Shown here: one piece after another, positions 1 to 64,000 of the stretch
Position numbering within the stretch: position 1 is the stretch's first letter
Layout: every line of letters begins with the position of its first letter
NCBI RefSeq assembly: GCF_022045235.1
Contig: NW_027266275.1
Coordinates: 53,878,001 to 53,942,000 of the forward strand
Direction: 5' to 3'
DNA from: Haliotis cracherodii
Lineage: Eukaryota
DNA: 64,000 nt
Notes under the pieces: model-generated
What the model was told of the DNA's origin: nothing
The model's input: the letters and a program-made list of their open reading frames with translations, nothing else
Databases searched by the model: none
Position numbers and translations under genes: made by a program

Positions 1-1400
1 AACCTTGAATATTCCCCTGGATAATGGCCTTATTGAACAGGCTCACAATACGATTAATAATTATGATTAATTACTATGTGATGAATGTTCCGATGATGAC
101 ATTAATAATTTACTAAACAAAGACATTTCGGACCAGGAGTTTGCAGCTGCCATTAAAGACTTGAAGGATAATAAAGAAACTTGCCGCGTCACTTACTAAT
201 ATCTACCTCTCTTCCATGTTTAACAGTAGCATGTCAACAGGACATTTCCAAGCAGACTGGGCCAAATTGTGCCACTTCACGAGAAAGGCAATATAACATG
301 TGTTAACAATCATAGAGGTATTTCACTTATGGGTAATTTTTGGAAAATTATTCTGTTCAATTAATAATGAACGTATTCATCTTTTTGCAAATATATATGA
401 GAAGATCCCAGTAGCTCAAGCAGGATGTAAAACTGTTCAGCTGACTGTATATTCACAGTGCAGTGCTAACTGCAGAATTACTTAACAAAGAGTGGTGGTC
501 GCTTTTATTGCCTCTTTGTGGATGTTGAAATGCATTGATGAAAAGTGATATTCATGGACGATTAGTTAATGTGATGAATATGTACTCTAAGATGATGTCT
601 GCAGTTAGAGCAATCAACACATCTATCGGGGACTACTTCAAGTGTCTTAAGTGGAGTCAAGCAATGATGTGTACTACGCCCCTCTTTTTTCATAATATTT
701 ATCTCTGAGTTTCAAATTATGCTGCAGGAACGCCGATTTGAAGGGTGTATTTGTTGGAGCTGATTTTGTAGAATTACTATTATTATCGTAATACTATACA
801 GATGACCCATGTGTATTTGACTATTCTGTGATCGGAGGAAAATAGACGTTGTACATAACTACTGTACAACATGGGGATTGCAGGTTGACATGGACAAAAC
901 GGAGATACTAGTGTTTCGGAACGGCGCTTTTCTACGGAGTTATGAAAAATGGTTCATGGATGGAAAACAAATGAAAGCATCCAGTTATTACAACTATCTA
1001 GGAGTCCTCGTCTCTACACGGTTGTCATGGACAAATTCGTCTCGAATGTTTCAGCAGTAATGCATATAATGGTTATTGGTATTGAATTTTATGTATTGAC
1101 TGTAAGTGATAAAGAATAAAGAAAGAATGTGTGCCTGCTGAGGTTGCATGTGCTGCCTTTATGTTAGATGTAAAGATGGTGAAAGTATAAACAGATTATG
1201 TGGAAAGTGTAACAGCAATAGTGCCGAAGATGAATTGCATTTTCCCGTGACTGTAGTGCATATATTATATACAGAGGTAGATACTTACCAACAAATGGTT
1301 TATCTACAGTAACTGATGAATACGAAAAGCTATTTTACAGTAATGATAAGCTTGTACTTATTAATTGTGCAAAAAATTTCAAACAGGTTTTATGTCTTAG
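1..1400 (+). mobile_element. Degenerate non-LTR retrotransposon (LINE) RT fragment
   Basis: QVDMDKTEILVFRNG...YNYLGVLVSTRLSW (RT C-terminal motifs), with stop-ridden upstream RT remnants. Confidence 0.75.
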
Positions 1401-1829
1401 AACTGAAAGCAATACCTAATCATCGTATCTTGCATATATTTTTGTATGTTTATATATTCATATTTCCATGTACACTAGTCGAGTTCATTATTGGCCCAGG
1501 AGTTATATGTGAATATGTAACTGGATCAAACTTTAGAAATCGCATAGGAATAATAATATAATGATTTTAATAACGTCATTGTGGTATTATTTCTTTTGCA
1601 GGTAGCCAATGCATGGGTGGATAGAGCTGACTAGAAGTAGTTCCTGCTGGATGACCCGCGTATTTGCATATAAAAGAAACGTGATACCATGTGTGCCAAC
1701 GTGATATTTAAAACAGTATTATGACATGATGGTGATGTATGAGTGTCGCGGAAATGTAAACTGTGTATCGTTTATTAAGAAAATCGTTCCAGAACTAGGC
1801 TTGGGGGGGGGGGGGGGGGGGGGGGGGGG

Positions 1830-2240
1830 TGCATGTCAAAGTCAAACGTAGAATATCCTTATCAACTTTTTCAAATGTTCACTCAAAGACTTATGGATAC
1901 GCTTATTCAGAAATGGAACGAGATACTTCTATTATCACCAAAATCTGATAACTTGTAATGTTTAAGTCCCAGTTTAAAACTGAAGAGTATGTCTTGAAAT
2001 AACTTCTCCCTAAATTTCGAAAATCCTTTTCACGAATAAGATATTCTTCTCATAGCCTTCAGATTGAAGAAGGAAATACACAAAAGTGCCAAAAGAATTG
2101 AGGGTATGTAAACTTTGCCACACACACGAAATTGAAAATCAATATCAGTTTTTTCTTTATATGTCCAGATTTGATCATTTGCGTAAATAATACCTTTGCC
2201 CTTATATGTGCAGAATACAGTGTTTCAGTATGTGTGAATA
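1830..2240 (+). mobile_element. LINE ORF2 3' fragment
   Basis: Broken SHSLQIEEG...RVCKLC...IENQY motif, typical of the LINE ORF2 C-terminus. Confidence 0.5.
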
Positions 2241-2454
2241 CTGATTGATTGATAGATTGATTGATTGATTATACCATGTGTATCGGATCGGTTCACAGTA
2301 TTCACGACACTACCCATTATATGATCATTTGTTTTTTCTGACTGAGACCCGTAACATGTAAATTAATATCCAAATTTAATATGTAAAATATAATCAATAT
2401 GTATTCATGTTTTGTCCATTGTTTTCTTCTTGATGAAAAAACTGTAATGTTTAC

Positions 2455-2944
2455 CTTGTTCTTTGATTCCAATGTGAAAGGTTCCATTACCCAAGGTTGC
2501 CTGTTCTTCCCCAGTGATTAAAATGGTGTAGCGTAACTCTTCTTCAAGGGCAGGGTCGTCAAACCCGGAAGCGTTGATGTCACGGGGGAGCTGGTAGTAG
2601 AGGTCAAACTCACTCTCTGTGGGGAATGTTCCATTTCTAATGTACAACTCAAGGGTGACGTTGGCCATATCGGGGATCACCGTTATCCTGAGCGTCTCGC
2701 TGTCATTTCCGGACACACTCCATGTATGGTAAACCATGGACTCGTTTCCGGTGAGGACCGGATGTACGGCCACTTTGTTACTGCCGTTACCTGTCGCGCC
2801 TATGTCGATTATTATGTCAGCGTCTAGCTTATTGACTTTCACTTCATCGCCGCCGGAGTCGTAAAGATTCATGGTGAGGATGGGGGAGTTGACACTGTCG
2901 GCGCTGTTATCCCACACGTATGGATTTAACTGGGAGGTGACGAA
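2455..2944 (-). CDS. GAIN-B exon (upstream of the expected GPS)
   Basis: [40 protein letters not shown]...[15 protein letters not shown]...[10 protein letters not shown]; G|gtaaac donor. Confidence 0.9.
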
Positions 2945-5900
2945 CTGGAACGGGAATATCGGGAAAGGTTGTTATACACATAACATTGGGTTTGCTATAC
3001 ACATAACACATAAGGGTTTTCGAATATTACCGCTGTGTCATGGCGCGGGAAGCTAGAATCGGGTCCACACGTCGTACCTTAGTGGTGAAATCCAACCTAG
3101 AAGCATCTTCCCGAGGCAAGAGAGTTAACTGACTTTAAAAGTCCAGTTCCCACCCTTGCCGAACAAGGCTGGAATTACTTGGCTCGATTGTAGCGCCACC
3201 AGTGGCTTCACACAAAATGGTGGCGCCCGGCCAGGACGATCTGATCGATAATCAAGATCTATATTGTGATATAACGGGTCTTACATCGTGATTACAAACA
3301 TGAAAAGATTTGGAAAATTTCTGCTGACAACGAGTTAGCGGTGAACATGCTTTGCAAATCCTGCAATCGACCGAAATCTGCACGACAGTTTACGAACCGG
3401 ATTTCTATTTCGGTGCACGATTTTGATTGGACAATGCACAGACTCGTTAGTCCAGCCAAAATGTAACTCCATAATACCAGCCTAGTTCGGCAAGGGTGGA
3501 AACTGGACTTTTATAGTCAGTTAACTCTCTTGCCTCGGGAAGATGACCTAGAAGACAAGCAAACGCTTTAACCACTCTCCTTTTAGCAAACAGTTTATAT
3601 ATTAACCTGAATTAATTGTGATAATATTAATATATTAGAATTAGGAGATGAATATCATTTGCCTATAGTACAAGAAAAGCAGGGATAGTTTATTTCCTAT
3701 TTATCTTCATTGGTATCCATTACGACAGAAATTTGAGAGAATGTTACTGTTATAAAGGATGTTGGTCTTTATTTAAAATAACATATGGCATTTTCTGTTT
3801 AAGCAGATTATATTAGTCTGTGAATAGATGAATTCATAGATGTATATTTCTATTCCGAAATACCCCCCTTCCAAAAAAAGCAAAAAAAACAAAAACAAAC
3901 CCTGCCCCCTTCCATTTTCTCAGTATTTTAGGTCCCTACCAAATTAAATAAAGAGGCATAATTGGTGTAATTCATCACACAAGAACTGAACAACCACTTG
4001 GCTCTTCAAGAAGTGATATACTCTCTGTGGCACTACGTTGCTACATTATAAAGTGTTCCGGTTTTTAAGTGTATTATTTGTATAATATATTGGTTCGTTG
4101 ATATATTTATTTGTTGATATCTCATTCTTTTAACATCTGCAGCACCAAAGACGTTATTGCGAAAGTTGAGGTTTTTGTTCATAAAAAATAGAACCTTGTA
4201 TTTACAAACGTACATGTGTCACTTGGCACATAATTATCATGGTAAAAATATAATTAAGCGTTTGATCATTGAGGGTATTGTGTTGATCATAAATAGGGCT
4301 TTTATTTGACCTTATATCTCAAATATAGCGTTATGCATAAACATTGTATCACACAATGGTCCCACAAATACATAATCTACATAATTGTCTAGTTCGTATA
4401 CATGTATAGAAGGTGTACCTAGGTTCCGTCCCCCGCCGTGATATTGCTGGAATATTGCTTAAAGCGGCTGAAAACCATACTCACTCACACATTGATTCGT
4501 GAAGACCCGGGGTATAATAGGTCTTCAGCATCCCATGCTTGCCGTAAATAGCGACTATGTGCTTGTCGTAAGAGGCGACTAACGGGATCGGGTGGTCAGG
4601 CTCGGTGACTTGGTTGATACATGTCATCGTATCCAAATTGCGTGGACTGATGCTCATGATATCAATCAATGGATTGTCTGGAGCAGACTCGATTATTTAC
4701 AGACCGCCGTCATATAGCTGGAATATTGCTGAGTGCGGCGTTAAATAACAAACAAAACACTCACTCATTCTTGACTCACCTTGGTGTCTATGATGTGGCT
4801 TGTGACATTCTCCGTCACTATATCCCTGGAAGATGGCAACTTGAATGACCCTTCGTCTGCAGACAAAACAGAGTTACCTAACTTCGACGTCTCCTTCCTC
4901 TCTGCAACAACAGTAAACATTTGATTCTTCATGACAACAGGTGGCGCTCCGGGGACGCGTTTCTTCAGAATTGTCTTCACCACTGAATCTGCTACTTCCA
5001 GGGCCAGTTTAGTGATTTCCCGAGCCTGTAAAAACAGAATGAAGATGAGGATGCTTCGGAATTGATCGGACAAAGATAGCACTGCGGTCTAAGGTGCCGC
5101 AACTTGCTGTACGGAGTTGCGTTCCTTAGCCGTGCCAGGAACCATTGACATTGGGTTTGTGTTCCCGTTTCGCCATATTACATTGCTTTATCAGCACAAT
5201 TCCCATATTCCCATACTCTCTGGTTTCACCAAAGTGACAACTACGACCATCGTCCCTTTTGACTTTCTCCCACGTTAAGCTGACAATGACAGCAATGAAA
5301 TACGGTTCAAAACTGACTCGCAAGAACACACACATCCTTACCCCAGAGGTAATCGTAAAGGTCCAAGAAAGTCGACTGAATTAATGCTCTGCTCTCCTTG
5401 CAGACAATGACTTTAGAGATTGCACAATAAGTTCATTTTGTGTTAATTCATCAAATTAGAATAAAAACAACACTGGACCATGATAGCGATATACTAGGAA
5501 AACCTCTAACATAGATTGGTGTCAAGTCATAACGGTCTACAAAAGATGAACACGTGTTTGACCTTTGCCTGGGACTCAGAATCAGCTTGCCAAGCTGTTG
5601 TCGAGGACCCTTGTGTTGGTGATGGATCTGTTGGTGAAGTGTCATTGGAGGCACTTCCGGTCGCTTCAGTGCGGGCTGCCAAGATGATGTTCCCAAGGGC
5701 AGCGACAATGTCTGTTGAAAAATGACATGAAAATGCAGACCATCATCTTGTCAATATTGAAAGTGTTGGTCATATACTGCTGTTGGTCCTTAACGACATC
5801 CCAGATTATCCAGTGCAAAATATATCAAGATGGCGTCTCCTTCACAAACTATTTCTTAGGGACCATTTAATATTCTGATATCCTGGGTGGCGGGGGCATT

Positions 5901-8900
5901 TTGTTAGAGACATGATTTGTTTCAAGGAAACCTCAATAAAACTGTTATAAATAAAGTTTTTACCCACAAAATATCTCTTCATTTTCAAAATATTGTTTGT
6001 TTTTTTCTTTCACTTTTTTTCAATCCAGGATGACAAGGGTATACCTTCCGCAGCCTTTAGCTCCTGCTCCACCGACTGCGGTCTCTCCTCCTCAACCATC
6101 ACCTGGAATGTGTTCGCCATCGTTGACATCGTCGCCACAGTCATGTCCTGAATGAAAAGACAAAACGTCTCGTACTATACGAGGTGCCTTTCATTGTGAT
6201 CTAAACTATGTTGCTTGTGGATAGAGACGAGTAAATTAGACAAACCTCAACGGGAAGATGAATGGCCCTTTCAAAGCTCCCTTGCATTTGTTCATGTTGG
6301 GATATCTTCTCTCAACACCCATGATGGGATTAGTTCGGTATAGCAAGGTTTGCTTCGTGTATAACCTTATCGAACGCACGCACTGATTTGTTAAAGCATA
6401 AACACAAATTGGATTAAAACTTTCAGTTCAGAGTGTTTAATACGTTCTCAACACACCAATGAAGAGGAATATTTCGTATAATATTATTAACTTATTCATA
6501 TTTGAAACAGGAACAGACCCGCCAACTGCCACGCCTCCCCTTCTTCCACGCCTCCTGCCCACCCCGCCCACTAACCTGAGCTTCCTCCGACAGCTCCGTC
6601 GTCTGATGGGTTATCACCCTAAATGCCATGGCCGTCTGCTGTAGAGAGTCGAGGGTCAAGGCGTCTGTGGTCGCCAGGGACTTCACGACCTCCGTCCGCA
6701 GCTGGACATAAAAAGCATGACATAATTTACGTTTCCTCTTCTGACAGTTCATTATCTCAAATTCTAGGTTGTAAAATCTGGTTGAAGATAGTCATCGAGT
6801 TCTACCGAGAGGCTAGAGGAATTAAAATAACACGTGGTCTAAATACGTCAACATTTCTGCACAAGTCCTTAGTACAATTTAGTATTATTTTGTGCGAGTA
6901 TACATTGTAGCGCACTGTATTTTTCTCAAAGTCTTCACCCCAGCCGTTCACCCCAGAGCGCTCGGCGGCAGCCTTTAATTCCGACTTGATTGAATCGATT
7001 TGTAACTAAATTGAGTTCTTACTATCTTTAGGTAAAATAAAATTGAGTAACTTTCAAATTCAAAACGTTCCATCCAACAATCTTATTACGATCATAGGAA
7101 ATCTGAGGACTCCTCCATGAGAAATCACCTCAGGTAAACTTTCTGTTCAGTTGCTGTTTCTAAGTTCTCAGTGTGTGTTTGTTGCTTACTTCTTCACTCC
7201 GCTATTTGACGACGTCTTGTGTATAATCCAATCTGGACAAGACAATCCAAAATGATTGATTTTATGAGCAATCAACCAACTCCGTTACATCTGGTCAACT
7301 CTTACAGTAAGCATACTATTAAGATGCTGAGAACCTCGGTATTCCCATACTCCAACAAAGTAACGAAGTCAACCGTGCCTATATCAAACATGGTCCGTAT
7401 TTACAGAAAAGAATGTTGTTATCAAGACAAGGTATGACTATGATTATGACACGTCATGTTTTATAAATGAAAACAGTCAAATACTTTGGTTAAAAAACCC
7501 AAAAGTTCTTCTCTTATACTTATAACTTTCAGCAAAAACTTTCCAAAGATATTATAATAATTTTATCTGTTGTTGACATTAATGATAAGAATGTTAAATA
7601 ATTTGAGCAATGTGTTAATTATTGGGCTAGGTATTGATTTCTGACAGTATGATATCTTGGGCATATAATGACAACATGATATTCATCTTCAATAAAGGAT
7701 CTATCGAGGGAATTGCAGAAGATACAGAGTCTGTTTTCATAGGACATATTTAGATGTCTACCTATTTCAACTGTAAGTCTAAAATTATTGCATCTGAAAT
7801 TTGTAAATAATTTTATTAAGTGGATTTGAAAGATATAATTCAGGGGTTAATAAGGATTTATACTCTTTGCAATGTTTTCATTTTGGTGATTCATTAATAG
7901 TGGTTTTGAGTTTGTTTGAATTTAAAAAGGAAAAGATTTGAATCACCAATATTGTGTGTTATCCAAACAGTACCAAAACCATACTCAAATAAAGTATTTT
8001 AAATATTGATGCCCATGTTATTCTTCCACATCATGCAAGGATTTTAACATCACATATAACTGAAGTGGAAGTCTCTCTGTATCTAAATGACGCCCTGCAC
8101 CAATATTTAATTGCTCTACACGAGTAAGTGTACTGCCACATACTGTTATTTGTGTTTTTACTGAGATTAAGATATTTTTTTACAGAATTTAGAGTGAGCT
8201 GTTTCAATAAACTTACGTTATTTAGTCCCCCATATCTTGGGGTAACCATTGTATCAAATATTTTAAACATATCCATGAGATATCACGACATGAGATCTGA
8301 CCTACTTTTTTCAGGTACCTGTTTCTTGACACGAGAGCTTTATTTGATTGTTTGGCTAAACAACTTTGAGTTCCGATCCATGATAATTTTGGAGTGAATA
8401 TATCACCTAAATTTCTGTGAAAACTTACTTCTTCAACTTCAATTTCTTTTCCTTAATAAATTACAATTTTCAGACTGAAGGTGAGGCCCGCCATTCCTAA
8501 AAGCCATTATTGTTGTTTTATCTAAATTTACTTTCATACCTGTGACTTCACAGAAGTGATCAAGTGCATTTATATTTTTTTGAAGATGATTTGTAGTGTC
8601 TGACACAGCAGAAACAACATATGCATACATGAGAGCAAAGATATTCCTCCATTTTCTATCATAACAGTGATTAACTGATTTATGAAGATAATAAATTCAA
8701 TATCGATATAGTTATCAATAAACTAGTACCCGGAGGCAGAATCTATAAGATTACTCAACCCAAACTGGCACAGGTACTCCTCTCGTGTAAATATATAAAA
8801 GATAAGAATTCAAATTTGTTTCCGAGCTCTATATGCTTACACAGGTTAATGGTTCTTTAGGACATTGTCCTTTTAAGAATAGCAGTGTTAAGTTACTCTT

Positions 8901-11900
8901 TAGAGAGTGGAAATTGTCTGACCTGTTTTTCAAAATTATGTCTTATTGTGAAAATTGGTATTGTTTTTCTTTACAGTCTCATAATAACACAACGGTGGGT
9001 ATTTAAGAAATGAATAAACATTATTTATTTTCAAGCAGGAGGGTAATTTACAGGGGGTTGGAGAGAAAAAGCACATACTTTAATAGGGATGCTTTTATGC
9101 CATTGCAAACGGATTAACCCGCAGTTTTTATGGCTTACGAAACATGAGTTTATACTTTTTCAGAATTGAAAGAAAGTCGGTTTTCACCTGATTCAGCGTG
9201 TTCACGTGCGTTTGGGAACGTGGAAAATGTAAATTTGCTATGCTAAGTAACTGATATTTGGAAAGTCTGAATTCTACGTGTCATTGTTTCCGTGACCTTC
9301 ACCTCAACTCTCTTCTGTTTTTGTTCCCTTCGCTCATCCTCTACTGCAGTTGTTTCCGTTGGAGACGCTCCCGGAACCACAGTTGTGGTATCACCTGTCG
9401 AGATGGACGCCTGAAGAAAAAACGTCATCCTTATGCATATTGCACAACCAAATATACGCATCTAATAATGAGATGCAGTAAACAGCTGTCGATAAATTTA
9501 ATATTCAAATAGTTGATGTTTCTTCAACTAAGGACATATTGATGATAAACTACCAATTGAAGATATATCTACGATTTTAACAGTTCGGGATACCCTTGCA
9601 TTTGATTGTATCCTAATACAGTTGATTAGTTAGGATAGTTTATAATAAACCCACATTTGATTATGTACTTGCATATGCATATCTCACATCTGATTTGAGA
9701 ATTCGCCTAAAATTCAATCCCTTAGGGCGTGCAAATCAAGGGCAGATAACTATGTTCCTATGAAAACCATAGAGATTTACAAAACACTCTTCCAAGAAAA
9801 TTCCCTTTATCTTGAAACTTTTAGCATTTAAAGTCGATTAACCACAGTCAACCGTTGAGGTTATCAGTAACATCCCAAAATGGTATACCCCTTTGCAGTG
9901 CCTTACCTCTGCATTGGCGCTATCTTCGTTGATAAGGGAGGCAACTGCTACAATCAACTGTTTGGCCTCCTGCTCGCGGCCTGTGGACAGCAGTGACGAC
10001 AGCGTGCTGGAGGACCCGGATGTTAGGTTCAGGTACGTCTCCACGTTCTCCTTCACCTCGGGGGGCTTTACCTGGAACAGGCGAGATGATGCGGATGTGC
10101 GTGCAGGACAATGTTACATCACTAGGAGGCAACTAACAAATTGTGATTTCACCCGAGGACATGACGCATGCTTTCGACATGTAATTAGCCCTTTTAATTG
10201 ATAATTTGAACTGAATCTAACATTCTATCAAAGCACCTGCTGTGTAATCTGTTCAAATCAATGTGACATTCTTAGTATCACAACCAACAGTACAGTATTA
10301 CAACCAACAGTACAGTATTACAACCAACAGTATAGTATTACAACCAACAGCACAGTATTACAACCAACAGTACAGTATTACAACCAACAGTACAGTATTA
10401 CAAACAACAGCACAGTATTACAACCAACAGTACAGTATTACAAACAACAGTACAGTATTACAACCAACAGTACAGTATTACAAACAACAGTACAGCATTA
10501 CAAACAACAGTACAGTATTACAAACAACAGTACAGCATTACAACCAACAGTACAGTATTACAAACAACAGCACATTATTACAACCAACAGTACAGTATTA
10601 CAAACAACAGTACAGTATTACAAACAACAGCACAGTATTACAACCAACAGTACAGTATTACAAACAACAGTACAGTATTACAAACAACAGTACAGCATTA
10701 CAACCAACAGTACAGTATTACAAACAACAGCACATTATTACAACCAACAGTACAGTATTACAAACAACAGTACAGTATTACAAACAACAGCACAGTATTA
10801 CAAACAACAGTACAGTATTACAAACAACAGTTCAGCATTACAAACAACAGTACAGCATTACAAACAACAGTACAGCATTACAAACAACAGTACAGCATTA
10901 CAAACAACAGTACAGTATTACAACCAACAGTACAGCATTACAACCAACAGTACAGTATTACAAACAACAGTACAGCATTACAAACAACAGTACAGCATTA
11001 CAAACAACAGTACAGCATTACAAACAACAGTACAGTATTACAACCAACAATACAGTATTACAACCAACAGTACAGCATTACAACCAACAGTACAGTATTA
11101 CAAACAACAGTACAGCATTACAAACAACAGTACATCATTACAAACAACAGTACAACATTACAACCAACAGTCTTGACAGTACATTTATTCACTCTGCCAA
11201 CTACTATCAACTAGTATTTTGCTTTGTTAAATATCTCGGAATATATTCACCAAACAATGGTTATACATTCATACAAATCGAATATTGACAATATGTATGA
11301 ACATAAAAGCACTATAACCTAGTTTCTACAAAGGACGAGTTGGGGCATATACATATATTATCTACGTTGTTTATAACACGCCTGGTATTCACCCTATGTT
11401 CACCCTATCTATCGCATGACGTGTGACTGTACCACTGAACCGTTAGCCAAGTCTCGTAGTGCAAAGCCGCACAACAGTGTAGCAGCGTTAGTATCGTCAG
11501 AACATGCATAAAGTATGATAATCATACTAAGTACTGCGTCTGTTGCACCAGAAACGATAATAATACTTAGTACTGCGTCTATTGCATCAAGTACGATAAT
11601 AATGCTCAGTACTGCGTCTGGTGCACCAGATACGATAATAATACTTAGTACTGCATTTGTTGCACCAGACACGATAATAAAACCAAGTACTGCATCTGTT
11701 GCACAAGATACGATGATAATACTTTGTATTGCATCTGTTGCACCAGATACGATAATAATACTTTGTATTGCATCTGTTGGACCAGATAAGACAATAATAC
11801 TAAGTACTGCTTCTGGTGTACCTGATACGATAATAATACTTAGTACTGCGTCTGGTGTACCTGATACGATAATAATACTTAGTACTGCATCTGTTGCAAC

Positions 11901-14900
11901 AGATACGATAATAAAACTAAATACTGCATCTGTTGCACCAGATAGGATAATAATACTTAGTACTGGATCTGTTGAACCAGATAAGATAATAAAACTTTGT
12001 ATTGCATCTGCTGCACCAGATACGATAATTATACTTAGTACTGCATCTGTTGCAACAGATACGATAATAATACTTAGTACTGCATCTGTTGCACAAAGTA
12101 CGATAATAAAACTAAGTACTGCATCTGTTGCACCAAGTACAATAATAATACTAAACACTGCACCTGTGTCTCCAATTTGAACTCCACAAACTCTCCGATG
12201 GGGTTGGCCACCCTGACAACGATGTCAAACATGTAATCATGGGACTCCTCTCCTATGGGGATCTGAGACTCGGGGGTGTAGGGATCTGTGCCGTAGTACA
12301 GCAGCTGCACGTCGCCCCTCCCCCGGGCGTACACCAGGAAGCGGTACAGTAGCCCTGCCCCCATGGCTTCCTCCTCCCCTGGGTTGATCCATCCTTGACA
12401 CTGGATAATCAACTTCAGCCCTAGTGAGTATGCTGAAATAAGGAAGGTTGCTTGTTCAATGCCAGTGTACCGATATGTGGCGGCTAATTGTAACAATCCT
12501 GAAGCGACATCAGTGGATTGAATAACAAGAATGTTCTTAACATTTAGAACCTAAAATAAAAACCCACTTAGCCATGAAATCAATTGCGGCTGTATGCTGT
12601 TAGAAATATTATCACACAACAGGACAGCCAGACATAGCTTTGGTGCCATAACATCCCCTGCCCTTTCTCACAGTCTAACCCCGTTCTCGTTAAATCCCAA
12701 ATGTGTTTCAATCTTGCATTGTGTATGGAAGTTCTACCGATGCCCCTGCGGGACAAAATATTCTCACTTCACACCCTTTTAGCAGACTAAAATGAGGATC
12801 GGGTTTTCACAATATGTTACCTTATAGATTGTGTGTAATCGGATCCCAACGCCATTAATCTTTGCTCATGTTATCAACCACTGAGTTACCGAGCCCTGTT
12901 TCGATTATTTACAGGTCACCCGTATAATGCTGGTACATGGCGGATTGCTGCCCCCAAACAACATCCACTGATACCGATGAAATATGTATCCACAGTTTGA
13001 ATTTTATCGTTAAAACAACTAGATTCTCTGCCAAAGCAAAACAGGTCTTAAATCAATCAAATCAATGTGCTTACCCTCCCCGGAAACGATCGTACATGTT
13101 CCCCCGTATGGTGGCTCGTTGGTGATGAAGTCGTATTCTGTAAAGCTGGGGGCGTAGCCGTGGAGGTTGGCGTCAAGTCTGAGTTGGTACTTCATGCCGT
13201 CGATGAGACTCCGAGCGAGGAACTCGACACTGGAAGAGTGCGTCCCAGTAGAGACCATGGAGTCTAGTTCGTCCACAGCCAAGTAGCCACCGAGGGTATC
13301 GTTGTATAGCAGTAGCGTCCAGTTGTTATAGATCGTGTCCAGTGGGTGACACTTCAAGCACTGGCTGGTCAAGCTGAACTCGCCAGATGGGTTGACCTTG
13401 GACTTGCAATTCACAACACAACTGCAAGGTAATCATTATGAAGTTTAACATCTTTTGTACAGCGATACAAGACATATGGATTTCAATTCAATTATTATAA
13501 TCTTCACCATACAACAGTGTATGTGTAACATGTGAAGGGATGCAGCAAGACGCTTGGTCTGCCTCTGAGAGTGTCCGCATGATGGTGAGCTGTTAATGCA
13601 AGTATTTCAACGACATCCTCTTTAGTATGGTATTGCCTATACTCTTGCCATGCTTGACAACTTTTAAGGACACTTGAGTGTACAGTAATGGACAAGTCGT
13701 CTCAACCTCCACAATGATGGTGATAAACTACTTTCACTACGACCTCTATCAGAGAATATTTTCACTTCACAGAATGTGCCTTTAGATTTAGTGAATAACG
13801 ACAAGACATATATATTCGAACCATACTTAAGAATAATTCATTATAACGGTTGAAAAAGAGTGAGCGAGTGAGTATGGTTTCACGTTACCACCAGCAATAC
13901 TCCGGCACTATAACGGAGGGGGGCACCAGATATGGGCCTCACTCATTGTACCCATTCGGGGAATTGAACCCAGACCTTCCGCACGACGGGCGAATGCTTT
14001 AACCGCTATACTATATCTCGGCCTATGACTGAAATTAATGCGTCAATATTGATAATAAATAAATACTTACGTCAGTGGAAACTCTCTTGGGTCGCCCTCA
14101 ACGATTGTAATGGCCTGTTCAAAACTGGCATTTCTATCACCTGCTGTGATATCAACTCGGAAAATGTTCGTGGTGCCAAACTCAAACTGTCGTGTGTTGA
14201 AAGAGATGTACCCATCTGTCAACGGAAGCTTACCGATGCCGGTGCCAAAACACCCAATGGATACGTTCGGGAATATACCAGATATATTCTGGGGAATCTT
14301 GATGACACCGTCAACAGCATCCTCCAACGACTCCCCCTCCTTCCTACACCACCAGACATACGTGAAGTTAACCTTGGACGAATCATCATCCGCATCTGGG
14401 TCATAGCTTTCTTCTATTGCGTTCAGTTCAAGGGTTGTGTCATAACCAACTGCTCGTCCTGCTCCACCTTTTATACGAGCCACAATGTCAGTCTGGAGGA
14501 TTCGTACAAATGTGAAATCCGAATGGGACAAACCGGAAATCCCCGCCATTGAAACATTCAAACTTATTTTGTAATCCCCAGGTTCAAAAGCCCTTGGCCG
14601 AAATAAGATCTTGAACAGCCCCGCAGACACTGACTCGGCTGGATACGGGTCGAAGATGAAATCCAGGAAGTTGTCTCCAGTTGTTATTCTGAGGATAGTC
14701 CAGTTATACTCAGCTTCGTTAGTTATCTCACAGTCGAGGTCCACTCTGCTCTCGAATACCATCCAATCAGAACGGAGTCTGGTGACAGGCTCGTCTATCT
14801 GCTGCCCTCCCCCTACAATGTGTACTATAGGGTAGTGGCAGCTCACACCACTTATAACAGCCGTTGTGTAGACTGTAGCTTCGGACACAATGTTCGTCCC

Positions 14901-17900
14901 GTTGAATGTAACGTAGAACGTCTCATTAGTGGTGTACGCGTGCGTGTGTTGTAGAGTGGTAGAAGGTGCCCAGTCGGAGTATGTGTATCCGTTATATGCA
15001 GGGTTTGTTGAACAGGGACTCTCGCCATAAAGGACTGGAGTGGTGAAATCCCCCATATCGAATACAAAGCATGACTCTGTTCCCGGCCTCGCGAGATTCA
15101 CTGTGAATGTGATATTTTTATAAGCGTCAGAAGGGCCGTCGTTTACTAATGTGTTGAACAGGATGGTCTGTTGTGTGGTGACGCTCAGCTTGACGGCGTC
15201 GTAGAACAGGGCATTGGTGGCATTCACGCATATGACATATGTACCAGGAGTCGTATAGGTGTGGCTATGTATTCTAGAATCAGTCCTCTCTATTATCCCA
15301 TCCCCGAAGTCCCAGATGTATGTGATGCCATTTCCAGACCGCACTGTTGTATTGAATATCACTGGCCTTTCAAGAGGGAAGACATCAACGCTTGATCCAT
15401 GTCCCGTAGTAAGAACATCAGATGTGTCCAGTTTTCGATAAAATGCAGTCACTTGTAACCCTTTGACTTCTTCCAGAACACCGATTCTGAATTCCGTCAC
15501 GTTTGTTGACACATCGTTAAACACCGTTACATTTGCATCATAAAACCCTTCATAATTATAGGCTGTTAACCTTTTAACAGATTTCTTAGACACAATCAAT
15601 TCCTGGAATATACCAGACACCGGGTTACCACCACCGAAATTGAATACATAGTTGACATGACTCCCCGATTCCACGTACAGCATAAATTCCACCGTGCCAC
15701 CGATTGGTATGAAGAGACTGCTTGTACTGGCAGCAACACCAGTGAGGGCAAGCTGAACTAACACCTCAGACTGTAGGACCTGAAAACTCAACAAGTTGGA
15801 ACAATTCACAGAGAATGGCACACGTCCAACATCATAGAGACTCGTCCACAACACTGTGAAGGACAGGGGGGCACTTACATTGATAGAGTCCACAGAGTAT
15901 TCTTCATTTGTGACGTTCAGAAAGTCTGTTATACAAGTGACGAAGGACGGAGGTGACGAATCTGATGGGTATTTGATGATGATGTCTATCTCGCCAGGAG
16001 GAACTCCTACAGGACTCTGAGTTTCAATACTCAGATCCTTCACCTTGTTCTGGACTGCGATGGACTCGTTTAGTGATTGTTCGATTTGCGACGCTCTGTT
16101 ACTCGCTGTGACCTTGGGCGTGAAGAACCCTGATTTCGGATATGACTGGGTAATGAATTGGTTGGATGACCCCGGCATAATGTTTCCGAGTTGGAGCGTC
16201 TTGGCCCTGTTGTCCCCGAAATCAAGCACAAGAGTTAGATTTGACCCCTTTCCTACACTTATGGACAGAATGAACGCCTCTCCAGGAAGTAAAATATGTT
16301 TGTTGGTCGTTATATTTACATCGCTTATCGTTTCTTCAACGAAGAAAGAAATTGAGGTCACTGAAGATGACACGTGGTTTGAGCAATTCACCGAAACTAT
16401 GAAATCTCCAAGTTGATAGGCGTGGGTATATTTGAAGGTTTTCGTTTTGGAAAGGATCTGGATTGTGGTTGTCTTCATCGTCCCATCTCCATAATCCATC
16501 ACGCAGAGAATATATTCCAATATCAAACTGTCATTTTCAACCGACAGAATGAAATCTCTTTCAAATTCTGTAGCGCCAATTTGAATGTCAATCTTGAGTT
16601 GACGTACATCTTCTTCAACAATGATCTGAACTGTGGAGCTGATGGAACTGACGTCGTTGGCTGACGTCACCGTCCAGTTGTACGTGTTGGCGAGGATGTA
16701 GGAGTGGCTGAAGTTGTAAGGGTTTAAGAATGCTAGGAGCTGAGGGTCACTCTTGCTCTCGAATCCGCCATCACCGTATGTTAGCGTGTAGGTGACATGC
16801 GACCCCCTCTGAAGCCAGATAGTGACTACAACGGCTTCTCTAGTCTGGTAGTATTGTTTATCTGCCGCAAGGGTTACGCCCTGGATCTTATCCTGGTTGC
16901 TCTCGTCGATAGCTGTTGGTAGAAACGTACAATTGTATATAATATATGTGGGAAGTTTCTTTACATTCTTTAAAGATTAATTAAATCTGTATCATACACA
17001 TTGAACTAATCCAGACACCCAGTTTTCAGGACCATTACGTTTAGGACTATACATTCAAAAGATTTAACTTCTGATTCGTTAATCCAGATGATCGATAATA
17101 CAGACGATTGCATAGGGAACAGTACCGTCCGCATTAACGGAGCTGGACTGTGACCCAGGATATGGGGAAGGTGAAACACCTTGTAAGGTACAAATAGAAA
17201 AGTTGAATTCGTTGGATAAAGCAACTTTCGTCATATAACACTTCAAAATGTCTCTTACGACCAGCATGGGTTGCCGGAGACCAGGTCTAACCCAGAGTCC
17301 CAACGGGGGTTAATTTTCACCTTTACGGTAATCCGTGGCATGAAGAGGCGTTGGCATGCATACACCCATATCTACAAATATAGCGACAGAATCATCACTG
17401 TAAAGTCGTACCGAGACAGCTACGCCCAGGCCTGTCGACGGAGTAATCCAGGAACTCAGGCTTACACGTGCAGTTGTAGGTTCCAATGTCGTTAAGGCAC
17501 ACGGCCTCAGGCGAGCAGTCGTTCCATGTCGATAGGGAACATTCGTCCACGTCTAGAAACGCGATAGGACAATCAAACAATATTTGCCACACTTATTTAG
17601 GTATGTGAAACACAAAATAGTATATAAAAACACAACATGATATACTAGGGTCATTTGATACTAGTAAGGGATGCACTTATATATACAGCTATAAAATCAC
17701 ATATGCAAAAGGATATGTCGGCATTACATTTGAAACACAAAGGGGGTGTTAAACCACAAAATGATATGGGAAACACAGTATGCCCCTCAAAATGTTGTGT
17801 CAAAACGAGAAAGGGTGTGTCAAAAACGAATTTATGAAGTATACAAATATAAATACCTGTGACGTATATATCAGATTGGTTGTTGTGAGGTACATATCAT

Positions 17901-20900
17901 ATTGGTTGATGACTCTCAATACCTGTGACGTATATATCATATTGGTTGATGACCCTCAATACCTGTGACGTATATATCAGATTGGTTGATGACCCTCAAT
18001 ACCTGTGACGTATATATCAGATTGGTTGATGACCCTCAATACCTGTGACATATATATCAGATTGGTTGATGACCCTTAATACTTTTGACGTACATATCAG
18101 ATTGGCTGATGACCCTCAATACCTGTGACATATATATCAGATTGGTTGATGACCCTTAATACTTTTGACGTATATATCAGATTGGTTGATGACCCTCAAT
18201 ACCTGTGACGTATATATATATCAGATTGGTTGATGACCCTCAACACCTGTGACGTATATATCATATCGGTTGATGACCCTCAATACATGTGACGTTTATA
18301 TCAGATTGGTTGTTGACCCTCAATACCTGTGACATATATATCATATCGGTTGATGATCCTCAATACCTGTGAGGTACATATCAGATTGGTTGTTGACCCT
18401 CAATACCCGTGACATATATATCAAATTGGTTGATGACCCTTAATACATGTGACGTACATATCAGATTGGTTGATGACCCTCAATACCTGTGACGTACATA
18501 TCAGATAAGTTGATGACCCTCAATACCTGTGACGTATATATCAGATTGGTTGTTGACCCTCAATACATGTGACATATATATCAGATTGGTTGATTGCCCT
18601 TAATACATGTAACGTATATATCAGATTGGTTGCAGATCCTCAATACCTGTGACGTATATATCAGATTGGTTGATGACCAACCCGTCGTTATTGAAAGTGT
18701 CGACATTGTCTTGCACCATCACGGATAATCCCTCAGGGCCACCGTTGTAATTGTTGTCCACGTAGATAGAGGCATTAACAACGACGCTACCATTGGTGAA
18801 CTGATGAACCATGGTGCCGTATACCAGTTCCCCAATTGTCTGGTTGAGGCAGTCTGTCAGCTGTGGAGAGAAATAACAGCCGTGTCATGGCAAGTTATAC
18901 ACGTATGCCACGCGATCTCGACCTTTGGAAACAAGCAATACATGAGAAAATGTGAGAATACAAGATTTGACGTTTCCCTGTCGTGTAGATGAACGAGACC
19001 CACTCTGGTGATATACGCTATTTCTAAAAGATTAGCTTCCCGGGATTAATAAACATCTCGGATCCATACTAGAGAGAGGGGCGGGGAGAACTGGAGGTGG
19101 GNNNNNNNNNNNNNNNNNNNNNNNNNNNNNNNNNNNNNNNNNNNNNNNNNNNNNNNNNNNNNNNNNNNNNNNNNNNNNNNNNNNNNNNNNNNNNNNNNNN
19201 NNNNNNNNNNNNNNNNNNNNNNNNNNNNNNNNNNNNNNNNNNNNNNNTCCTTACATTATATTCTTAGCCATCTCTAAAAATACACTCACATTTTTATACA
19301 ATGTCCTGTCTTGTACATACCTGATATGGTGCTATCACTTTTCTACCAAATTTTGACATACATTAGCTGTTTCGGAGAATACAGCAAAACCAAACGGACG
19401 AACAGTCCCACGTCTTGCTACACATGGATCTTTGGTGTGACTATCTTGTTGTATTGTCAATACATTTAGATAAATATCAACTTGGTCGACGGTCATCGTG
19501 GTTTTTTTGCAAGTAAGGAGTGAGATGGGTTTAACGCCGCTTTGCGCAGTATTCCAGTTATAAAGCCCGCAATAGGGCAGGCTTCAAAAGGTTACCACCA
19601 TGGTGAAACCCACGAGCTGACAATGCTAGAAACATAATCGGAGCGAACCGGGATTCGAACCAATACCCATATGGCGTGGTGTATTTGGGATACAATGAAG
19701 GCAATTATTAATGATCACCATATTTTTTTCCTGTTATGAAATCAATAGTGTAGCTTGGTATCGAAGATAACTATTGTTATTTTACAATGGGGCCATGGAC
19801 AATTGCAATGCATTAATCAATCGTTACACTCTACTGCTTACGGTGCGGCTGAAGTTTGTGGACAGTTCGAGTGACTCTGGGGATTCCATGTCGTCGTAGA
19901 CGCTTCTGTAGTCGGCTGGCTGTCCCCCTATCTCCAGAAGTCGGAGAGAGCTGTAGAACACTTTGCTCTCTGGGAAAACAAACGTCATTATCAAAAAATA
20001 ATTCAGTCGTTTGCATTTATTACACTGCTTTTTCACTACTGCTTAGCTGAGATGATCCACCTCCCCCCCTACAGCTTCGTCTGCTGCTGCAGTTGCTGTT
20101 GCGTTCAGGTTCTGCTGCTGCTGTTGCTGTTACCAGTACTTTATCATCGACAAATATAAGCAGGTCGAAGCTGGGATTCGAACCTAGCACGCCTTAGGGA
20201 CGGAACTTTGTACAGCGCGGCTCGATTCATTAATGAAGGTTTGTTTACTGCCGCCATCAACAATATTCCAGCTATGTGATGGCGGTCTCTAAATAATCCA
20301 GTCTGGACCAGACAATCCAGTGATTAACATCATGAGCATCGATCCACGCAATTGGTTTACGATGACAGGCATCAACTCAGTCAGCGAGCCTGACCACCCG
20401 ACCATATCAGTCGCCTTTTACGACAGGCATCGTTTGCTGAAGGCCTATTCTAACCCATCTGCGCGGATACATTAATGAAGCATTTGGTATTCATATTGAC
20501 CAAGACATTTACGACCAAGGTATATGTTTACCATAAGAAGAAGACTCACCCAGGCATTCCAGCGGTGATCTCTGGTAGAAGCCATTGTGGCACACACAGG
20601 AGAAACTGCCGGGAGAGTTGTGGCACGTGGAGTGGGCGGGGCATGGAAAAGATGAACACTCGTTGATGTCTGGAGAAGTAAAGAGAAGACTGTCAATTGT
20701 CAAAAGGTCAATCTAGACAGACAATGCTGAATTGACAATCTGAATATAATATTATGTCCTTTAATGCATCTAGTGTAGACTGAGTGAGTGAATATGCCTT
20801 TATGCCGCCTTCAGCAATATTCAAGCAATATTCCGGCAATGGACCGAACACTTCCCCGCTACCCAAGCGCTACCCCACGGCACTGATTCTACTGTAGAAA

Positions 20901-23900
20901 AGGAATGTAAATCCAGTGATTGACATCATGAGCATCGATCCACGCAATTGGGATTGATGACATGCATTAACCAAGTCAGCGAGCCTGACCACCCGATCCC
21001 GTTAGTCGCCTTTTACGACAAGCATAATCGTCTTTTACGCCGGCATGGGTGGCTGAAGACCTATTCTACCCCGTCTCTTCACGGGTAGCGCCGGCTTTAG
21101 AAACATTCCAGCCACCTCAAGGAACTCGTTGTACTCATCAATTATTAGATTTGTCCAGACTTCACGACGTAGTCTCTCGTTAAATAGTTGTAATATTAAT
21201 AGTGATTCTACAATGAATAGGGGACATACTCGATTCAGATTGGTTAATCAGAGGTATAAAATCACAATAAAAACCTCTGATTGAAACAGCCGATTTGACT
21301 GCGAGATCAGTTCAAAAATCAATTGTGCATGGTTTAGTCTACACTGTATCTAGTTCTACATTGAAAACACAGTACGTATATGTTTAAAATGTGTATTTCT
21401 TACTGCGCAGTTCGCAAATATATCTCGTTCACCAGCAAAACATACGTCACTACAACACCGCAAATCGGACTATGTCTTCAGGAGTGATAGAGGAACGTGT
21501 ATACAAAATCTGTATAATACTGACGAGTCAGGGTGATCAAACACTTTAACAACTAAGCTGCCCATCAGTCCCTATGTATATGCGTAAAACACCGCGACAG
21601 AGGAAAACACGCTCACGTAGGAGCATAGACGACATGTTGGGGGTGGCTATGACTGGGCTGGGACGCGATACTCACCTTCACACACGCCAAGGGACGTCAT
21701 GAAGCCGCTCCGGCAGGGGCAGGCGTAGCCCCCGGGGCTGTTCTCACACACGGTGTTGGTGGGGCAGGGGTTGCCGGTAGTACACTCATTCACATCTAGC
21801 GACAAATTAACACGGTTGGTTAGTTTTCAGAGAGCAGAATGATTGAACGATCACAGGAAGACTGAATATTACTGGTAATGTTACTTTTTGTTGAAGGCAT
21901 GACGTTTTTCTGTGATTGGAGGAGCCGAATTATTTTTAAAAACTCATTTAAGATGGACATCAAGCCTTTTAGCTAATAGCTTCAATTCAATATTTTTTTA
22001 TCAATTAAAATTTTTTTTTATAGGGGTGGGGTGGAGGGCGAGGTTAAGCCTGAGTTTGAATTACTTTTGTCCTGTTTAAACTGAAACATTATTTTTTTCA
22101 TACAACAATTCCAAAGACACCAAATAAAGATACGAAGGCAGCTTGGGTATCAATTGTTTTTTGCTTTTGCCTGATTATCGTGTTTGAGATATTGGATTGA
22201 CACATCGTATTGGAATGCGGGCACTGGAGACATAAAGGTTAACTTAAATCTTTTAACAAGTAAGGAAATGGGGATTTAAAAAAACACACACGTTAAAAAT
22301 ACTTTCATAAAGTACTGAAACACTATTCATCGTAATATATCATGTATAAAGAATCTCTACAGCTTAATACATTTCAAAGAACGATCAACATTTAACAAAA
22401 CAAACCTCGTGTTTCTTGAGGATTTTTGTTTTAGAATAATATTTGTCCTGAACTAAGGAGCTATACACTGCTCAAAGTCTCAAAATCACATATCCGTTGC
22501 CATTACATAACCTGTCAACCGTTACTCTTGCACCCGCTGTAAAGTGGGAACCTTTTAATCCCTCAGATCAATACACAATAGACGTGCGTCTTTCTTTGTG
22601 ACTCTACCTTGGCAAAGACCACTGTTGTTCTGGAAGCCTGTTTTACAAGCACACTCGTAGCTTCCAATTATATTCGTACAGACTGCATTGTCCGTGCATG
22701 GGAACTGAAGGCATTCGTTCTGGTCTGAAATGGATGATCAATAACTTGGAATGTAATGATTTTGAAGTAATGAACTACAAACACAGATATGTATAACGAT
22801 ACAACAAGTTTGTATAAAATCGATTTGAATTGTTTGATATGCGTTTCTTAGAAGTTGACGGATGACAAAGTAGACAAAAATGCTTTTTGGACAACAACGT
22901 CTTTATTATACTGTAACTGCGACGTTACGGTATATGTCATTATACATATGTCAAGCAAGACTGAAAATCGATTTAGCAAAATGCATGCTGACAATACAAA
23001 ATAATATCCTTTACAAATGAAAGGATCCCTTGTTCGATTATCGGACATAATTAAAGGTACTTAGGTGCATCCGACCTTTGTTAGAATTGAAAGGTTTGTA
23101 GGACATTATGTTTGTTAAGTGTATAAAATCAAGGAAAGAGATGAAGTTAATACTGTTGAAGTTGAAGGAATATTTTCATTAGTTTCATAACTTTTTTTGT
23201 GAAACTGTGGTTCTTTCTATTTGTTGAGAAATGTTGTCATGGTAATTAAATAGTGATTCTCACCCAAGCGTTTAATTGTGTTGTGTGTGTGTGTGTGTGT
23301 GAAGTATCTGTGATGGTTGTTATTTAAATGGTCGCCAAGGATATTTGTGGGATTATATCCCATATTCTTCACTATTAAGAGCTGTAAACATCTCTTAAAT
23401 GAAAAATCTGACACGTCGTAATGTTACAGAAATACAGTTCAAAGCGGCGTTTAACCTGACTCACTCACTCACTCACACATAACTACCTATGCAGGCCCCG
23501 CCTAGGTCCTGAAAGCCGTCGAGACAGGGGCAGCTGTAACTCCCATTAGTGTTCATGCACCTCGTATGCGGAGGACAGACGACTGTGTCACATTCGTCAA
23601 TGTCTGAAAATAATGATACTTCTTTAATAATAGGAATTTGATTTTAAGAATTTGATATTATGTTAAAAACCTTAATTTTGCATAAGGTTTTACAAAATGA
23701 AAAAATCTGTTCTTGAAAAAATGACTTGAAGCAGTAACCGCAACAATAGAACAATATTTCCCCTCTTTCAAAAGTCCCAGAAATACTTTCAATTTTCGGA
23801 CCAGCATGGCACGCTACCTGTGCAGGTGTCGTCGACGACGGTGTATCCTGGTGGACATGCGCATGTGTAGTTGCCGTCGGTGTTGGTGCAGTCAGCGCCG

Positions 23901-26900
23901 ACCGCGCACGGGGAGATATCACATTCGTTGACATCTGGGACAGGGAAATGACATCCAGGTTAACAGGAATTCCACCATGACTGTCTACACTACTACCTTA
24001 TCGACTTCGAGACTGCATATACTGTTTAACATTGATGATACAAATCTTTAAAGTAGGTCAACAGTATGGTTTAGACTAAGAGAATTAGTAGAAATCAGGG
24101 CGAATCTGAGATTCGAACCCTCACTCATAGGCGCCTAAGACGACTAGCCCACCAGTTGATAGTCACATGAACGAAACTAGTTTCAAAATGGATTCCTGCC
24201 ACCGCTGACCGAGTTCAAGTTGAACTGTGTCGAGCAGAATGACTAAATCACTAGTCTTGTACCTATCGACTGTCAAACTTCATTATATTTATCTGTACAT
24301 AACTGATTAAAATTACTTACCTAAACATAGTTCCTCCTGTTTAAAGTACCCGTCTACGCATGTGCAGTTATAGCTTCCGGGTGTATTCACGCATGTGGAG
24401 TGGGATGGACACTTGTCAACCACACACTCGTTGGTATCTATGATTGTAAGAACAGGTTTGTTGCTACTTCTCAAGCGGGAGTCTAGCAAAGTTAAGATTC
24501 TTAGGCACGATATATAGAAAAAAATAGACGGCTTGAAGTAGATATAACAGCCGTTTATTGGCTAGAATTTTCAGCCAGTACACATGTACGATCCTGTGCA
24601 GGCTATAGCAAACTGACGGACAATGGGAGGTTCCATAGTAACTCGACGCCATGACATTTTGTTGGACCTCAACTGAGGATGACACTGAAATGCAGTGAAA
24701 CTCACAGCTATCCATAAAATTCTTAATACACTAAATGTTTTACTGAGTTTTATAATGGAAATAAGAGCCTCCAGTCTCAACTTTCTCCATGTAAGAACCA
24801 GCTTGGGGGATCTGTATAAACTGATAAAGTTTATAAGTATGAGCGAGTTGGTAATGTGGGTTTAACGTCGCTTTGAACGGTATTCTAGGTCTATCACGGC
24901 ATGTTGTATACCCGGCGGTCCGGCAACAGTGGAGTCATGCATATGGCAGCGTTGCGTTACCAAAGTCGTCAACGAGATAGTGTCGAGATACTGGCCACGT
25001 GATAGTTCCCCCCTCCGTTCAAGATGCCAACTTGTACACAACATCAAAGTTTCTTAAACAACTTTTTTCAATGATAGGAATAAAAATAGCAAACAACAGA
25101 TATTATTGGATATAGGGTATTCATTGTCGTGTACCGTGTTGACATTTAATGGAATATTCCTGATTTTGAGTTATTTTGCAATTCGTCGTTCTCATTTGGA
25201 GCCAGTCGGACTGTATTCATTTGTGATGATCAACCCACATTGCAACAGAAAGACCAACGTGTTATACACAAATATTCCCCAAAATAGAAATACAGGTGTG
25301 AGTGGCCAGTACATTGTTCCCTTGGTATTGCGATGTCACATGTCCTGAAGTCATGTATTTTTTCGACAAATATGTAATACTCAATTTCTAAATAACAGCA
25401 AGAAAAAAACATTGATACCAAATATCGTTACGTGTTCTGCTCTTTCATGTAATAGACAAAAAATTGGGTGTGCAAACTGACGCTTTGTTTTATTGGTTTG
25501 TAATTTCATAAGTATATGTCTCCTAATGATGTGACCGAAAAAGGGACAACTAAAAGTAAAATTTTATTGCATTCAGTTTTGTTACATTTACATCAAAGAC
25601 AAATACCTCATGTGTAAGAATATTACTTCACATTGACATTTTATAATACCATGTTTGTGTTCAATATGGATATACGTTATTGCACATTCTTCCCATGCTT
25701 TTCATGGAAATGGCCAACGCACAGTTTTACATATACAACCGTTTCCATTACAACGGATTACCTACCTTTACAAACATCACCGTCATCAACAAACCCTGGC
25801 TTGCACACACAGTAGTAGCCCCCCGGGGTGTTGATACAGTCCGCGTGCTGTTGACATGGGTCACCGTCACATTCGTTGATATCTGGGGGAGAAGTACAAC
25901 GTCACACAACGAACAATCGCAAAGACAAATCATATCACTGCGGATCCTGGCAAATGTAAGGGACTCAACTTACTGTGGCAAATTGCCCAACATGGAACCA
26001 AAACGCGATCCAAAGTATCATATCTGTATTGATACAGGAAAATCCAGTCATTGCCACATAGTTGCTGTACTAAATGCGCAATGCTATGAACTTCAAGCCA
26101 GTGGCTTTTTTTCCATTGTTGTTTTCAGTTGTTTTATCTCTTCTGTTTCAGATCTACGAAATGGGGTATCCGCTCATCTGGCAAAACACATCAGAGTGAA
26201 TGAACGTTAAGTATACATATTATTCACATATTTAACCTTGGGGGGAATCAGTGACGTGAAATGCTGACGATTCAGCCACTTGACTGACTACCCACACTGA
26301 CTGGCAGAGACATGTGGTTATGAATCACTATAATAGTATAGTGAGTGAGTGAGTGAGTGAGTTGGGTTTAACGCCGCTTTTAACAGTATTCCAGTCTTAT
26401 CAGGGCGTGTCAGCTTAATGTGGGAGGAAAGCCCGAAGTGATGCAGGTCTCAGACGTTTACCACTTCGGTGAAACCCACGAGCACGGGTATGGTGCTGAC
26501 AAACCTAGAAACATAATCGGGGCGAACCGGGATTCGAACCCACAATCATAGGTTTCTGGCGTGCCTAAGGGACGCAACTCTGCACAGCGAATCGCGGCGC
26601 CTTAGACGACTGGGCCACCCGTGCCCCCATAATAGTATAGATAAAACCGGATGTTCGCGGAAGGTGAGCGTATCCTGCTCCATCGGTGGGACCCGGCACA
26701 AATACATGCAAAGACAAGGCAAGTATCATCTAAACAAAGCCAGGAACATATAGTACAAGCCCCGACAGTGACACCATCATAAACACATGCAAAGGCAAGT
26801 CCGATATACACCTGAATAAAGCCGGGATCAAATAGTAAAAAACCCAACGTATGACACCCGTCACAAACACATGCAAAGGCAAATCAAGCGTCAACCTGAA

Positions 26901-29900
26901 CAAAGCCAGGATCATATACACCAGTGGATCAGACCCCGTCAGAACCATGGAGAGAATCTTGAACGTGCCAAGCTAACGTGTCACCCGACTGACATAATTC
27001 AGAAGACATAGGTTTGGCTGTGGTCAGCAATATAATGCGTAACTACAGAGTACTTATTATAATGCAGCATAACTAGTTTTGTAACCTACCCTGACAGATG
27101 TTACCGACGGTTAGGAAGCCGCTTCTGCAGCTGCATGTGTAGTTTCCGGGGGTGTTGGCACAGTCAGAGTTGCTGGGGCAAGGGTCGGCATCACACTCGT
27201 CTATGTCTACGGTATGAAAACATGTGCAGTTAGGCTGGATTCAGACTATGACCGTTTATATAGTGCGATTCGTTATGAACTGAGATATCCAGATGACACT
27301 GTATGCCAAGACGTATATGTTTACGGTTTACGGTGACAAAAACAGACCGAAATAATTGCCGATACTTTTCGGGGGTAAATGTACTTACCACTGCATTTGT
27401 CACCGTCTTTCACGTATCCTTGTACACAGTTACAAGTATGGCTTCCCACAGTGTTCTCACAGGTTGAGAACTCAGGGCATGGATTGACCAAACACTCATC
27501 GATATCTATGGAACACAAGGAAACAGCATGAAACTATTTCGGGTCCTCCGGAAGAGCTCGTTAAATCTCCATCATCGTCAGAAACCATATATCGGTAAAT
27601 GTTCTGTCATCATCATCATCATCGTCATCGTCGTCGTGAAACTACTATGACAAAGAATACCGAGAAACACTGCACACCAAGCACATTATGAACGCGTAGC
27701 TGAATCAGAATTGCTGCGTAGCGTTTCTGTTTGAAGACGGACTCCAATCCGCCAACGAGGGAAGCCCAGCCTAATTGACTTGAGCGATGTCTTCTGCAAA
27801 GTATTGTACTTTATAGTCCACTGTAAGTTGTAAACCTGACGTCAGGTATCTTCCCTATTTGATTTAGACGGATGTTGATTGCCGACTAAAATACCAAAAC
27901 AACGTCCCGAAAGCCCCATGCACCCGTGATTCATAAGTATGTTACAGTACCAACGATTGAAAACTCCCATACTTTAACATAGAATTACGACAATTGTAGC
28001 GCTAAGATAGCTGAGAAGCAATGGGGTCCGGTCTTTATAAAGGAAATCGACCTGTATTATAACAAACGATTGTGTACAACGTTCGAAGTTAGTAGATTTA
28101 TTCCCGATCCTTGACATCATTACTTATGAGGTAATCGGTAGATATCAAGCTTGTCCTTCATCTGATAATCACCTGTGCAGATCTCGCCCGACATGTTGAA
28201 GCCAGTGTTACACTCGCATCTGTGTGTCCCAGCCAGATCTATACACGTGGAGTGGGCGGGGCATGGGCTGCTCTGACACTCGTCTAACTCTAGTTAAACA
28301 GAATTCATCAGAATTGAGTATATTTTATACCAGTTTCCACCATCCGTTATCAGCTACCATCAGATGAACATTCCGAAGACTGTAGTCATTATTTTACTGA
28401 TAGTTAGTTAATCACATGACATCACAACCCTGTTTTCAATAAACTGCTACTAAACTGACGGGCAAAAGAATGTATACACTTGACAATTGGATTTGACAAA
28501 AAAAACACATTAGCGACGTTAGTAAAACGTTTCTAGGCTGAAAACAATCACCGAAACACTGCAAACTTAAGGTCCAAAAAACAACTATGAAACCCCTTAT
28601 CAAATACATTTCAACTAAATAACCATTTCTTGTTTGTATATATTTTAAACACCATCAAATTTGGGTGTATAAAACTTTTAATTATACGTTTTTGTAAGAT
28701 TCTGTGTCTAATAGCTACATTTTTGTTTGGTGATTTCGTTACAAAGTCACAACTTCACGCTGGATCAAGGTAGTCTTTTACTGGTTAGTCAGTTCAAGAG
28801 GCTATAGAAATGTACTCATTATCCTGAATGAGGCTTTAGACAAAGTAATTGGTGACATAATAATATTTCTATTAATGTCGCATTAATTTCCGTTCCTAGA
28901 GCTTAACCTATACTTACCTATGTAAGATGACCTGACACTTTCTGTACTGTAGGGCGACACCGTCAGCCCTGGGCCCAGCGCCATGGACGACGTCTCTATA
29001 AGCGTTGACAGCATGCAGGAGGATGCGTTGGCGCCGACGTCACTACACGTCAGCACAGTCATGGGAGTTGAAGACGTTGACAACTGCAGTTGTGACATCT
29101 GCAGCGACATAGAGGGCTGAATAGAGTCTGCTGTTGACATGGTATCTATATTTGAAGGGCTATATGATGTCACATCTGATGACAGCTCTGCCCAAGGGGA
29201 CATGCTTTGACTGTTGACTGATGTCACTGTTCCTACGCTGAAACTTTCTGTTGCTGCAAGTGATGGACCTGACATACTGGCTAATGAAGATGACATGTCC
29301 CCTCTATATGCTTCCGATGAAGTGTCGAGGCTGCTGCTGTTACTGATGGTGGCTGTAGCGGAAGCTGTTGCTAGGTAATCAGATGCTATCTGGATGGCAG
29401 ACGGTGTTTGATGTAGCACTGAGCTTTCTTCAGCAACACTGCTTGAGGCGTCTATCTGGATTACAGTCGATGTTTGATGAAGCGCTAAGCTTTCTTCAGC
29501 AACACTGCTTGAGGCGTCTATCTGGATTACAGTCGATGTTTGATGTAGCGCTGAGCTTTCTTCAGCAACACTGCTTGAGGCGTCTATCTGGATTACAGTC
29601 GATGTTTGATGTAGCGCTGAGCTTTCTTCAGCAACACTGCTTGAGGCGTCTATCTGGATTACAGTCGATGTTTGATGTAGCGCTAAGCTTTCTTCAGCAA
29701 CACTGCTTGAGGCGTCTATCTGGATTACAGTCGATGTTTGATGTAGCCCTGAGCTTTCTTCAGCAACACTGCTTGAGGCGTCTATCTGGATTACAGTCGA
29801 TGTTTGATGTAGCGCTGAGCTTTCTTCAGCAACACTGCTTGAGGCTTCTATTTGCAAGGCAGACGATGTTTGATGTAGCGCTGAGCTTCCTTCAGCAACA

Positions 29901-32900
29901 CTGCTTGAGGCTTCTATTTGCAAGGCAGACGATGTTTGATGTAGCGCTGAGCTTTCCTCAACTAGACTACTTGAGGCGTCTATCTGGAATGCAGACGATG
30001 TTTGAAGTGGTACTGAGCTTCCTTCAGCAACACTGCTTGAGGCGTCTATCTGGATTGCAGACGATGTTTGATGTAGCACTGGGCTTTCCTCACCTAGACT
30101 ACTTGAGGCGTCTATCTGGATTACAGTCGATGTTTGATGTAGCGCTGAGCTTTCTTCAGCAAGACTGCTTGATACATCCATCTGGATTGCAGTCGATGTT
30201 TGATGAAGTACTAAGCTTTCTTCAGCAAGACTGCTTGATACATCCATCTGAATTTCAGTCAGTGTTTGATGAAGCACTGAGCTTTCTTCAGCAAGACTGC
30301 TTGATACATCCATCTGGATTGCAGTCGATGTTTGATGTAGCGCTGAGCTTTCTTCAGCAAGACTGCTCGATGCATCCATCTGAATTGCAGTCGATGTTTG
30401 ATGTGGCACTGAGCTTTCTTCAGCAAGACTGCTTGAGGCGTCTATCTGGATGGCAGTCGATGTTTGGTGTAGCACTGAGCTTTCTTCACCAACACTGCGT
30501 AAGGCAGATGTCTGCTTTGCAGCAGTAGTTGAAGTTTGCACAGCGTTTTCCCCAGCGACACTTGTAGATGTTTCTTGGTTTGTAGCGCCAGAGGTAGCTG
30601 GAATTAACGAAATAATTGCCTGAACGACATCCTTTTGAAAACTGATCATAGCAATCATTATGTTATCAAAGAGTAAACTGTAGTGTTTGACAATTCTACA
30701 AAGATTCATAAGCCAAATGAGTCAATGAATGGCTCATTTTTTTAAAACCCGCATCGGTATTAAACATGTAGTGAAATATTACTATAAACATCATAATCTC
30801 ATCACACCTCGTTCATTAAGATATTACTTGAGATGACATTATTCAATCATACCTCCTTGTTGAATTGAAGCGTCAGAGCTGGGAACTGGTACTTTACCAG
30901 TGAAATCTGTAAGGAAACATGAGTTCTCTTATTAGGGAAGTAGTTAAAGATGTTGAGGATTGAGTGAGTTGTGTTCAAAACCGCTTTGAACAGTATTTCG
31001 GTTCTGGTACGGTGTGTTAGGTGGGATGGAAAATGTGTATTGTTTTTAAACCGGAACATTTAACCATTAGTCCCTTTCGATACACATATTAAATATTTTA
31101 AAGATATATGTGTTACAGACAATATATGAATAACGTCAGTTAACCTGTATATTCGCCGTTCAGTGTATAATTTGGAGTAGCAATATTCTGGTATCCCGCG
31201 TTGAAGATTCCGGCTATTTCACTGTCCACCACCGTCGTCGTCGTAAAGCCGACGGTAAACTCCACCACAACGCTACCCTCTCTGCAAGTAAATGCACGGT
31301 TCAACTATTATCATTCTGATTGCGACAAACAATGTTTCAAACAAACATATGAATATTTTTAATGTGTCTAGTCTATAACTGTCTAATCTTCAAGATATTA
31401 ATAATTGCTCTAAATTAAAGTGACTAAAATGTTCGAAGTATCATATGAATTTCTGTATAGCAATATCACAATTAGCAGCATTTAGTTGTTTTATGTTTTG
31501 TCTGGAGCATCATCATTTACAGAAAATAAAACATTCATCTGAACAGCACTGATCAGCCAGCGAAATTGAATGAACGAATCCTGGGTACCGAGTTATGCCC
31601 AGCTACATATATGTCCAGTTATAGGATCCATGTAAGGCGCCAGTCAACATACAGTGTCAACTTTACAGAGAGAATAGACAAAGGATGATCGGGATTCTTT
31701 TGCAATTGAAAAAAACCTTTACAAATACGTATGGCAGTTATCAGGTGAGTTGAACACGTGCATGTTTTGGACTTTTTACAACACCAGAATGAATGGTTAA
31801 GGCTAAGAGGTGTCCGAAAGCTGATTGTATAGTTTCCAGGAATATTGTTGGTGATATTTGACCATGGTCAAATTTTTCACCAAAGCTGATTTCATAAGGA
31901 GATTTCGCCTAATACATTCGCAAAACATATGGAACATCATCTTGGGTCACAGACTTGTTCATGGCTTGATTTTAGTAGGAAGCGAGAATAATCGTCTCTA
32001 AGCACTTATAAGGGCCATGCGGAAGAGTAAGAAAGACAAAAGACTAGTTGTCAGCCATTATTTTCGGCCAAATTTGCCTTTCCAGTGTCCAAATAGGGCC
32101 ATTATCCCACATCGTCCTTTGTCTTGGTATATTAAAGTACTAGTAGTTGAGACATATGTGTTGTTCGTTTTAAATTAAAGACGTATTTTTATAACATATT
32201 GTCATATATTATAACATGTTGGGCAATGGTGTGATGATGGTTACTCTACCTGAATCCAGTAATGACAATACTGTCGATGTATGGTGCCAAGTCTGTATTC
32301 CCGAAGATTTGCGTCAACTACAAAAATGACGATTTCTGATAAAATGCAGCAACAAAAACAGTCAAATAAAATATATACAGTTTCATAATATTTACATGAT
32401 GTCAATTTAGGTTTGTTTCATGTATCCCATAATACGTTGTTGATCTTCATAGTTCCTCTGGGAAACATCAAATTTGATTAAACGCCAAACAAATTCTATT
32501 TACAATTTTCGGCCCTGTGAAACTGTTACTTCTGAATGAATGACATAAAGTTTGCTACTCACGAACTGCAAAATCTTCTGCTTTAGTTGTTGATATTCAT
32601 CCGAACTTTTGTCATTGAGTTTGTCATTCCACGTGGCTCCGTCTGTGACCTTAATTACACCACTATATGACGTCGCTGATTCTGTAACGTGGGTTGTAGT
32701 GGGTTGTATTGCTGTTGTTGTGGCTGTTGTTGACGATGATGTTGTTGTTGGTGTCGTTGTCACAGTTGTGGTCGTTTGCTGTTCCGTTACCACATAGGAC
32801 GATGTTTGTCCGACGTATGATGATGATGATGTAGTTGGTTGCAATGTGAGAGATGTGATCGACACGTATTCTGAAGTGGGTGGTAGCATTGCTACAGATG

Positions 32901-35900
32901 TGGTTGGTGTTTCTTCTGTCGTCAGAGATGACGATGTTTCCTCGAGGTATGCTGATGATGTGGTTGGTGCCATCGCTAAAGATGAAGTCGGTGACTCTTT
33001 CGTCATCAAAGATGATGATTCGAGATATGCTGACGATGTGATTGGTTCCATTGTGACAGATGTAGTTGGTGCCGTTTCCGTCATCACAGATGATGATTCG
33101 AGATATGCTGACGATGTGATTGGTTCCATTGTGACAGATGTAGTTGGTGCCGTTTCCGTCATCACAGATGATGATTCGAGATATGCTGACGATGTGATTG
33201 GTTCCATTGTCACAGATGTAGTTGGTGCCGCTTCCGTTGTCAGAGATGATGATTCGAGATATGCTGACGATGTGATTGGTTCCATTGTCACAGATGTAGT
33301 TGGTGCCGTTTCCGTCATCACAGATGATGATGTCTCCTCGATGTAAGATGATGAAAATTGTGTTGGTTGCATATCTGCCGTTGATGTTAACGTGACTCCA
33401 TCTTGCGATGTGACAGTTGATGATGACGTTAAAAGGACATTGGAAGTGGAGGTTACTATTCCTACTGAGGTCACAGTATCAGAGTAGAAAACATCACTGC
33501 TACTTGACATCGATTCAAGGACTAAGGATGTTTCGGAAACAACAGAAGGGGCTACAAGCTCTGCTGAAATGGCATCTGACGAAGAAGGGGAAACGACAGC
33601 ATGTGAAGATGTTAGTTCCTCTGAAGAAAATGCCGACGTTGAAGTCCCTAATGAGGAGAACGAAGATGTACTGCTGAGCAAGGTTGAAGAGGGCAAAGAG
33701 TAAATACCCGTTGAAAACGAAGATGATGGGTCAGAAGATTCAATGGAGAATGCGGTCCCAGTGGAAGGTCCTATCAGGGATGTTGTCGTTCCTGTCAAAG
33801 ATGAAGATGCGACATTCAGAACTGGGGAAGAAAAATCAGTTGAAGATGTTGCAGGGCTAGATTCGTCAATAGAGTAGATTGTAGGCATTGTACTCGTACC
33901 TTCTGTAGATGAGGGCCATGATGAGGTCATAGTTGTAGGTTCGGAGCTTACTTCAACGATGAATGAGGATGGACTGTCACTTAATCCTGCAGAGGAAGGC
34001 ATCCCTGATGACAGAACCCCAATTGGAGATGATGCTTCGTTTGGAGTTGATGACATCCCACTTATTCCAGTTGAAGAAATTCCCTGTGACATCAACTCAG
34101 ACACAACTGTTGATGTAGCTACTTGTGGTGAAGTTACATAGTTCAAGGATATGGATGATGCCCCAGAAACGTCAGTCGAAGTAGACATAAGTGGTATGGC
34201 TGTTGACAATGTTTCTGTAACTGTATAAACTGTTGACGTTGTTGTTGTAACTGGGGATATTGATGACGTTGTTTCTGTCCCCGAAGATACTGCTGGTGTT
34301 GTATCTGTAGGCACTGCTGGTGTTATTGTTGTTGTTTCTGAAGAAACTGCTGCTGATGTTGTTGCTATAGGCGGAGATACTGTTGTTGTTGATGCTGTTG
34401 TTGTAACTGCAGACACTAACTGCGGTGTTGTTGTATCCGAAGATACTGTTGTACCAGAATGTGCTGTTGAAGTTGTTGTGTCAGAAGGTATAACTGACGT
34501 CATTGTTGCATCAGAAGGTACTGCAGACGTTGTCGTATCAGAAGGAACTGCTGACGTTGTTGTATCAGAAGTTACTGATAACGTTGCTGCTGACGTTGTT
34601 GTGTCAGAAATTGCTGCTGTTGACGTTGTTGTATCAGAAGAGGCTGCTGACGTTGTTGTATCAGAAGGTACTGCTGACGTTGCTGCTGACGTTGTTGTAT
34701 CGGAAGGTGCTTCTGACGTTGTTGTTGTATCAGAAGGTACTGCTGACGTTGTTGTATCAGAAGGTGCTTCTGACGTTGTAGTTGTATCAGAAGGTGCTGC
34801 TGACGTTGTAGTTGTATCAGAAGGTGCTGCTGACGTTGTAGTTGTATCAGAAGGTGCTTCTGACGTTGATGTATCAGAAGGTGCTGCTGACGTTGTAGTT
34901 GCATCTGAAGGTGCTGCTGACGTTGTTGCATCAGAAGGTACTTCTGACGTTGTATCAGAAGTTGCTGCTGACGTTGTAGTTGTATCAGAAGGTGCTGCTG
35001 ACGTTATAGTTGTATCTAAAGTTGCTGCTGACGTTGAAGATGTATCAGAAGGTACTGTTGAAGTTGTTGTTTCAGAAGGTGCTGCTGACGCCGTTGTTGC
35101 ATCAGAAGGTGCTGCTGACGTTGTATCAGAAGGTGCTGTTGACGTTGTAGCATCAGAAGGTACTAATGTCGTTGTTGCATCAGAAGGTACTGATGACGTT
35201 GTTGTATCAGAAGGTGCTTCTGACGTTGTAGTTGTATCAGAAGGTGCTGCTGACGTTGTAGTTGTATCAGAAGGTGCTGCTGACGTTGTTGTATCAGAAG
35301 GAACTGCTGACGTGGTAGTTGTATCAGAAGGTGCTTCTGACGTTGTAGTTGTATCTGAAGGTGCTGCTGACGTTGTTGTATCAGAAGGTACTGCTGACGT
35401 TGTAGCTGTATCAGAAGGTGCTGCTGATGTTGTAGTTGTATCTGAAGGTGCTGCTGACGTTGTAGATGTATCAGAAGGTACTGTTGAAGTTGTTGTTTCA
35501 GAAAGTGGTTCCGATGACGCCGTTGTTGCATCAGAAGGTGCTGCTGACGTTACATCAGAAGATATTAATGACGTTGTTGCATCAGAAGGTACTGATGACG
35601 TTGTTGTTTCAGAAGGTGCTGCTGACGTTGTTGTGGTATCAGAAGGTGCTGCTGACTCTGTTGTGGCATCAGAATGTGCTACGGACGTTGTTGTTGTTTC
35701 AGAAGGTACGGGTGACGTTGTGGTTATTCCTGAAGTTACTGCTGCTGTGGGTGCAGATACCGCTGACACTGATGTTGTAGCTGAAAACGCTGATGATGTT
35801 GTTGCTGTTTCAGAAGCTACTGCTAAAGTTGTTGTATCTGATGATACCGATGCTGGTGTTGTTGCGGTAGGTGCAGAATCTGTTGATTTGGTTGTTGTAT

Positions 35901-38900
35901 CAGAAGGTACGGTTGATGTTGTTGTATCAGAAGGTCCTGTTGACGTTGTTGTATCAGAAGGTACTGAAGACGTTGTTGTATCAGAAGGTACTACTGACGT
36001 TGTTGTATCAGAAGGTAGTGCTGACGATGTATCAGAAGGTGCTGCTGATGTTGTTGTTGCATCAGAAGATGCTGCTGACGTTGATGTTGTATCTGAAGGT
36101 GCTGCTGACGTTGTTGTTGCATCAGAGGGCGCTGCTGGCGATGTTTCAGAAGGTGCTGCTGGCGTTGTTGCATCAGAAGGTACTGCTGACGTTGTTGTTG
36201 TTTCAGAAGGTGCTGCTGACGTTGTTGTGGTATCAGAAGGTGCTGCTGACGCTGTTGTTGTAGCAGAAGGTGCTACTGACGTTGTTGTGGTATCAGAAGG
36301 TGCTGCTGACGTTGTTGTTGTATCAGAAGGTACTGCTGACGTTGTTGTTGTTTCAGAAGGTACGGCTGACGTTGTTGCATCAGAAGGTGCTGTTGACGTT
36401 GTGGTTGTATCAGAAGGTGCTGCTGACGATGTTGTATCTGAAGGTTCTGCTGACGTTGTTGTATCTGAAGGTACTGCTGACGTTGTTGTATCAGAAGGTA
36501 CTACTGACGTTGTTGTATCAGAAGGAACTGCTGACGTTGTTGTATCAGAAGGTGCTGCTGGCGTTGTTGTATCAGAAGGTACTACTGATGACGTTGTTGT
36601 ATCAGAGTGTGCTGAAGACGTTGTTGTATCAGAAGGTACTGATGACGTTGTTGTATCAGAAGGTACCACTGACGTTGTTGTATCAGAAGGGGCTTCTGAC
36701 GTTGTTGCGTCAGAAGGTTTCACTGATGACGTTGTTGTATCAGAGGATGCTGTCGACGATGTTGTATCAGAAGGCACTGCTGATGTTGTATCTGAAGGTA
36801 ATGCTGTCGTTGATGTTGTATCAGAAGGCACTGCTGACATTGTTGTTGTAGGTGGTGCTGTTGACGTTGTTGTAGATGGAGATACTGTTGACGTTGATGT
36901 TTTATCTGAAGATACCACTGACGTTGTTTCAGGAGGTACTGCTGACGTTGTTGTATCTGAAGATACTGCCGCTCCTGTTGTTGCTGTAGCTGCAGATACT
37001 GTTGACGCTGATGTAGGTGTTTCAGAGGGTACTGCTGACGTTGTTGTATCTGAAGTTACTACTGGCGTTGTTGCTGTTGGAGAAGGTTCTGATGACGTTG
37101 CTGTTGTTTCTGAAGATACAGCTGCTGATGTTGTTGTAGTTGCCGATTCTGTTGACGTTGTCGTTGCAGCTGAGGTCATTGCTGTATCGGAAGATCCTCC
37201 TGACGTTGTTGTATCAGAATGTGCTGATGTTGACGTTGTTGTATCAGAAGGTGTTGCTGAAGTTGTGGTATCAGAAGGAACTACTGACGTTGTTGTATCT
37301 AAAGGTGCTTCTGGCGTTGTTGTTGTATCTGAAGGAACTGCTGTCGTTGTTGTATCTGAAGGTACTAATGACGTTGGTGTTGTATCAGGAGGAACTGCTG
37401 ACGTTGTTGTTGTATCAGAAGGTGCTGACGACGCTGTTGTTGTATCAGAAGGTGCTGCCGTTGACGTTGTTGTATCAGAAAGCATTGCTGACGTTGTGTC
37501 AGAAGGTGCTGCTGACGTTGTCGTTGTATCAGAATGTGCTGCTGACGCTGTTGTATCAGAAGGTACTGAAGACGTTGTTGTTGTATCAGAAGGTACTGAT
37601 GACGTTGTTGTGTCAGAAGGAACTGCTGACGTTGTTGTATCAGAAGGTGCTTCTGACGTTGTTGTTGTATCAGAAGGTACTGCTGACGTTTTTGTTGTAT
37701 CGGAAGGTACTGCTGACGTTGTTGTTGTATCTGAAGGTACTGCTGACGTTGTTGTTGTATCTGAAGGTACTGCTGACGTTGCTGTATCTGAAGGTGTTGC
37801 TGACGTTGTTGTATCAGAAGGAACTGCTGACGTTGTTGTTACATCAGAAGGTGCTGCTGACGTTGTTGTATATGAAGATACAGCTTCAGATGTGGATGCA
37901 GGTGAAGATATTGTTGACGTCGTGGTATCTGAAGGTACTGATGTGAATGTTGTTGCTGTAGGGGCAGATACTGTTGACATTGTCGTAGCTGATGATGCTG
38001 GTGTTGCTGATGGTGTGTCTGCTAGGGATGTTGACAGAACTGGCTCATTGTCATGTGAAGTTATCTCCAGTGTTGATGAACTGTCCTCTACCGTTGATAC
38101 TGATAAGGTTGTAGGTGGAACTGGAAGTGGATATGTGGTATCATCGGTTGACATCAGCGTTGTTGTCTGGAATAGTAAAACATATTTGAAGGACAATATT
38201 ATCAAACGATTTCATGCCATGGTGTAAGATACAAAAGGAACCATCAACACGTGTCCATCAACACGTATAACAAATAAAGGGTGCAGTCTATCTATGGACC
38301 TAATTATACTTACGTTTCTCCGTGAAAATAAATGAGTTCAAATCAAACAGGGACGTTTTTATTAAGTCTATGCAACATGCAATTACTAACGAGGAAGGTA
38401 GATATCTATAACAAATGTATGTAAACAAATAAAATAGAAAAGCTTAAATCTTCAAAAATAGGAATTTTCAAAGTTACAAGATACAAATACTAAACAGATA
38501 ATCAGTAATGAATCACAGTTATTTACTCGAAAGCCACATTTGACATATGTGGCCATTTTAATTCATTATGATATTATGAAATATACCTGGAATACACTCA
38601 CATATGTGAATTTATTGTGAACGACTACAACAAATTGACACAAGTGACAACATCAAATACGAACCGAACTATGGGACATCTACTAGCTACCATCGACTGT
38701 ATATACACTGTGTGTCGTGTTCATACAACCTTACATTGCATTGCCTCTACAATCATACTGAATTTCATTTCTGTTAGTAAGTTTGCCGAATCCAAAATTG
38801 TGAGTTGGTTTGTAGACACCATACTCATGATCATGGGAGTCACTAAAATGACGCCTAAGACCTGCATTTAGCGTACACGTAACATGATTTAGAAATGTTC

Positions 38901-41900
38901 AAAGTTACAGCCACCTTACACGCTGATACCTAGGCATCAATCGTGATATATGGACACCACAAACAAGCACAAAGTCGGTAAAATAAACACTCAGTACCTA
39001 TGGTATACTGACTTGGGAAAGAACCTACTATTTGGTCGAACTAATAATGTACACTAAAATAGAATATGCTTTCTACGAATGAAGCTATAAAGATTCAAAA
39101 TGAAATTTATGGCAATACTATTTAAAAAAAGTTAAGAACATGTAAAAGTTTAAAAGTTTTAAAATTAAACTACATATATGGTTAGATATTATGACTGTTC
39201 TGTGTCAGCAGACATCATGTTGAAACAGATGTGTTCGCTCCACACGTGTTTCTGGCAATGGCTAGTAATGTGATGATCACAACACATCGACAGTGACGTC
39301 CACCCGTGCATGGCTGTGCGTCTCCACCTACTACAACACCAGGTGAGGTACAAAACGGCTCTTACTTCTTGCTCCAGGGAACTTACACCAGCAGAAGAGT
39401 CATGTGTGGATGGGACCATGGGGAGAGGGGATGTTCTTGTGGTCCATCTTGAGAATCTATTGTAGTTGTTGTTGATTGAATATCAGAATGAACGTATTCC
39501 ATGTTAAAGAAACCATGGTATCCATGGTTTGAATCTCTGAAGTAAGAATCTGGAGAGATTATCCAACAAGGGCATCTCTGTGCTGTGTATGTAGAGGCAA
39601 TGTCTGCTTCAAAACGGGACCCAGTTGATGTAGAAGACATCTTCATTATTTTGTGATCTGTGAACATTGCACTCATATATGACCTTAAAGTTTCTGAATT
39701 GAGTGGCTGAGTTGAAATGGCTTGATATGAAGACTCCTATGTCCATGATTCTGATTCTGGCAATGGAGTTGAAGTTTCAAAAGTGCTGTCATGGTTATAT
39801 TGTTATAGCTTGGAATTTTGGATGATTGTGATGACGAAATATAAATTGAATGGAATATACGATTTTGATTTATTGTCTCCGTTTAAGCTGACGTTTCCAA
39901 AAATTCAATTTTAGAATGATCACTATAACCTGTCATAAGTTGCATTCCCGGTATAGGCGTACACAGTGTTGTCATCTGGGACGCACGAAAGACGTAGATG
40001 TTCTTCATTGGATTACATAACATATATACTGTCACCTGTCTGTACAACTGTAGAATGCACATCAACATGCTAACTAATTGACTATAGCTTGTTCTTGAAT
40101 ATGTTGATTGTGCTGCTGAATTTTTTTTGGTCTTCCCAGACTTTCTGCTAGTCACATTTCCCAACTTGGCATCCTCGAACTTAAGCGATTGATTAAGTTA
40201 AAAGTTGATGGTTGATTTTCAGTGGTTGACGTCCAGATATAATCCATGCCATCTCTAGTTAAAGGGGATCTTCTCTTATACCTTTTGCATTTGAAGTCAG
40301 GATGAATTCATTATATATCATATAGTCTTGATATGAACTATCCCCTTTCTTTGCATTTGGCACATAAACAGAGGAAATCTGAAGAAAACTTCCTATCGTG
40401 TTGAAGCAACAGTATAAAATGTACTGATGAGGATGCATAAGCTGATGTGACTGACAGGGGTACAGGAGCTGGTCTCTGTAACGTTTCTCAAGAACTCATT
40501 GGTACTCTCTTAAGACAGGGTTTTCGTCTTTGATACCTCCAGAAATGTAAAGTAAATAGCAATTGTAGTTCAAGACGGCCCATTGACAGAGCATTTGTAA
40601 GCTTTATCAAAGAGTACCAGGGCTTGACAACAACCTTGTGCGTATTTCAACATTTAAACCAAAACTTCTCACCAGAATTAATGACCGCAACACATAAATT
40701 TGAGAAAGTATTCCTCAATAGGAAGATCCCTTTGTGATTGAGTCTGTGATGCTGAAGAGAAGTTTCTACTGTGACATATATAAGAGAAAGTGAAGGAAAA
40801 CGATATTAAAATATATTATAACTGACAGACGAAGGCGTATGGAACTAGATAAACTCTTGTTATGATTTCATAGCAAGGAAAAGTCCAAGAAAATAAAAAG
40901 AGTATCACTTACAGAAACTGTGAGCATTGTAAACGGGACTTGATTCCAACATTTCGGGCCAATAGAAAACAAGTCCATAGCATACAATATCACAAGACAA
41001 AGCTGATCAAGGCATCAAGGTGAATGGTCATGCTTACAAAGTAAACTCCCAGGTCTACAGGATGTACTATGCCGGATTTGGAGGGAACCATGATGTCATA
41101 AACAAAAGGAAGGTTGTGTGGTTGATGCTACAATTGCAACATATATCAACTGTGCCTTAGTCCTAAGGCAATCCTTGCTCTGCCTTGCAATGCTATTTTT
41201 GCTCCTGTTCATGTGAATGTTTGTTTGTTTGCTGTTTAACGCCGCATTCAGCAATATTACGGCTATGTGACAAGACAATCAAGTGATTGATATCATGAGC
41301 ATCGATCCACGCAATTGGGTTACGATGACATACATCAACCAAGTCAGCGAGCATGACCACCCGATCCCGTCAGTCGCCTCTTACGACAAACATAGTTGCC
41401 TTTTACATCAAGCATGGGTTGCTGAAGACCTATTCTAACCCGGATCTTCACAGGTTGTCCATGTGAATAGCAAATTCTATGAAGTAGATGTAAGTGTAGG
41501 TGTTGACATGCGTTGTTAAGAGACTATGTTGTTTCATAACATAACAAATAAGTGATAAGAACGTGTTACTGATTGTTCAGAGGTAAGGGACACGACGATT
41601 ATCGACTGTCAGATGTGGGCTGTTTTCATTATCACGATCGCGATAGTCTCTCTTTCAATAATAGATGAAGGAAGGATGGATGGTTTCCTGTTTATCTGGT
41701 CGGTTATCTGGATAGCATGATACTTGTATCATGTCCAGAGATGTGTACTCTAGGATATAGATATACAGACAGATATAAAACTGGGAGATGAAGAGAAACA
41801 ATGTTGAAGACCCCAGAACACATAAATATGTACACCCGATGACATACGTTCATGCCCAATTGAGCGGTCAGTTCAGAATAATACTGACAATCTGAGGACG

Positions 41901-44900
41901 ACTGCAAGTGTACAAAGACCAGTATATGATATACTGTATATGTACATTGGCATTTGGTGATTTATCCGTAGCAGTGTCATATATGGAAGATTATGAAGTA
42001 CGGCTGAAGGTGTAGCACCAACATGAAGACAGTATTGAAATCCACTTATTGTGCGCTTGTGGGTTTCATTTATTTTGGTAAAATAATGAGAATTCGTAAG
42101 ATGAAGTTTCAGGAATGGAGGATAACAGTTCTACTACTACTCAGTAAAACATGCATGATATTACTCTTATATTGAGAGACACTGTCAGAATATGACATGG
42201 CATACGTCAGGTTTTACCCGTTTCGATCTTCCAGTTGATTTGGATAACAGTTGAAGCATGTTATTTGAAGGGTCAGTTGAGGAAGGCTTGGTTGCTAAAT
42301 TTCTACTTCAAGAGCAGATTAATATACAGATGATGCTGATATGCTTTTTATGGAGAGACAAGATAATGGTCTAAGTTGTGAACAAATTACATTATTTTAC
42401 CTAACTATGACTCAGTCAGCATAAGTGCTATCTTTGATTATTTGTCTGATTTCACTGAATAGGAACAAAGAATATAATTGGGAAATGAAAGTATTGGAAT
42501 CACCATAGCTATAGGAAATAATTTCATCAACTTGGGTCCATGAAAGCACTGTGGAGACAGCAGAGGGTGGTTAGCTCAAGAGATATCAGGGAAATAATTG
42601 ATCAGGAACATGATGTTATATTGTTTGCAGATACCATCTCGTCTGGCGAATATGGTTCACTTGTTCATGGAGCTGAAGGTAATTCAGAAATCGCTTGGCG
42701 TATCTATGATGTGAGCATTGAAATCAGTTTTTTGTATATACGAGGGCTGGCTGAAAAGTTCTAAGCCTAACTGTGTAAGACCCGTACCAAGTCGATGGTT
42801 TTCATTTATTTCTCAACATAGTCCTCTTCCAGGTTTACACACTTTTGCCAGCGATGCTGCAAGGCCTGGATGCCGGTCAAGAAGAAATTTTCTTCAGACA
42901 CCCTAAAAAAGTCATTCTCAGCGGAAATGACGTCATCATTACAAGGAAAATGGCGACCGGCTTGTTCCTTTTTCATTTTGGGAAACAGGTGGAAGTCTGA
43001 CGGGGCCAAATCGGGTGAATAAGGGGGATGGTCAATGAGTTCGAAGCCACAATCATGGATCGCTGACATGGCAACCACCGATTTGTGAACAGGAGCATTG
43101 TCTTGGTGGAACAGGGCTCATTTAGTGAGCATACCCCGTCGCTTAGCTTTGATAGCTTCACGCGGCTATCTCAGTTGGTCAGCATAATATCTTCCATTGA
43201 TAGTCCAGCCTTTTTCAAGATAGTCAATCAGCAGAATACCCTTGGAATCCTAAAAGACTGAAGCCATCACCTTTCCAGATGAAGGAACCGACTTGGCTTT
43301 TTGAGGGGCTGGTGATTCCGGATGCTTCCATTGTTTAGGCTGAATTTTGGTTTCTGGTTGAAGGTGATGAATCCAGGTCTCATCCATGGTTACAAATCGG
43401 GCCAAAAATCATCGGGATCTGCTTCAAAACGGCATAAATTGTCACGGGACGTCAGGAATCTAACACGTTTCTGATCCGCTGTCAAGAGCTATGGCACCCA
43501 TCTTGCAGAAACTTTTGTCATTCACAACTCGTTGGTGATAATGTGCTCAACTCTCTCATGAGAGATGCCCACAACACTTGCAATATGTCGAGTGGTCAGT
43601 CGTCGATCAGCCATCACCATGTCATGAACCCAGGTAATGTTTTCCGTAATGGTTGCTGTTGAAGGCCTTCCTGGACGCGGGTCATCGTCAAGGCTCTCTC
43701 TGCCACGCTTGAATTCCGCAGCCCACTTCTTTACAGTGGTAAAGGAAGGGGCATCATCCCCTATAGTGGAGACCATGTCAGCATGTATTTGTGTTGGAGT
43801 TAGCCCTCTCAGTTGTAGGTACTTGATGACTGCTCTATAGCCACTTTTGTCCATTTCTGCTGTTTCAATGGGTAGGTTCAAGATGGTCTGGTACAAAGAC
43901 AATAATAACACTACAGTTGCAGTTCTTATGTCTATGATTCATTAAATGATTGTACTTGTTGGTGGCAAAAGTTTGTTTCAATCCGATTGAGATGTCCCAC
44001 TTAGGCTTAGAACTTTTCAGCCAGCCCTCGTACTTACACCTTCCTCCAATAAAAGAATAACATATTGCTTACTGTAACGCATGTTGAGAAGTCCACATTA
44101 ATGTTGATTCTGTTCTTTTTTAATCTTCCACTGATGAATCCGATTGTGGATTGGGACATGTAGTGACAAAACCTTACTTGATAAACTTTGATATTGTGGT
44201 AACTAAATACAGGGTGTTATGAAAATCTCTGAAACACTTGTTTGGGTCATCATATTAGTTTCAGTTGAAACGTCATATTTTCCTTAAGCAAAATGTTTTG
44301 AGTTGAAAGTTCTGTGTAGTACTTTCTATTTCGACTGACGATGTATCAAGCTATTTAGGTACGTGATTTACCAACATTACTTTCAATGATTAATTTGAAG
44401 AGCTGGGACACAATTGTGACAACATGAAGATTGACTTAACACTACTTTCTAAGTGACTATAAATGGTGCAATAAAATGAACAAAGATAAGAAGAAATTGA
44501 ACGTGAAAGCTATTTAGGTATGTGATTTACCAACATTGCTTTCAGTGATCAATTTGAAGATTTAGTACACAATTGTGGCGGTGGGAAGATTGATTGCAAT
44601 AAGATGAACAAAGATAAGAAGAGATTGAACGTGAAATTATTAGGATTACATCTGTAGGTGACAGATTCTGAGTTGATATATCAGTGACAGAAACAGACAA
44701 AGCAGGAGTGGATGTTCAAATACATGAGATGGTTGTGCTTGCTGTGGAACCAGCTGTTGACACGACGACTCATAGGTTGCTGCTCATTGTGGGTAGATGG
44801 TCACTTGGTGACAGTGCACCAGTTATTGTTGACACTGAAGATTCAGGTAGCCTATTGCTCATTGTGGGTAGATGGTCACTTGGTGACAGTGCACCAGTTA

Positions 44901-47900
44901 TTGCTGAGACTGAAGATTCAGCTAGCCTATTGCTCATTGTGGGTAGATGGTCACTTGGTGACAGTGCGCCAGTTATAGCTGACACTGAAGATTCAGGAAT
45001 TTTGTATGGTGACTGGATATTGTTTCAGCTTTAGCAACAAAAGCAGATATTTCTTTAATAAAAGCAAAACTATGATTCCAAATACTTTCTTTTAAAAAAA
45101 CACAACTTGCAACGATGTACTTTTTGTCCCTGGCAATGTCTTTTCTTCAACACACTGAAGCATAATTAAATGGTTGGTCCCTAAGTGAAGTGATGTAATG
45201 TGTTCTCTGCCAATTTACAAAACGAATGATGTAGTAAGATCTTGATTTGAATAGTGGTGTGGCTGTTATGTCTGCATCAGTCATGGGGGATGTTGAAATA
45301 CTGGGCTCAAGTGTAGTGAGGATGACTGGGGATAGAACCATTGTCATTACTCACTGTCACAAGACAGAAGTCTTCTTTGATAACACAGTTGAGGTGACGA
45401 AATGTACCAAACCTCTATAACGTATATATGCTTGATTTGACTTGAAGAACTCTCCATGGTTGTGTTTCAGTTCGATCAGTTGTAGGGTGGAAACTAACCG
45501 ATCTTCAGGTGCAATTGGTGTGATGACCCGTGAAAAGGCATCAACATATAGAGCTGATACAGCAAGGGCACCGGGTGTCATGATTTCATCATCATTGGGA
45601 AAAGTGAGTGAGTGAGTATGGTTTTACGCCGCCTTTAGCAATACTCCAGTAGTATCACGGCAGAGGACACCAGCAATGGGCTTCACACATTGTACCCATG
45701 TCGGTAATCGAACCCGGGTCCTCGGCGTGACGAGCGAACGCTTTAACCTCTAGGCTACCCGACCGCCCCTCATTCGGAAAAGAGACAGGACCAAATGATG
45801 CCAAGTGCCAATGATCTCTGAAGATATCTGACCATTTGGTGAGTAGATTCCATCTGTGTTTGACGATATTTGAATGGATAACTAGTTTCTGATACATAAC
45901 AATTGTTATTGAAACAGTGCTAGAACTATCTGACATAATATCTAATGCCTGAGCTGCAGAAGTGATGAAAGATGTATTGGTGAGGACTACTGTGGTTGAA
46001 ACGGGGCTAATTGCAGTTTCTGCCACAAATGCTGATATACCTATGACCAACAATGGTGAAGAAATAAAAGAGGTTTGGGCACTGGAAAAGATAGTTAGAT
46101 CAGCACTGGATGACACTTGAATCGCTGAGAAGACCATGTTTTTGAACGAGAAAGTTTCAGTGGCCTAAAATGTTGCTTGGATACTAAATATAACGACTTC
46201 ATCAGTTTTGGATGATGCCTCAATCGCTGAGGAGACCATGCCATATGTTGAGGAACCTCTAGATATAGACTGTACACTTGAGATGACTTGATCAGATGTA
46301 GATGATGCCTCAATCACTGAGAGGTCCATACCAACTGATGAGGAAGTTTCAGTGGCCTCAGATGTAGTTTGGACACTTAAAAAGGTGACTTGAACAGTGC
46401 TAGATGATGCCTCAACAGCTGAAGAGACCATACTCACTATTGAGTATGTTTCGGTGGCCTCAACTGTGGTGTGAGAACTTGACGACTTAACTCGCCCTGC
46501 ACTGAATGATGCCACAGTCGCAAAGGAGACCATGTCATATGACGTGGAAGTTTCAACGGCTTCAGATGTAGATTGGGCACTTGTTGAAATGACTTGATCA
46601 ATGCTAAATGAAGCTTCAATCGCCGTAGATATCATGTCATATGATGAAAACGTTTCTGTGGTCTCAGATCTAGTTTGGACACTTGACAAGCTAACTTGAT
46701 CAGTGCTGTAGGGTGTTTCCATCATCGGCGATATAATGCCTACAGATGAGGAAGTTTCTGTGCCCTCTATTGAGGAGGCCATGCTAAATTACAAGTGAAG
46801 TCCAGTGGCCACAGATCTAGCTTGGGTAACTCAGATGACTTGTTCACAGCTAGGTGATATACCATTTATTGATGATGAAGTTGAAATGATATCTTGCAAG
46901 GTGATGACATGATCCATTTCCACTATTGGTGATGTATTATTGATCTCCGAGGTGACCTCGGAATTTGCTGAGAAGATTATTCCTGTGACAGATGTCATTT
47001 CACTCACTGCAGTGACTAGATCAACTGACGATGAAGTCGCAATGATCTCTGATTGAGCCCTTGTTGATGTAAGAAGGTGGTCTAATGCACTTCTATCTGA
47101 CACATACACATAGTTTTCAATAGACATAGAAGTAGTAACCGAACTATTTGACACAATATCTAATACCTGAGTTGTCGTAATGATGTTCTCAGCTGTGGTT
47201 GAAACAGGGACACTTGTTGATGCTGCAAATGCTGCTGTCTCAATGCCCCACAGTGATGACCAGGCAATGGAAGTATGGCCATCTGACGAGATGAGTTGAT
47301 CAGTGGTGTATGATATGTCAAAATCAACCAGAGATGAGGAGATTCCAGTGGCCTCAGATATAGCTTGAACACTTAAAAAGGTGACTTGATCAGAGCTAGA
47401 TGATGCCTCAATCGCCGAAGCAGCTATGCCATATGATGAGGACGATTCACTGGCCTCAGATGAAGATTGGTCACTGGATGACAATACTTGATCAGGGATA
47501 GATGATGCCTCAATAGTTGTTGAGATCATGGCAATTGAACTGGTACCTTTTGAAACAGCTTGGGTACTTGTTGAGATGACCTGTTCAGCACTTGATAAAG
47601 CCCCAATGGATGGTGATAATGATATAATTTGCACGGAAATAGTTTCAGTGGTGTCAGATGTAACTTGGGTTTGCGACATGATGACTTGATCAGTGTTCAA
47701 TGTTGTCTCATACACTGATGATATAGTTTCAGGGATATCTGTCGAAGGGGTGGCATTATCACTACCTACTGTTGGTGATGAATCAATGTCCTTAGATGTG
47801 GCTTTGGAACTTGCTGCGGAGTTTTCATCAGCGCTAGATGATGTTTTAGTAAATGAAACAGGAACAACTGGTGAGGCCTCGATAATCTCTGATGTCATTA

Positions 47901-50900
47901 GGTCTAGTGTTGAGAAGAGGATGTGAGTATCACTTGATGCTACATTAGATACTGAGGAGATACCACCCATTGATGAAGGTGTTTCAACTGACGGCGATGT
48001 ACTTGGTGAGGAAAAATATCCATCCAAGTGAGAATTACTTTCTTGAACATCAGCATTATTTTTACTAGACACTGAAGCAGTAACATAACTATCTGACACA
48101 ATATCTAATACCTGAGTCATAGAACTGATGATGGGTGGATCGGTAGAATGGGTTGCAGTTGATGCTGCAGATATTGATGTCCTGATGCCAAGGGATGGAG
48201 ATTGAAATGAAGTTATATGAGCACTTGAAGGGGTGAACTGATAATCGGAAGGTGATTCCTTAATATCGAATAGCGTTGTCGATGAGGTGGCTGTGACATC
48301 TGTGATCTCGGAAGTCACCTGAATAAAAATTGATGACACGTGAGGTATCGATGGTAGGATTCCCTGAGATGAAGATTCTTCAAATAGTTCTGAGATACCC
48401 AGGGCACTTGATGTCAATTCTGATACTGATGAGGCAATCACTCCTGGTGAGGCTTCAGTAATTCCGGATGTAGCCTGTACGGTTGGAGAGGAAATTGGGT
48501 ATTCATTATTTACTGACACTCCAGGTTCTCTAAAGGTGACATCAAGTGAGGCGTCTGGTGTCACCTGTGTATCAGTGCTTGATGAGACAATTTCAACTAT
48601 TGATGACTGTCTAACTGATGAAATCTTGGAACTTGCCAAAACTATTGTTGACAACATCTCTGTTGCTAATGAAATGTTGCTCAGGGATGATAAATATATA
48701 TGTTCTGTTGTAGTATGAACGGTTGAGGTTTGATCAGTGTCAGATGAAATTTCTGCTGCTGCTGATGGTGTTACCAGTTCTGATGCATCCTTGATGCTGT
48801 AAGGTGTGCCAGTTTCATCCATGCCACTGATTGCTGTGTGATGTTCCACAGTAGAGGATACAGGGTAGACATCTGAAGTTGTTTGTAATGTTCCAAATGC
48901 AGTTTCTAGTACACTTTCAAGAGCGACAATATACCTTGAGGATAAGTCAGAAACAAACAGTGATGTTTCTTCGGCGAGTGACGGTTCATGCAGTCCATCA
49001 GTAGTTGCTATGCTGCTTAACACTGACAATGAACCATAAGTCGAAACTCTGGCTGTTACAGGAACTGCTATTGATGATTCAAATACAAATAGTGATGTTT
49101 CCTCGGCGAAAGATGGTTCATGGGGTGCTTCTGTGGATTTTGGAACCGAGTCACTGTTGCTGCTTAAAATTAATGATGAAGAGGAGTTCAATTTCAATGT
49201 TTTGTCGTCACTGTTAATCGTTGATGTTACAGCTTCTGACGACATGACAGTTGAAGATGCTACTTTCTGAGGACTGCTCAGTGCTGGACTTAAGTCACTC
49301 AAGTCATTTGATGATGTAAATTCAAAAATACTATTTTCAGAAAATATTCCAGTACTGCTTTCTAGCATCGAATAACGTGATGACAATGCCTGAATAGGTG
49401 TTGAAGTTTGCTGAGGTGTTGACTGGTGAGGTGACACCAATATTTCTGGAAAAACGGATGACGCTCCTTCTATTTCTGCACTTGAGGATGAAACAGTGGA
49501 ATACACATGATCTGACATACCATTACGTAATGGAGTTGAACTAACCTGCTCCACGGATGAACTGGACAAAGATGATTCTGTTATAACAGGAATAGCACTG
49601 CTCAGAACAGGGACAACTGTTGTTGAACTCCCTAAAGGGGAATTGTGCACTGTGAATGTTGATGATTCCACTGCAGCATTACCATAACTTGATGAAGATT
49701 GGCTATCTAAACTTGATGATGGATGACCAATACTAGTTGAAACTTCATTTGTTGTGTATCCCACTGAATAGATTATGGAATCGGATGACGATCCGGGAAT
49801 ATATGTGGATCTAACATCAAAACTACTTTCAGTAGTAAGTCCATGTGTCTCGACCGATGTTGAGAACTGTCCACTTTCTTCAGTCAAAAGTCTTGTACTG
49901 CTGTCGGACGTAATCGGTGAAGATGTCTCCAGCATTACTGAAGTTGAGCTGGAAGCTTCTTGTGATGTTACTGCAGCTGACTCGGGAGCACTGGAACCTG
50001 TTAATGATGATGAAGATGACATTACACTAGACGAATCAGCTGAAGGTAACATGGTAGCTTCTAATGAGTTTGTGGATGTAGAAACTGCAGAGGAATCAGC
50101 AGTCGCATCAGCTAAAGATGACATTACAGTAGACCAATCAGTTGAAGATGACATTACAGTAGACGAATCATCTGAAGATGAGACCACAGTTGACGAATCG
50201 GCTGAAGATGACATTACAGTTGACGAATCAGCTGAAGATGACATTACAGTAGACGAACCAGCTGACGATGACATGGTAGCTCCTAATGAGTTTGTGGATG
50301 TAGAAACTGCAGAGGAATCAGCGGACGCATCAGCTAAAGATGACATTACAGTAGACCAATCAGTTGAAGATGACATTACAGTAGACGAATCAGCTGAAGA
50401 TGACATTACAGTAGACGAACCAGCTGAGGATGACATGGTCGGTGAAGAGGCAGAGGTTTCGATCAAAGATGACATCACGGTTGATGAATCAGCAAACGGA
50501 TCAGCATGAGATGACATAACAGTTGACGAATCAGCTGAAGATAACATTACTGTTGACTCAGACCATGAATCAGACGTCACAATGCCACTACTTCCTACTG
50601 AAACATGTTTAGTGTAAAATGATATGTCTTCGGTGGTGCTGCCTGCATCACTGCTGAAGAGGGTAGGAACTGGGAGCATCAATGTTAAAGCAGGCGATGA
50701 CGATAATGATAATGATGTTTCTGCAATAGTTTCCGAAAGATTAGTGATTAATGATTCGAGTATATGGGTCTGTGTTACCTTTGTGGATTCTGTCGATGAT
50801 AGGCTTTCCAGCGGAGAAGCCACAGCTTCAGTTGAGGTGACCAGTGATGAAGGTAATAGATTATCAGTTGGGGTCATAGTTGTGGAAGGTTCAGCGAAAT

Positions 50901-53900
50901 CAGCAGATGTTGTTACTGTAGACGAATCAGCTGAAGATGACATCACATTAGACAAATCAGCTGAAGATGAGATCACAGTAGACGAATCAGTTAAAGATGA
51001 CATTACGGTTGACAAATCAGCTGAAGATGACATTACAGTAGACGGATCAGCCGACGATGACATTACAGTAGACGAATCAGCCAGAGTTGAAATTACAGTT
51101 GACGGATCCGCCGAAGTTGACATAACAGTGGACGAATCGGCTGAAGATGACAATAAAATAGCCGAATCAGCTGACGATGACATCACAGTAGAGGAATCAG
51201 CTGAAGTTGACATTACAGTAGACGAATCTTCCGAAGCTGGCAATACAGTAGACGAATCAGCCGAAGATGACATGGTAGGTGAAGAGGTGGAGGTTTCGAT
51301 CGAAGATGACATCATGGTTGATGAATCAGCTGACGATGACATTAGAGTTGACGAATCCGCCGAAGCTGGCAATACAGTAGACGAATCAGCCGAAGTTGAC
51401 ATTACAGTTGACGAATCCGCCGAAGTTGACATTACAGTGGACGAATCAGCCGAAGTTGACATTACAGTAGACGAATCAGCCAAAGTTGACATTACAGTAG
51501 ACGAATCAGTCGAAGCTGGCAATACAGTAGACGAATCAGCTGAAGATGACATGGTAGGTGAAGAGGTGGAGGTTTCGATCGAAGATGACATCACAGTTGA
51601 TGAATCAGCAGACGGATCAGCTGGTGATGACATAACAGTTGACGAATCGGCTGATGACGACAATACAGTAGACGAATCAGCCGAAGTTGACATTACAGTA
51701 GACGAATCAGCCGAAGTTGACATTACAGTTGACGAATCAGCCGAAGTTGACATTATAGTAGATGAATCCGCCGAAGGTGGCAATTCAGTTGAGGAATCAA
51801 GCGAAGTTGACATTACAGTAGATGAATCAGCTGACGATGACATTAGAGTTGACGAATCCGCCGAAGTTGACATTACAGTGGACGAATCAGCTGACGATGA
51901 CATTACAGTTGACGAATCAGCTGAAGATGGCATTAGAGTAGACGAACCAGACGAAGTTGACATTACAGTTGACGAATCATCCGAAGTTGACATTGCAGTA
52001 GACGGATCAGCCGACGATGACATTACAGTAGACGAATCAGCCGACGATGACATTACAGTAGACGGATCAGCTGAAGATGACATTACAGTTGACGAATCAG
52101 CTGACGATGACATTACAGTAGACGGATCAGCCGACGATGACATTACAGTAGACGGATCAGCCGACAATGACATTACAGTGGACGAATCAGCCGACGATGA
52201 CATTACAGTAGACGAATCAGCTGAAGATGACATAACGGTTGACATATCAGCTGAAGATGACATGGTAGGTGAAGTGGTGGAGCTTTCGATCGAAGATGAC
52301 ATCACGGTTGATGAATCAGCATACTGATCAGCTGACGATAACATTACAGTTGACGAATCAGCTGAAGATGACATAGTAGGTGAAGTGGTGGAGGTTTCGA
52401 TCAAAGATGACATCACGGTTGATGAATCAGCAAACGGATCAGCATGAGATGACATAACAGTTGACGAATCAGCTGAAGATAACATTACTGTTGAATCAGA
52501 CCATGAATCAGACGTCGCAATGCCACTACTTCCTACTGAAACATGTTCAGTGTAAAATGATATGTCTTCGGTGGTGCTGCCTGCATCACTGCTGAAGAGG
52601 GTAGGAGCTGGGGGCATCAACGTTAAAGCAAGCGATGACGATAATGATAATGATAATGATGTTTCTGCAATAGTTTCCGAAAAGTTAGTGATGAATGATT
52701 CAAGTGTATGGGCCTGTGTTACCTTTGTGAATTCTGTCGACGATAGGCTTTCCAGCGGAGAAGCCACAGCTTCAGTTGAGGTGACCAGTGATGAAGGTAA
52801 TAGATTATCAGTTGGGGTCATAGTTGTGGAAGGTTCAGCGAAATCAGCAGATGTTAAAGTTGATATCACAGTTGAAGAAGCAGCAGATGGAATGGCAGTT
52901 GGCGAAGCTTCTAATGGGATCGTGGATGTAGAAACTGCAGAGGAATCAGCAGACGTATCAGCTGAAGATGACATTACAGAAGAAAAATCCGCTGAAGCTG
53001 GCAATACAGTAGACAAATCAGCTGAAGATGACATGGTAGGTGAAGAGGTGGAGGTTTCGATCGAAGATGACATCACAGTTGATGAATCAGCAGACGGATC
53101 AGCTGGTGATGACATTACAGTAGACGAATCAGCCGAAGTTGACATTGCAGTTGACGAATCAGCTGAAGATGACATTACAGTAGACGAATCAGCCGAAGTT
53201 GACATTACAGTTGACGAATCAGCCGAAATTGACATTACAGTTGACGAATCAGCCGAAGTTGACATTACAGTAGACGAATCCGCCGAAGCTGGCAATTCAG
53301 TTGAGGAACCAGCCGAAGTTGACATTACAGTAGATGAGTCAGCTGACGATGACATTAGAGTTGACGAATCCGCCGAAGTTGACATTACAGTGGACGAATC
53401 AGCTGAAGATGGCATAACAGTAGACGAACCAGACGAAGTTGACATTACAGTTGACGAATCATCTGACGATGACATTACAGTAGACGGATCAGCTGAAGAT
53501 GACATTACAGTTGACGAATCAGCCGACGATGACATTACAGTAGACGGATCAGCCGACAATGACATTACAGTGGACGAATCAGCCGACGATGACATTACAG
53601 TAGACGAATCAGCTGAAGATGACATTACAGTTGACGAATCAGCTGACGATGACATTACAGTAGACGAATCAGCTGAAGATGACATAACGGTTGACATATC
53701 AGCTGAAGATGATATGGTAGGTGAGGTGGTGGAGCTTTCGGTCGAAGATGACATCACGGTTGATGAATCAGCATACTGATCAGCTGACGATAACATTACA
53801 GTTGACGAATCAGCTGAAGATGACATAGTAGGTGAAGTGGTGGAGGTTTCGATCGAAGATGACATCACGGTTGATGAATCAGCTGAAGATAACATTACTG

Positions 53901-56900
53901 TTGACTCAGACCATGAATCAGACGTCGCAATGCCACTACTTCCTACTGAAACATGTTCAGTGTAAAATGATATGTCTTCGGTGGTGCTGCCTGCATCACT
54001 GCTGAAGAGGGTAGGAGCTGGGGGCATCAACGTTAAAGCAAGCGATGACGATAATGATAATGATAATGATGTTTCTGCAATAGTTTCCGAAAAGTTAGTG
54101 ATGAATGATTCAAGTGTATGGGCCTGTGTTACCTTTGTGAATTCTGTCGACGATAGGCTTTCCAGCGGAGAAGCCACAGCTTCAGTTGAGGTGACCAGTG
54201 ATGAAGGTAATAGATTATCAGTTGGGGTCATAGTTGTGGAAGGTTCAGCGAAATCAGCAGTTGTTAAAGTTGATATCACAGTTGAAGAAGCAGCAGATGG
54301 AATGGCAGTTGGCGAAGCTTCTAATGGGATCGTGGATGTAGAAACTGCAGAGGAATCAGCAGACGTATCAGCTGAAGATGACATTACAGAAGAAAAATCC
54401 GCTGAAGATGACATTACAGTAGACGATTCAGCTGAAGATGACACTACAGTAGACGAATCAGCTGAAGATGACATTACAGTTGACGAATCATCTGACGATG
54501 ACATTACAGTTGACGAACCAGCCGAAGTTGACATTACAGTTGACGTATCAGCTGAAGATGACATTACAGTAGACGAACCAGCTGAAGATGACATTACAGT
54601 AGACGAATCATCTGACGATGACATTACAGTAGACGAACCAGCCGAAGTTGACATTACAGTTGACGTATCAGCTGAAGATGACATTACAGTAGACGAATCA
54701 GCTGAAGATGACATTACAGTTGACGAATCAGCTGACGATGACATTACAGTAGACGAATCAACTGACGATGACATTACAGTTGACGAACCAGCCGAAGTTG
54801 ACATGACAGTAGACGAATCCGCCGAAGTTGACATTACAGTAGACGTATCAGCTGAAGATGACATTACAGTTGACGTATCAGCTGAAGATGACATTACAGT
54901 AGACGAATCAGCTGAAGATGACATTACAGTTGACGAATCAGCTGACGATGACATTACAGTTGACGAACCAGCCGAAGTTGACTTTACAGTTGACGTATCA
55001 GCTGAAGATGACATTACAGTAGACGAATCAGCTGAAGATGACATTACAGTTGACGAATCAGCTGACGATGACATTACAGTTGACGAACCAGCCGAAGTTG
55101 ACATTGCAGTTGACGTATCAGCTAAAGATGACATTACAGTTGACGAATCAGCTGAAGATGACATGACAGTAGACGAATCAGCTGTAGATGATATTACAGT
55201 TGACGAATAAGCCAAAGAAGACGTTACAGTAGGCGAATCAACTGAAGATGACATGGTAGGTGAAGAGGCAGCGGTTTCGATCGAAGATGACATCAGGGTT
55301 GACGAAGGGGTAGACATTTCAGCTGAAGATGACATTACAGCAGACCAACCTGCAGACGGATCAGCCGACGATGACATTACAGAAGACGAATCAGCCGAAG
55401 TTGACATTACAGTTGATGAATCAGCTGAAGATGACATTACAGTTGACGAATCAGCTGAAGATGGCATTACAGTAGACGAGGCAGCAGATGAAGAAACAGT
55501 TGATGGAGTTTCAGATGAGATAACAGAAGAATCAGCATATGCCAAAGATGAAGATGATGTCACGAATGATGAAATAGTAGATGAATGGGCAGTTGATGAA
55601 GCTTCAGATGAGAGCATAGCAGTAGCATCTGTAGATAAGATGACAGAAGCAGAAGCTGACAGTTGCTTGGTGGGATCAGTTTGCTCTGCTGTTTGAGTCT
55701 CGGATGAAGACACAGTGGACTCGGAGGAGTGTTGAGATAGCAGACTAACAGATGTCAGCAGTGCAGCGCTTGGTAGTTCGGTTGACGAGCCATGCGAGCT
55801 ATCAACAACCGAATCAGAATAAAGGTCACTTACTGGCGAACTTGTAATGAGGCTTACTGCTTCTGGTGAGCTAGTCGGTGAGGACATTACGTCTGAGGAC
55901 TGTCCTTGGGTGGTGAGTTCAAGGTAGGAGGACATCAGAGAACTCAGAGTCTCTGTAGAGTCTGTCTGGCTGATGATACTGGCTGCTGACTCAATCACGA
56001 CCTCTGTCAACAAAAAGCACAAACACGTCATACATCTCAAGGCATTACTAGAAGGTATTTGATGATGACAAAAAAGGATATGTTTATTATGTAACTATGT
56101 GAGGGGTGAAATCGAGGAAACCTGATGTGACTGGAATCTATGCTGTTCCATCTTTCAAATGCGATTTAGAGTGTGGCATTGGGCTGAGGTGAAATGGGGT
56201 TAACGTCATGTAATAGGTTATTGCACTTCTACAGCAACATGTGTGTCTGCATACCAGGAAGGGCACTATACCACGGCGGCGTGAGTGGGTATGATTGTAC
56301 GCCATTTTAAGAAACAGTCCAGCCATATCAAAGATTTGGACTCCAAGAAACGGATTCACGCTTTGTACTCATGGGTCTCCGGTGTGACTGGGGACGTTTG
56401 GGTGGCCTAGTTGTTAAAGTGTTCGTTCGTCACGCCGAAGGTTCGATTTATTACATGGGTATAATGACTGAAGCTCATGTATTGCCTCCCGATGTGGTAT
56501 TGCTGGAGTATTGCTAAGAGCAATACACAAATCACTCACTTCGCTGTGATGCTTCAACCGTTACACGCCGCCCCAGTTTTGGCTATGAGGCATGTAGAAG
56601 GGACATTAAACCTCGAGTCATCACTCTCAGATCGACAGAAATGTATAATAAAAAGTTTGTATAATAAGTAACTTTACATAGTACCAGGCTTTATAATTTG
56701 TATTTTGGATGTCAATATGTTCGCTTTTCAATTCTCATTGTATTGTTTTATGCTATTCGATTTTGATTAATTTGTTTGTTTGTTTGTTATTGAAAACCGC
56801 ACTTGGCAATATTCCAGTGATTTGACGGCGGTATGTAAATAATCGAGTCAGGACCAGACAACCCAGTGACTGACGTCATAACCATCGATCTACGCAATTA

Positions 56901-59900
56901 GGCTACGATGACATGCATCGGTAGCGAGCCGGACCACCCGAAACCGTTAGTCGCCTATTAAAAGACAAGAATGGTTTGCTGAAGACCGATTCTGACCGAT
57001 ACTAACCAACTCTGTGTTATACGATGTCGTAACATGAAGAATTTGTGTTGGATTACTGACAACACGGCAATACTGACCAAAGAAATTTGTCTGATTCGTT
57101 TCTACGCTGAAGTTTGACGAGGAATTGCTGAGTGCGTCCATGAAAACGCCAGTGAGGGTTCTGCCGTCGATGACGGTGGTGGAGTTGTCGCTGCTGCTGT
57201 TGCTGGTTGTGTTGGGAGTCTTCAATACGATTGTGAAATCAACCTCCACACTTCCTTCTCTGAAATGAAAGTATCGAGGTTAAAGTCACGTCTACATCGC
57301 GAAACAGACACGTAAGTGCACAATACTAGTTGTGCTCAGGGTCTACATCACGAAACAGACACGTAAGTGTCAATACCAGTTGTGCTCAGCGTGTGTTACA
57401 AGTGGCAACTGATGGGTGTAACATGCTTGTCGGAAATGTCATATAGGGACCGAATAGTTGTTATTCGGGGCGGGGGTCTGGGATATCAAATAATCGATAC
57501 CTTAATACAATTTACCTTTTCTGATTTAACAGGTTGAAATAAATCACGATATATACTGCTGAACAAACTTACAAAAATCAATCTCTTACAGTGGACGCGA
57601 ATCTGCATAACCCGTTCAGTCCATAACAACAATTGGGGAGATTTGCCCATGGGCCAGTGATTTCAACAACGACAGCGTTGAGTCGACGTGATGCATTGAC
57701 GAATATACGTAGAACATGAACTCCACGTGCAGTGTGTCACACACAGTGCACACCCTCCTGTTCAATAGAAATGTATTCTTCTGTGGCGCGCAGAAAACCT
57801 ACAGTTCCAAAACGCGGTGTCCAAACCGACTTTTCTTCATTTTTTTTAGCTGTATAAGCAATGACGTACTTCCCGTTATGTGAAAGTATTTTAGATCATA
57901 AAGATCACTATTCAATCTTTTCCATGTATCATTTCATAAAAAAGACACAGAAATTCATTCCTGGCTATGATTGATAGGAGATATGCGACCTACCTGAAGC
58001 CTTGGATGACGGCAGAGTGATAGTTATCCGACAGGGAGCTCGACAGAAGTATTGAATCCAGCTGAAAATAAGAACAATGAAGAATTTATGAATGAGTGAG
58101 TGAGTGATACTACTTGGCAGTCTATCAAGTTTACCCTCTCTTTTGAACTATGATACAATAATTCCTTCGTATGCAAATATATCACCGGGGGATAAATAGA
58201 GGTTATCACACAAGCGTGATAACCTCTTTATCATATAATGTCATTGTTTAATTCTGTGCTTCAAAATAGCTTTCCCTCTCTCACAAACATTACCGAAACA
58301 TTGCGAGTTTTCCTGGAATGCGCGCATTAATATTTATTACGTCACAGGGTAAGTGATGTGTGTGTAGGACTGTGACAGTAGCCAATATAGTTCCAACTGA
58401 AATCTGTTTCATATACAGTGGCGAAGCAACTTATACGCAAAACAACAGTTGTTTTTAATTGCCTTTCGTGGCAATCCATCGGTCTGTCCGCTAGAGTAAC
58501 TGCCCTTTGTCAAAGGGAAGCTACTCTAACCCTAGTCTTTGAGTCACGGCCACGGTCAGACGTTGTTGACAGTCGGTCTGTCCTTTCATAATGTACACAC
58601 AGCGACAAATCGAAACAAGGTAACAGTTCAAACATATTTCGGCCGAATCCAACCATTTTGATTTGTTGAGAAGGTTTCAAGCCACAAAGGTCTACAAGCA
58701 CAGATATGGTCACTGATCCCGCTTGGCTAGGCCTCGTGCCCTCGCAAAATTGTTTCGAAATTTATATCTCGAAAGTTGCCAAAACTTATAAAATGCCTTA
58801 GCTACGTCACGGTTAGACACTGATTTTCAGTATATTAGACTGTTCGTTTGATAATGATAGCAATTATCCCTGTAGTTTATCCAGATTCACGATGGTTAAT
58901 TCTGACTCGATCGCCGAATGACAAGGGCGACGCCATGTTTGTTTATAAACAGTGAAAGTAGTCCCTACTTGACCTTAGATATTTGCATCTCTATCCGCAT
59001 ATGACCCCAACGGATATCGTTTTTATCCGTTGGCTTTATCCTGCCGAGAAACCTACCCATTATATGAATAAAAGCGTATATCTTTATTAGAATCGCCAAT
59101 AATGTCCTATATCACCAGTTCATTTTGTTTTCAATGCTGTGATTTCGAGTGGGTGAGTGAGTTGGGTTTAACGCCGCTTTAAACATTATTCCAGTTATAT
59201 CGTGGCGTGTCAGCTTAATGTGGGAGGAAAGCCCCTAAGTGATGCAGGTCTCAGACGTTTACCACTTCGGTGAAACCCACGAATACGGGTATGGTGCTGA
59301 CAAACCTAGAAACATAATTGGGGCGAACCTGGATTCGGACCCACAATAATAGGTTTCTGGCGTGTCCAAGGGACGCAACTCTGCACAGCGAATCGCGGCG
59401 CCTTAGACGACTTGGCCCCCTGTGATTTTGAATACTGACTGTAATGGCCCTGTCACACTACAACGTATACCAGTAACGTATGGCGACGAATGAGAATGTG
59501 AAAACGCCGACAACGCTGAAACACGCTATGGATAAGTTAGGTGTAAATTGTATACGTTAAAAGCACGCTGGTATACGTTGTTGTACGCCGAGGCTTAAAA
59601 ACAGTGCATGCACAAAATTTTCAGCGTATGGGCACGTATGAACCTTTTACATATCTAGACTGCTGTCGCCTTTCGTTGTAATTTGATGAATGGGTGTACA
59701 CTACTAGTTATATTACCGAGGGATCCGTTTTTGGCACCTTTCCCCTACACTGAGCGCGTTAGTCATACGTTACTCAAAAGCTGGGTATACGCTGGCCATA
59801 CGTTGAACACGCCAGACACACGCTGGCAATACGCTTTTATACCCTGTCATAAGTTATGTATAAGTCAGAGATACGCTACTAACTCGTTAAGAATACGCTA

Positions 59901-60907
59901 TGGATACGCTAAAATCATGTTTTTTCGATGAAAGCTCGATGTATGACAGCGTACTAACCTTCTTTTACACGCTAGGTGCAAGTTACTCTGAAACGTTGTA
60001 GTGTGACAGGGCAATAAAATATGGACAAAAATATTACTTCGAGGCGGTATGTTCACTATAATTCCCTCATGATGTCAACAATGTGTTAATTTGATTGCTC
60101 GGAAGTATGATTAAGAATTGGATTGCAAAAATAACGAATTTCAATATCTTTACTCCACGCAAAAGTTAAGCATGGCAACCAGCTGTATGCAGTATACAAG
60201 CAATGAAGGCCGTTATCCGACTGAAACATGAGGAATTTGTCTCAACTACTCAGATAAAGGTTCCTAAAGTTTTAAAACGACCTGTTAAGAAGAAATTTCA
60301 AATTGGAAACGTATATATTTTATCTAATGTAAATACAAAAATGGATGGCAAGGATCAATATTGTTAAAATAAAGTGGACTTTGCATCTACGCCTATACAT
60401 CACGCTTACTATCCATTCAAACAATGGCAATTCATCCTTCAAGCCTAGTTATCCATCATCCATCTATCTCACCCTCCTATCCACGCTTCATCAATAAATT
60501 CATCACACTTCCCATCCATCCATCACTCTATAAACAACCCAGCATCTAAGCAGCCACACTTAGCCACCCCCATCTGTCTGTCCATCCGATCAGACAGCGT
60601 GTCGTCTGTCAATCGGAACTTACCAGATTGATGATTTTATCTTCCAAGTCGACGAATGCCGACGTGTTGCTGTACAGGAAGTCCGGGTTCCAGTCTATCC
60701 CGTGAATGATGCGGAGTCTCCCGTGTATGTGAATCCTGTCCTCACTCAGGGTGAGATCCCTCCGGACTCGGTGGTGGGGAGGCTCCAGTGAAGGGGAGGG
60801 GGTGCTGTACAGAAGGTGTTTCGGCAACTTGTAGGTGTTGTCGCCATTGTTGTGGCTAGCTTTGCTGGCGTCTTTGCTGATCACGTTCGCAGAATCTACG
60901 GACGTCC
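2455..60907 (-). CDS. Giant multi-exon polycystin-1/REJ-like receptor with SEA, mucin, cbEGF, PKD, REJ and GAIN regions (partial at both ends; 32 exons predicted in window)
   Basis: Manually chained GT-AG exons with consistent phases, about 23.6 kb coding if exon 4 uses the 47008 donor. Contains GSVVV SEA motifs, DxNEC...CxNxxGSYxC cbEGF repeats, WDFGDG PKD motifs, REJ-type segments ([17 protein letters not shown]) and GAIN-type segments (NPYVWDNS). Confidence 0.85.
3104..3545. mobile_element. Non-autonomous DNA transposon (Mutator-like MITE)
   Basis: ~60-bp near-perfect TIRs (catcttcccgaggcaagagagttaactgac...) and a 9-bp direct repeat acctagaag at 3095-3103 and 3546-3554. Confidence 0.85.
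4780..5025 (-). CDS. GAIN exon
   Basis: [33 protein letters not shown]...GSFKLPS...IIDTK; AAG|gtgagt donor. Confidence 0.88.
5563..5711 (-). CDS. GAIN-A exon
   Basis: [19 protein letters not shown]...ADSESQAK; tttcaacag acceptor; phase 1 to 0. Confidence 0.75.
6045..6147 (-). CDS. GAIN-A exon
   Basis: [34 protein letters not shown]; tcattcag acceptor, G|gtatac donor. Confidence 0.75.
6576..6701 (-). CDS. GAIN-A helical exon
   Basis: [42 protein letters not shown], typical of polycystin-1-family helical region; CAG|gttagt donor. Confidence 0.85.
7450..8680 (-). mobile_element. Degenerate LINE RT / C-terminal fragment
   Basis: [33 protein letters not shown] and a downstream [10 protein letters not shown]...LCIFCN...[14 protein letters not shown] remnant. 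Confidence 0.75.
9303..9410 (-). CDS. Linker exon
   Basis: [36 protein letters not shown]; tttcttcag acceptor, GAG|gtgaag donor. Confidence 0.75.
9907..10071 (-). CDS. REJ C-terminal / helical GAIN-A exon
   Basis: [15 protein letters not shown]...[19 protein letters not shown]; ttccag acceptor, GAG|gtaagg donor. Confidence 0.85.
10277..11170. repeat. 20-bp tandem repeat (caa(a/c)caacagtacag(t/c)atta), about 44 copies, intronic
   Basis: Directly visible 20-bp periodicity. Confidence 0.95.
11515..12165. repeat. 39-bp minisatellite abutting the donor of exon 12164-12432
   Basis: Unit approximately agtactgcatctgttgcaccagatacgataataatactt, about 16-17 copies. Confidence 0.9.
12164..12432 (-). 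CDS. REJ exon
   Basis: [19 protein letters not shown]...[47 protein letters not shown]; CAG|gtgcag donor. Confidence 0.88.
13075..13421 (-). CDS. REJ exon
   Basis: [12 protein letters not shown]...[17 protein letters not shown]; ttgcag acceptor, G|gtaagc donor. Confidence 0.9.
14071..16912 (-). CDS. Large exon: about 7 PKD repeats and start of REJ module
   Basis: ORF 14067-16670 stays open upstream to a ccaacag acceptor at 16913-16914. Motifs TYGDG, DYGDG, DFGDN, NFGGG, WDFGDG, FDMGD; REJ-type ESYDPD...FTYVWWC; donor AC|gtaagt. Confidence 0.92.
17412..17552 (-). CDS. cbEGF exon 11 (after SEA3)
   Basis: [47 protein letters not shown]; 141 nt, phase 1 to 1. Confidence 0.9.
17850..18678. repeat. 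40-bp minisatellite derived from the SEA3 exon end plus splice donor, about 20 copies
   Basis: Unit ctcaatacctgtgacgtatatatcagattggttgatgacc; period 40 (17961, 18001, 18041...). Confidence 0.95.
18647..18860 (-). CDS. SEA3 C-terminal exon with GSVVV motif
   Basis: ctccacag acceptor, G|gtattg donor; [37 protein letters not shown]...INQSDIYVT. Confidence 0.85.
19102..19247. other. Assembly gap (N run) inside the intron between the two SEA3 exons
   Basis: Run of n. Confidence 1.
19842..19969 (-). CDS. SEA3 N-terminal exon
   Basis: ttcccag acceptor, ACC|gtaagc donor; [43 protein letters not shown]. Confidence 0.85.
20550..20669 (-). CDS. cbEGF exon 10
   Basis: [40 protein letters not shown]; 120 nt. 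Confidence 0.9.
21676..21795 (-). CDS. cbEGF exon 9
   Basis: [40 protein letters not shown]; 120 nt. Confidence 0.9.
22608..22724 (-). CDS. cbEGF exon 8
   Basis: [39 protein letters not shown]; 117 nt. Confidence 0.9.
23487..23603 (-). CDS. cbEGF exon 7
   Basis: [39 protein letters not shown]; 117 nt. Confidence 0.9.
23818..23934 (-). CDS. cbEGF exon 6
   Basis: [39 protein letters not shown]; 117 nt. Confidence 0.9.
24321..24437 (-). CDS. cbEGF exon 5
   Basis: [39 protein letters not shown]; 117 nt. Confidence 0.9.
25766..25882 (-). CDS. cbEGF exon 4
   Basis: [39 protein letters not shown]; 117 nt. Confidence 0.9.
26341..26628 (-). mobile_element. tRNA-derived SINE-like element with (GAGT)n end; near-identical copy at 59150-59420
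   Basis: Shared body ...gggattcgaacccac...gcgaatcgcggcgccttagacgac; B-box (GGTTCGAATCC on the minus strand). Confidence 0.7.
27090..27206 (-). CDS. cbEGF exon 3
   Basis: [39 protein letters not shown]; 117 nt. Confidence 0.9.
27389..27505 (-). CDS. cbEGF exon 2
   Basis: [39 protein letters not shown]; 117 nt. Confidence 0.9.
28173..28289 (-). CDS. cbEGF exon 1
   Basis: [39 protein letters not shown]; 117 nt, AG/GT bounded. Confidence 0.85.
28918..30597 (-). CDS. Exon 9: mucin-like exon with about 16 copies of a 22-aa (66-bp) repeat [22 protein letters not shown]
   Basis: 608-aa ORF; aattccag acceptor, G|gtaagt donor; 1680 nt, phase 1 to 1. Confidence 0.8.
30853..30906 (-). CDS. Exon 8: 54-nt phase-1 symmetric linker
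   Basis: ccttacag acceptor, G|gtatga donor; [18 protein letters not shown]. Confidence 0.65.
31145..31281 (-). CDS. Exon 7: SEA2 with canonical GSVVV motif
   Basis: cttgcag acceptor; (R)[45 protein letters not shown]; donor G|gttaac. Confidence 0.8.
32250..32317 (-). CDS. Exon 6: SEA2 middle (68 nt)
   Basis: ttttgtag acceptor, AG|gtagag donor; [22 protein letters not shown](R). Confidence 0.85.
32563..38166 (-). CDS. Exon 5: Thr/Ser/Pro mucin (PSDTTTSA-type repeats, 26-aa repeats) ending in the N-terminal part of SEA2
   Basis: 1901-aa ORF; ctattccag acceptor, TTC|gtgagt donor; ends [35 protein letters not shown]. Confidence 0.85.
41220..41455. repeat. Interspersed repeat family (copies at about 4495-4760 inverted, 20240-20460, 20910-21085, 56770-57000, 63065-63140)
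   Basis: Shared core catgagcatcgatccacgcaattggg...gaccacccgatcccgttagtcgcctcttacgacaagcat. Confidence 0.75.
42741..44030 (-). mobile_element. Full-length mariner (DD34D) transposon with disrupted transposase
   Basis: Perfect 30-bp TIRs (cgagggctggctgaaaagttctaagcctaa), TA on both sides, 1290 bp; motifs WVP (followed by a stop), MDETWIH and [13 protein letters not shown] split over several frames. Confidence 0.95.
44775..44998 (-). repeat. 75-bp tandem repeat x3 (25-aa [25 protein letters not shown])
   Basis: Copies start at 44781, 44856 and 44931. Confidence 0.85.
45603..45770 (-). mobile_element. Short tRNA-derived SINE (related copies at about 13860-14020 and 56400-56540)
   Basis: gagtgagtatggttttacgccg...atcgaacccgggtcctcggcgtgacgagcgaacgctttaacc; tRNA-like head on the minus strand. 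Confidence 0.65.
46831..56003 (-). CDS. Exon 4: giant Ser/Thr-rich mucin exon (10-aa [10 protein letters not shown] repeats plus larger duplicated blocks); 3' end uncertain (stop at 46831, or an internal donor such as 47008)
   Basis: 3069-codon ORF; ttgttgacag acceptor at 56004-56005 in phase 1, matching exon 3; candidate phase-0 donors at 55858, 55834 and 47008. Confidence 0.75.
57078..57259 (-). CDS. Exon 3: SEA1 C-terminal part with GSVEV motif
   Basis: catttcag acceptor, G|gtcagt donor; (R)[15 protein letters not shown]...[10 protein letters not shown]; phase 2 to 1. Confidence 0.8.
57994..58061 (-). CDS. Exon 2: SEA1 middle (68 nt)
   Basis: ttttcag acceptor, AG|gtaggt donor; [22 protein letters not shown](R); phase 0 to 2. 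Confidence 0.8.
59150..59420 (-). mobile_element. SINE copy, same family as 26341-26628
   Basis: Near-identical sequence by eye. Confidence 0.7.
59445..60014. mobile_element. Non-autonomous PIF/Harbinger-like MITE
   Basis: TIR gccctgtcacactacaacgt / acgttgtagtgtgacagggc, flanked by TAA on both sides. Confidence 0.7.
60624..60907 (-). CDS. Exon 1 in window: pro-region, furin-like RVRR site, N-terminal part of SEA domain 1
   Basis: tatcacag acceptor and CTG|gtaagt donor; encodes ...[51 protein letters not shown]. Confidence 0.8.
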
Positions 60908-61789
60908 CTGTGATAAACATGCTTTGTGTTAACTGCTGTTTGGATGTATATTATAAATATGCTACGTCATCTAAGTCGCAAGCATCAGAGACCAGTTTGA
61001 GACAGAATATTTTCTGTGCTAAAAAAGCACACCATATTATTCTGAAAGGAGGGATATAAAATGTATATGAACCACTAAACATTATGTTTCAAAACATCAA
61101 AGCATGTCCACTGTGTGATTAACATTCTGGGAACAAAACTCAGATAATTTTTTCGAGCTGTTTAAAGTTTTGACACAGTTTTTGCCCGCCGATGAATCAG
61201 TTCGTAGTTTATTTGTTTCGTCTTTACGAAACCTTGGAAGACAAACCCTTTGTCGAAAAGAGAAGTAAATATATATGTCATACAGAAAAAGCAGGGAATA
61301 CTTTGTTTTGAGGTGAAACTTCAGGAAGAAACACCAATGTCTCGATAAAGTAAGTGTGGCAAGAACATTAAATCAAGCTCCCAAAAATAATAATGAAGCC
61401 CGTGACCATGGACAGCACACTCAAGGGGTGTATGCCAGATTTACCATTGTCACTTAGACTCGGTTGTGAGCAGACGCATATTGTTTTCTTGATGTCATCC
61501 CACTTGATCTATTTTTGAAACCCAAGGTACCCAAAATTGATTAGGTCATGTGGGAATGCACGCATGATGACTTTTTGTCATTAGATCTTGTGGTAATGGG
61601 TTGTTAAGTGGGCTGTCATTTCATTCTCATCTGAGGGGTTATCAGGTTCAATAATCAATTCAAAGAGCAAACTTACATGTTTGCAGACAATGTCAACCTT
61701 TGTACATGATATATACATATACAACAATAACAATACCAATTTAAAGACATGAATATATAGATATCACTGATAAATATCAATGTAGCCAC

Positions 61790-62640
61790 AAATATGACGT
61801 GTGACCACTCTGGGTTCTCCTTGTATAGCGACACAAGTCCTAAACGTATCCTTCTCCACATATGGCTTCAGCAAAGTGGAAGAAGCATCTGCAAAATGTA
61901 ATCTGTCGAACGCAGGAGTAGCAGCATTTGCAGGAGCCTCTTCAAGGTCAATCTGAAACGACTTGTGGTTGGAGAAGCAGACGGTGTCGCTCTGCTTCCT
62001 GTTGTATCGTCTGAAATGTCCTGGTGTAGGTTGCCTCGGTCTTGTTTGGCAGCAGACAGTAGACAAAGAGAGTGAGAGTGTAGACTTGCAAAAAGAGTTT
62101 GCGAGAGGAATAGTATTTTCCATCAGCAGATTCTACATCAGCATCACAGAGGTGTTCATGTTTTCTCTTGTGGTGAAGAGTATAATCCTTTCGTTGTTGT
62201 CACCTTCACCAGAAATCAGAAAGTCATCACCGGCTTCAGTTGTTGTCGACTCGCCCTCCAGTTGGAAAGACTGTCTTGTCTTGGGTACCTTGGGACGAGT
62301 CTTCTGCCTTTCTGTAAGTCGGTGATTTCACAGAGATGTATGTAGGACAGTGCTGAAGGGCTTGCGTTGGTATCAGGTCAGCATTCTTCCTCTGGACGAA
62401 CAGCTGGACGTCATAGATGGATGAGCGTAGTCTCTGTTCTTGACCTCTCCAGTAGTCTCGCCTTGAACACGTCTACATCATGGTTGTGTGCAGTTGGTCC
62501 AACTTTCAGCAGCAGATTCATCGGAGGTCTGGATTGTACATTTGCAGTGCTGAACCGTGCATCTTCAATATGTTGTGTCATCTTTCTGTCTGTTAACCTT
62601 GAACTTATTGCCAGCAACCGAAGTGGTAAACGTCTGAGAC
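61790..62640 (-). mobile_element. Degenerate MULE (Mutator-like) transposase remnant
   Basis: Frameshifted pieces: AHNH; RQKTRPKVPKTR; ERIILFTTREN; LFLQVYTL; FVYCLLPNKTEATY; FQIDLEEA; RCFFHFAEAI/WRRIR-LGLVSLYKENPE. These match MULE DDE-domain motifs. Confidence 0.8.
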
Positions 62641-63599
62641 CTGCATCACTTTCCTCCCACATTACGCTGACACGCCGCGATATAACTGTAATACTGTTAA
62701 AAGCGGCGTTAAACCAAAATCACTCACTCACTCATTGCCAGCACGTTTCGGTAAATATCTGACAGCAACAAGTGCATTCGCCATTCTGACATTTGGTATG
62801 ACTACAAACATACATATATCTATATTGTTTTATTTATAAATCCTTACTTCTGCATTAAATGGAAAAGGAAATAACAAATCTTAATTGTAGTCTCGTATGT
62901 TCAGTTTACAACTTAGACTGCTTAAGCTGGGTAGAGCGGAAGGTGTCCTCCCACTAGTTACACGTCAGGTGATGGCTGACGGCACTGACTGGTCTACCCT
63001 ATGTTACCGAAGTAGTAGAATGATCCAAGAAAAGTAGAAAAGTAATCCTGTACTTGATGTATATATACGATGACATGCATCAACCAAGTCAGCGAGCCTG
63101 ACAACTAGATCCCGTTAGTCGACTCTTACGACAAGCAAGGACAGGAAGTGGATGTTCCATCAATGTATATGGTCTCTGCTGATTGAAGTGCCTCCAGTTG
63201 ACGTTAGGATTGGTCTATTACTCAGTAGGGGTGGTATTACTTATCCCCCTCCTGGCCTCACAGGCTGTGTAACAACTGGGAATATAGGTGTGTGACAAAT
63301 TGGACGTGTAACTATTGGGTGATAATGTCCTTAATTAGTCCTTTATCTACTATAGAGTCTCATGTGGCCTTTTCCACTGCATCGACGCACCTCAGTAAAC
63401 TCATGCTTTAGATCATCTGGGATCAGATTTAGTCATGCGTTTATAGATCAACTGGGAAAAGTTTAGTCTAAAAATTAGATTATGAGGGCTTAACCCGTTT
63501 TCTTGGAACCAAATTCTTAAAGACACGTCATTAAACACATTTAATCACTAAGGAAGCAACCGCATTCACGTGAGACGTTTGCAAAGTGCTGAACGTACA

Positions 63600-64000
63600 C
63601 GTGCCATAGGCATGTTACAGGTGGTCACACGTCAGAATATTGTTGCCCAAACGGTGCATGTTTCTCAATCTGTCATTGGCAGATTGTGAGGCCGATACCA
63701 ACAAACACATAACGTCGATGATCGACGCCGCTCTGGAAGCCCAAGGGATACAACTGTAGCCCTGAACAGATTAGTCAGAACGATGGTATGAAGAAATCGG
63801 TTGCAAATTGCCACTCAGATAAGGGACCGATTGCAACAGGTCAATACTGTCGGGACAACATCATTACACCACTCGAGGTGCGATATGCAGGACGTGTTGG
63901 GAAACGCTTCATCTTTCAAGGTCGTTCCAGGATTGTGACCCAGTTCATCCAACAGCAAACCATCTATGTCATACCATGGCCTGCCCTCAGACCTGACTTG
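63600..64000 (+). mobile_element. Degenerate Tc1-like transposase fragment
   Basis: End of window reads SRIVTQFIQQQTIYVIPWPALRPDL, resembling the Tc1 WPAxSPDLNPIE motif; left boundary approximate. Confidence 0.55.

Follow-up and report, generated by a model that had tools for sequence, protein, structure and literature searches.

Polycystin-1 and the adhesion GPCRs are thought to be activated by force that strips off the N-terminal fragment at the GAIN/GPS region, and a role as points of mechanical release is attributed to the SEA domains of membrane mucins. Among polycystin-1 relatives, PKD1L2, PKD1L3, PKDREJ and sea-urchin REJ combine PKD and REJ domains, a GPS with the HL/T motif (here and below, slashes within motifs mark cleavage or splice points), PLAT after the first transmembrane (TM) segment, 11 hydrophobic segments, and the Polycystin_dom and PKD_channel domains. 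A further polycystin-1 relative with a GPS is LOV-1 of Caenorhabditis elegans, whose N-terminus was reportedly described by Barr and Sternberg in 1999 as Ser/Thr-rich and mucin-like; to our knowledge, it has no SEA domain, cbEGF array or PKD repeats. LOV-1 is cleaved at the GPS into two fragments with separate fates, the N-terminal one going to the extracellular matrix and the C-terminal one travelling with PKD-2 (PMC9829181; the word "mucin" is absent from the main text of that paper). Heads of C-type lectin, SUEL, WSC, LRR or single EGF domains have been described for human PKD1 proteins and the ten SpREJ proteins, with no mention of SEA or mucin (PMC1934368). SEA-type transmembrane mucins (MUC3, MUC12, MUC13, MUC17; MUC1) carry PTS tandem repeats, a SEA domain with the G/SVVV motif and a membrane-proximal EGF-SEA-EGF unit. 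Adhesion GPCRs (ADGRF5/GPR116; ADGRE/EMR-CD97, with cbEGF arrays) place an adhesive head in series with GAIN/GPS, and in ADGRF5 a SEA domain lies within the N-terminal fragment (PMC13604961).

Here we describe a locus of the black abalone Haliotis cracherodii that shares the above features of the polycystin-1 relatives and of the SEA-type mucins, as well as the serial arrangement of head and GAIN/GPS. The window, i.e. the whole stretch of 64,000 nt that was analysed, is a chromosome piece in which all reported domains lie on the minus strand. It probably contains most of one large polycystin-1-family receptor gene with an ectodomain that has been lengthened by a head of the membrane-mucin type. 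At least from the acceptor at 38166 onward, the order of the encoded protein is likely to be mucin2, SEA2, mucin3, ten cbEGF, SEA3, cbEGF, about seven PKD repeats, REJ, GAIN/GPS (HL/T), TM1, PLAT, a further ten TM segments that include Polycystin_dom and PKD_channel, and a coiled-coil-like tail (approximately 5,900 aa from mucin2 to the C-terminus). The domains proposed in the initial annotation (three SEA modules, three giant S/T-rich exons, ten cbEGF, one further EGF, some seven PKD repeats and a complete REJ) were all located where it had placed them. In contrast to the polycystin-1 family, the abalone gene includes giant PTS exons and encodes two or three SEA modules and a set of 11 cbEGF units; unlike the MUC mucins, it has a ten-unit calcium-binding EGF array and continues after SEA3-EGF into a PKD-REJ-GAIN and 11-TM body, instead of a single-pass TM segment with a short cytoplasmic tail. 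The membrane part is of the polycystin type, not that of adhesion GPCRs: the H. cracherodii RefSeq model (P0001) and the models of H. asinina (P0159) and Gigantopelta aegis (P0160) gave matches to PKD_channel and Polycystin_dom and none to the family B2 7TM domain (7tm_2).

The polycystin-type body is complete. The exon at 14071-16912 encodes the PKD repeats (PF00801, E 6e-37, four Pfam stretches; six signature motifs whose spacing fits about seven repeats) and the first 206 positions of REJ. The REJ domain (PF02010), which covers model positions 2-452 over four exons and scores 248.8 bits in P0001, continues through three further exons within 9907-13421 (13421-~13075, 12432-12164 and 10071-9907). 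Six exons between REJ and GPS, lacking Pfam matches of their own (within 2455-9410: 9410-9303, ~6701-6618, ~6168-6045, 5711-5563, 5025-4780 and 2944-2455), presumably form the GAIN region. The GPS, PLAT and 11-TM exons, for which the initial annotation had suggested checking to the left of base 1, were found in this downstream flank. The GPS is split between positions 8516-8172 and 7169-6897 of the flanking piece (L002) and reads CNHL/TAF (40.9 bits in P0001). PLAT (PF01477) is also encoded there in two halves, and scores 54.5 bits at residues 2068-2184 of P0001, between hydrophobic segments 1 and 2. Further matches in the flank are to Polycystin_dom (E 5e-31) and PKD_channel (E 3e-33), which score 133.8 and 148.4 bits, respectively, in P0001. 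A hydropathy scan of P0001 revealed 11 hydrophobic segments after the GPS, and the predicted topology places the GPS HL/T motif beside the first TM segment, PLAT in the first cytoplasmic loop and the channel-like part in the last six segments, which together with the REJ and PKD repeats are the hallmarks of the polycystin-1 family.

Upstream of the PKD exon lie a single cbEGF exon (17412-17552, EGF_CA match) and the two exons of SEA3 (N-terminal, 19842-19969; C-terminal, 18647-18860, with the motif FTNG/SVVVNA), preceded by an array of ten cbEGF exons at 20550-28289 (28289-28173, 27505-27389, 27206-27090, 25882-25766, 24437-24321, 23934-23818, 23603-23487, 22724-22608, 21795-21676 and 20669-20550). 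Each array exon is 117-120 nt long with phases 1-1, and those scanned gave EGF_CA E-values of 1e-5 to 1e-9. RNA-like reads were examined over 13100-19090; the runs are presumed to be RNA, for which the removal of introns argues. Spliced contigs from three runs contain the joints 13421/14071, 16912/17412 and 17552/18647, including the EGF-to-PKD junction singled out in the initial annotation, and one contig of 351 nt covers SEA3-C, EGF and PKD. The loose end at 18860 resumes directly at 19842-19871, so the assembly gap (a run of N at 19102-19247, inside the intron between the SEA3 exons) is intronic and conceals no exon.

These joints bear directly on the alternative that prediction programs merged separate genes, with the mucin/SEA/cbEGF exons in one and the PKD/REJ/TM exons in another. 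Annotation errors are frequent in mucin-rich regions, and the species' own RefSeq model, named "polycystin family receptor for egg jelly-like", holds only the part from cbEGF7 onward. However, SEA3 and EGF are joined to PKD in the spliced contigs, which largely refutes such a merger for these two modules; the junction sites are canonical with matching phases throughout, and the same order recurs in independent models of four gastropods, its cbEGF-SEA-EGF-PKD part also in bivalves. P0001 matches the genome in 20 of 20 residues at 23 of the 26 splice junctions tested, and is evidently 5'-truncated, since its first residue falls in the middle of cbEGF7 and it has no signal peptide. We therefore regard a merger of separate genes as very improbable.

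The head of the probable receptor gene continues upstream of the array with mucin3 (28918-30597), composed of 17 copies of a 22-aa repeat (66 nt) followed by a non-repetitive S/T-rich tail that ends in a phase-1 donor (G/GTAAGT); its open frame (30721-28886) comprises 612 codons. It is preceded by a short linker exon of 18 residues (30853-30906), the SEA2 C-terminal exon (31145-31281, R-EG/SVVVEF) and the 68-nt SEA2 middle exon (32250-32317, 23 residues), the last being present in the H. asinina and Gigantopelta models and missing from that of H. rufescens. The giant mucin2 exon (32563-38166; 1,868 codons within an open frame of 1,903 codons at 38211-32503) starts at a phase-0 acceptor (ttccag/) and encodes SEA2-N at its 3' end, closing with QKILQF/GTGAGT. 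It is rich in T (29%), S (24%) and P (8%), with 9-10-aa repeats in about 113 copies of 27-30 nt, i.e. by sequence it has the long Pro/Thr/Ser tandem-repeat domain, with predicted glycosylation, that is typical of SEA-type mucins. The phase-compatible exon chain of the initial annotation holds for every junction from mucin2 to cbEGF7, all with canonical sites. Taken together with the spliced contigs and the gastropod models, the PTS repeats, the SEA modules with GSVVV and the EGF-SEA-EGF unit bear out its proposal of a membrane-mucin-type head fused to a complete polycystin-1-type body.

All three SEA modules of the window contain a G-S-V-type cleavage motif, whose G-S is conserved across species in every SEA copy; a 16-residue stretch and NGSVVVNA fit the G/SVVV type and are predicted cleavage sites. 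SEA1 and SEA2 each consist of an N exon, a 68-nt middle exon and a C exon with canonical splice sites. Because introns split the SEA domains, single exons score below threshold and SEA2-N alone gives a direct Pfam match in the window (22 bits). The orthologous SEA2 reaches 63.8 bits in H. asinina and 54.6 bits in Gigantopelta. Abalone SEA3 itself is below Pfam significance, and aligns with its scallop equivalent, which scores 37.1 bits.

The combination of a mucin/SEA/cbEGF head with a polycystin-1-like body is, as judged from automated models, real and conserved in molluscs. Single proteins of three other gastropods have the order mucin-SEA-mucin-cbEGF-SEA-EGF-PKD-REJ-GPS-PLAT-channel: H. rufescens P0151 (6,593 aa), which falls in the same 90% cluster, can be mapped one exon after another, starting in mucin2 and reaching the C-terminus; in H. 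asinina P0159 and G. aegis P0160 the domains follow one another likewise, and their SEA domains exceed the Pfam threshold. Four bivalve models (P0003, P0161, P0002 and P0012) have cbEGF-(SEA)-EGF-PKD-REJ in common. These orthologues are automated predictions that all begin inside a mucin exon and lack a signal peptide; thus in all species examined the annotations of such genes are 5'-truncated within mucin exons. The architecture is not uncatalogued, as had been supposed, since RefSeq/UniProt models with SEA, EGF_CA, PKD, REJ, GPS, PLAT and PKD_channel exist for four mollusc species (H. asinina, G. aegis, Ylistrum balloti and Argopecten irradians), under the names "polycystin-1-like" or "uncharacterized". 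A literature search found no publication on a polycystin architecture headed by mucin, SEA and cbEGF. Relatives in Mya arenaria carry the automatic name "AGRE1-like".

The mucin2-onward part lacks a signal peptide, so that a signal-peptide exon must lie upstream of it; the search found none. The block of SEA1 and mucin1 (approximately 3,200 aa, the outermost third of the putative protein) may or may not be this upstream part. SEA1 starts with an N-terminal exon at 60624-60907 (5' limit uncertain, with candidate acceptors 60935, 60932 and 60907; end AATCTG/GTAAGT, phase 0), which shows weak similarity to SEA2-N and has an RVRR motif upstream of the SEA1 core. Its 68-nt middle exon (57994-58061, 23 residues; TTTTCAG/ and CAG/GTAGGT) equals that of SEA2 in length and phases, and the C-terminal exon (57078-57259) has the cleavage-type motif FR-EG/SVEVDF and a phase-1 donor (G/GTCAGT) compatible with the mucin1 acceptor. 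The giant mucin1 exon (46837-56003, about 3,055 codons; open frame 56094-46834, 3,087 codons) is rich in S (33%) and T (13%) and poor in Pro (3.8%), with 10-aa repeats (tandem unit 30 nt) and some 1,300 codons free of repeats. An in-frame TGA (46833-46835) closes it, with weak adjoining GT sites and no strong donor. Behind it (45860-46832), approximately 325 codons of the same frame contain just three in-frame stops (46833, 46791 and 46167, counting the TGA itself), with noise beyond, and this segment of about 1 kb reads as a recently decayed coding frame.

Were SEA1 and mucin1 the 5' part of the receptor gene, a donor inside mucin1 before the TGA would splice to 38166, giving three SEA modules within an ectodomain of about 7,900 aa, in a protein that totals about 9,000 aa, a reading that we hold tentatively and below an even chance. 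The two blocks lie on the same strand and in order, and the DNA that separates them contains transposon remains and no other gene. The paralogous modules SEA1 and SEA2 have an identical three-exon structure, including the 68-nt middle exon, as would be expected if a mucin-SEA unit had been duplicated inside a single gene. The lack of a signal peptide in the mucin2-onward part points the same way, and phase-0 GT sites at 47007 (GCA/GTGAGT) and 48318 match the phase-0 acceptor, but in-frame Val codons can mimic donors by chance. The absence of stops from the 1,300 non-repetitive codons suggests that the mucin1 exon is still translated; however, its frame closes in the TGA flanked by weak GT sites, and the nearly open frame behind is what a shortened last exon would leave. 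Moreover, SEA1/mucin1 are missing from the H. rufescens model, no spliced sequence was found across 38166, and SEA1 has no signal-peptide exon within 20 kb either.

The same decayed frame, passing into noise and a mariner-like insertion, is consistent with two genes: an upstream secreted SEA-mucin, in which a nonsense change (easily tolerated in a terminal exon) shortened the last exon, and a receptor gene that starts between 46.8 and 38.2 kb with a small exon of its own. This we consider quite possible, if somewhat short of an even chance. A candidate first exon of 16 residues at 38867 has a phase-0 GT at 38819, but this donor is weak (3.1, versus 4.1-7.0 for the four RNA-indicated donors, three from joints and one inferred from the loose end), and such candidates arise by chance about once per 8 kb. 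A product consisting of an N-terminal SEA and mucin and nothing more would also be odd, and no annotated mucin1-matching protein was retrieved in a search saturated by low-complexity candidates. The SEA1/mucin1 block may thus represent a separate gene or an isoform. Of the three-SEA ectodomain of about 7,900 aa proposed initially as one chain, the part from mucin2 onward is likely to stand, with the same order in three gastropod models, while the membership of SEA1 and mucin1 is called into question by the TGA at 46833 and the decay of the frame beyond.

For the receptor from mucin2 onward, we infer a tether function, a force-sensing mechanism and a PKD2/TRPP partner. The PTS exons would be densely O-glycosylated, forming a rod with a length on the micrometre scale. 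The SEA modules (G/SVVV) and the GPS (HL/T) are predicted to self-cleave while folding, and the mature receptor would then be a series of fragments joined non-covalently. Drag or adhesion acting on the mucin/cbEGF head could pull on these cleaved joints, of which the SEA joints may be sacrificial release points; once the N-terminal fragment has come off at the GAIN domain, the stalk would be exposed and the 11-TM body activated, probably with a PKD2-like subunit.

In this mollusc family, a single polypeptide unites the SEA and GAIN/GPS devices with a cbEGF array and a mucin rod of great length. It appears rather unlikely that a single receptor of about 9,000 aa takes in every exon between SEA1 and the channel, with four serial joints that cleave themselves, one in each of the three SEA modules and one in the GPS. 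Its glycosylated tether, on the scale of a micrometre, would break stepwise under load and gate a TRPP-type channel complex; if true, this would be a natural chain of force fuses, for which no counterpart has been described in polycystins, mucins or adhesion GPCRs. If the fragments of the mollusc receptors behave as predicted, they would provide a natural test case of force transmission to a polycystin body, and would show how the ectodomain heads of PKD1-family proteins get swapped.

Examination of the 60 kb left of the window, i.e. 3' of this minus-strand gene (contig NW_027266275.1, window 53878001-53942000), revealed the remainder of a polycystin-family receptor, as the initial annotation had supposed. 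This flank carries a split GPS with the motif CNHL|TAF and the first transmembrane (TM) segment, two PLAT exons, one large TM exon, matches to Polycystin_dom (E 5e-31) and PKD_channel (E 3e-33), and a coiled-coil-like last exon. With GPS, PLAT, TM and channel exons in place, the polycystin-1 body is therefore complete. A RefSeq model of H. cracherodii, XP_071106159.1 ('polycystin family receptor for egg jelly-like'), agrees with the PKD/REJ exon at 100% identity; beyond its GPS it has 11 hydrophobic segments. The gene body shows every feature of polycystin-1 membership that was tested.

Within the window, stop-to-stop frames and Pfam scans of single exons recovered every element that had been listed from the sequence alone. 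On the minus strand there are three giant S/T-rich frames, 56094-46834 (mucin1), 38211-32503 (mucin2) and 30721-28886 (mucin3), built of tandem units of 30, 27-30 and 66 nt, respectively, and ten calcium-binding EGF exons of 117-120 nt (phase 1-1) between 28289 and 20550, with one additional cbEGF exon at 17552-17412 identified by Pfam. A 2.8-kb exon, also on the minus strand, encodes the PKD repeats (E 6e-37; six signature motifs, whose spacing fits about seven repeats) and the start of REJ (E 1e-30), which is completed by three more exons up to model position 452 in single-exon Pfam scans. Rfam and tRNA scans over the whole window gave no match. A Helicase_C match on the mucin3 frame was rejected as a repeat artefact, as was a NikR_C match in frame 11412-12224; the latter arises from a minisatellite (10263-12224), intronic between REJ exons, with several open frames on both strands and a strong GC/AT skew.

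The SEA domains are less readily detected: single SEA half-exons mostly gave no Pfam match, because introns split the domain, and a PDB sequence search with the SEA3-C exon returned only chance matches to designed proteins. With orthologues as a guide, SEA2 could be traced in full in the window, on the minus strand: mucin2 closes with its N part, the 68-nt middle exon occupies 32317-32250 and the C exon 31281-31145. The SEA2 equivalents score 63.8 bits for Pfam SEA in H. asinina and 54.6 bits in Gigantopelta. A small profile made from orthologous SEA regions located the SEA1 middle exon at 58061-57994 (-), which is likewise 68 nt long, has canonical sites and shares the phases of the SEA2 middle exon; SEA1 and SEA2 are therefore paralogous three-exon modules. 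The SEA3 exons (19969-19842 and 18860-18647, minus strand) align with a scallop domain scoring 37.1 bits for Pfam SEA. Sequence comparison shows that the G-S at the MUC1-type cleavage position is kept in all SEA copies. About 15 residues ahead of the SEA1 core, at 60750-60800 in frame 60950-60612, there is a furin-type RVRR motif.

Predicted proteins of this and other molluscs indicate how these parts belong together. Since XP_071106159.1 (3,121 aa) has its first Met inside cbEGF7 (window 23556) and lacks a signal peptide, the model is truncated at its 5' end. It shares a 90% cluster with the 'uncharacterized' H. rufescens protein XP_048238653.1 (6,593 aa), which matches the gene exon by exon in mucin2, SEA2-C, linker, mucin3, all ten cbEGFs, SEA3, EGF, and PKD/REJ through the last exon; the H. 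rufescens model skips the 68-nt SEA2 middle exon at 32317-32250, which is included by H. asinina and Gigantopelta. The 'polycystin-1-like' protein of H. asinina (4,628 aa) and a Gigantopelta aegis protein (4,774 aa) repeat this domain order (mucin, SEA, mucin, 8-9 cbEGF, SEA, EGF, PKD, REJ, GPS, PLAT, channel), and the series cbEGF-(SEA)-EGF-PKD-REJ is common to bivalve models of Argopecten, Ylistrum, Potamilus and Mya. Every junction between mucin2 and cbEGF7 is canonical in its splice sites and matched in phase, and comparison of XP_071106159.1 with the genome gave a 20/20 match at 23 of the 26 junctions tested. Because of this conserved order, the phase-matched canonical junctions and the agreement of the RefSeq junctions, we treat everything from 38166 through to the C-terminus, about 5,900 aa in all, as one gene unit, with the caveat that the orthologue proteins are automated predictions.

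Reads of four runs, assembled over 13100-19090, bear on the part of this unit that contains an assembly gap; their RNA label is a guess, although the contigs lack introns. In contigs of two runs the match stops at 18860 and is followed by letters exactly matching 19842-19871, which places the N run at 19102-19247 within the intron between SEA3-N and SEA3-C. According to these RNA-like contigs it hides no exon, and the reading frame across it is that used in XP_071106159.1. The joint 13421|14071 was seen in three runs, the EGF-to-PKD joint in two and the joint 17552|18647 in one, while a single 351-nt contig covers SEA3-C, EGF and PKD. A non-canonical reading of the EGF-to-PKD joint (16914|17414) was rejected, since the sequence fits a canonical GT..AG junction (17411/16913) with a synonymous C>A change at 17413; the corrected joint encodes the same residues as XP_071106159.1. 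The spliced contigs of two runs thus confirm the 17412-to-16912 junction (EGF to PKD), which the initial annotation had singled out for checking. The SEA3-C/EGF intron contains a minisatellite of repeated donor-like junction copies (17850-18678), the first of which (18647|18646) is the donor used in the spliced contig. A further intronic element, 13851-13979, reaches depths of hundreds to thousands in all four runs, where many RNA-like contigs cover it and each continues into unrelated sequence. It probably represents a repeat that is dispersed and widely transcribed; it has neither a tRNA nor an Rfam match.

The affiliation of the outermost SEA1/mucin1 block is less clear. Mucin1 (56003-46837) joins SEA1-C in phase and ends in a TGA at 46833, near which only weak GT sites occur. 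Behind this TGA the frame is almost open for about 325 further codons (stops at 46833, 46791 and 46167, then noise) and resembles a shortened last exon, which favours the block being a separate gene or an alternative isoform, a reading we consider plausible, if at somewhat less than even confidence. The 1,300 non-repetitive mucin1 codons before the TGA contain no stop, and mucin1 therefore remains under constraint to about 46.9 kb. That the block instead forms the 5' part of the receptor gene is in our view only slightly less probable: the acceptor at 38166 is phase 0 and could be served by phase-0 GT sites at 47007 or 48318, but such sites arise by chance in Val-rich frames, and a homologous-protein search using the opening 141 codons of the mucin2 frame as query returned nothing, no spliced fragment across 38166 being retrieved. 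A search with the non-repetitive mucin1 end also returned nothing, its candidate list being saturated. Signal peptides were sought by crude scans over 38.2-46.8 kb and 57.3-84 kb; all candidates were at chance level, and no signal-peptide exon was found under either reading. The 20 kb upstream consist mostly of microsatellite and transposon-like frames. One chance-level start, MLWAAMTVFACLYTSV, lies at 80977-80845 (-), numbered beyond the window end at 64000, and has a strong phase-1 donor (80844) that would be compatible with the phase-1 acceptor at 60907. The orthologue models all begin inside a mucin exon. Between mucin1 and mucin2 lie mariner/Tc1-like transposase remains (42809-43938, minus strand) with an HTH-like and a DDE-like frame.

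The head shares PTS, SEA and EGF-SEA-EGF features with mucins of the MUC3/12/13/17 type, whereas the gene lacks their single-pass TM character; nor is it an adhesion GPCR, because it has no 7tm_2 domain match. The N-terminus of LOV-1 is mucin-like, and a Macrobrachium (prawn) model carries 2,285 Ser-rich residues ahead of PKD-REJ-GPS-PLAT; mucin-like heads therefore recur on polycystin-1 relatives. SEA and GAIN can share one receptor, as in ADGRF5 (PMC13604961). In a published account covering the ten REJ proteins of sea urchin and the PKD1 proteins of humans, the modules named are lectin, SUEL, WSC, EGF and PKD; SEA and mucin are not among them (PMC1934368). In the literature on polycystins with SEA, mucin, abalone or Haliotis we did not find the design described, but RefSeq and UniProt already contain it as unstudied automated models.

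At least 10 REJ-bearing loci occur in the genome, mostly on the same contig. One (53835384-53835806, plus strand) lies just past the 3' end of the gene but on the other strand, some 43 kb to the left of the window; others are at 31.25, 40.81, 63.78, 63.87, 63.93 and 65.08 Mb, as well as on three further contigs (C1, C11 and C21). Judged from these matches, the polycystin-1-like family of H. cracherodii is expanded.

By analogy with known self-cleaving proteins, we infer a scheme in which load on the head activates the receptor. It would self-cleave at each SEA, like MUC1-type SEA domains, and at HL|T, like the GAIN/GPS of polycystin-1 and LOV-1 (PMC9829181), and would travel as fragments joined non-covalently. 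The PTS exons, presumed O-glycosylated, would form a very long stiff tether and the cbEGF array a calcium-rigidified rod with binding surfaces, so that load on the head would reach the joints at SEA and GAIN. Once the N-terminal fragment was lost, the stalk would be exposed and the 11-TM body activated; the last six TM segments of this body are channel-like, and PKD2-like subunits would be their expected partners.

What the first reader, a model, noticed from the sequence alone, without database searches (positions are those of the whole stretch)
39300..46830. Fossil tail of a mucin mega-exon: about 7.5 kb of decayed coding sequence behind the stop codon
Seen: the 3069-aa ORF ends QVI-TGA, whereas paralogous repeats upstream read QVI-TCA (QVIST...), so the stop looks like a point nonsense change. 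Past it, ORF 46165-46782 continues the SDQVISS...AIEASS repeats. ORF 45655-46137 (...[30 protein letters not shown]) is paralogous to exon-4 segments ([36 protein letters not shown]). An in-frame 25-aa repeat sits at 44775-44998, and patchy Ser/Thr-type sequence persists to about 39300. A mariner and two interspersed repeats have inserted into it. Inference: an ancestral exon of roughly 16-17 kb is eroding from its 3' end, with decay apparently increasing away from the live part.
Basis: partly seen in the sequence, partly recalled or inferred. Interest (0 to 1): 0.7.

Follow-up and report, generated by a model that had tools for sequence, protein, structure and literature searches.

The report
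Eroding giant exon in abalone polycystin
In an abalone gene for a polycystin-type surface receptor, about 7.4 kb of decayed mucin-coding sequence lies behind the present stop codon, likely the abandoned end of a roughly 15-kb exon that shrank in steps, and the latest step is a stop codon that two related species do not have.

Summary
Real, and not an assembly error. The minus-strand Ser/Thr frame ends in TGA at 46833-46831. Two related organisms read TCA there and GAG at a later stop (46167), while a TAA at 46791 is shared by all three. Similarity to the live exon reaches only about 45,890, but frame-specific Ser/Thr codon signal continues in patches to about 39,390 (4 of 6 far segments beat their own shuffles). 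It ends at two in-frame phase-0 donors that match the phase-0 acceptor at 38166. Decay comes in strata (about 0-2%, 10% and 35-40%), not as a smooth gradient. A mariner and three repeats have inserted. The downstream receptor is intact, so it must bypass the stops, most likely through an upstream in-frame donor. Read-through would give a secreted mucin of about 3,250 aa. No RNA was available, so splicing is inferred. The processes are known (stop shift, exon erosion); the scale and the stepwise record are unusual.

The parts
60624..60907 (-). SEA1 exon a (phase-1 acceptor; RVRR motif, a recalled furin-type site, then the first third of SEA1). A candidate signal-peptide exon lies 25.6 kb upstream, outside the window (L013:2516-2567, minus)
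57994..58061 (-). SEA1 exon b (68 nt, the same length as the matching SEA2 exon 32250-32317)
57078..57259 (-). SEA1 exon c, ending in a phase-1 donor
46831..56003 (-). Open part of the mucin mega-exon: phase-1 acceptor at 56003, 3057 codons, 33% Ser and 13% Thr, one Cys, no transmembrane-like stretch (best 19-mer hydropathy 1.38)
47002..47007 (-). Candidate present-day in-frame (phase-0) donor GCA|GTGAGT, score 1.5. Others at 47166, 47769, 48318 (4.0), 48564, 49545 (4.6), 50778/52722/54132 and 55833. Use is untested
46831..46833 (-). Stop 1, TGA: present in runs X1 and X4 (organism A), TCA (Ser) in X7 (organism B) and X12 (organism C)
46789..46791 (-). Stop 2, TAA: shared by all four runs laid (organisms A, B, C); aligns to TCA in a paralogous repeat
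45870..46788 (-). Young stratum T1: 306 codons still in frame, paralogous to the live exon; only lineage-specific breaks (A: TAG 46165-46167, GAG in B and C; B: 2-bp and 15-bp deletions at 46229 and 46370)
44640..45869 (-). Middle stratum: frameshifted Ser/Thr coding remnant, simulated decay about 0.1 substitutions per site
45603..45770 (-). SINE-like repeat with a tRNA-like head and a target-site duplication; 92-95% to the best genomic copies; contigs of B and C run into it
44994..45175 (.). Older interspersed repeat, 70-79% to other genomic copies (best 76%)
44781..44997 (-). 75-bp (25-codon) tandem repeat, 2.9 copies, 95% alike
42735..44035 (-). Full-length, broken mariner-type transposon (inverted repeats, TA ends, HTH_48); contigs of A and C run into it
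41217..41455 (-). Interspersed repeat with a 9-bp target-site duplication, 81-93% to other copies
39387..44640 (-). Old stratum: single-copy sequence (outside the insertions) with patchy Ser/Thr codon periodicity, simulated decay about 0.35-0.4; no signal in 42100-40600
39360..39386 (-). Putative ancestral donor(s): GGT|GTAAGT at 39386 and GAA|GTAAGA at 39365, both phase 0 in the last Ser/Thr frame; the coding-like score peaks at 39360-39270 and then falls
32563..38166 (-). Next exon: 5,604 nt, phase-0 acceptor, Thr/Ser repeats plus the first part of SEA2; a weaker phase-1 AG lies 45 nt inside (38121)
2456..32317 (-). Rest of the gene within the window (many exons): SEA2, a second Ser/Thr exon, calcium-binding EGF exons, SEA3, the PKD/REJ exon (14070-16976) and GAIN; GPS, PLAT and the channel continue about 14 kb beyond the window's left end

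Best explanation
The 7.4 kb behind the stop is likely the abandoned 3' part of a roughly 15-kb internal mucin exon of a polycystin-1/REJ-like gene, an exon whose coding end has retreated in steps, the latest being a TCA-to-TGA change absent from two related organisms. Shown: the stops and their distribution among A, B and C; paralogy of the near tail; codon periodicity in the far tail; the insertions; SEA1-SEA2-SEA3 colinearity with one octopus protein; an intact downstream receptor. Inferred: the ancestral exon ran from 56003 to a phase-0 donor at 39386 or 39365 and spliced to the phase-0 acceptor at 38166, giving a receptor of about 11,000 aa. The far 3.7 kb (insertions excluded) dropped out first, the middle ~0.9 kb later, and the near ~0.9 kb (T1) shortly before A, B and C split. 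Today the membrane receptor (about 9,100 aa) would be made from an in-frame donor upstream of the stops (47007 or 48318 fit best), so the tail is intron for that isoform. Transcripts that run past that donor would end at the stop and give a secreted SEA-plus-mucin protein of about 3,250 aa. The low-complexity stalk needs only an open frame, so cuts near its end are nearly neutral and fix one after another.
For: Stop 1 is TCA and stop 3 is GAG in X7 and X12; stop 2 is unchanged in all four runs; the call listed all 26 differences and X4, X7 and X12 span the stretch in one contig. Indels of X7 inside the open frame are 9, 3 and 3 nt; inside the tail, B and/or C show 2, 15, 8, 7 and 2 nt (4 indel rows not shown). 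With about 1.2% divergence per lineage, 0 breaks in 9,170 nt has P about 0.003 for nonsense changes alone, so the frame is held open (rates are my assumptions). Frame-aware score against each segment's own trinucleotide shuffles: T1 z 14.9, middle 2.3 and 7.5, far 2.1, 3.8, 0.0, 0.3, 2.9, 5.2 (pooled 5.8; 4.1 without the last), against -0.5 and 0.2 past the donor and 0.3 +/- 1.1 for 26 intron windows. Simulated strata: about 0-0.02, 0.1 and 0.35-0.4. Phase logic: phase-1 donor at 57077, phase-1 acceptor at 56003, phase-0 acceptor at 38166, and both donors at the end of the signal are phase 0. Abalone SEA1, SEA2 and SEA3 each score best against octopus P0157 SEA1, SEA2 and SEA3 (160 vs 130; 158 vs 130; 95 vs 53). 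The receptor part is 97.4-99.7% identical to H. rufescens P0151, against 95-96% for the Ser/Thr exon. A good signal-peptide exon was found upstream of SEA1 and none as good in the tail. For the secreted branch: 46437-45870 stayed open (P about 0.01 if dead as long as the middle stratum) although no phase-0 donor scoring above -2 lies between 46420 and 45750, which suggests translation to a stop.
Against: No protein model holds the mega-exon: two searches with its 3' part found none (length-limited and easily crowded out), and the three abalone RefSeq models start in or after the next exon without a signal peptide. Beyond 45,890 nothing aligns to the live exon, and 42100-40600 has no frame signal. 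The last segment's edge was set after I had seen the donor, though a fixed-grid scan and a cumulative scan give the same edge. The ages assume the tail began with the composition of the live exon. The live exon's 3' end shows no amino-acid-level constraint (3 synonymous of the 17 differences displayed there, about 25% expected by chance), so the place where constraint ends is not pinned down. My donor matrix is a rough one from memory, real donors of this gene score from -0.4 to 7.5, and donor-like sites are not depleted beyond shuffles. SEA1 vs SEA2 margins are modest (30 points).
Confidence: 0.5

Rival explanations
1. Pure exon erosion by donor shift (intronization of an exon end): the 5' splice site moved upstream in steps, the abandoned parts became plain intron, and all stops arose afterwards. 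Only the membrane receptor is made; there is no secreted mucin.
For: A phase-0 GTGAGT at 47007 sits upstream of every stop, would keep 8,996 nt of the open frame, and scores better than the real donor of the next exon. Another phase-0 GTGAGT lies at 46437. T1 now evolves like neutral sequence (B 3 of 13, C 3 of 10 codon changes synonymous). This avoids a transcript with a premature stop.
Against: T1 stayed open to 45870 while the sequence right behind it was already broken, and no phase-0 donor lies near that edge (P about 0.01 for 46437-45870). A lost donor could explain this.
Confidence: 0.25
2. Gene fission or exon skipping: the mega-exon is now a terminal exon of a stand-alone secreted mucin, and the polycystin is made separately, from its own promoter or by skipping the mega-exon (57077 donor to the phase-1 AG at 38121).
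For: All three abalone models start after the mega-exon. A phase-1 AG exists at 38121, and a weak ATG-hydrophobic-GT candidate exon at 38867-38735 is phase 1. AATAAA occurs at 42810, 42074 and 39874.
Against: The AG at 38166 comes first and has the better pyrimidine tract (T fraction 0.50 vs 0.27). The models lack signal peptides, so they are probably 5'-truncated. The octopus protein keeps SEA1 and the channel together.
Confidence: 0.14
3. Only the near 2 kb is the old end of this exon; the farther Ser/Thr patches are remains of one or more separate mucin exons that died, so there never was one 15-kb exon.
For: No alignment beyond 45,890. A gap of 1.25 kb of non-repeat sequence without frame signal. 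The gene has several separate Ser/Thr exons.
Against: All six far segments score above the null mean and 5 of 6 score higher on the sense strand. A patchy signal is what the simulation gives at 0.3-0.5 decay (SD about 0.02 bits/nt). No intron-like low stretch as deep as that past 39380 occurs inside.
Confidence: 0.1
4. Assembly error or chance low-complexity sequence.
For: Ser/Thr-rich sequence aligns easily without composition correction.
Against: X1 and X4 carry all three stops, and B and C differ by clean sense codons. The locus is single-copy. The signal beats composition-preserving shuffles.
Confidence: 0.01

Closest known systems
Polycystin-1/REJ-like (TRPP1) proteins of molluscs: Octopus vulgaris 'polycystic kidney disease 1-like 2' (P0157, 4460 aa), Haliotis asinina polycystin-1-like (P0156), H. 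rufescens XP_048238653.1 (P0151), H. cracherodii XP_071106159.1 (P0001); eight TRPP1-like genes of H. discus hannai, 1,778-4,715 aa (PMC12980990, passages and supplementary table rows read)
   Same: Domain order SEA - Ser/Thr - SEA - Ser/Thr - EGF - SEA - PKD - REJ - GPS - PLAT - channel. P0001 is 100% identical to the window's PKD/REJ exon.
   Different: The SEA1-SEA2 spacer is about 480 aa in octopus, against about 4,900 aa open now and about 6,750 aa ancestrally here (inferred). None of the abalone models found includes SEA1 or the mega-exon, and none has stops in the middle of the gene.
Exon erosion / intronization by movement of a splice boundary (PMC9612004, abstract and section 3.8 read; PMC2740785, abstract read)
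   Same: Former exon sequence ends up inside an intron when a boundary moves.
   Different: PMC9612004 deals with tracts within about 15 nt of a boundary, and PMC2740785 finds at most ten clear boundary moves among 28,256 introns. Here about 5.5 kb of exon sequence (7.4 kb with insertions) was lost in several dated steps. Splicing here is inferred, not shown.
Stop-codon shifts by premature termination codons (PMC3342867, abstract read)
   Same: A point nonsense change shortens the protein and leaves former coding sequence behind the stop; this is commoner in weakly constrained genes.
   Different: Here the change appears fixed between organisms and repeated (14 codons in A; about 310-380 codons before the A/B/C split; earlier ones inferred), and it lies in an internal exon upstream of an intact receptor.
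SEA-domain membrane mucins with a very large central Ser/Thr exon (MUC3/MUC16/MUC17 type; recalled, plus the search listing of PMC9578598)
   Same: SEA domains and a multi-kb Ser/Thr exon that varies in length between species (exon 5 is about 550 aa longer in H. rufescens).
   Different: Length change in those genes is usually by repeat number (recalled), not by a retreating exon end. The C-terminal part here is a polycystin, not a single-pass mucin tail.

Membership tests
Polycystin-1/REJ-like (TRPP1) | PKD repeats and REJ module | tested here: met
   Pfam PKD and REJ above cut-off in window 14070-16976 and in P0001
Polycystin-1/REJ-like (TRPP1) | GPS motif, PLAT domain, polycystin domain and PKD channel | tested here: met
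   All above cut-off in P0001; the exons of the H. rufescens orthologue map in order on the window and its left flank at mostly 82-100%
Polycystin-1/REJ-like (TRPP1) | Eleven transmembrane segments | not tested
   No topology prediction was run
Polycystin-1/REJ-like (TRPP1) | SEA1 and the mega-exon are in the same transcript as the receptor | not testable with these tools
   Needs RNA; inferred from colinearity with octopus P0157
SEA-domain mucin | Long Ser/Thr(/Pro)-rich, Cys-poor region | tested here: met
   33% Ser, 13% Thr, 3.8% Pro, 1 Cys in 3,056 aa; Pro is low for a classic PTS domain
SEA-domain mucin | SEA domain | tested here: met
   The joined SEA1 exons align with the octopus stretch that Pfam calls SEA (z 21.7). 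The two SEA1 exon frames scanned alone gave no Pfam hit
SEA-domain mucin | Signal peptide and secretion of the stop-terminated form | tested here: inconclusive
   Candidate signal exon with a strong phase-1 donor 25.6 kb upstream; no hydrophobic anchor in the exon; no expression data
SEA-domain mucin | Dense O-glycosylation | not testable with these tools
   Needs protein
Stop-codon shift by premature termination codon | Orthologous position is a sense codon in relatives and the frame continues behind it | tested here: met
   TCA in X7 and X12 at 46833, GAG at 46167; direction inferred from paralogous TCA codons, with no outgroup
Exon erosion / intronization by donor shift | Former exon sequence now lies in an intron, with an old donor of matching phase | tested here: inconclusive
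   Signal ends at two phase-0 donors matching the acceptor at 38166, but no intact relative was found
Exon erosion / intronization by donor shift | A new upstream donor is used in RNA | not testable with these tools
   Candidates listed; needs junction reads
Tc1/mariner transposon (insertion at 42735-44035) | Terminal inverted repeats, TA target ends, transposase HTH and catalytic motifs | tested here: met
   Inverted repeats and TA ends, Pfam HTH_48, recalled motifs found across frames; D-D spacing not counted

The most novel reading that the evidence does not exclude
An abalone polycystin-1-like receptor carries a titin-like mucin stalk (about 9,000 aa, ancestrally about 11,000 aa) whose 15-kb exon works as a switch between a membrane receptor and a secreted mucin, and the secreted end is being trimmed by a ratchet of nonsense mutations that leaves a dated fossil series in the intron. 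A polycystin gene would be caught in the act of budding off a secreted mucin.
Probability: 0.3. Interest if true: 0.7.

Novelty: new variant of a known kind. Interest (0 to 1): 0.48.

Why it matters
It gives a rare, readable record of how a giant low-complexity exon changes length: by its end retreating in steps that can be ordered from shared and species-specific stops and from transposon ages, not only by repeat gain and loss. It also corrects the gene model. Public abalone models of this polycystin start after the mega-exon and lack a signal peptide; the full gene probably spans about 100 kb and encodes one of the longest polycystin-1-like proteins, perhaps with a secreted mucin isoform. 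One long-read RNA experiment would settle it. The underlying processes are known, and mollusc mucin exons far longer than 16 kb are noted elsewhere in this scan (unchecked), so size alone is no record.

Tried and rejected
No RNA holder listed among 17 runs; this says nothing about expression. Protein searches with the last 400 aa of the open frame (701-2000 aa targets) and with residues 2600-3087 (1697-5403 aa targets) found nothing; both are weak for low-complexity queries, and proteins above 5,403 aa were searched only with the PKD region (4 hits). No paralogue of the tail, of the exon's 3' part or of SEA1 exon a in the own genome. Depletion of donor-like sites as a mark of former exon: not beyond shuffles, uninformative. 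Synonymous/non-synonymous counts: near-neutral in both live end and tail, so they cannot place the boundary (two rows at 46368 and 46372 were dropped because they come from a paralogous piece of the contigs, and displayed only 40 of 207 rows). Stop-codon read-through was considered and rejected: three different stops, two lineage-specific, plus a frameshift in B. A short intron removing stops 1 and 2 (AG at about 46784, phase 2) was considered; no phase-2 donor scoring above 0 lies in 48030-46790. The in-frame 75-bp repeat is weak evidence: at 95% identity it probably arose after its stratum died, and a period divisible by three has a one-in-three chance. Literature: abalone + polycystin + mucin, 0 papers; PKD1L2 + SEA domain + invertebrate, 0; mucin/large exon/premature stop/polyadenylation/secreted isoform, 0 at 4 of 5 terms; some searches gave only general papers. 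The two readable supplements of PMC12980990 hold none of three short motifs of this gene, so its orthologue among the eight H. discus hannai genes was not identified; six slide-format supplements could not be read and may show domain maps that bear on the N-terminus. Earlier findings near this place: none.

Full report
Setting. The window is G000:C12:53,878,001-53,942,000 of a 1.18-Gb genome. Its PKD/REJ exon is 100% identical to P0001, named polycystin family receptor for egg jelly-like of Haliotis cracherodii, on a contig of the same length as C12. One minus-strand gene fills the window. It has three SEA1 exons (60907-60624, 58061-57994, 57259-57078), a mega-exon starting at a phase-1 acceptor at 56003, a 5,604-nt Thr/Ser exon with the start of SEA2 (38166-32563), further SEA2, Ser/Thr, EGF and SEA3 exons, the PKD/REJ exon, and GPS, PLAT and channel exons that run about 14 kb past the left end. 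A candidate signal-peptide exon with a strong phase-1 donor lies 25.6 kb upstream of SEA1.

The observation. The open frame ends CAA GTC ATC TGA, where three paralogous repeats read TCA. The same frame continues for 13 codons to a TAA at 46791, 207 codons to a TAG at 46167, and about 99 more to a frame break near 45,870. This stretch aligns to the last third of the live exon (tblastn E 4e-10 with composition correction; blastn 65% over 459 nt). That test is too strict, because most of the exon's 3' third is non-repetitive and need not have a paralogue. I therefore trained a codon model on the non-tandem last 1,062 codons of the live frame and scored the tail with frameshifts allowed. Against 26 intron windows and 198 upstream windows, the segments scored z 8.4 (T1), 5.1, 3.5, 8.4, then 1.5, 2.9, 1.1, 0.5, 2.2 and 4.0, and -0.5 and -1.2 past 39380. 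Against each segment's own trinucleotide-preserving shuffles, which remove composition as a cause, 4 of 6 far segments stand out (6, 0, 2 and 0 of 200 shuffles reach the score) and 2 of 6 (42100-40600) do not (85 and 78 of 200); the pooled z is 5.8, or 4.1 without the last segment. The cumulative score peaks at 39360-39270 and then falls steadily.

Insertions. A SINE-like repeat with a tRNA-like head and a target duplication lies at 45603-45770 (92-95% to its best copies). An older repeat lies at 44994-45175 (best 76%), a full-length broken mariner at 42735-44035 (up to 94%), and a repeat with a 9-bp duplication at 41217-41455. Outside these, the searched tail is single-copy. From acceptor to the end of the signal is 16,617 nt, or about 14,730 nt without insertions.

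Relatives. Seventeen DNA or unlabelled runs of three coded organisms hold the stretch; I laid 4 of them. B (X7) and C (X12) differ from the window by about 2.4% (100 of 4,259 and 104 of 4,244). Over 46120-46900 the call listed all 26 differences. Stop 1 reads TCA in B and C, stop 3 reads GAG in B and C, and stop 2 is unchanged in all four runs. X1 and X4 (organism A, two studies) keep all three stops. B has its own 2-bp and 15-bp deletions in T1. Record coordinates imply a net 2-nt loss in C somewhere in 45758-46120 (inferred; it may lie outside T1). In the open frame, all of X7's indels are in frame (9, 3, 3 nt; they and the 17 nt in T1 account for its 32 gap letters). So assembly error is excluded and the order is readable: a TAA fixed before the three split, removing about 310-380 codons; then A lost 14 more codons and each lineage began to break T1 in its own way. 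There is no outgroup, so direction rests on the paralogous TCA codons and on parsimony.

Strata. Simulated neutral decay of T1 and of a non-training part of the next exon places T1 at about 0-0.02 substitutions per site, the middle tail at about 0.1 and the far tail at about 0.35-0.4. This assumes a similar starting composition and my own mutation and indel rates. The repeat ages agree in order of size: the mariner and SINE are a few percent from their copies and seen in relatives' contigs, and the old repeat is about 25% from its copies. Decay is therefore stepwise, and the far end is not the worst preserved.

What the exon belongs to. The octopus orthologue P0157 carries SEA - Ser/Thr - SEA - Ser/Thr - EGF - SEA - PKD - REJ - GPS - PLAT - channel in one chain. 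Each abalone SEA scores best with its octopus counterpart (160 vs 130, 158 vs 130, 95 vs 53). So the mega-exon is internal to a polycystin-1-like gene. The phases fit an internal exon: it starts in phase 1 after a phase-1 donor, the next acceptor (38166) is phase 0, and the last Ser/Thr frame of the tail runs into two phase-0 donors, GGT|GTAAGT at 39386 and GAA|GTAAGA at 39365. The receptor part is under constraint: 97.4-99.7% identity to H. rufescens against 95-96% for the Ser/Thr exon, and 79% to H. asinina in the PKD region. It therefore needs a way round the stops.

Mechanism. Phase-0 donor-like sites lie in the open frame at 47007, 47166, 47769, 48318, 48564, 49545, 50778, 52722, 54132 and 55833. 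The one at 47007 would keep 8,996 nt and give a receptor of about 9,100 aa; the ancestral exon would give about 11,000 aa; read-through to stop 1 would give about 3,250 aa with no membrane anchor. The frame is held open in A (P about 0.003 for no nonsense change in 9,170 nt), but its 3' end shows no amino-acid constraint (3 synonymous of 17 displayed differences), as expected of a glycosylated spacer. One point favours a stop-terminated product at some stage: the last 567 nt of T1 stayed open while the sequence behind them was already broken, and no usable phase-0 donor lies there (P about 0.01). I put the two-product reading at 0.5, pure donor retreat at 0.25, fission or skipping at 0.14, separate dead exons at 0.10 and artefact at 0.01. 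That the tail is decayed coding sequence is about 0.97 for the near 2 kb and about 0.85 for the far part. None of the splice junctions has been seen in RNA.

Comparison with what is known. Stop-codon shifts are common as polymorphisms in weakly constrained genes (PMC3342867, abstract). Capture of exon ends by introns is described as exon erosion (PMC9612004, abstract and section 3.8), and boundary moves are reported as rare (PMC2740785, abstract). H. discus hannai has eight TRPP1-like genes of 1,778-4,715 aa, and the figure legend of their domains names no SEA or mucin part (PMC12980990, passages and table rows; slide supplements unread). Ten searches found no paper on this locus or on multi-kilobase stepwise loss of a mucin exon end; the library lacks most subscription journals.

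Verdict. A real feature, correctly spotted, with direct cross-species support for the latest steps. It is a new variant of known processes at unusual scale, and it sits inside a mis-annotated polycystin gene. Interest 0.48.

Noticed in passing
L013:2516-2567 (minus; about 25.6 kb upstream of window 60907): Candidate first coding exon: ATG, hydrophobic core and a strong phase-1 donor that joins in frame to SEA1 exon a. It is missing from the three public abalone models found.
   Followed up: partly
window 45465 and 44595: Contigs of organisms B and C carry about 190-205 extra bases at 45465 and about 30-35 at 44595 relative to the window (table 8): insertions in B/C or deletions in A.
   Followed up: no
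window 45503 and 47869: All four runs, including both of organism A, have 7 extra bases at 45503 and 3 extra at 47869, so these are deletions private to the assembled haplotype.
   Followed up: no
window 50000-55500: The tandem part of the mega-exon holds three near-identical blocks about 1.4-1.9 kb apart inside a 30-bp (10-aa) repeat array, all in frame, each with the same donor-like site (54132, 52722, 50778).
   Followed up: no
window 32563-38166 and 28918-30597: Both downstream Ser/Thr exons are longer in H. rufescens P0151 (by roughly 550 and 240 aa), so ordinary repeat-number change goes on beside the erosion.
   Followed up: partly
window 17884-18678, 11517-12167, 10274-11171: Intronic minisatellites (40, 39 and 20 bp) begin at or overlap the 3' ends of coding exons of the polycystin; the 40-bp array starts with the last bases of the SEA3 exon.
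   Followed up: no
window 61760-62760: Fragments that read like a broken transposase-related frame upstream of SEA1; no Pfam hit for two of its ORFs.
   Followed up: no
L016 (extended coordinate about 117,650, plus strand): The next gene upstream appears to be a ubiquitin-specific protease of the USP36/42 type on the opposite strand (label recalled from the motif, not tested).
   Followed up: no
P0043 (Macrobrachium), P0012 (Mya): Distant relatives of this polycystin also have long Ser/Thr-rich N-termini (about 2,280 and 270 aa), so a mucin stalk seems general for this subfamily.
   Followed up: partly
window 46865-46870: An AATAAA lies inside the open frame, 32 nt before stop 1; probably chance, but it should be checked in 3'-end data.
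   Followed up: no
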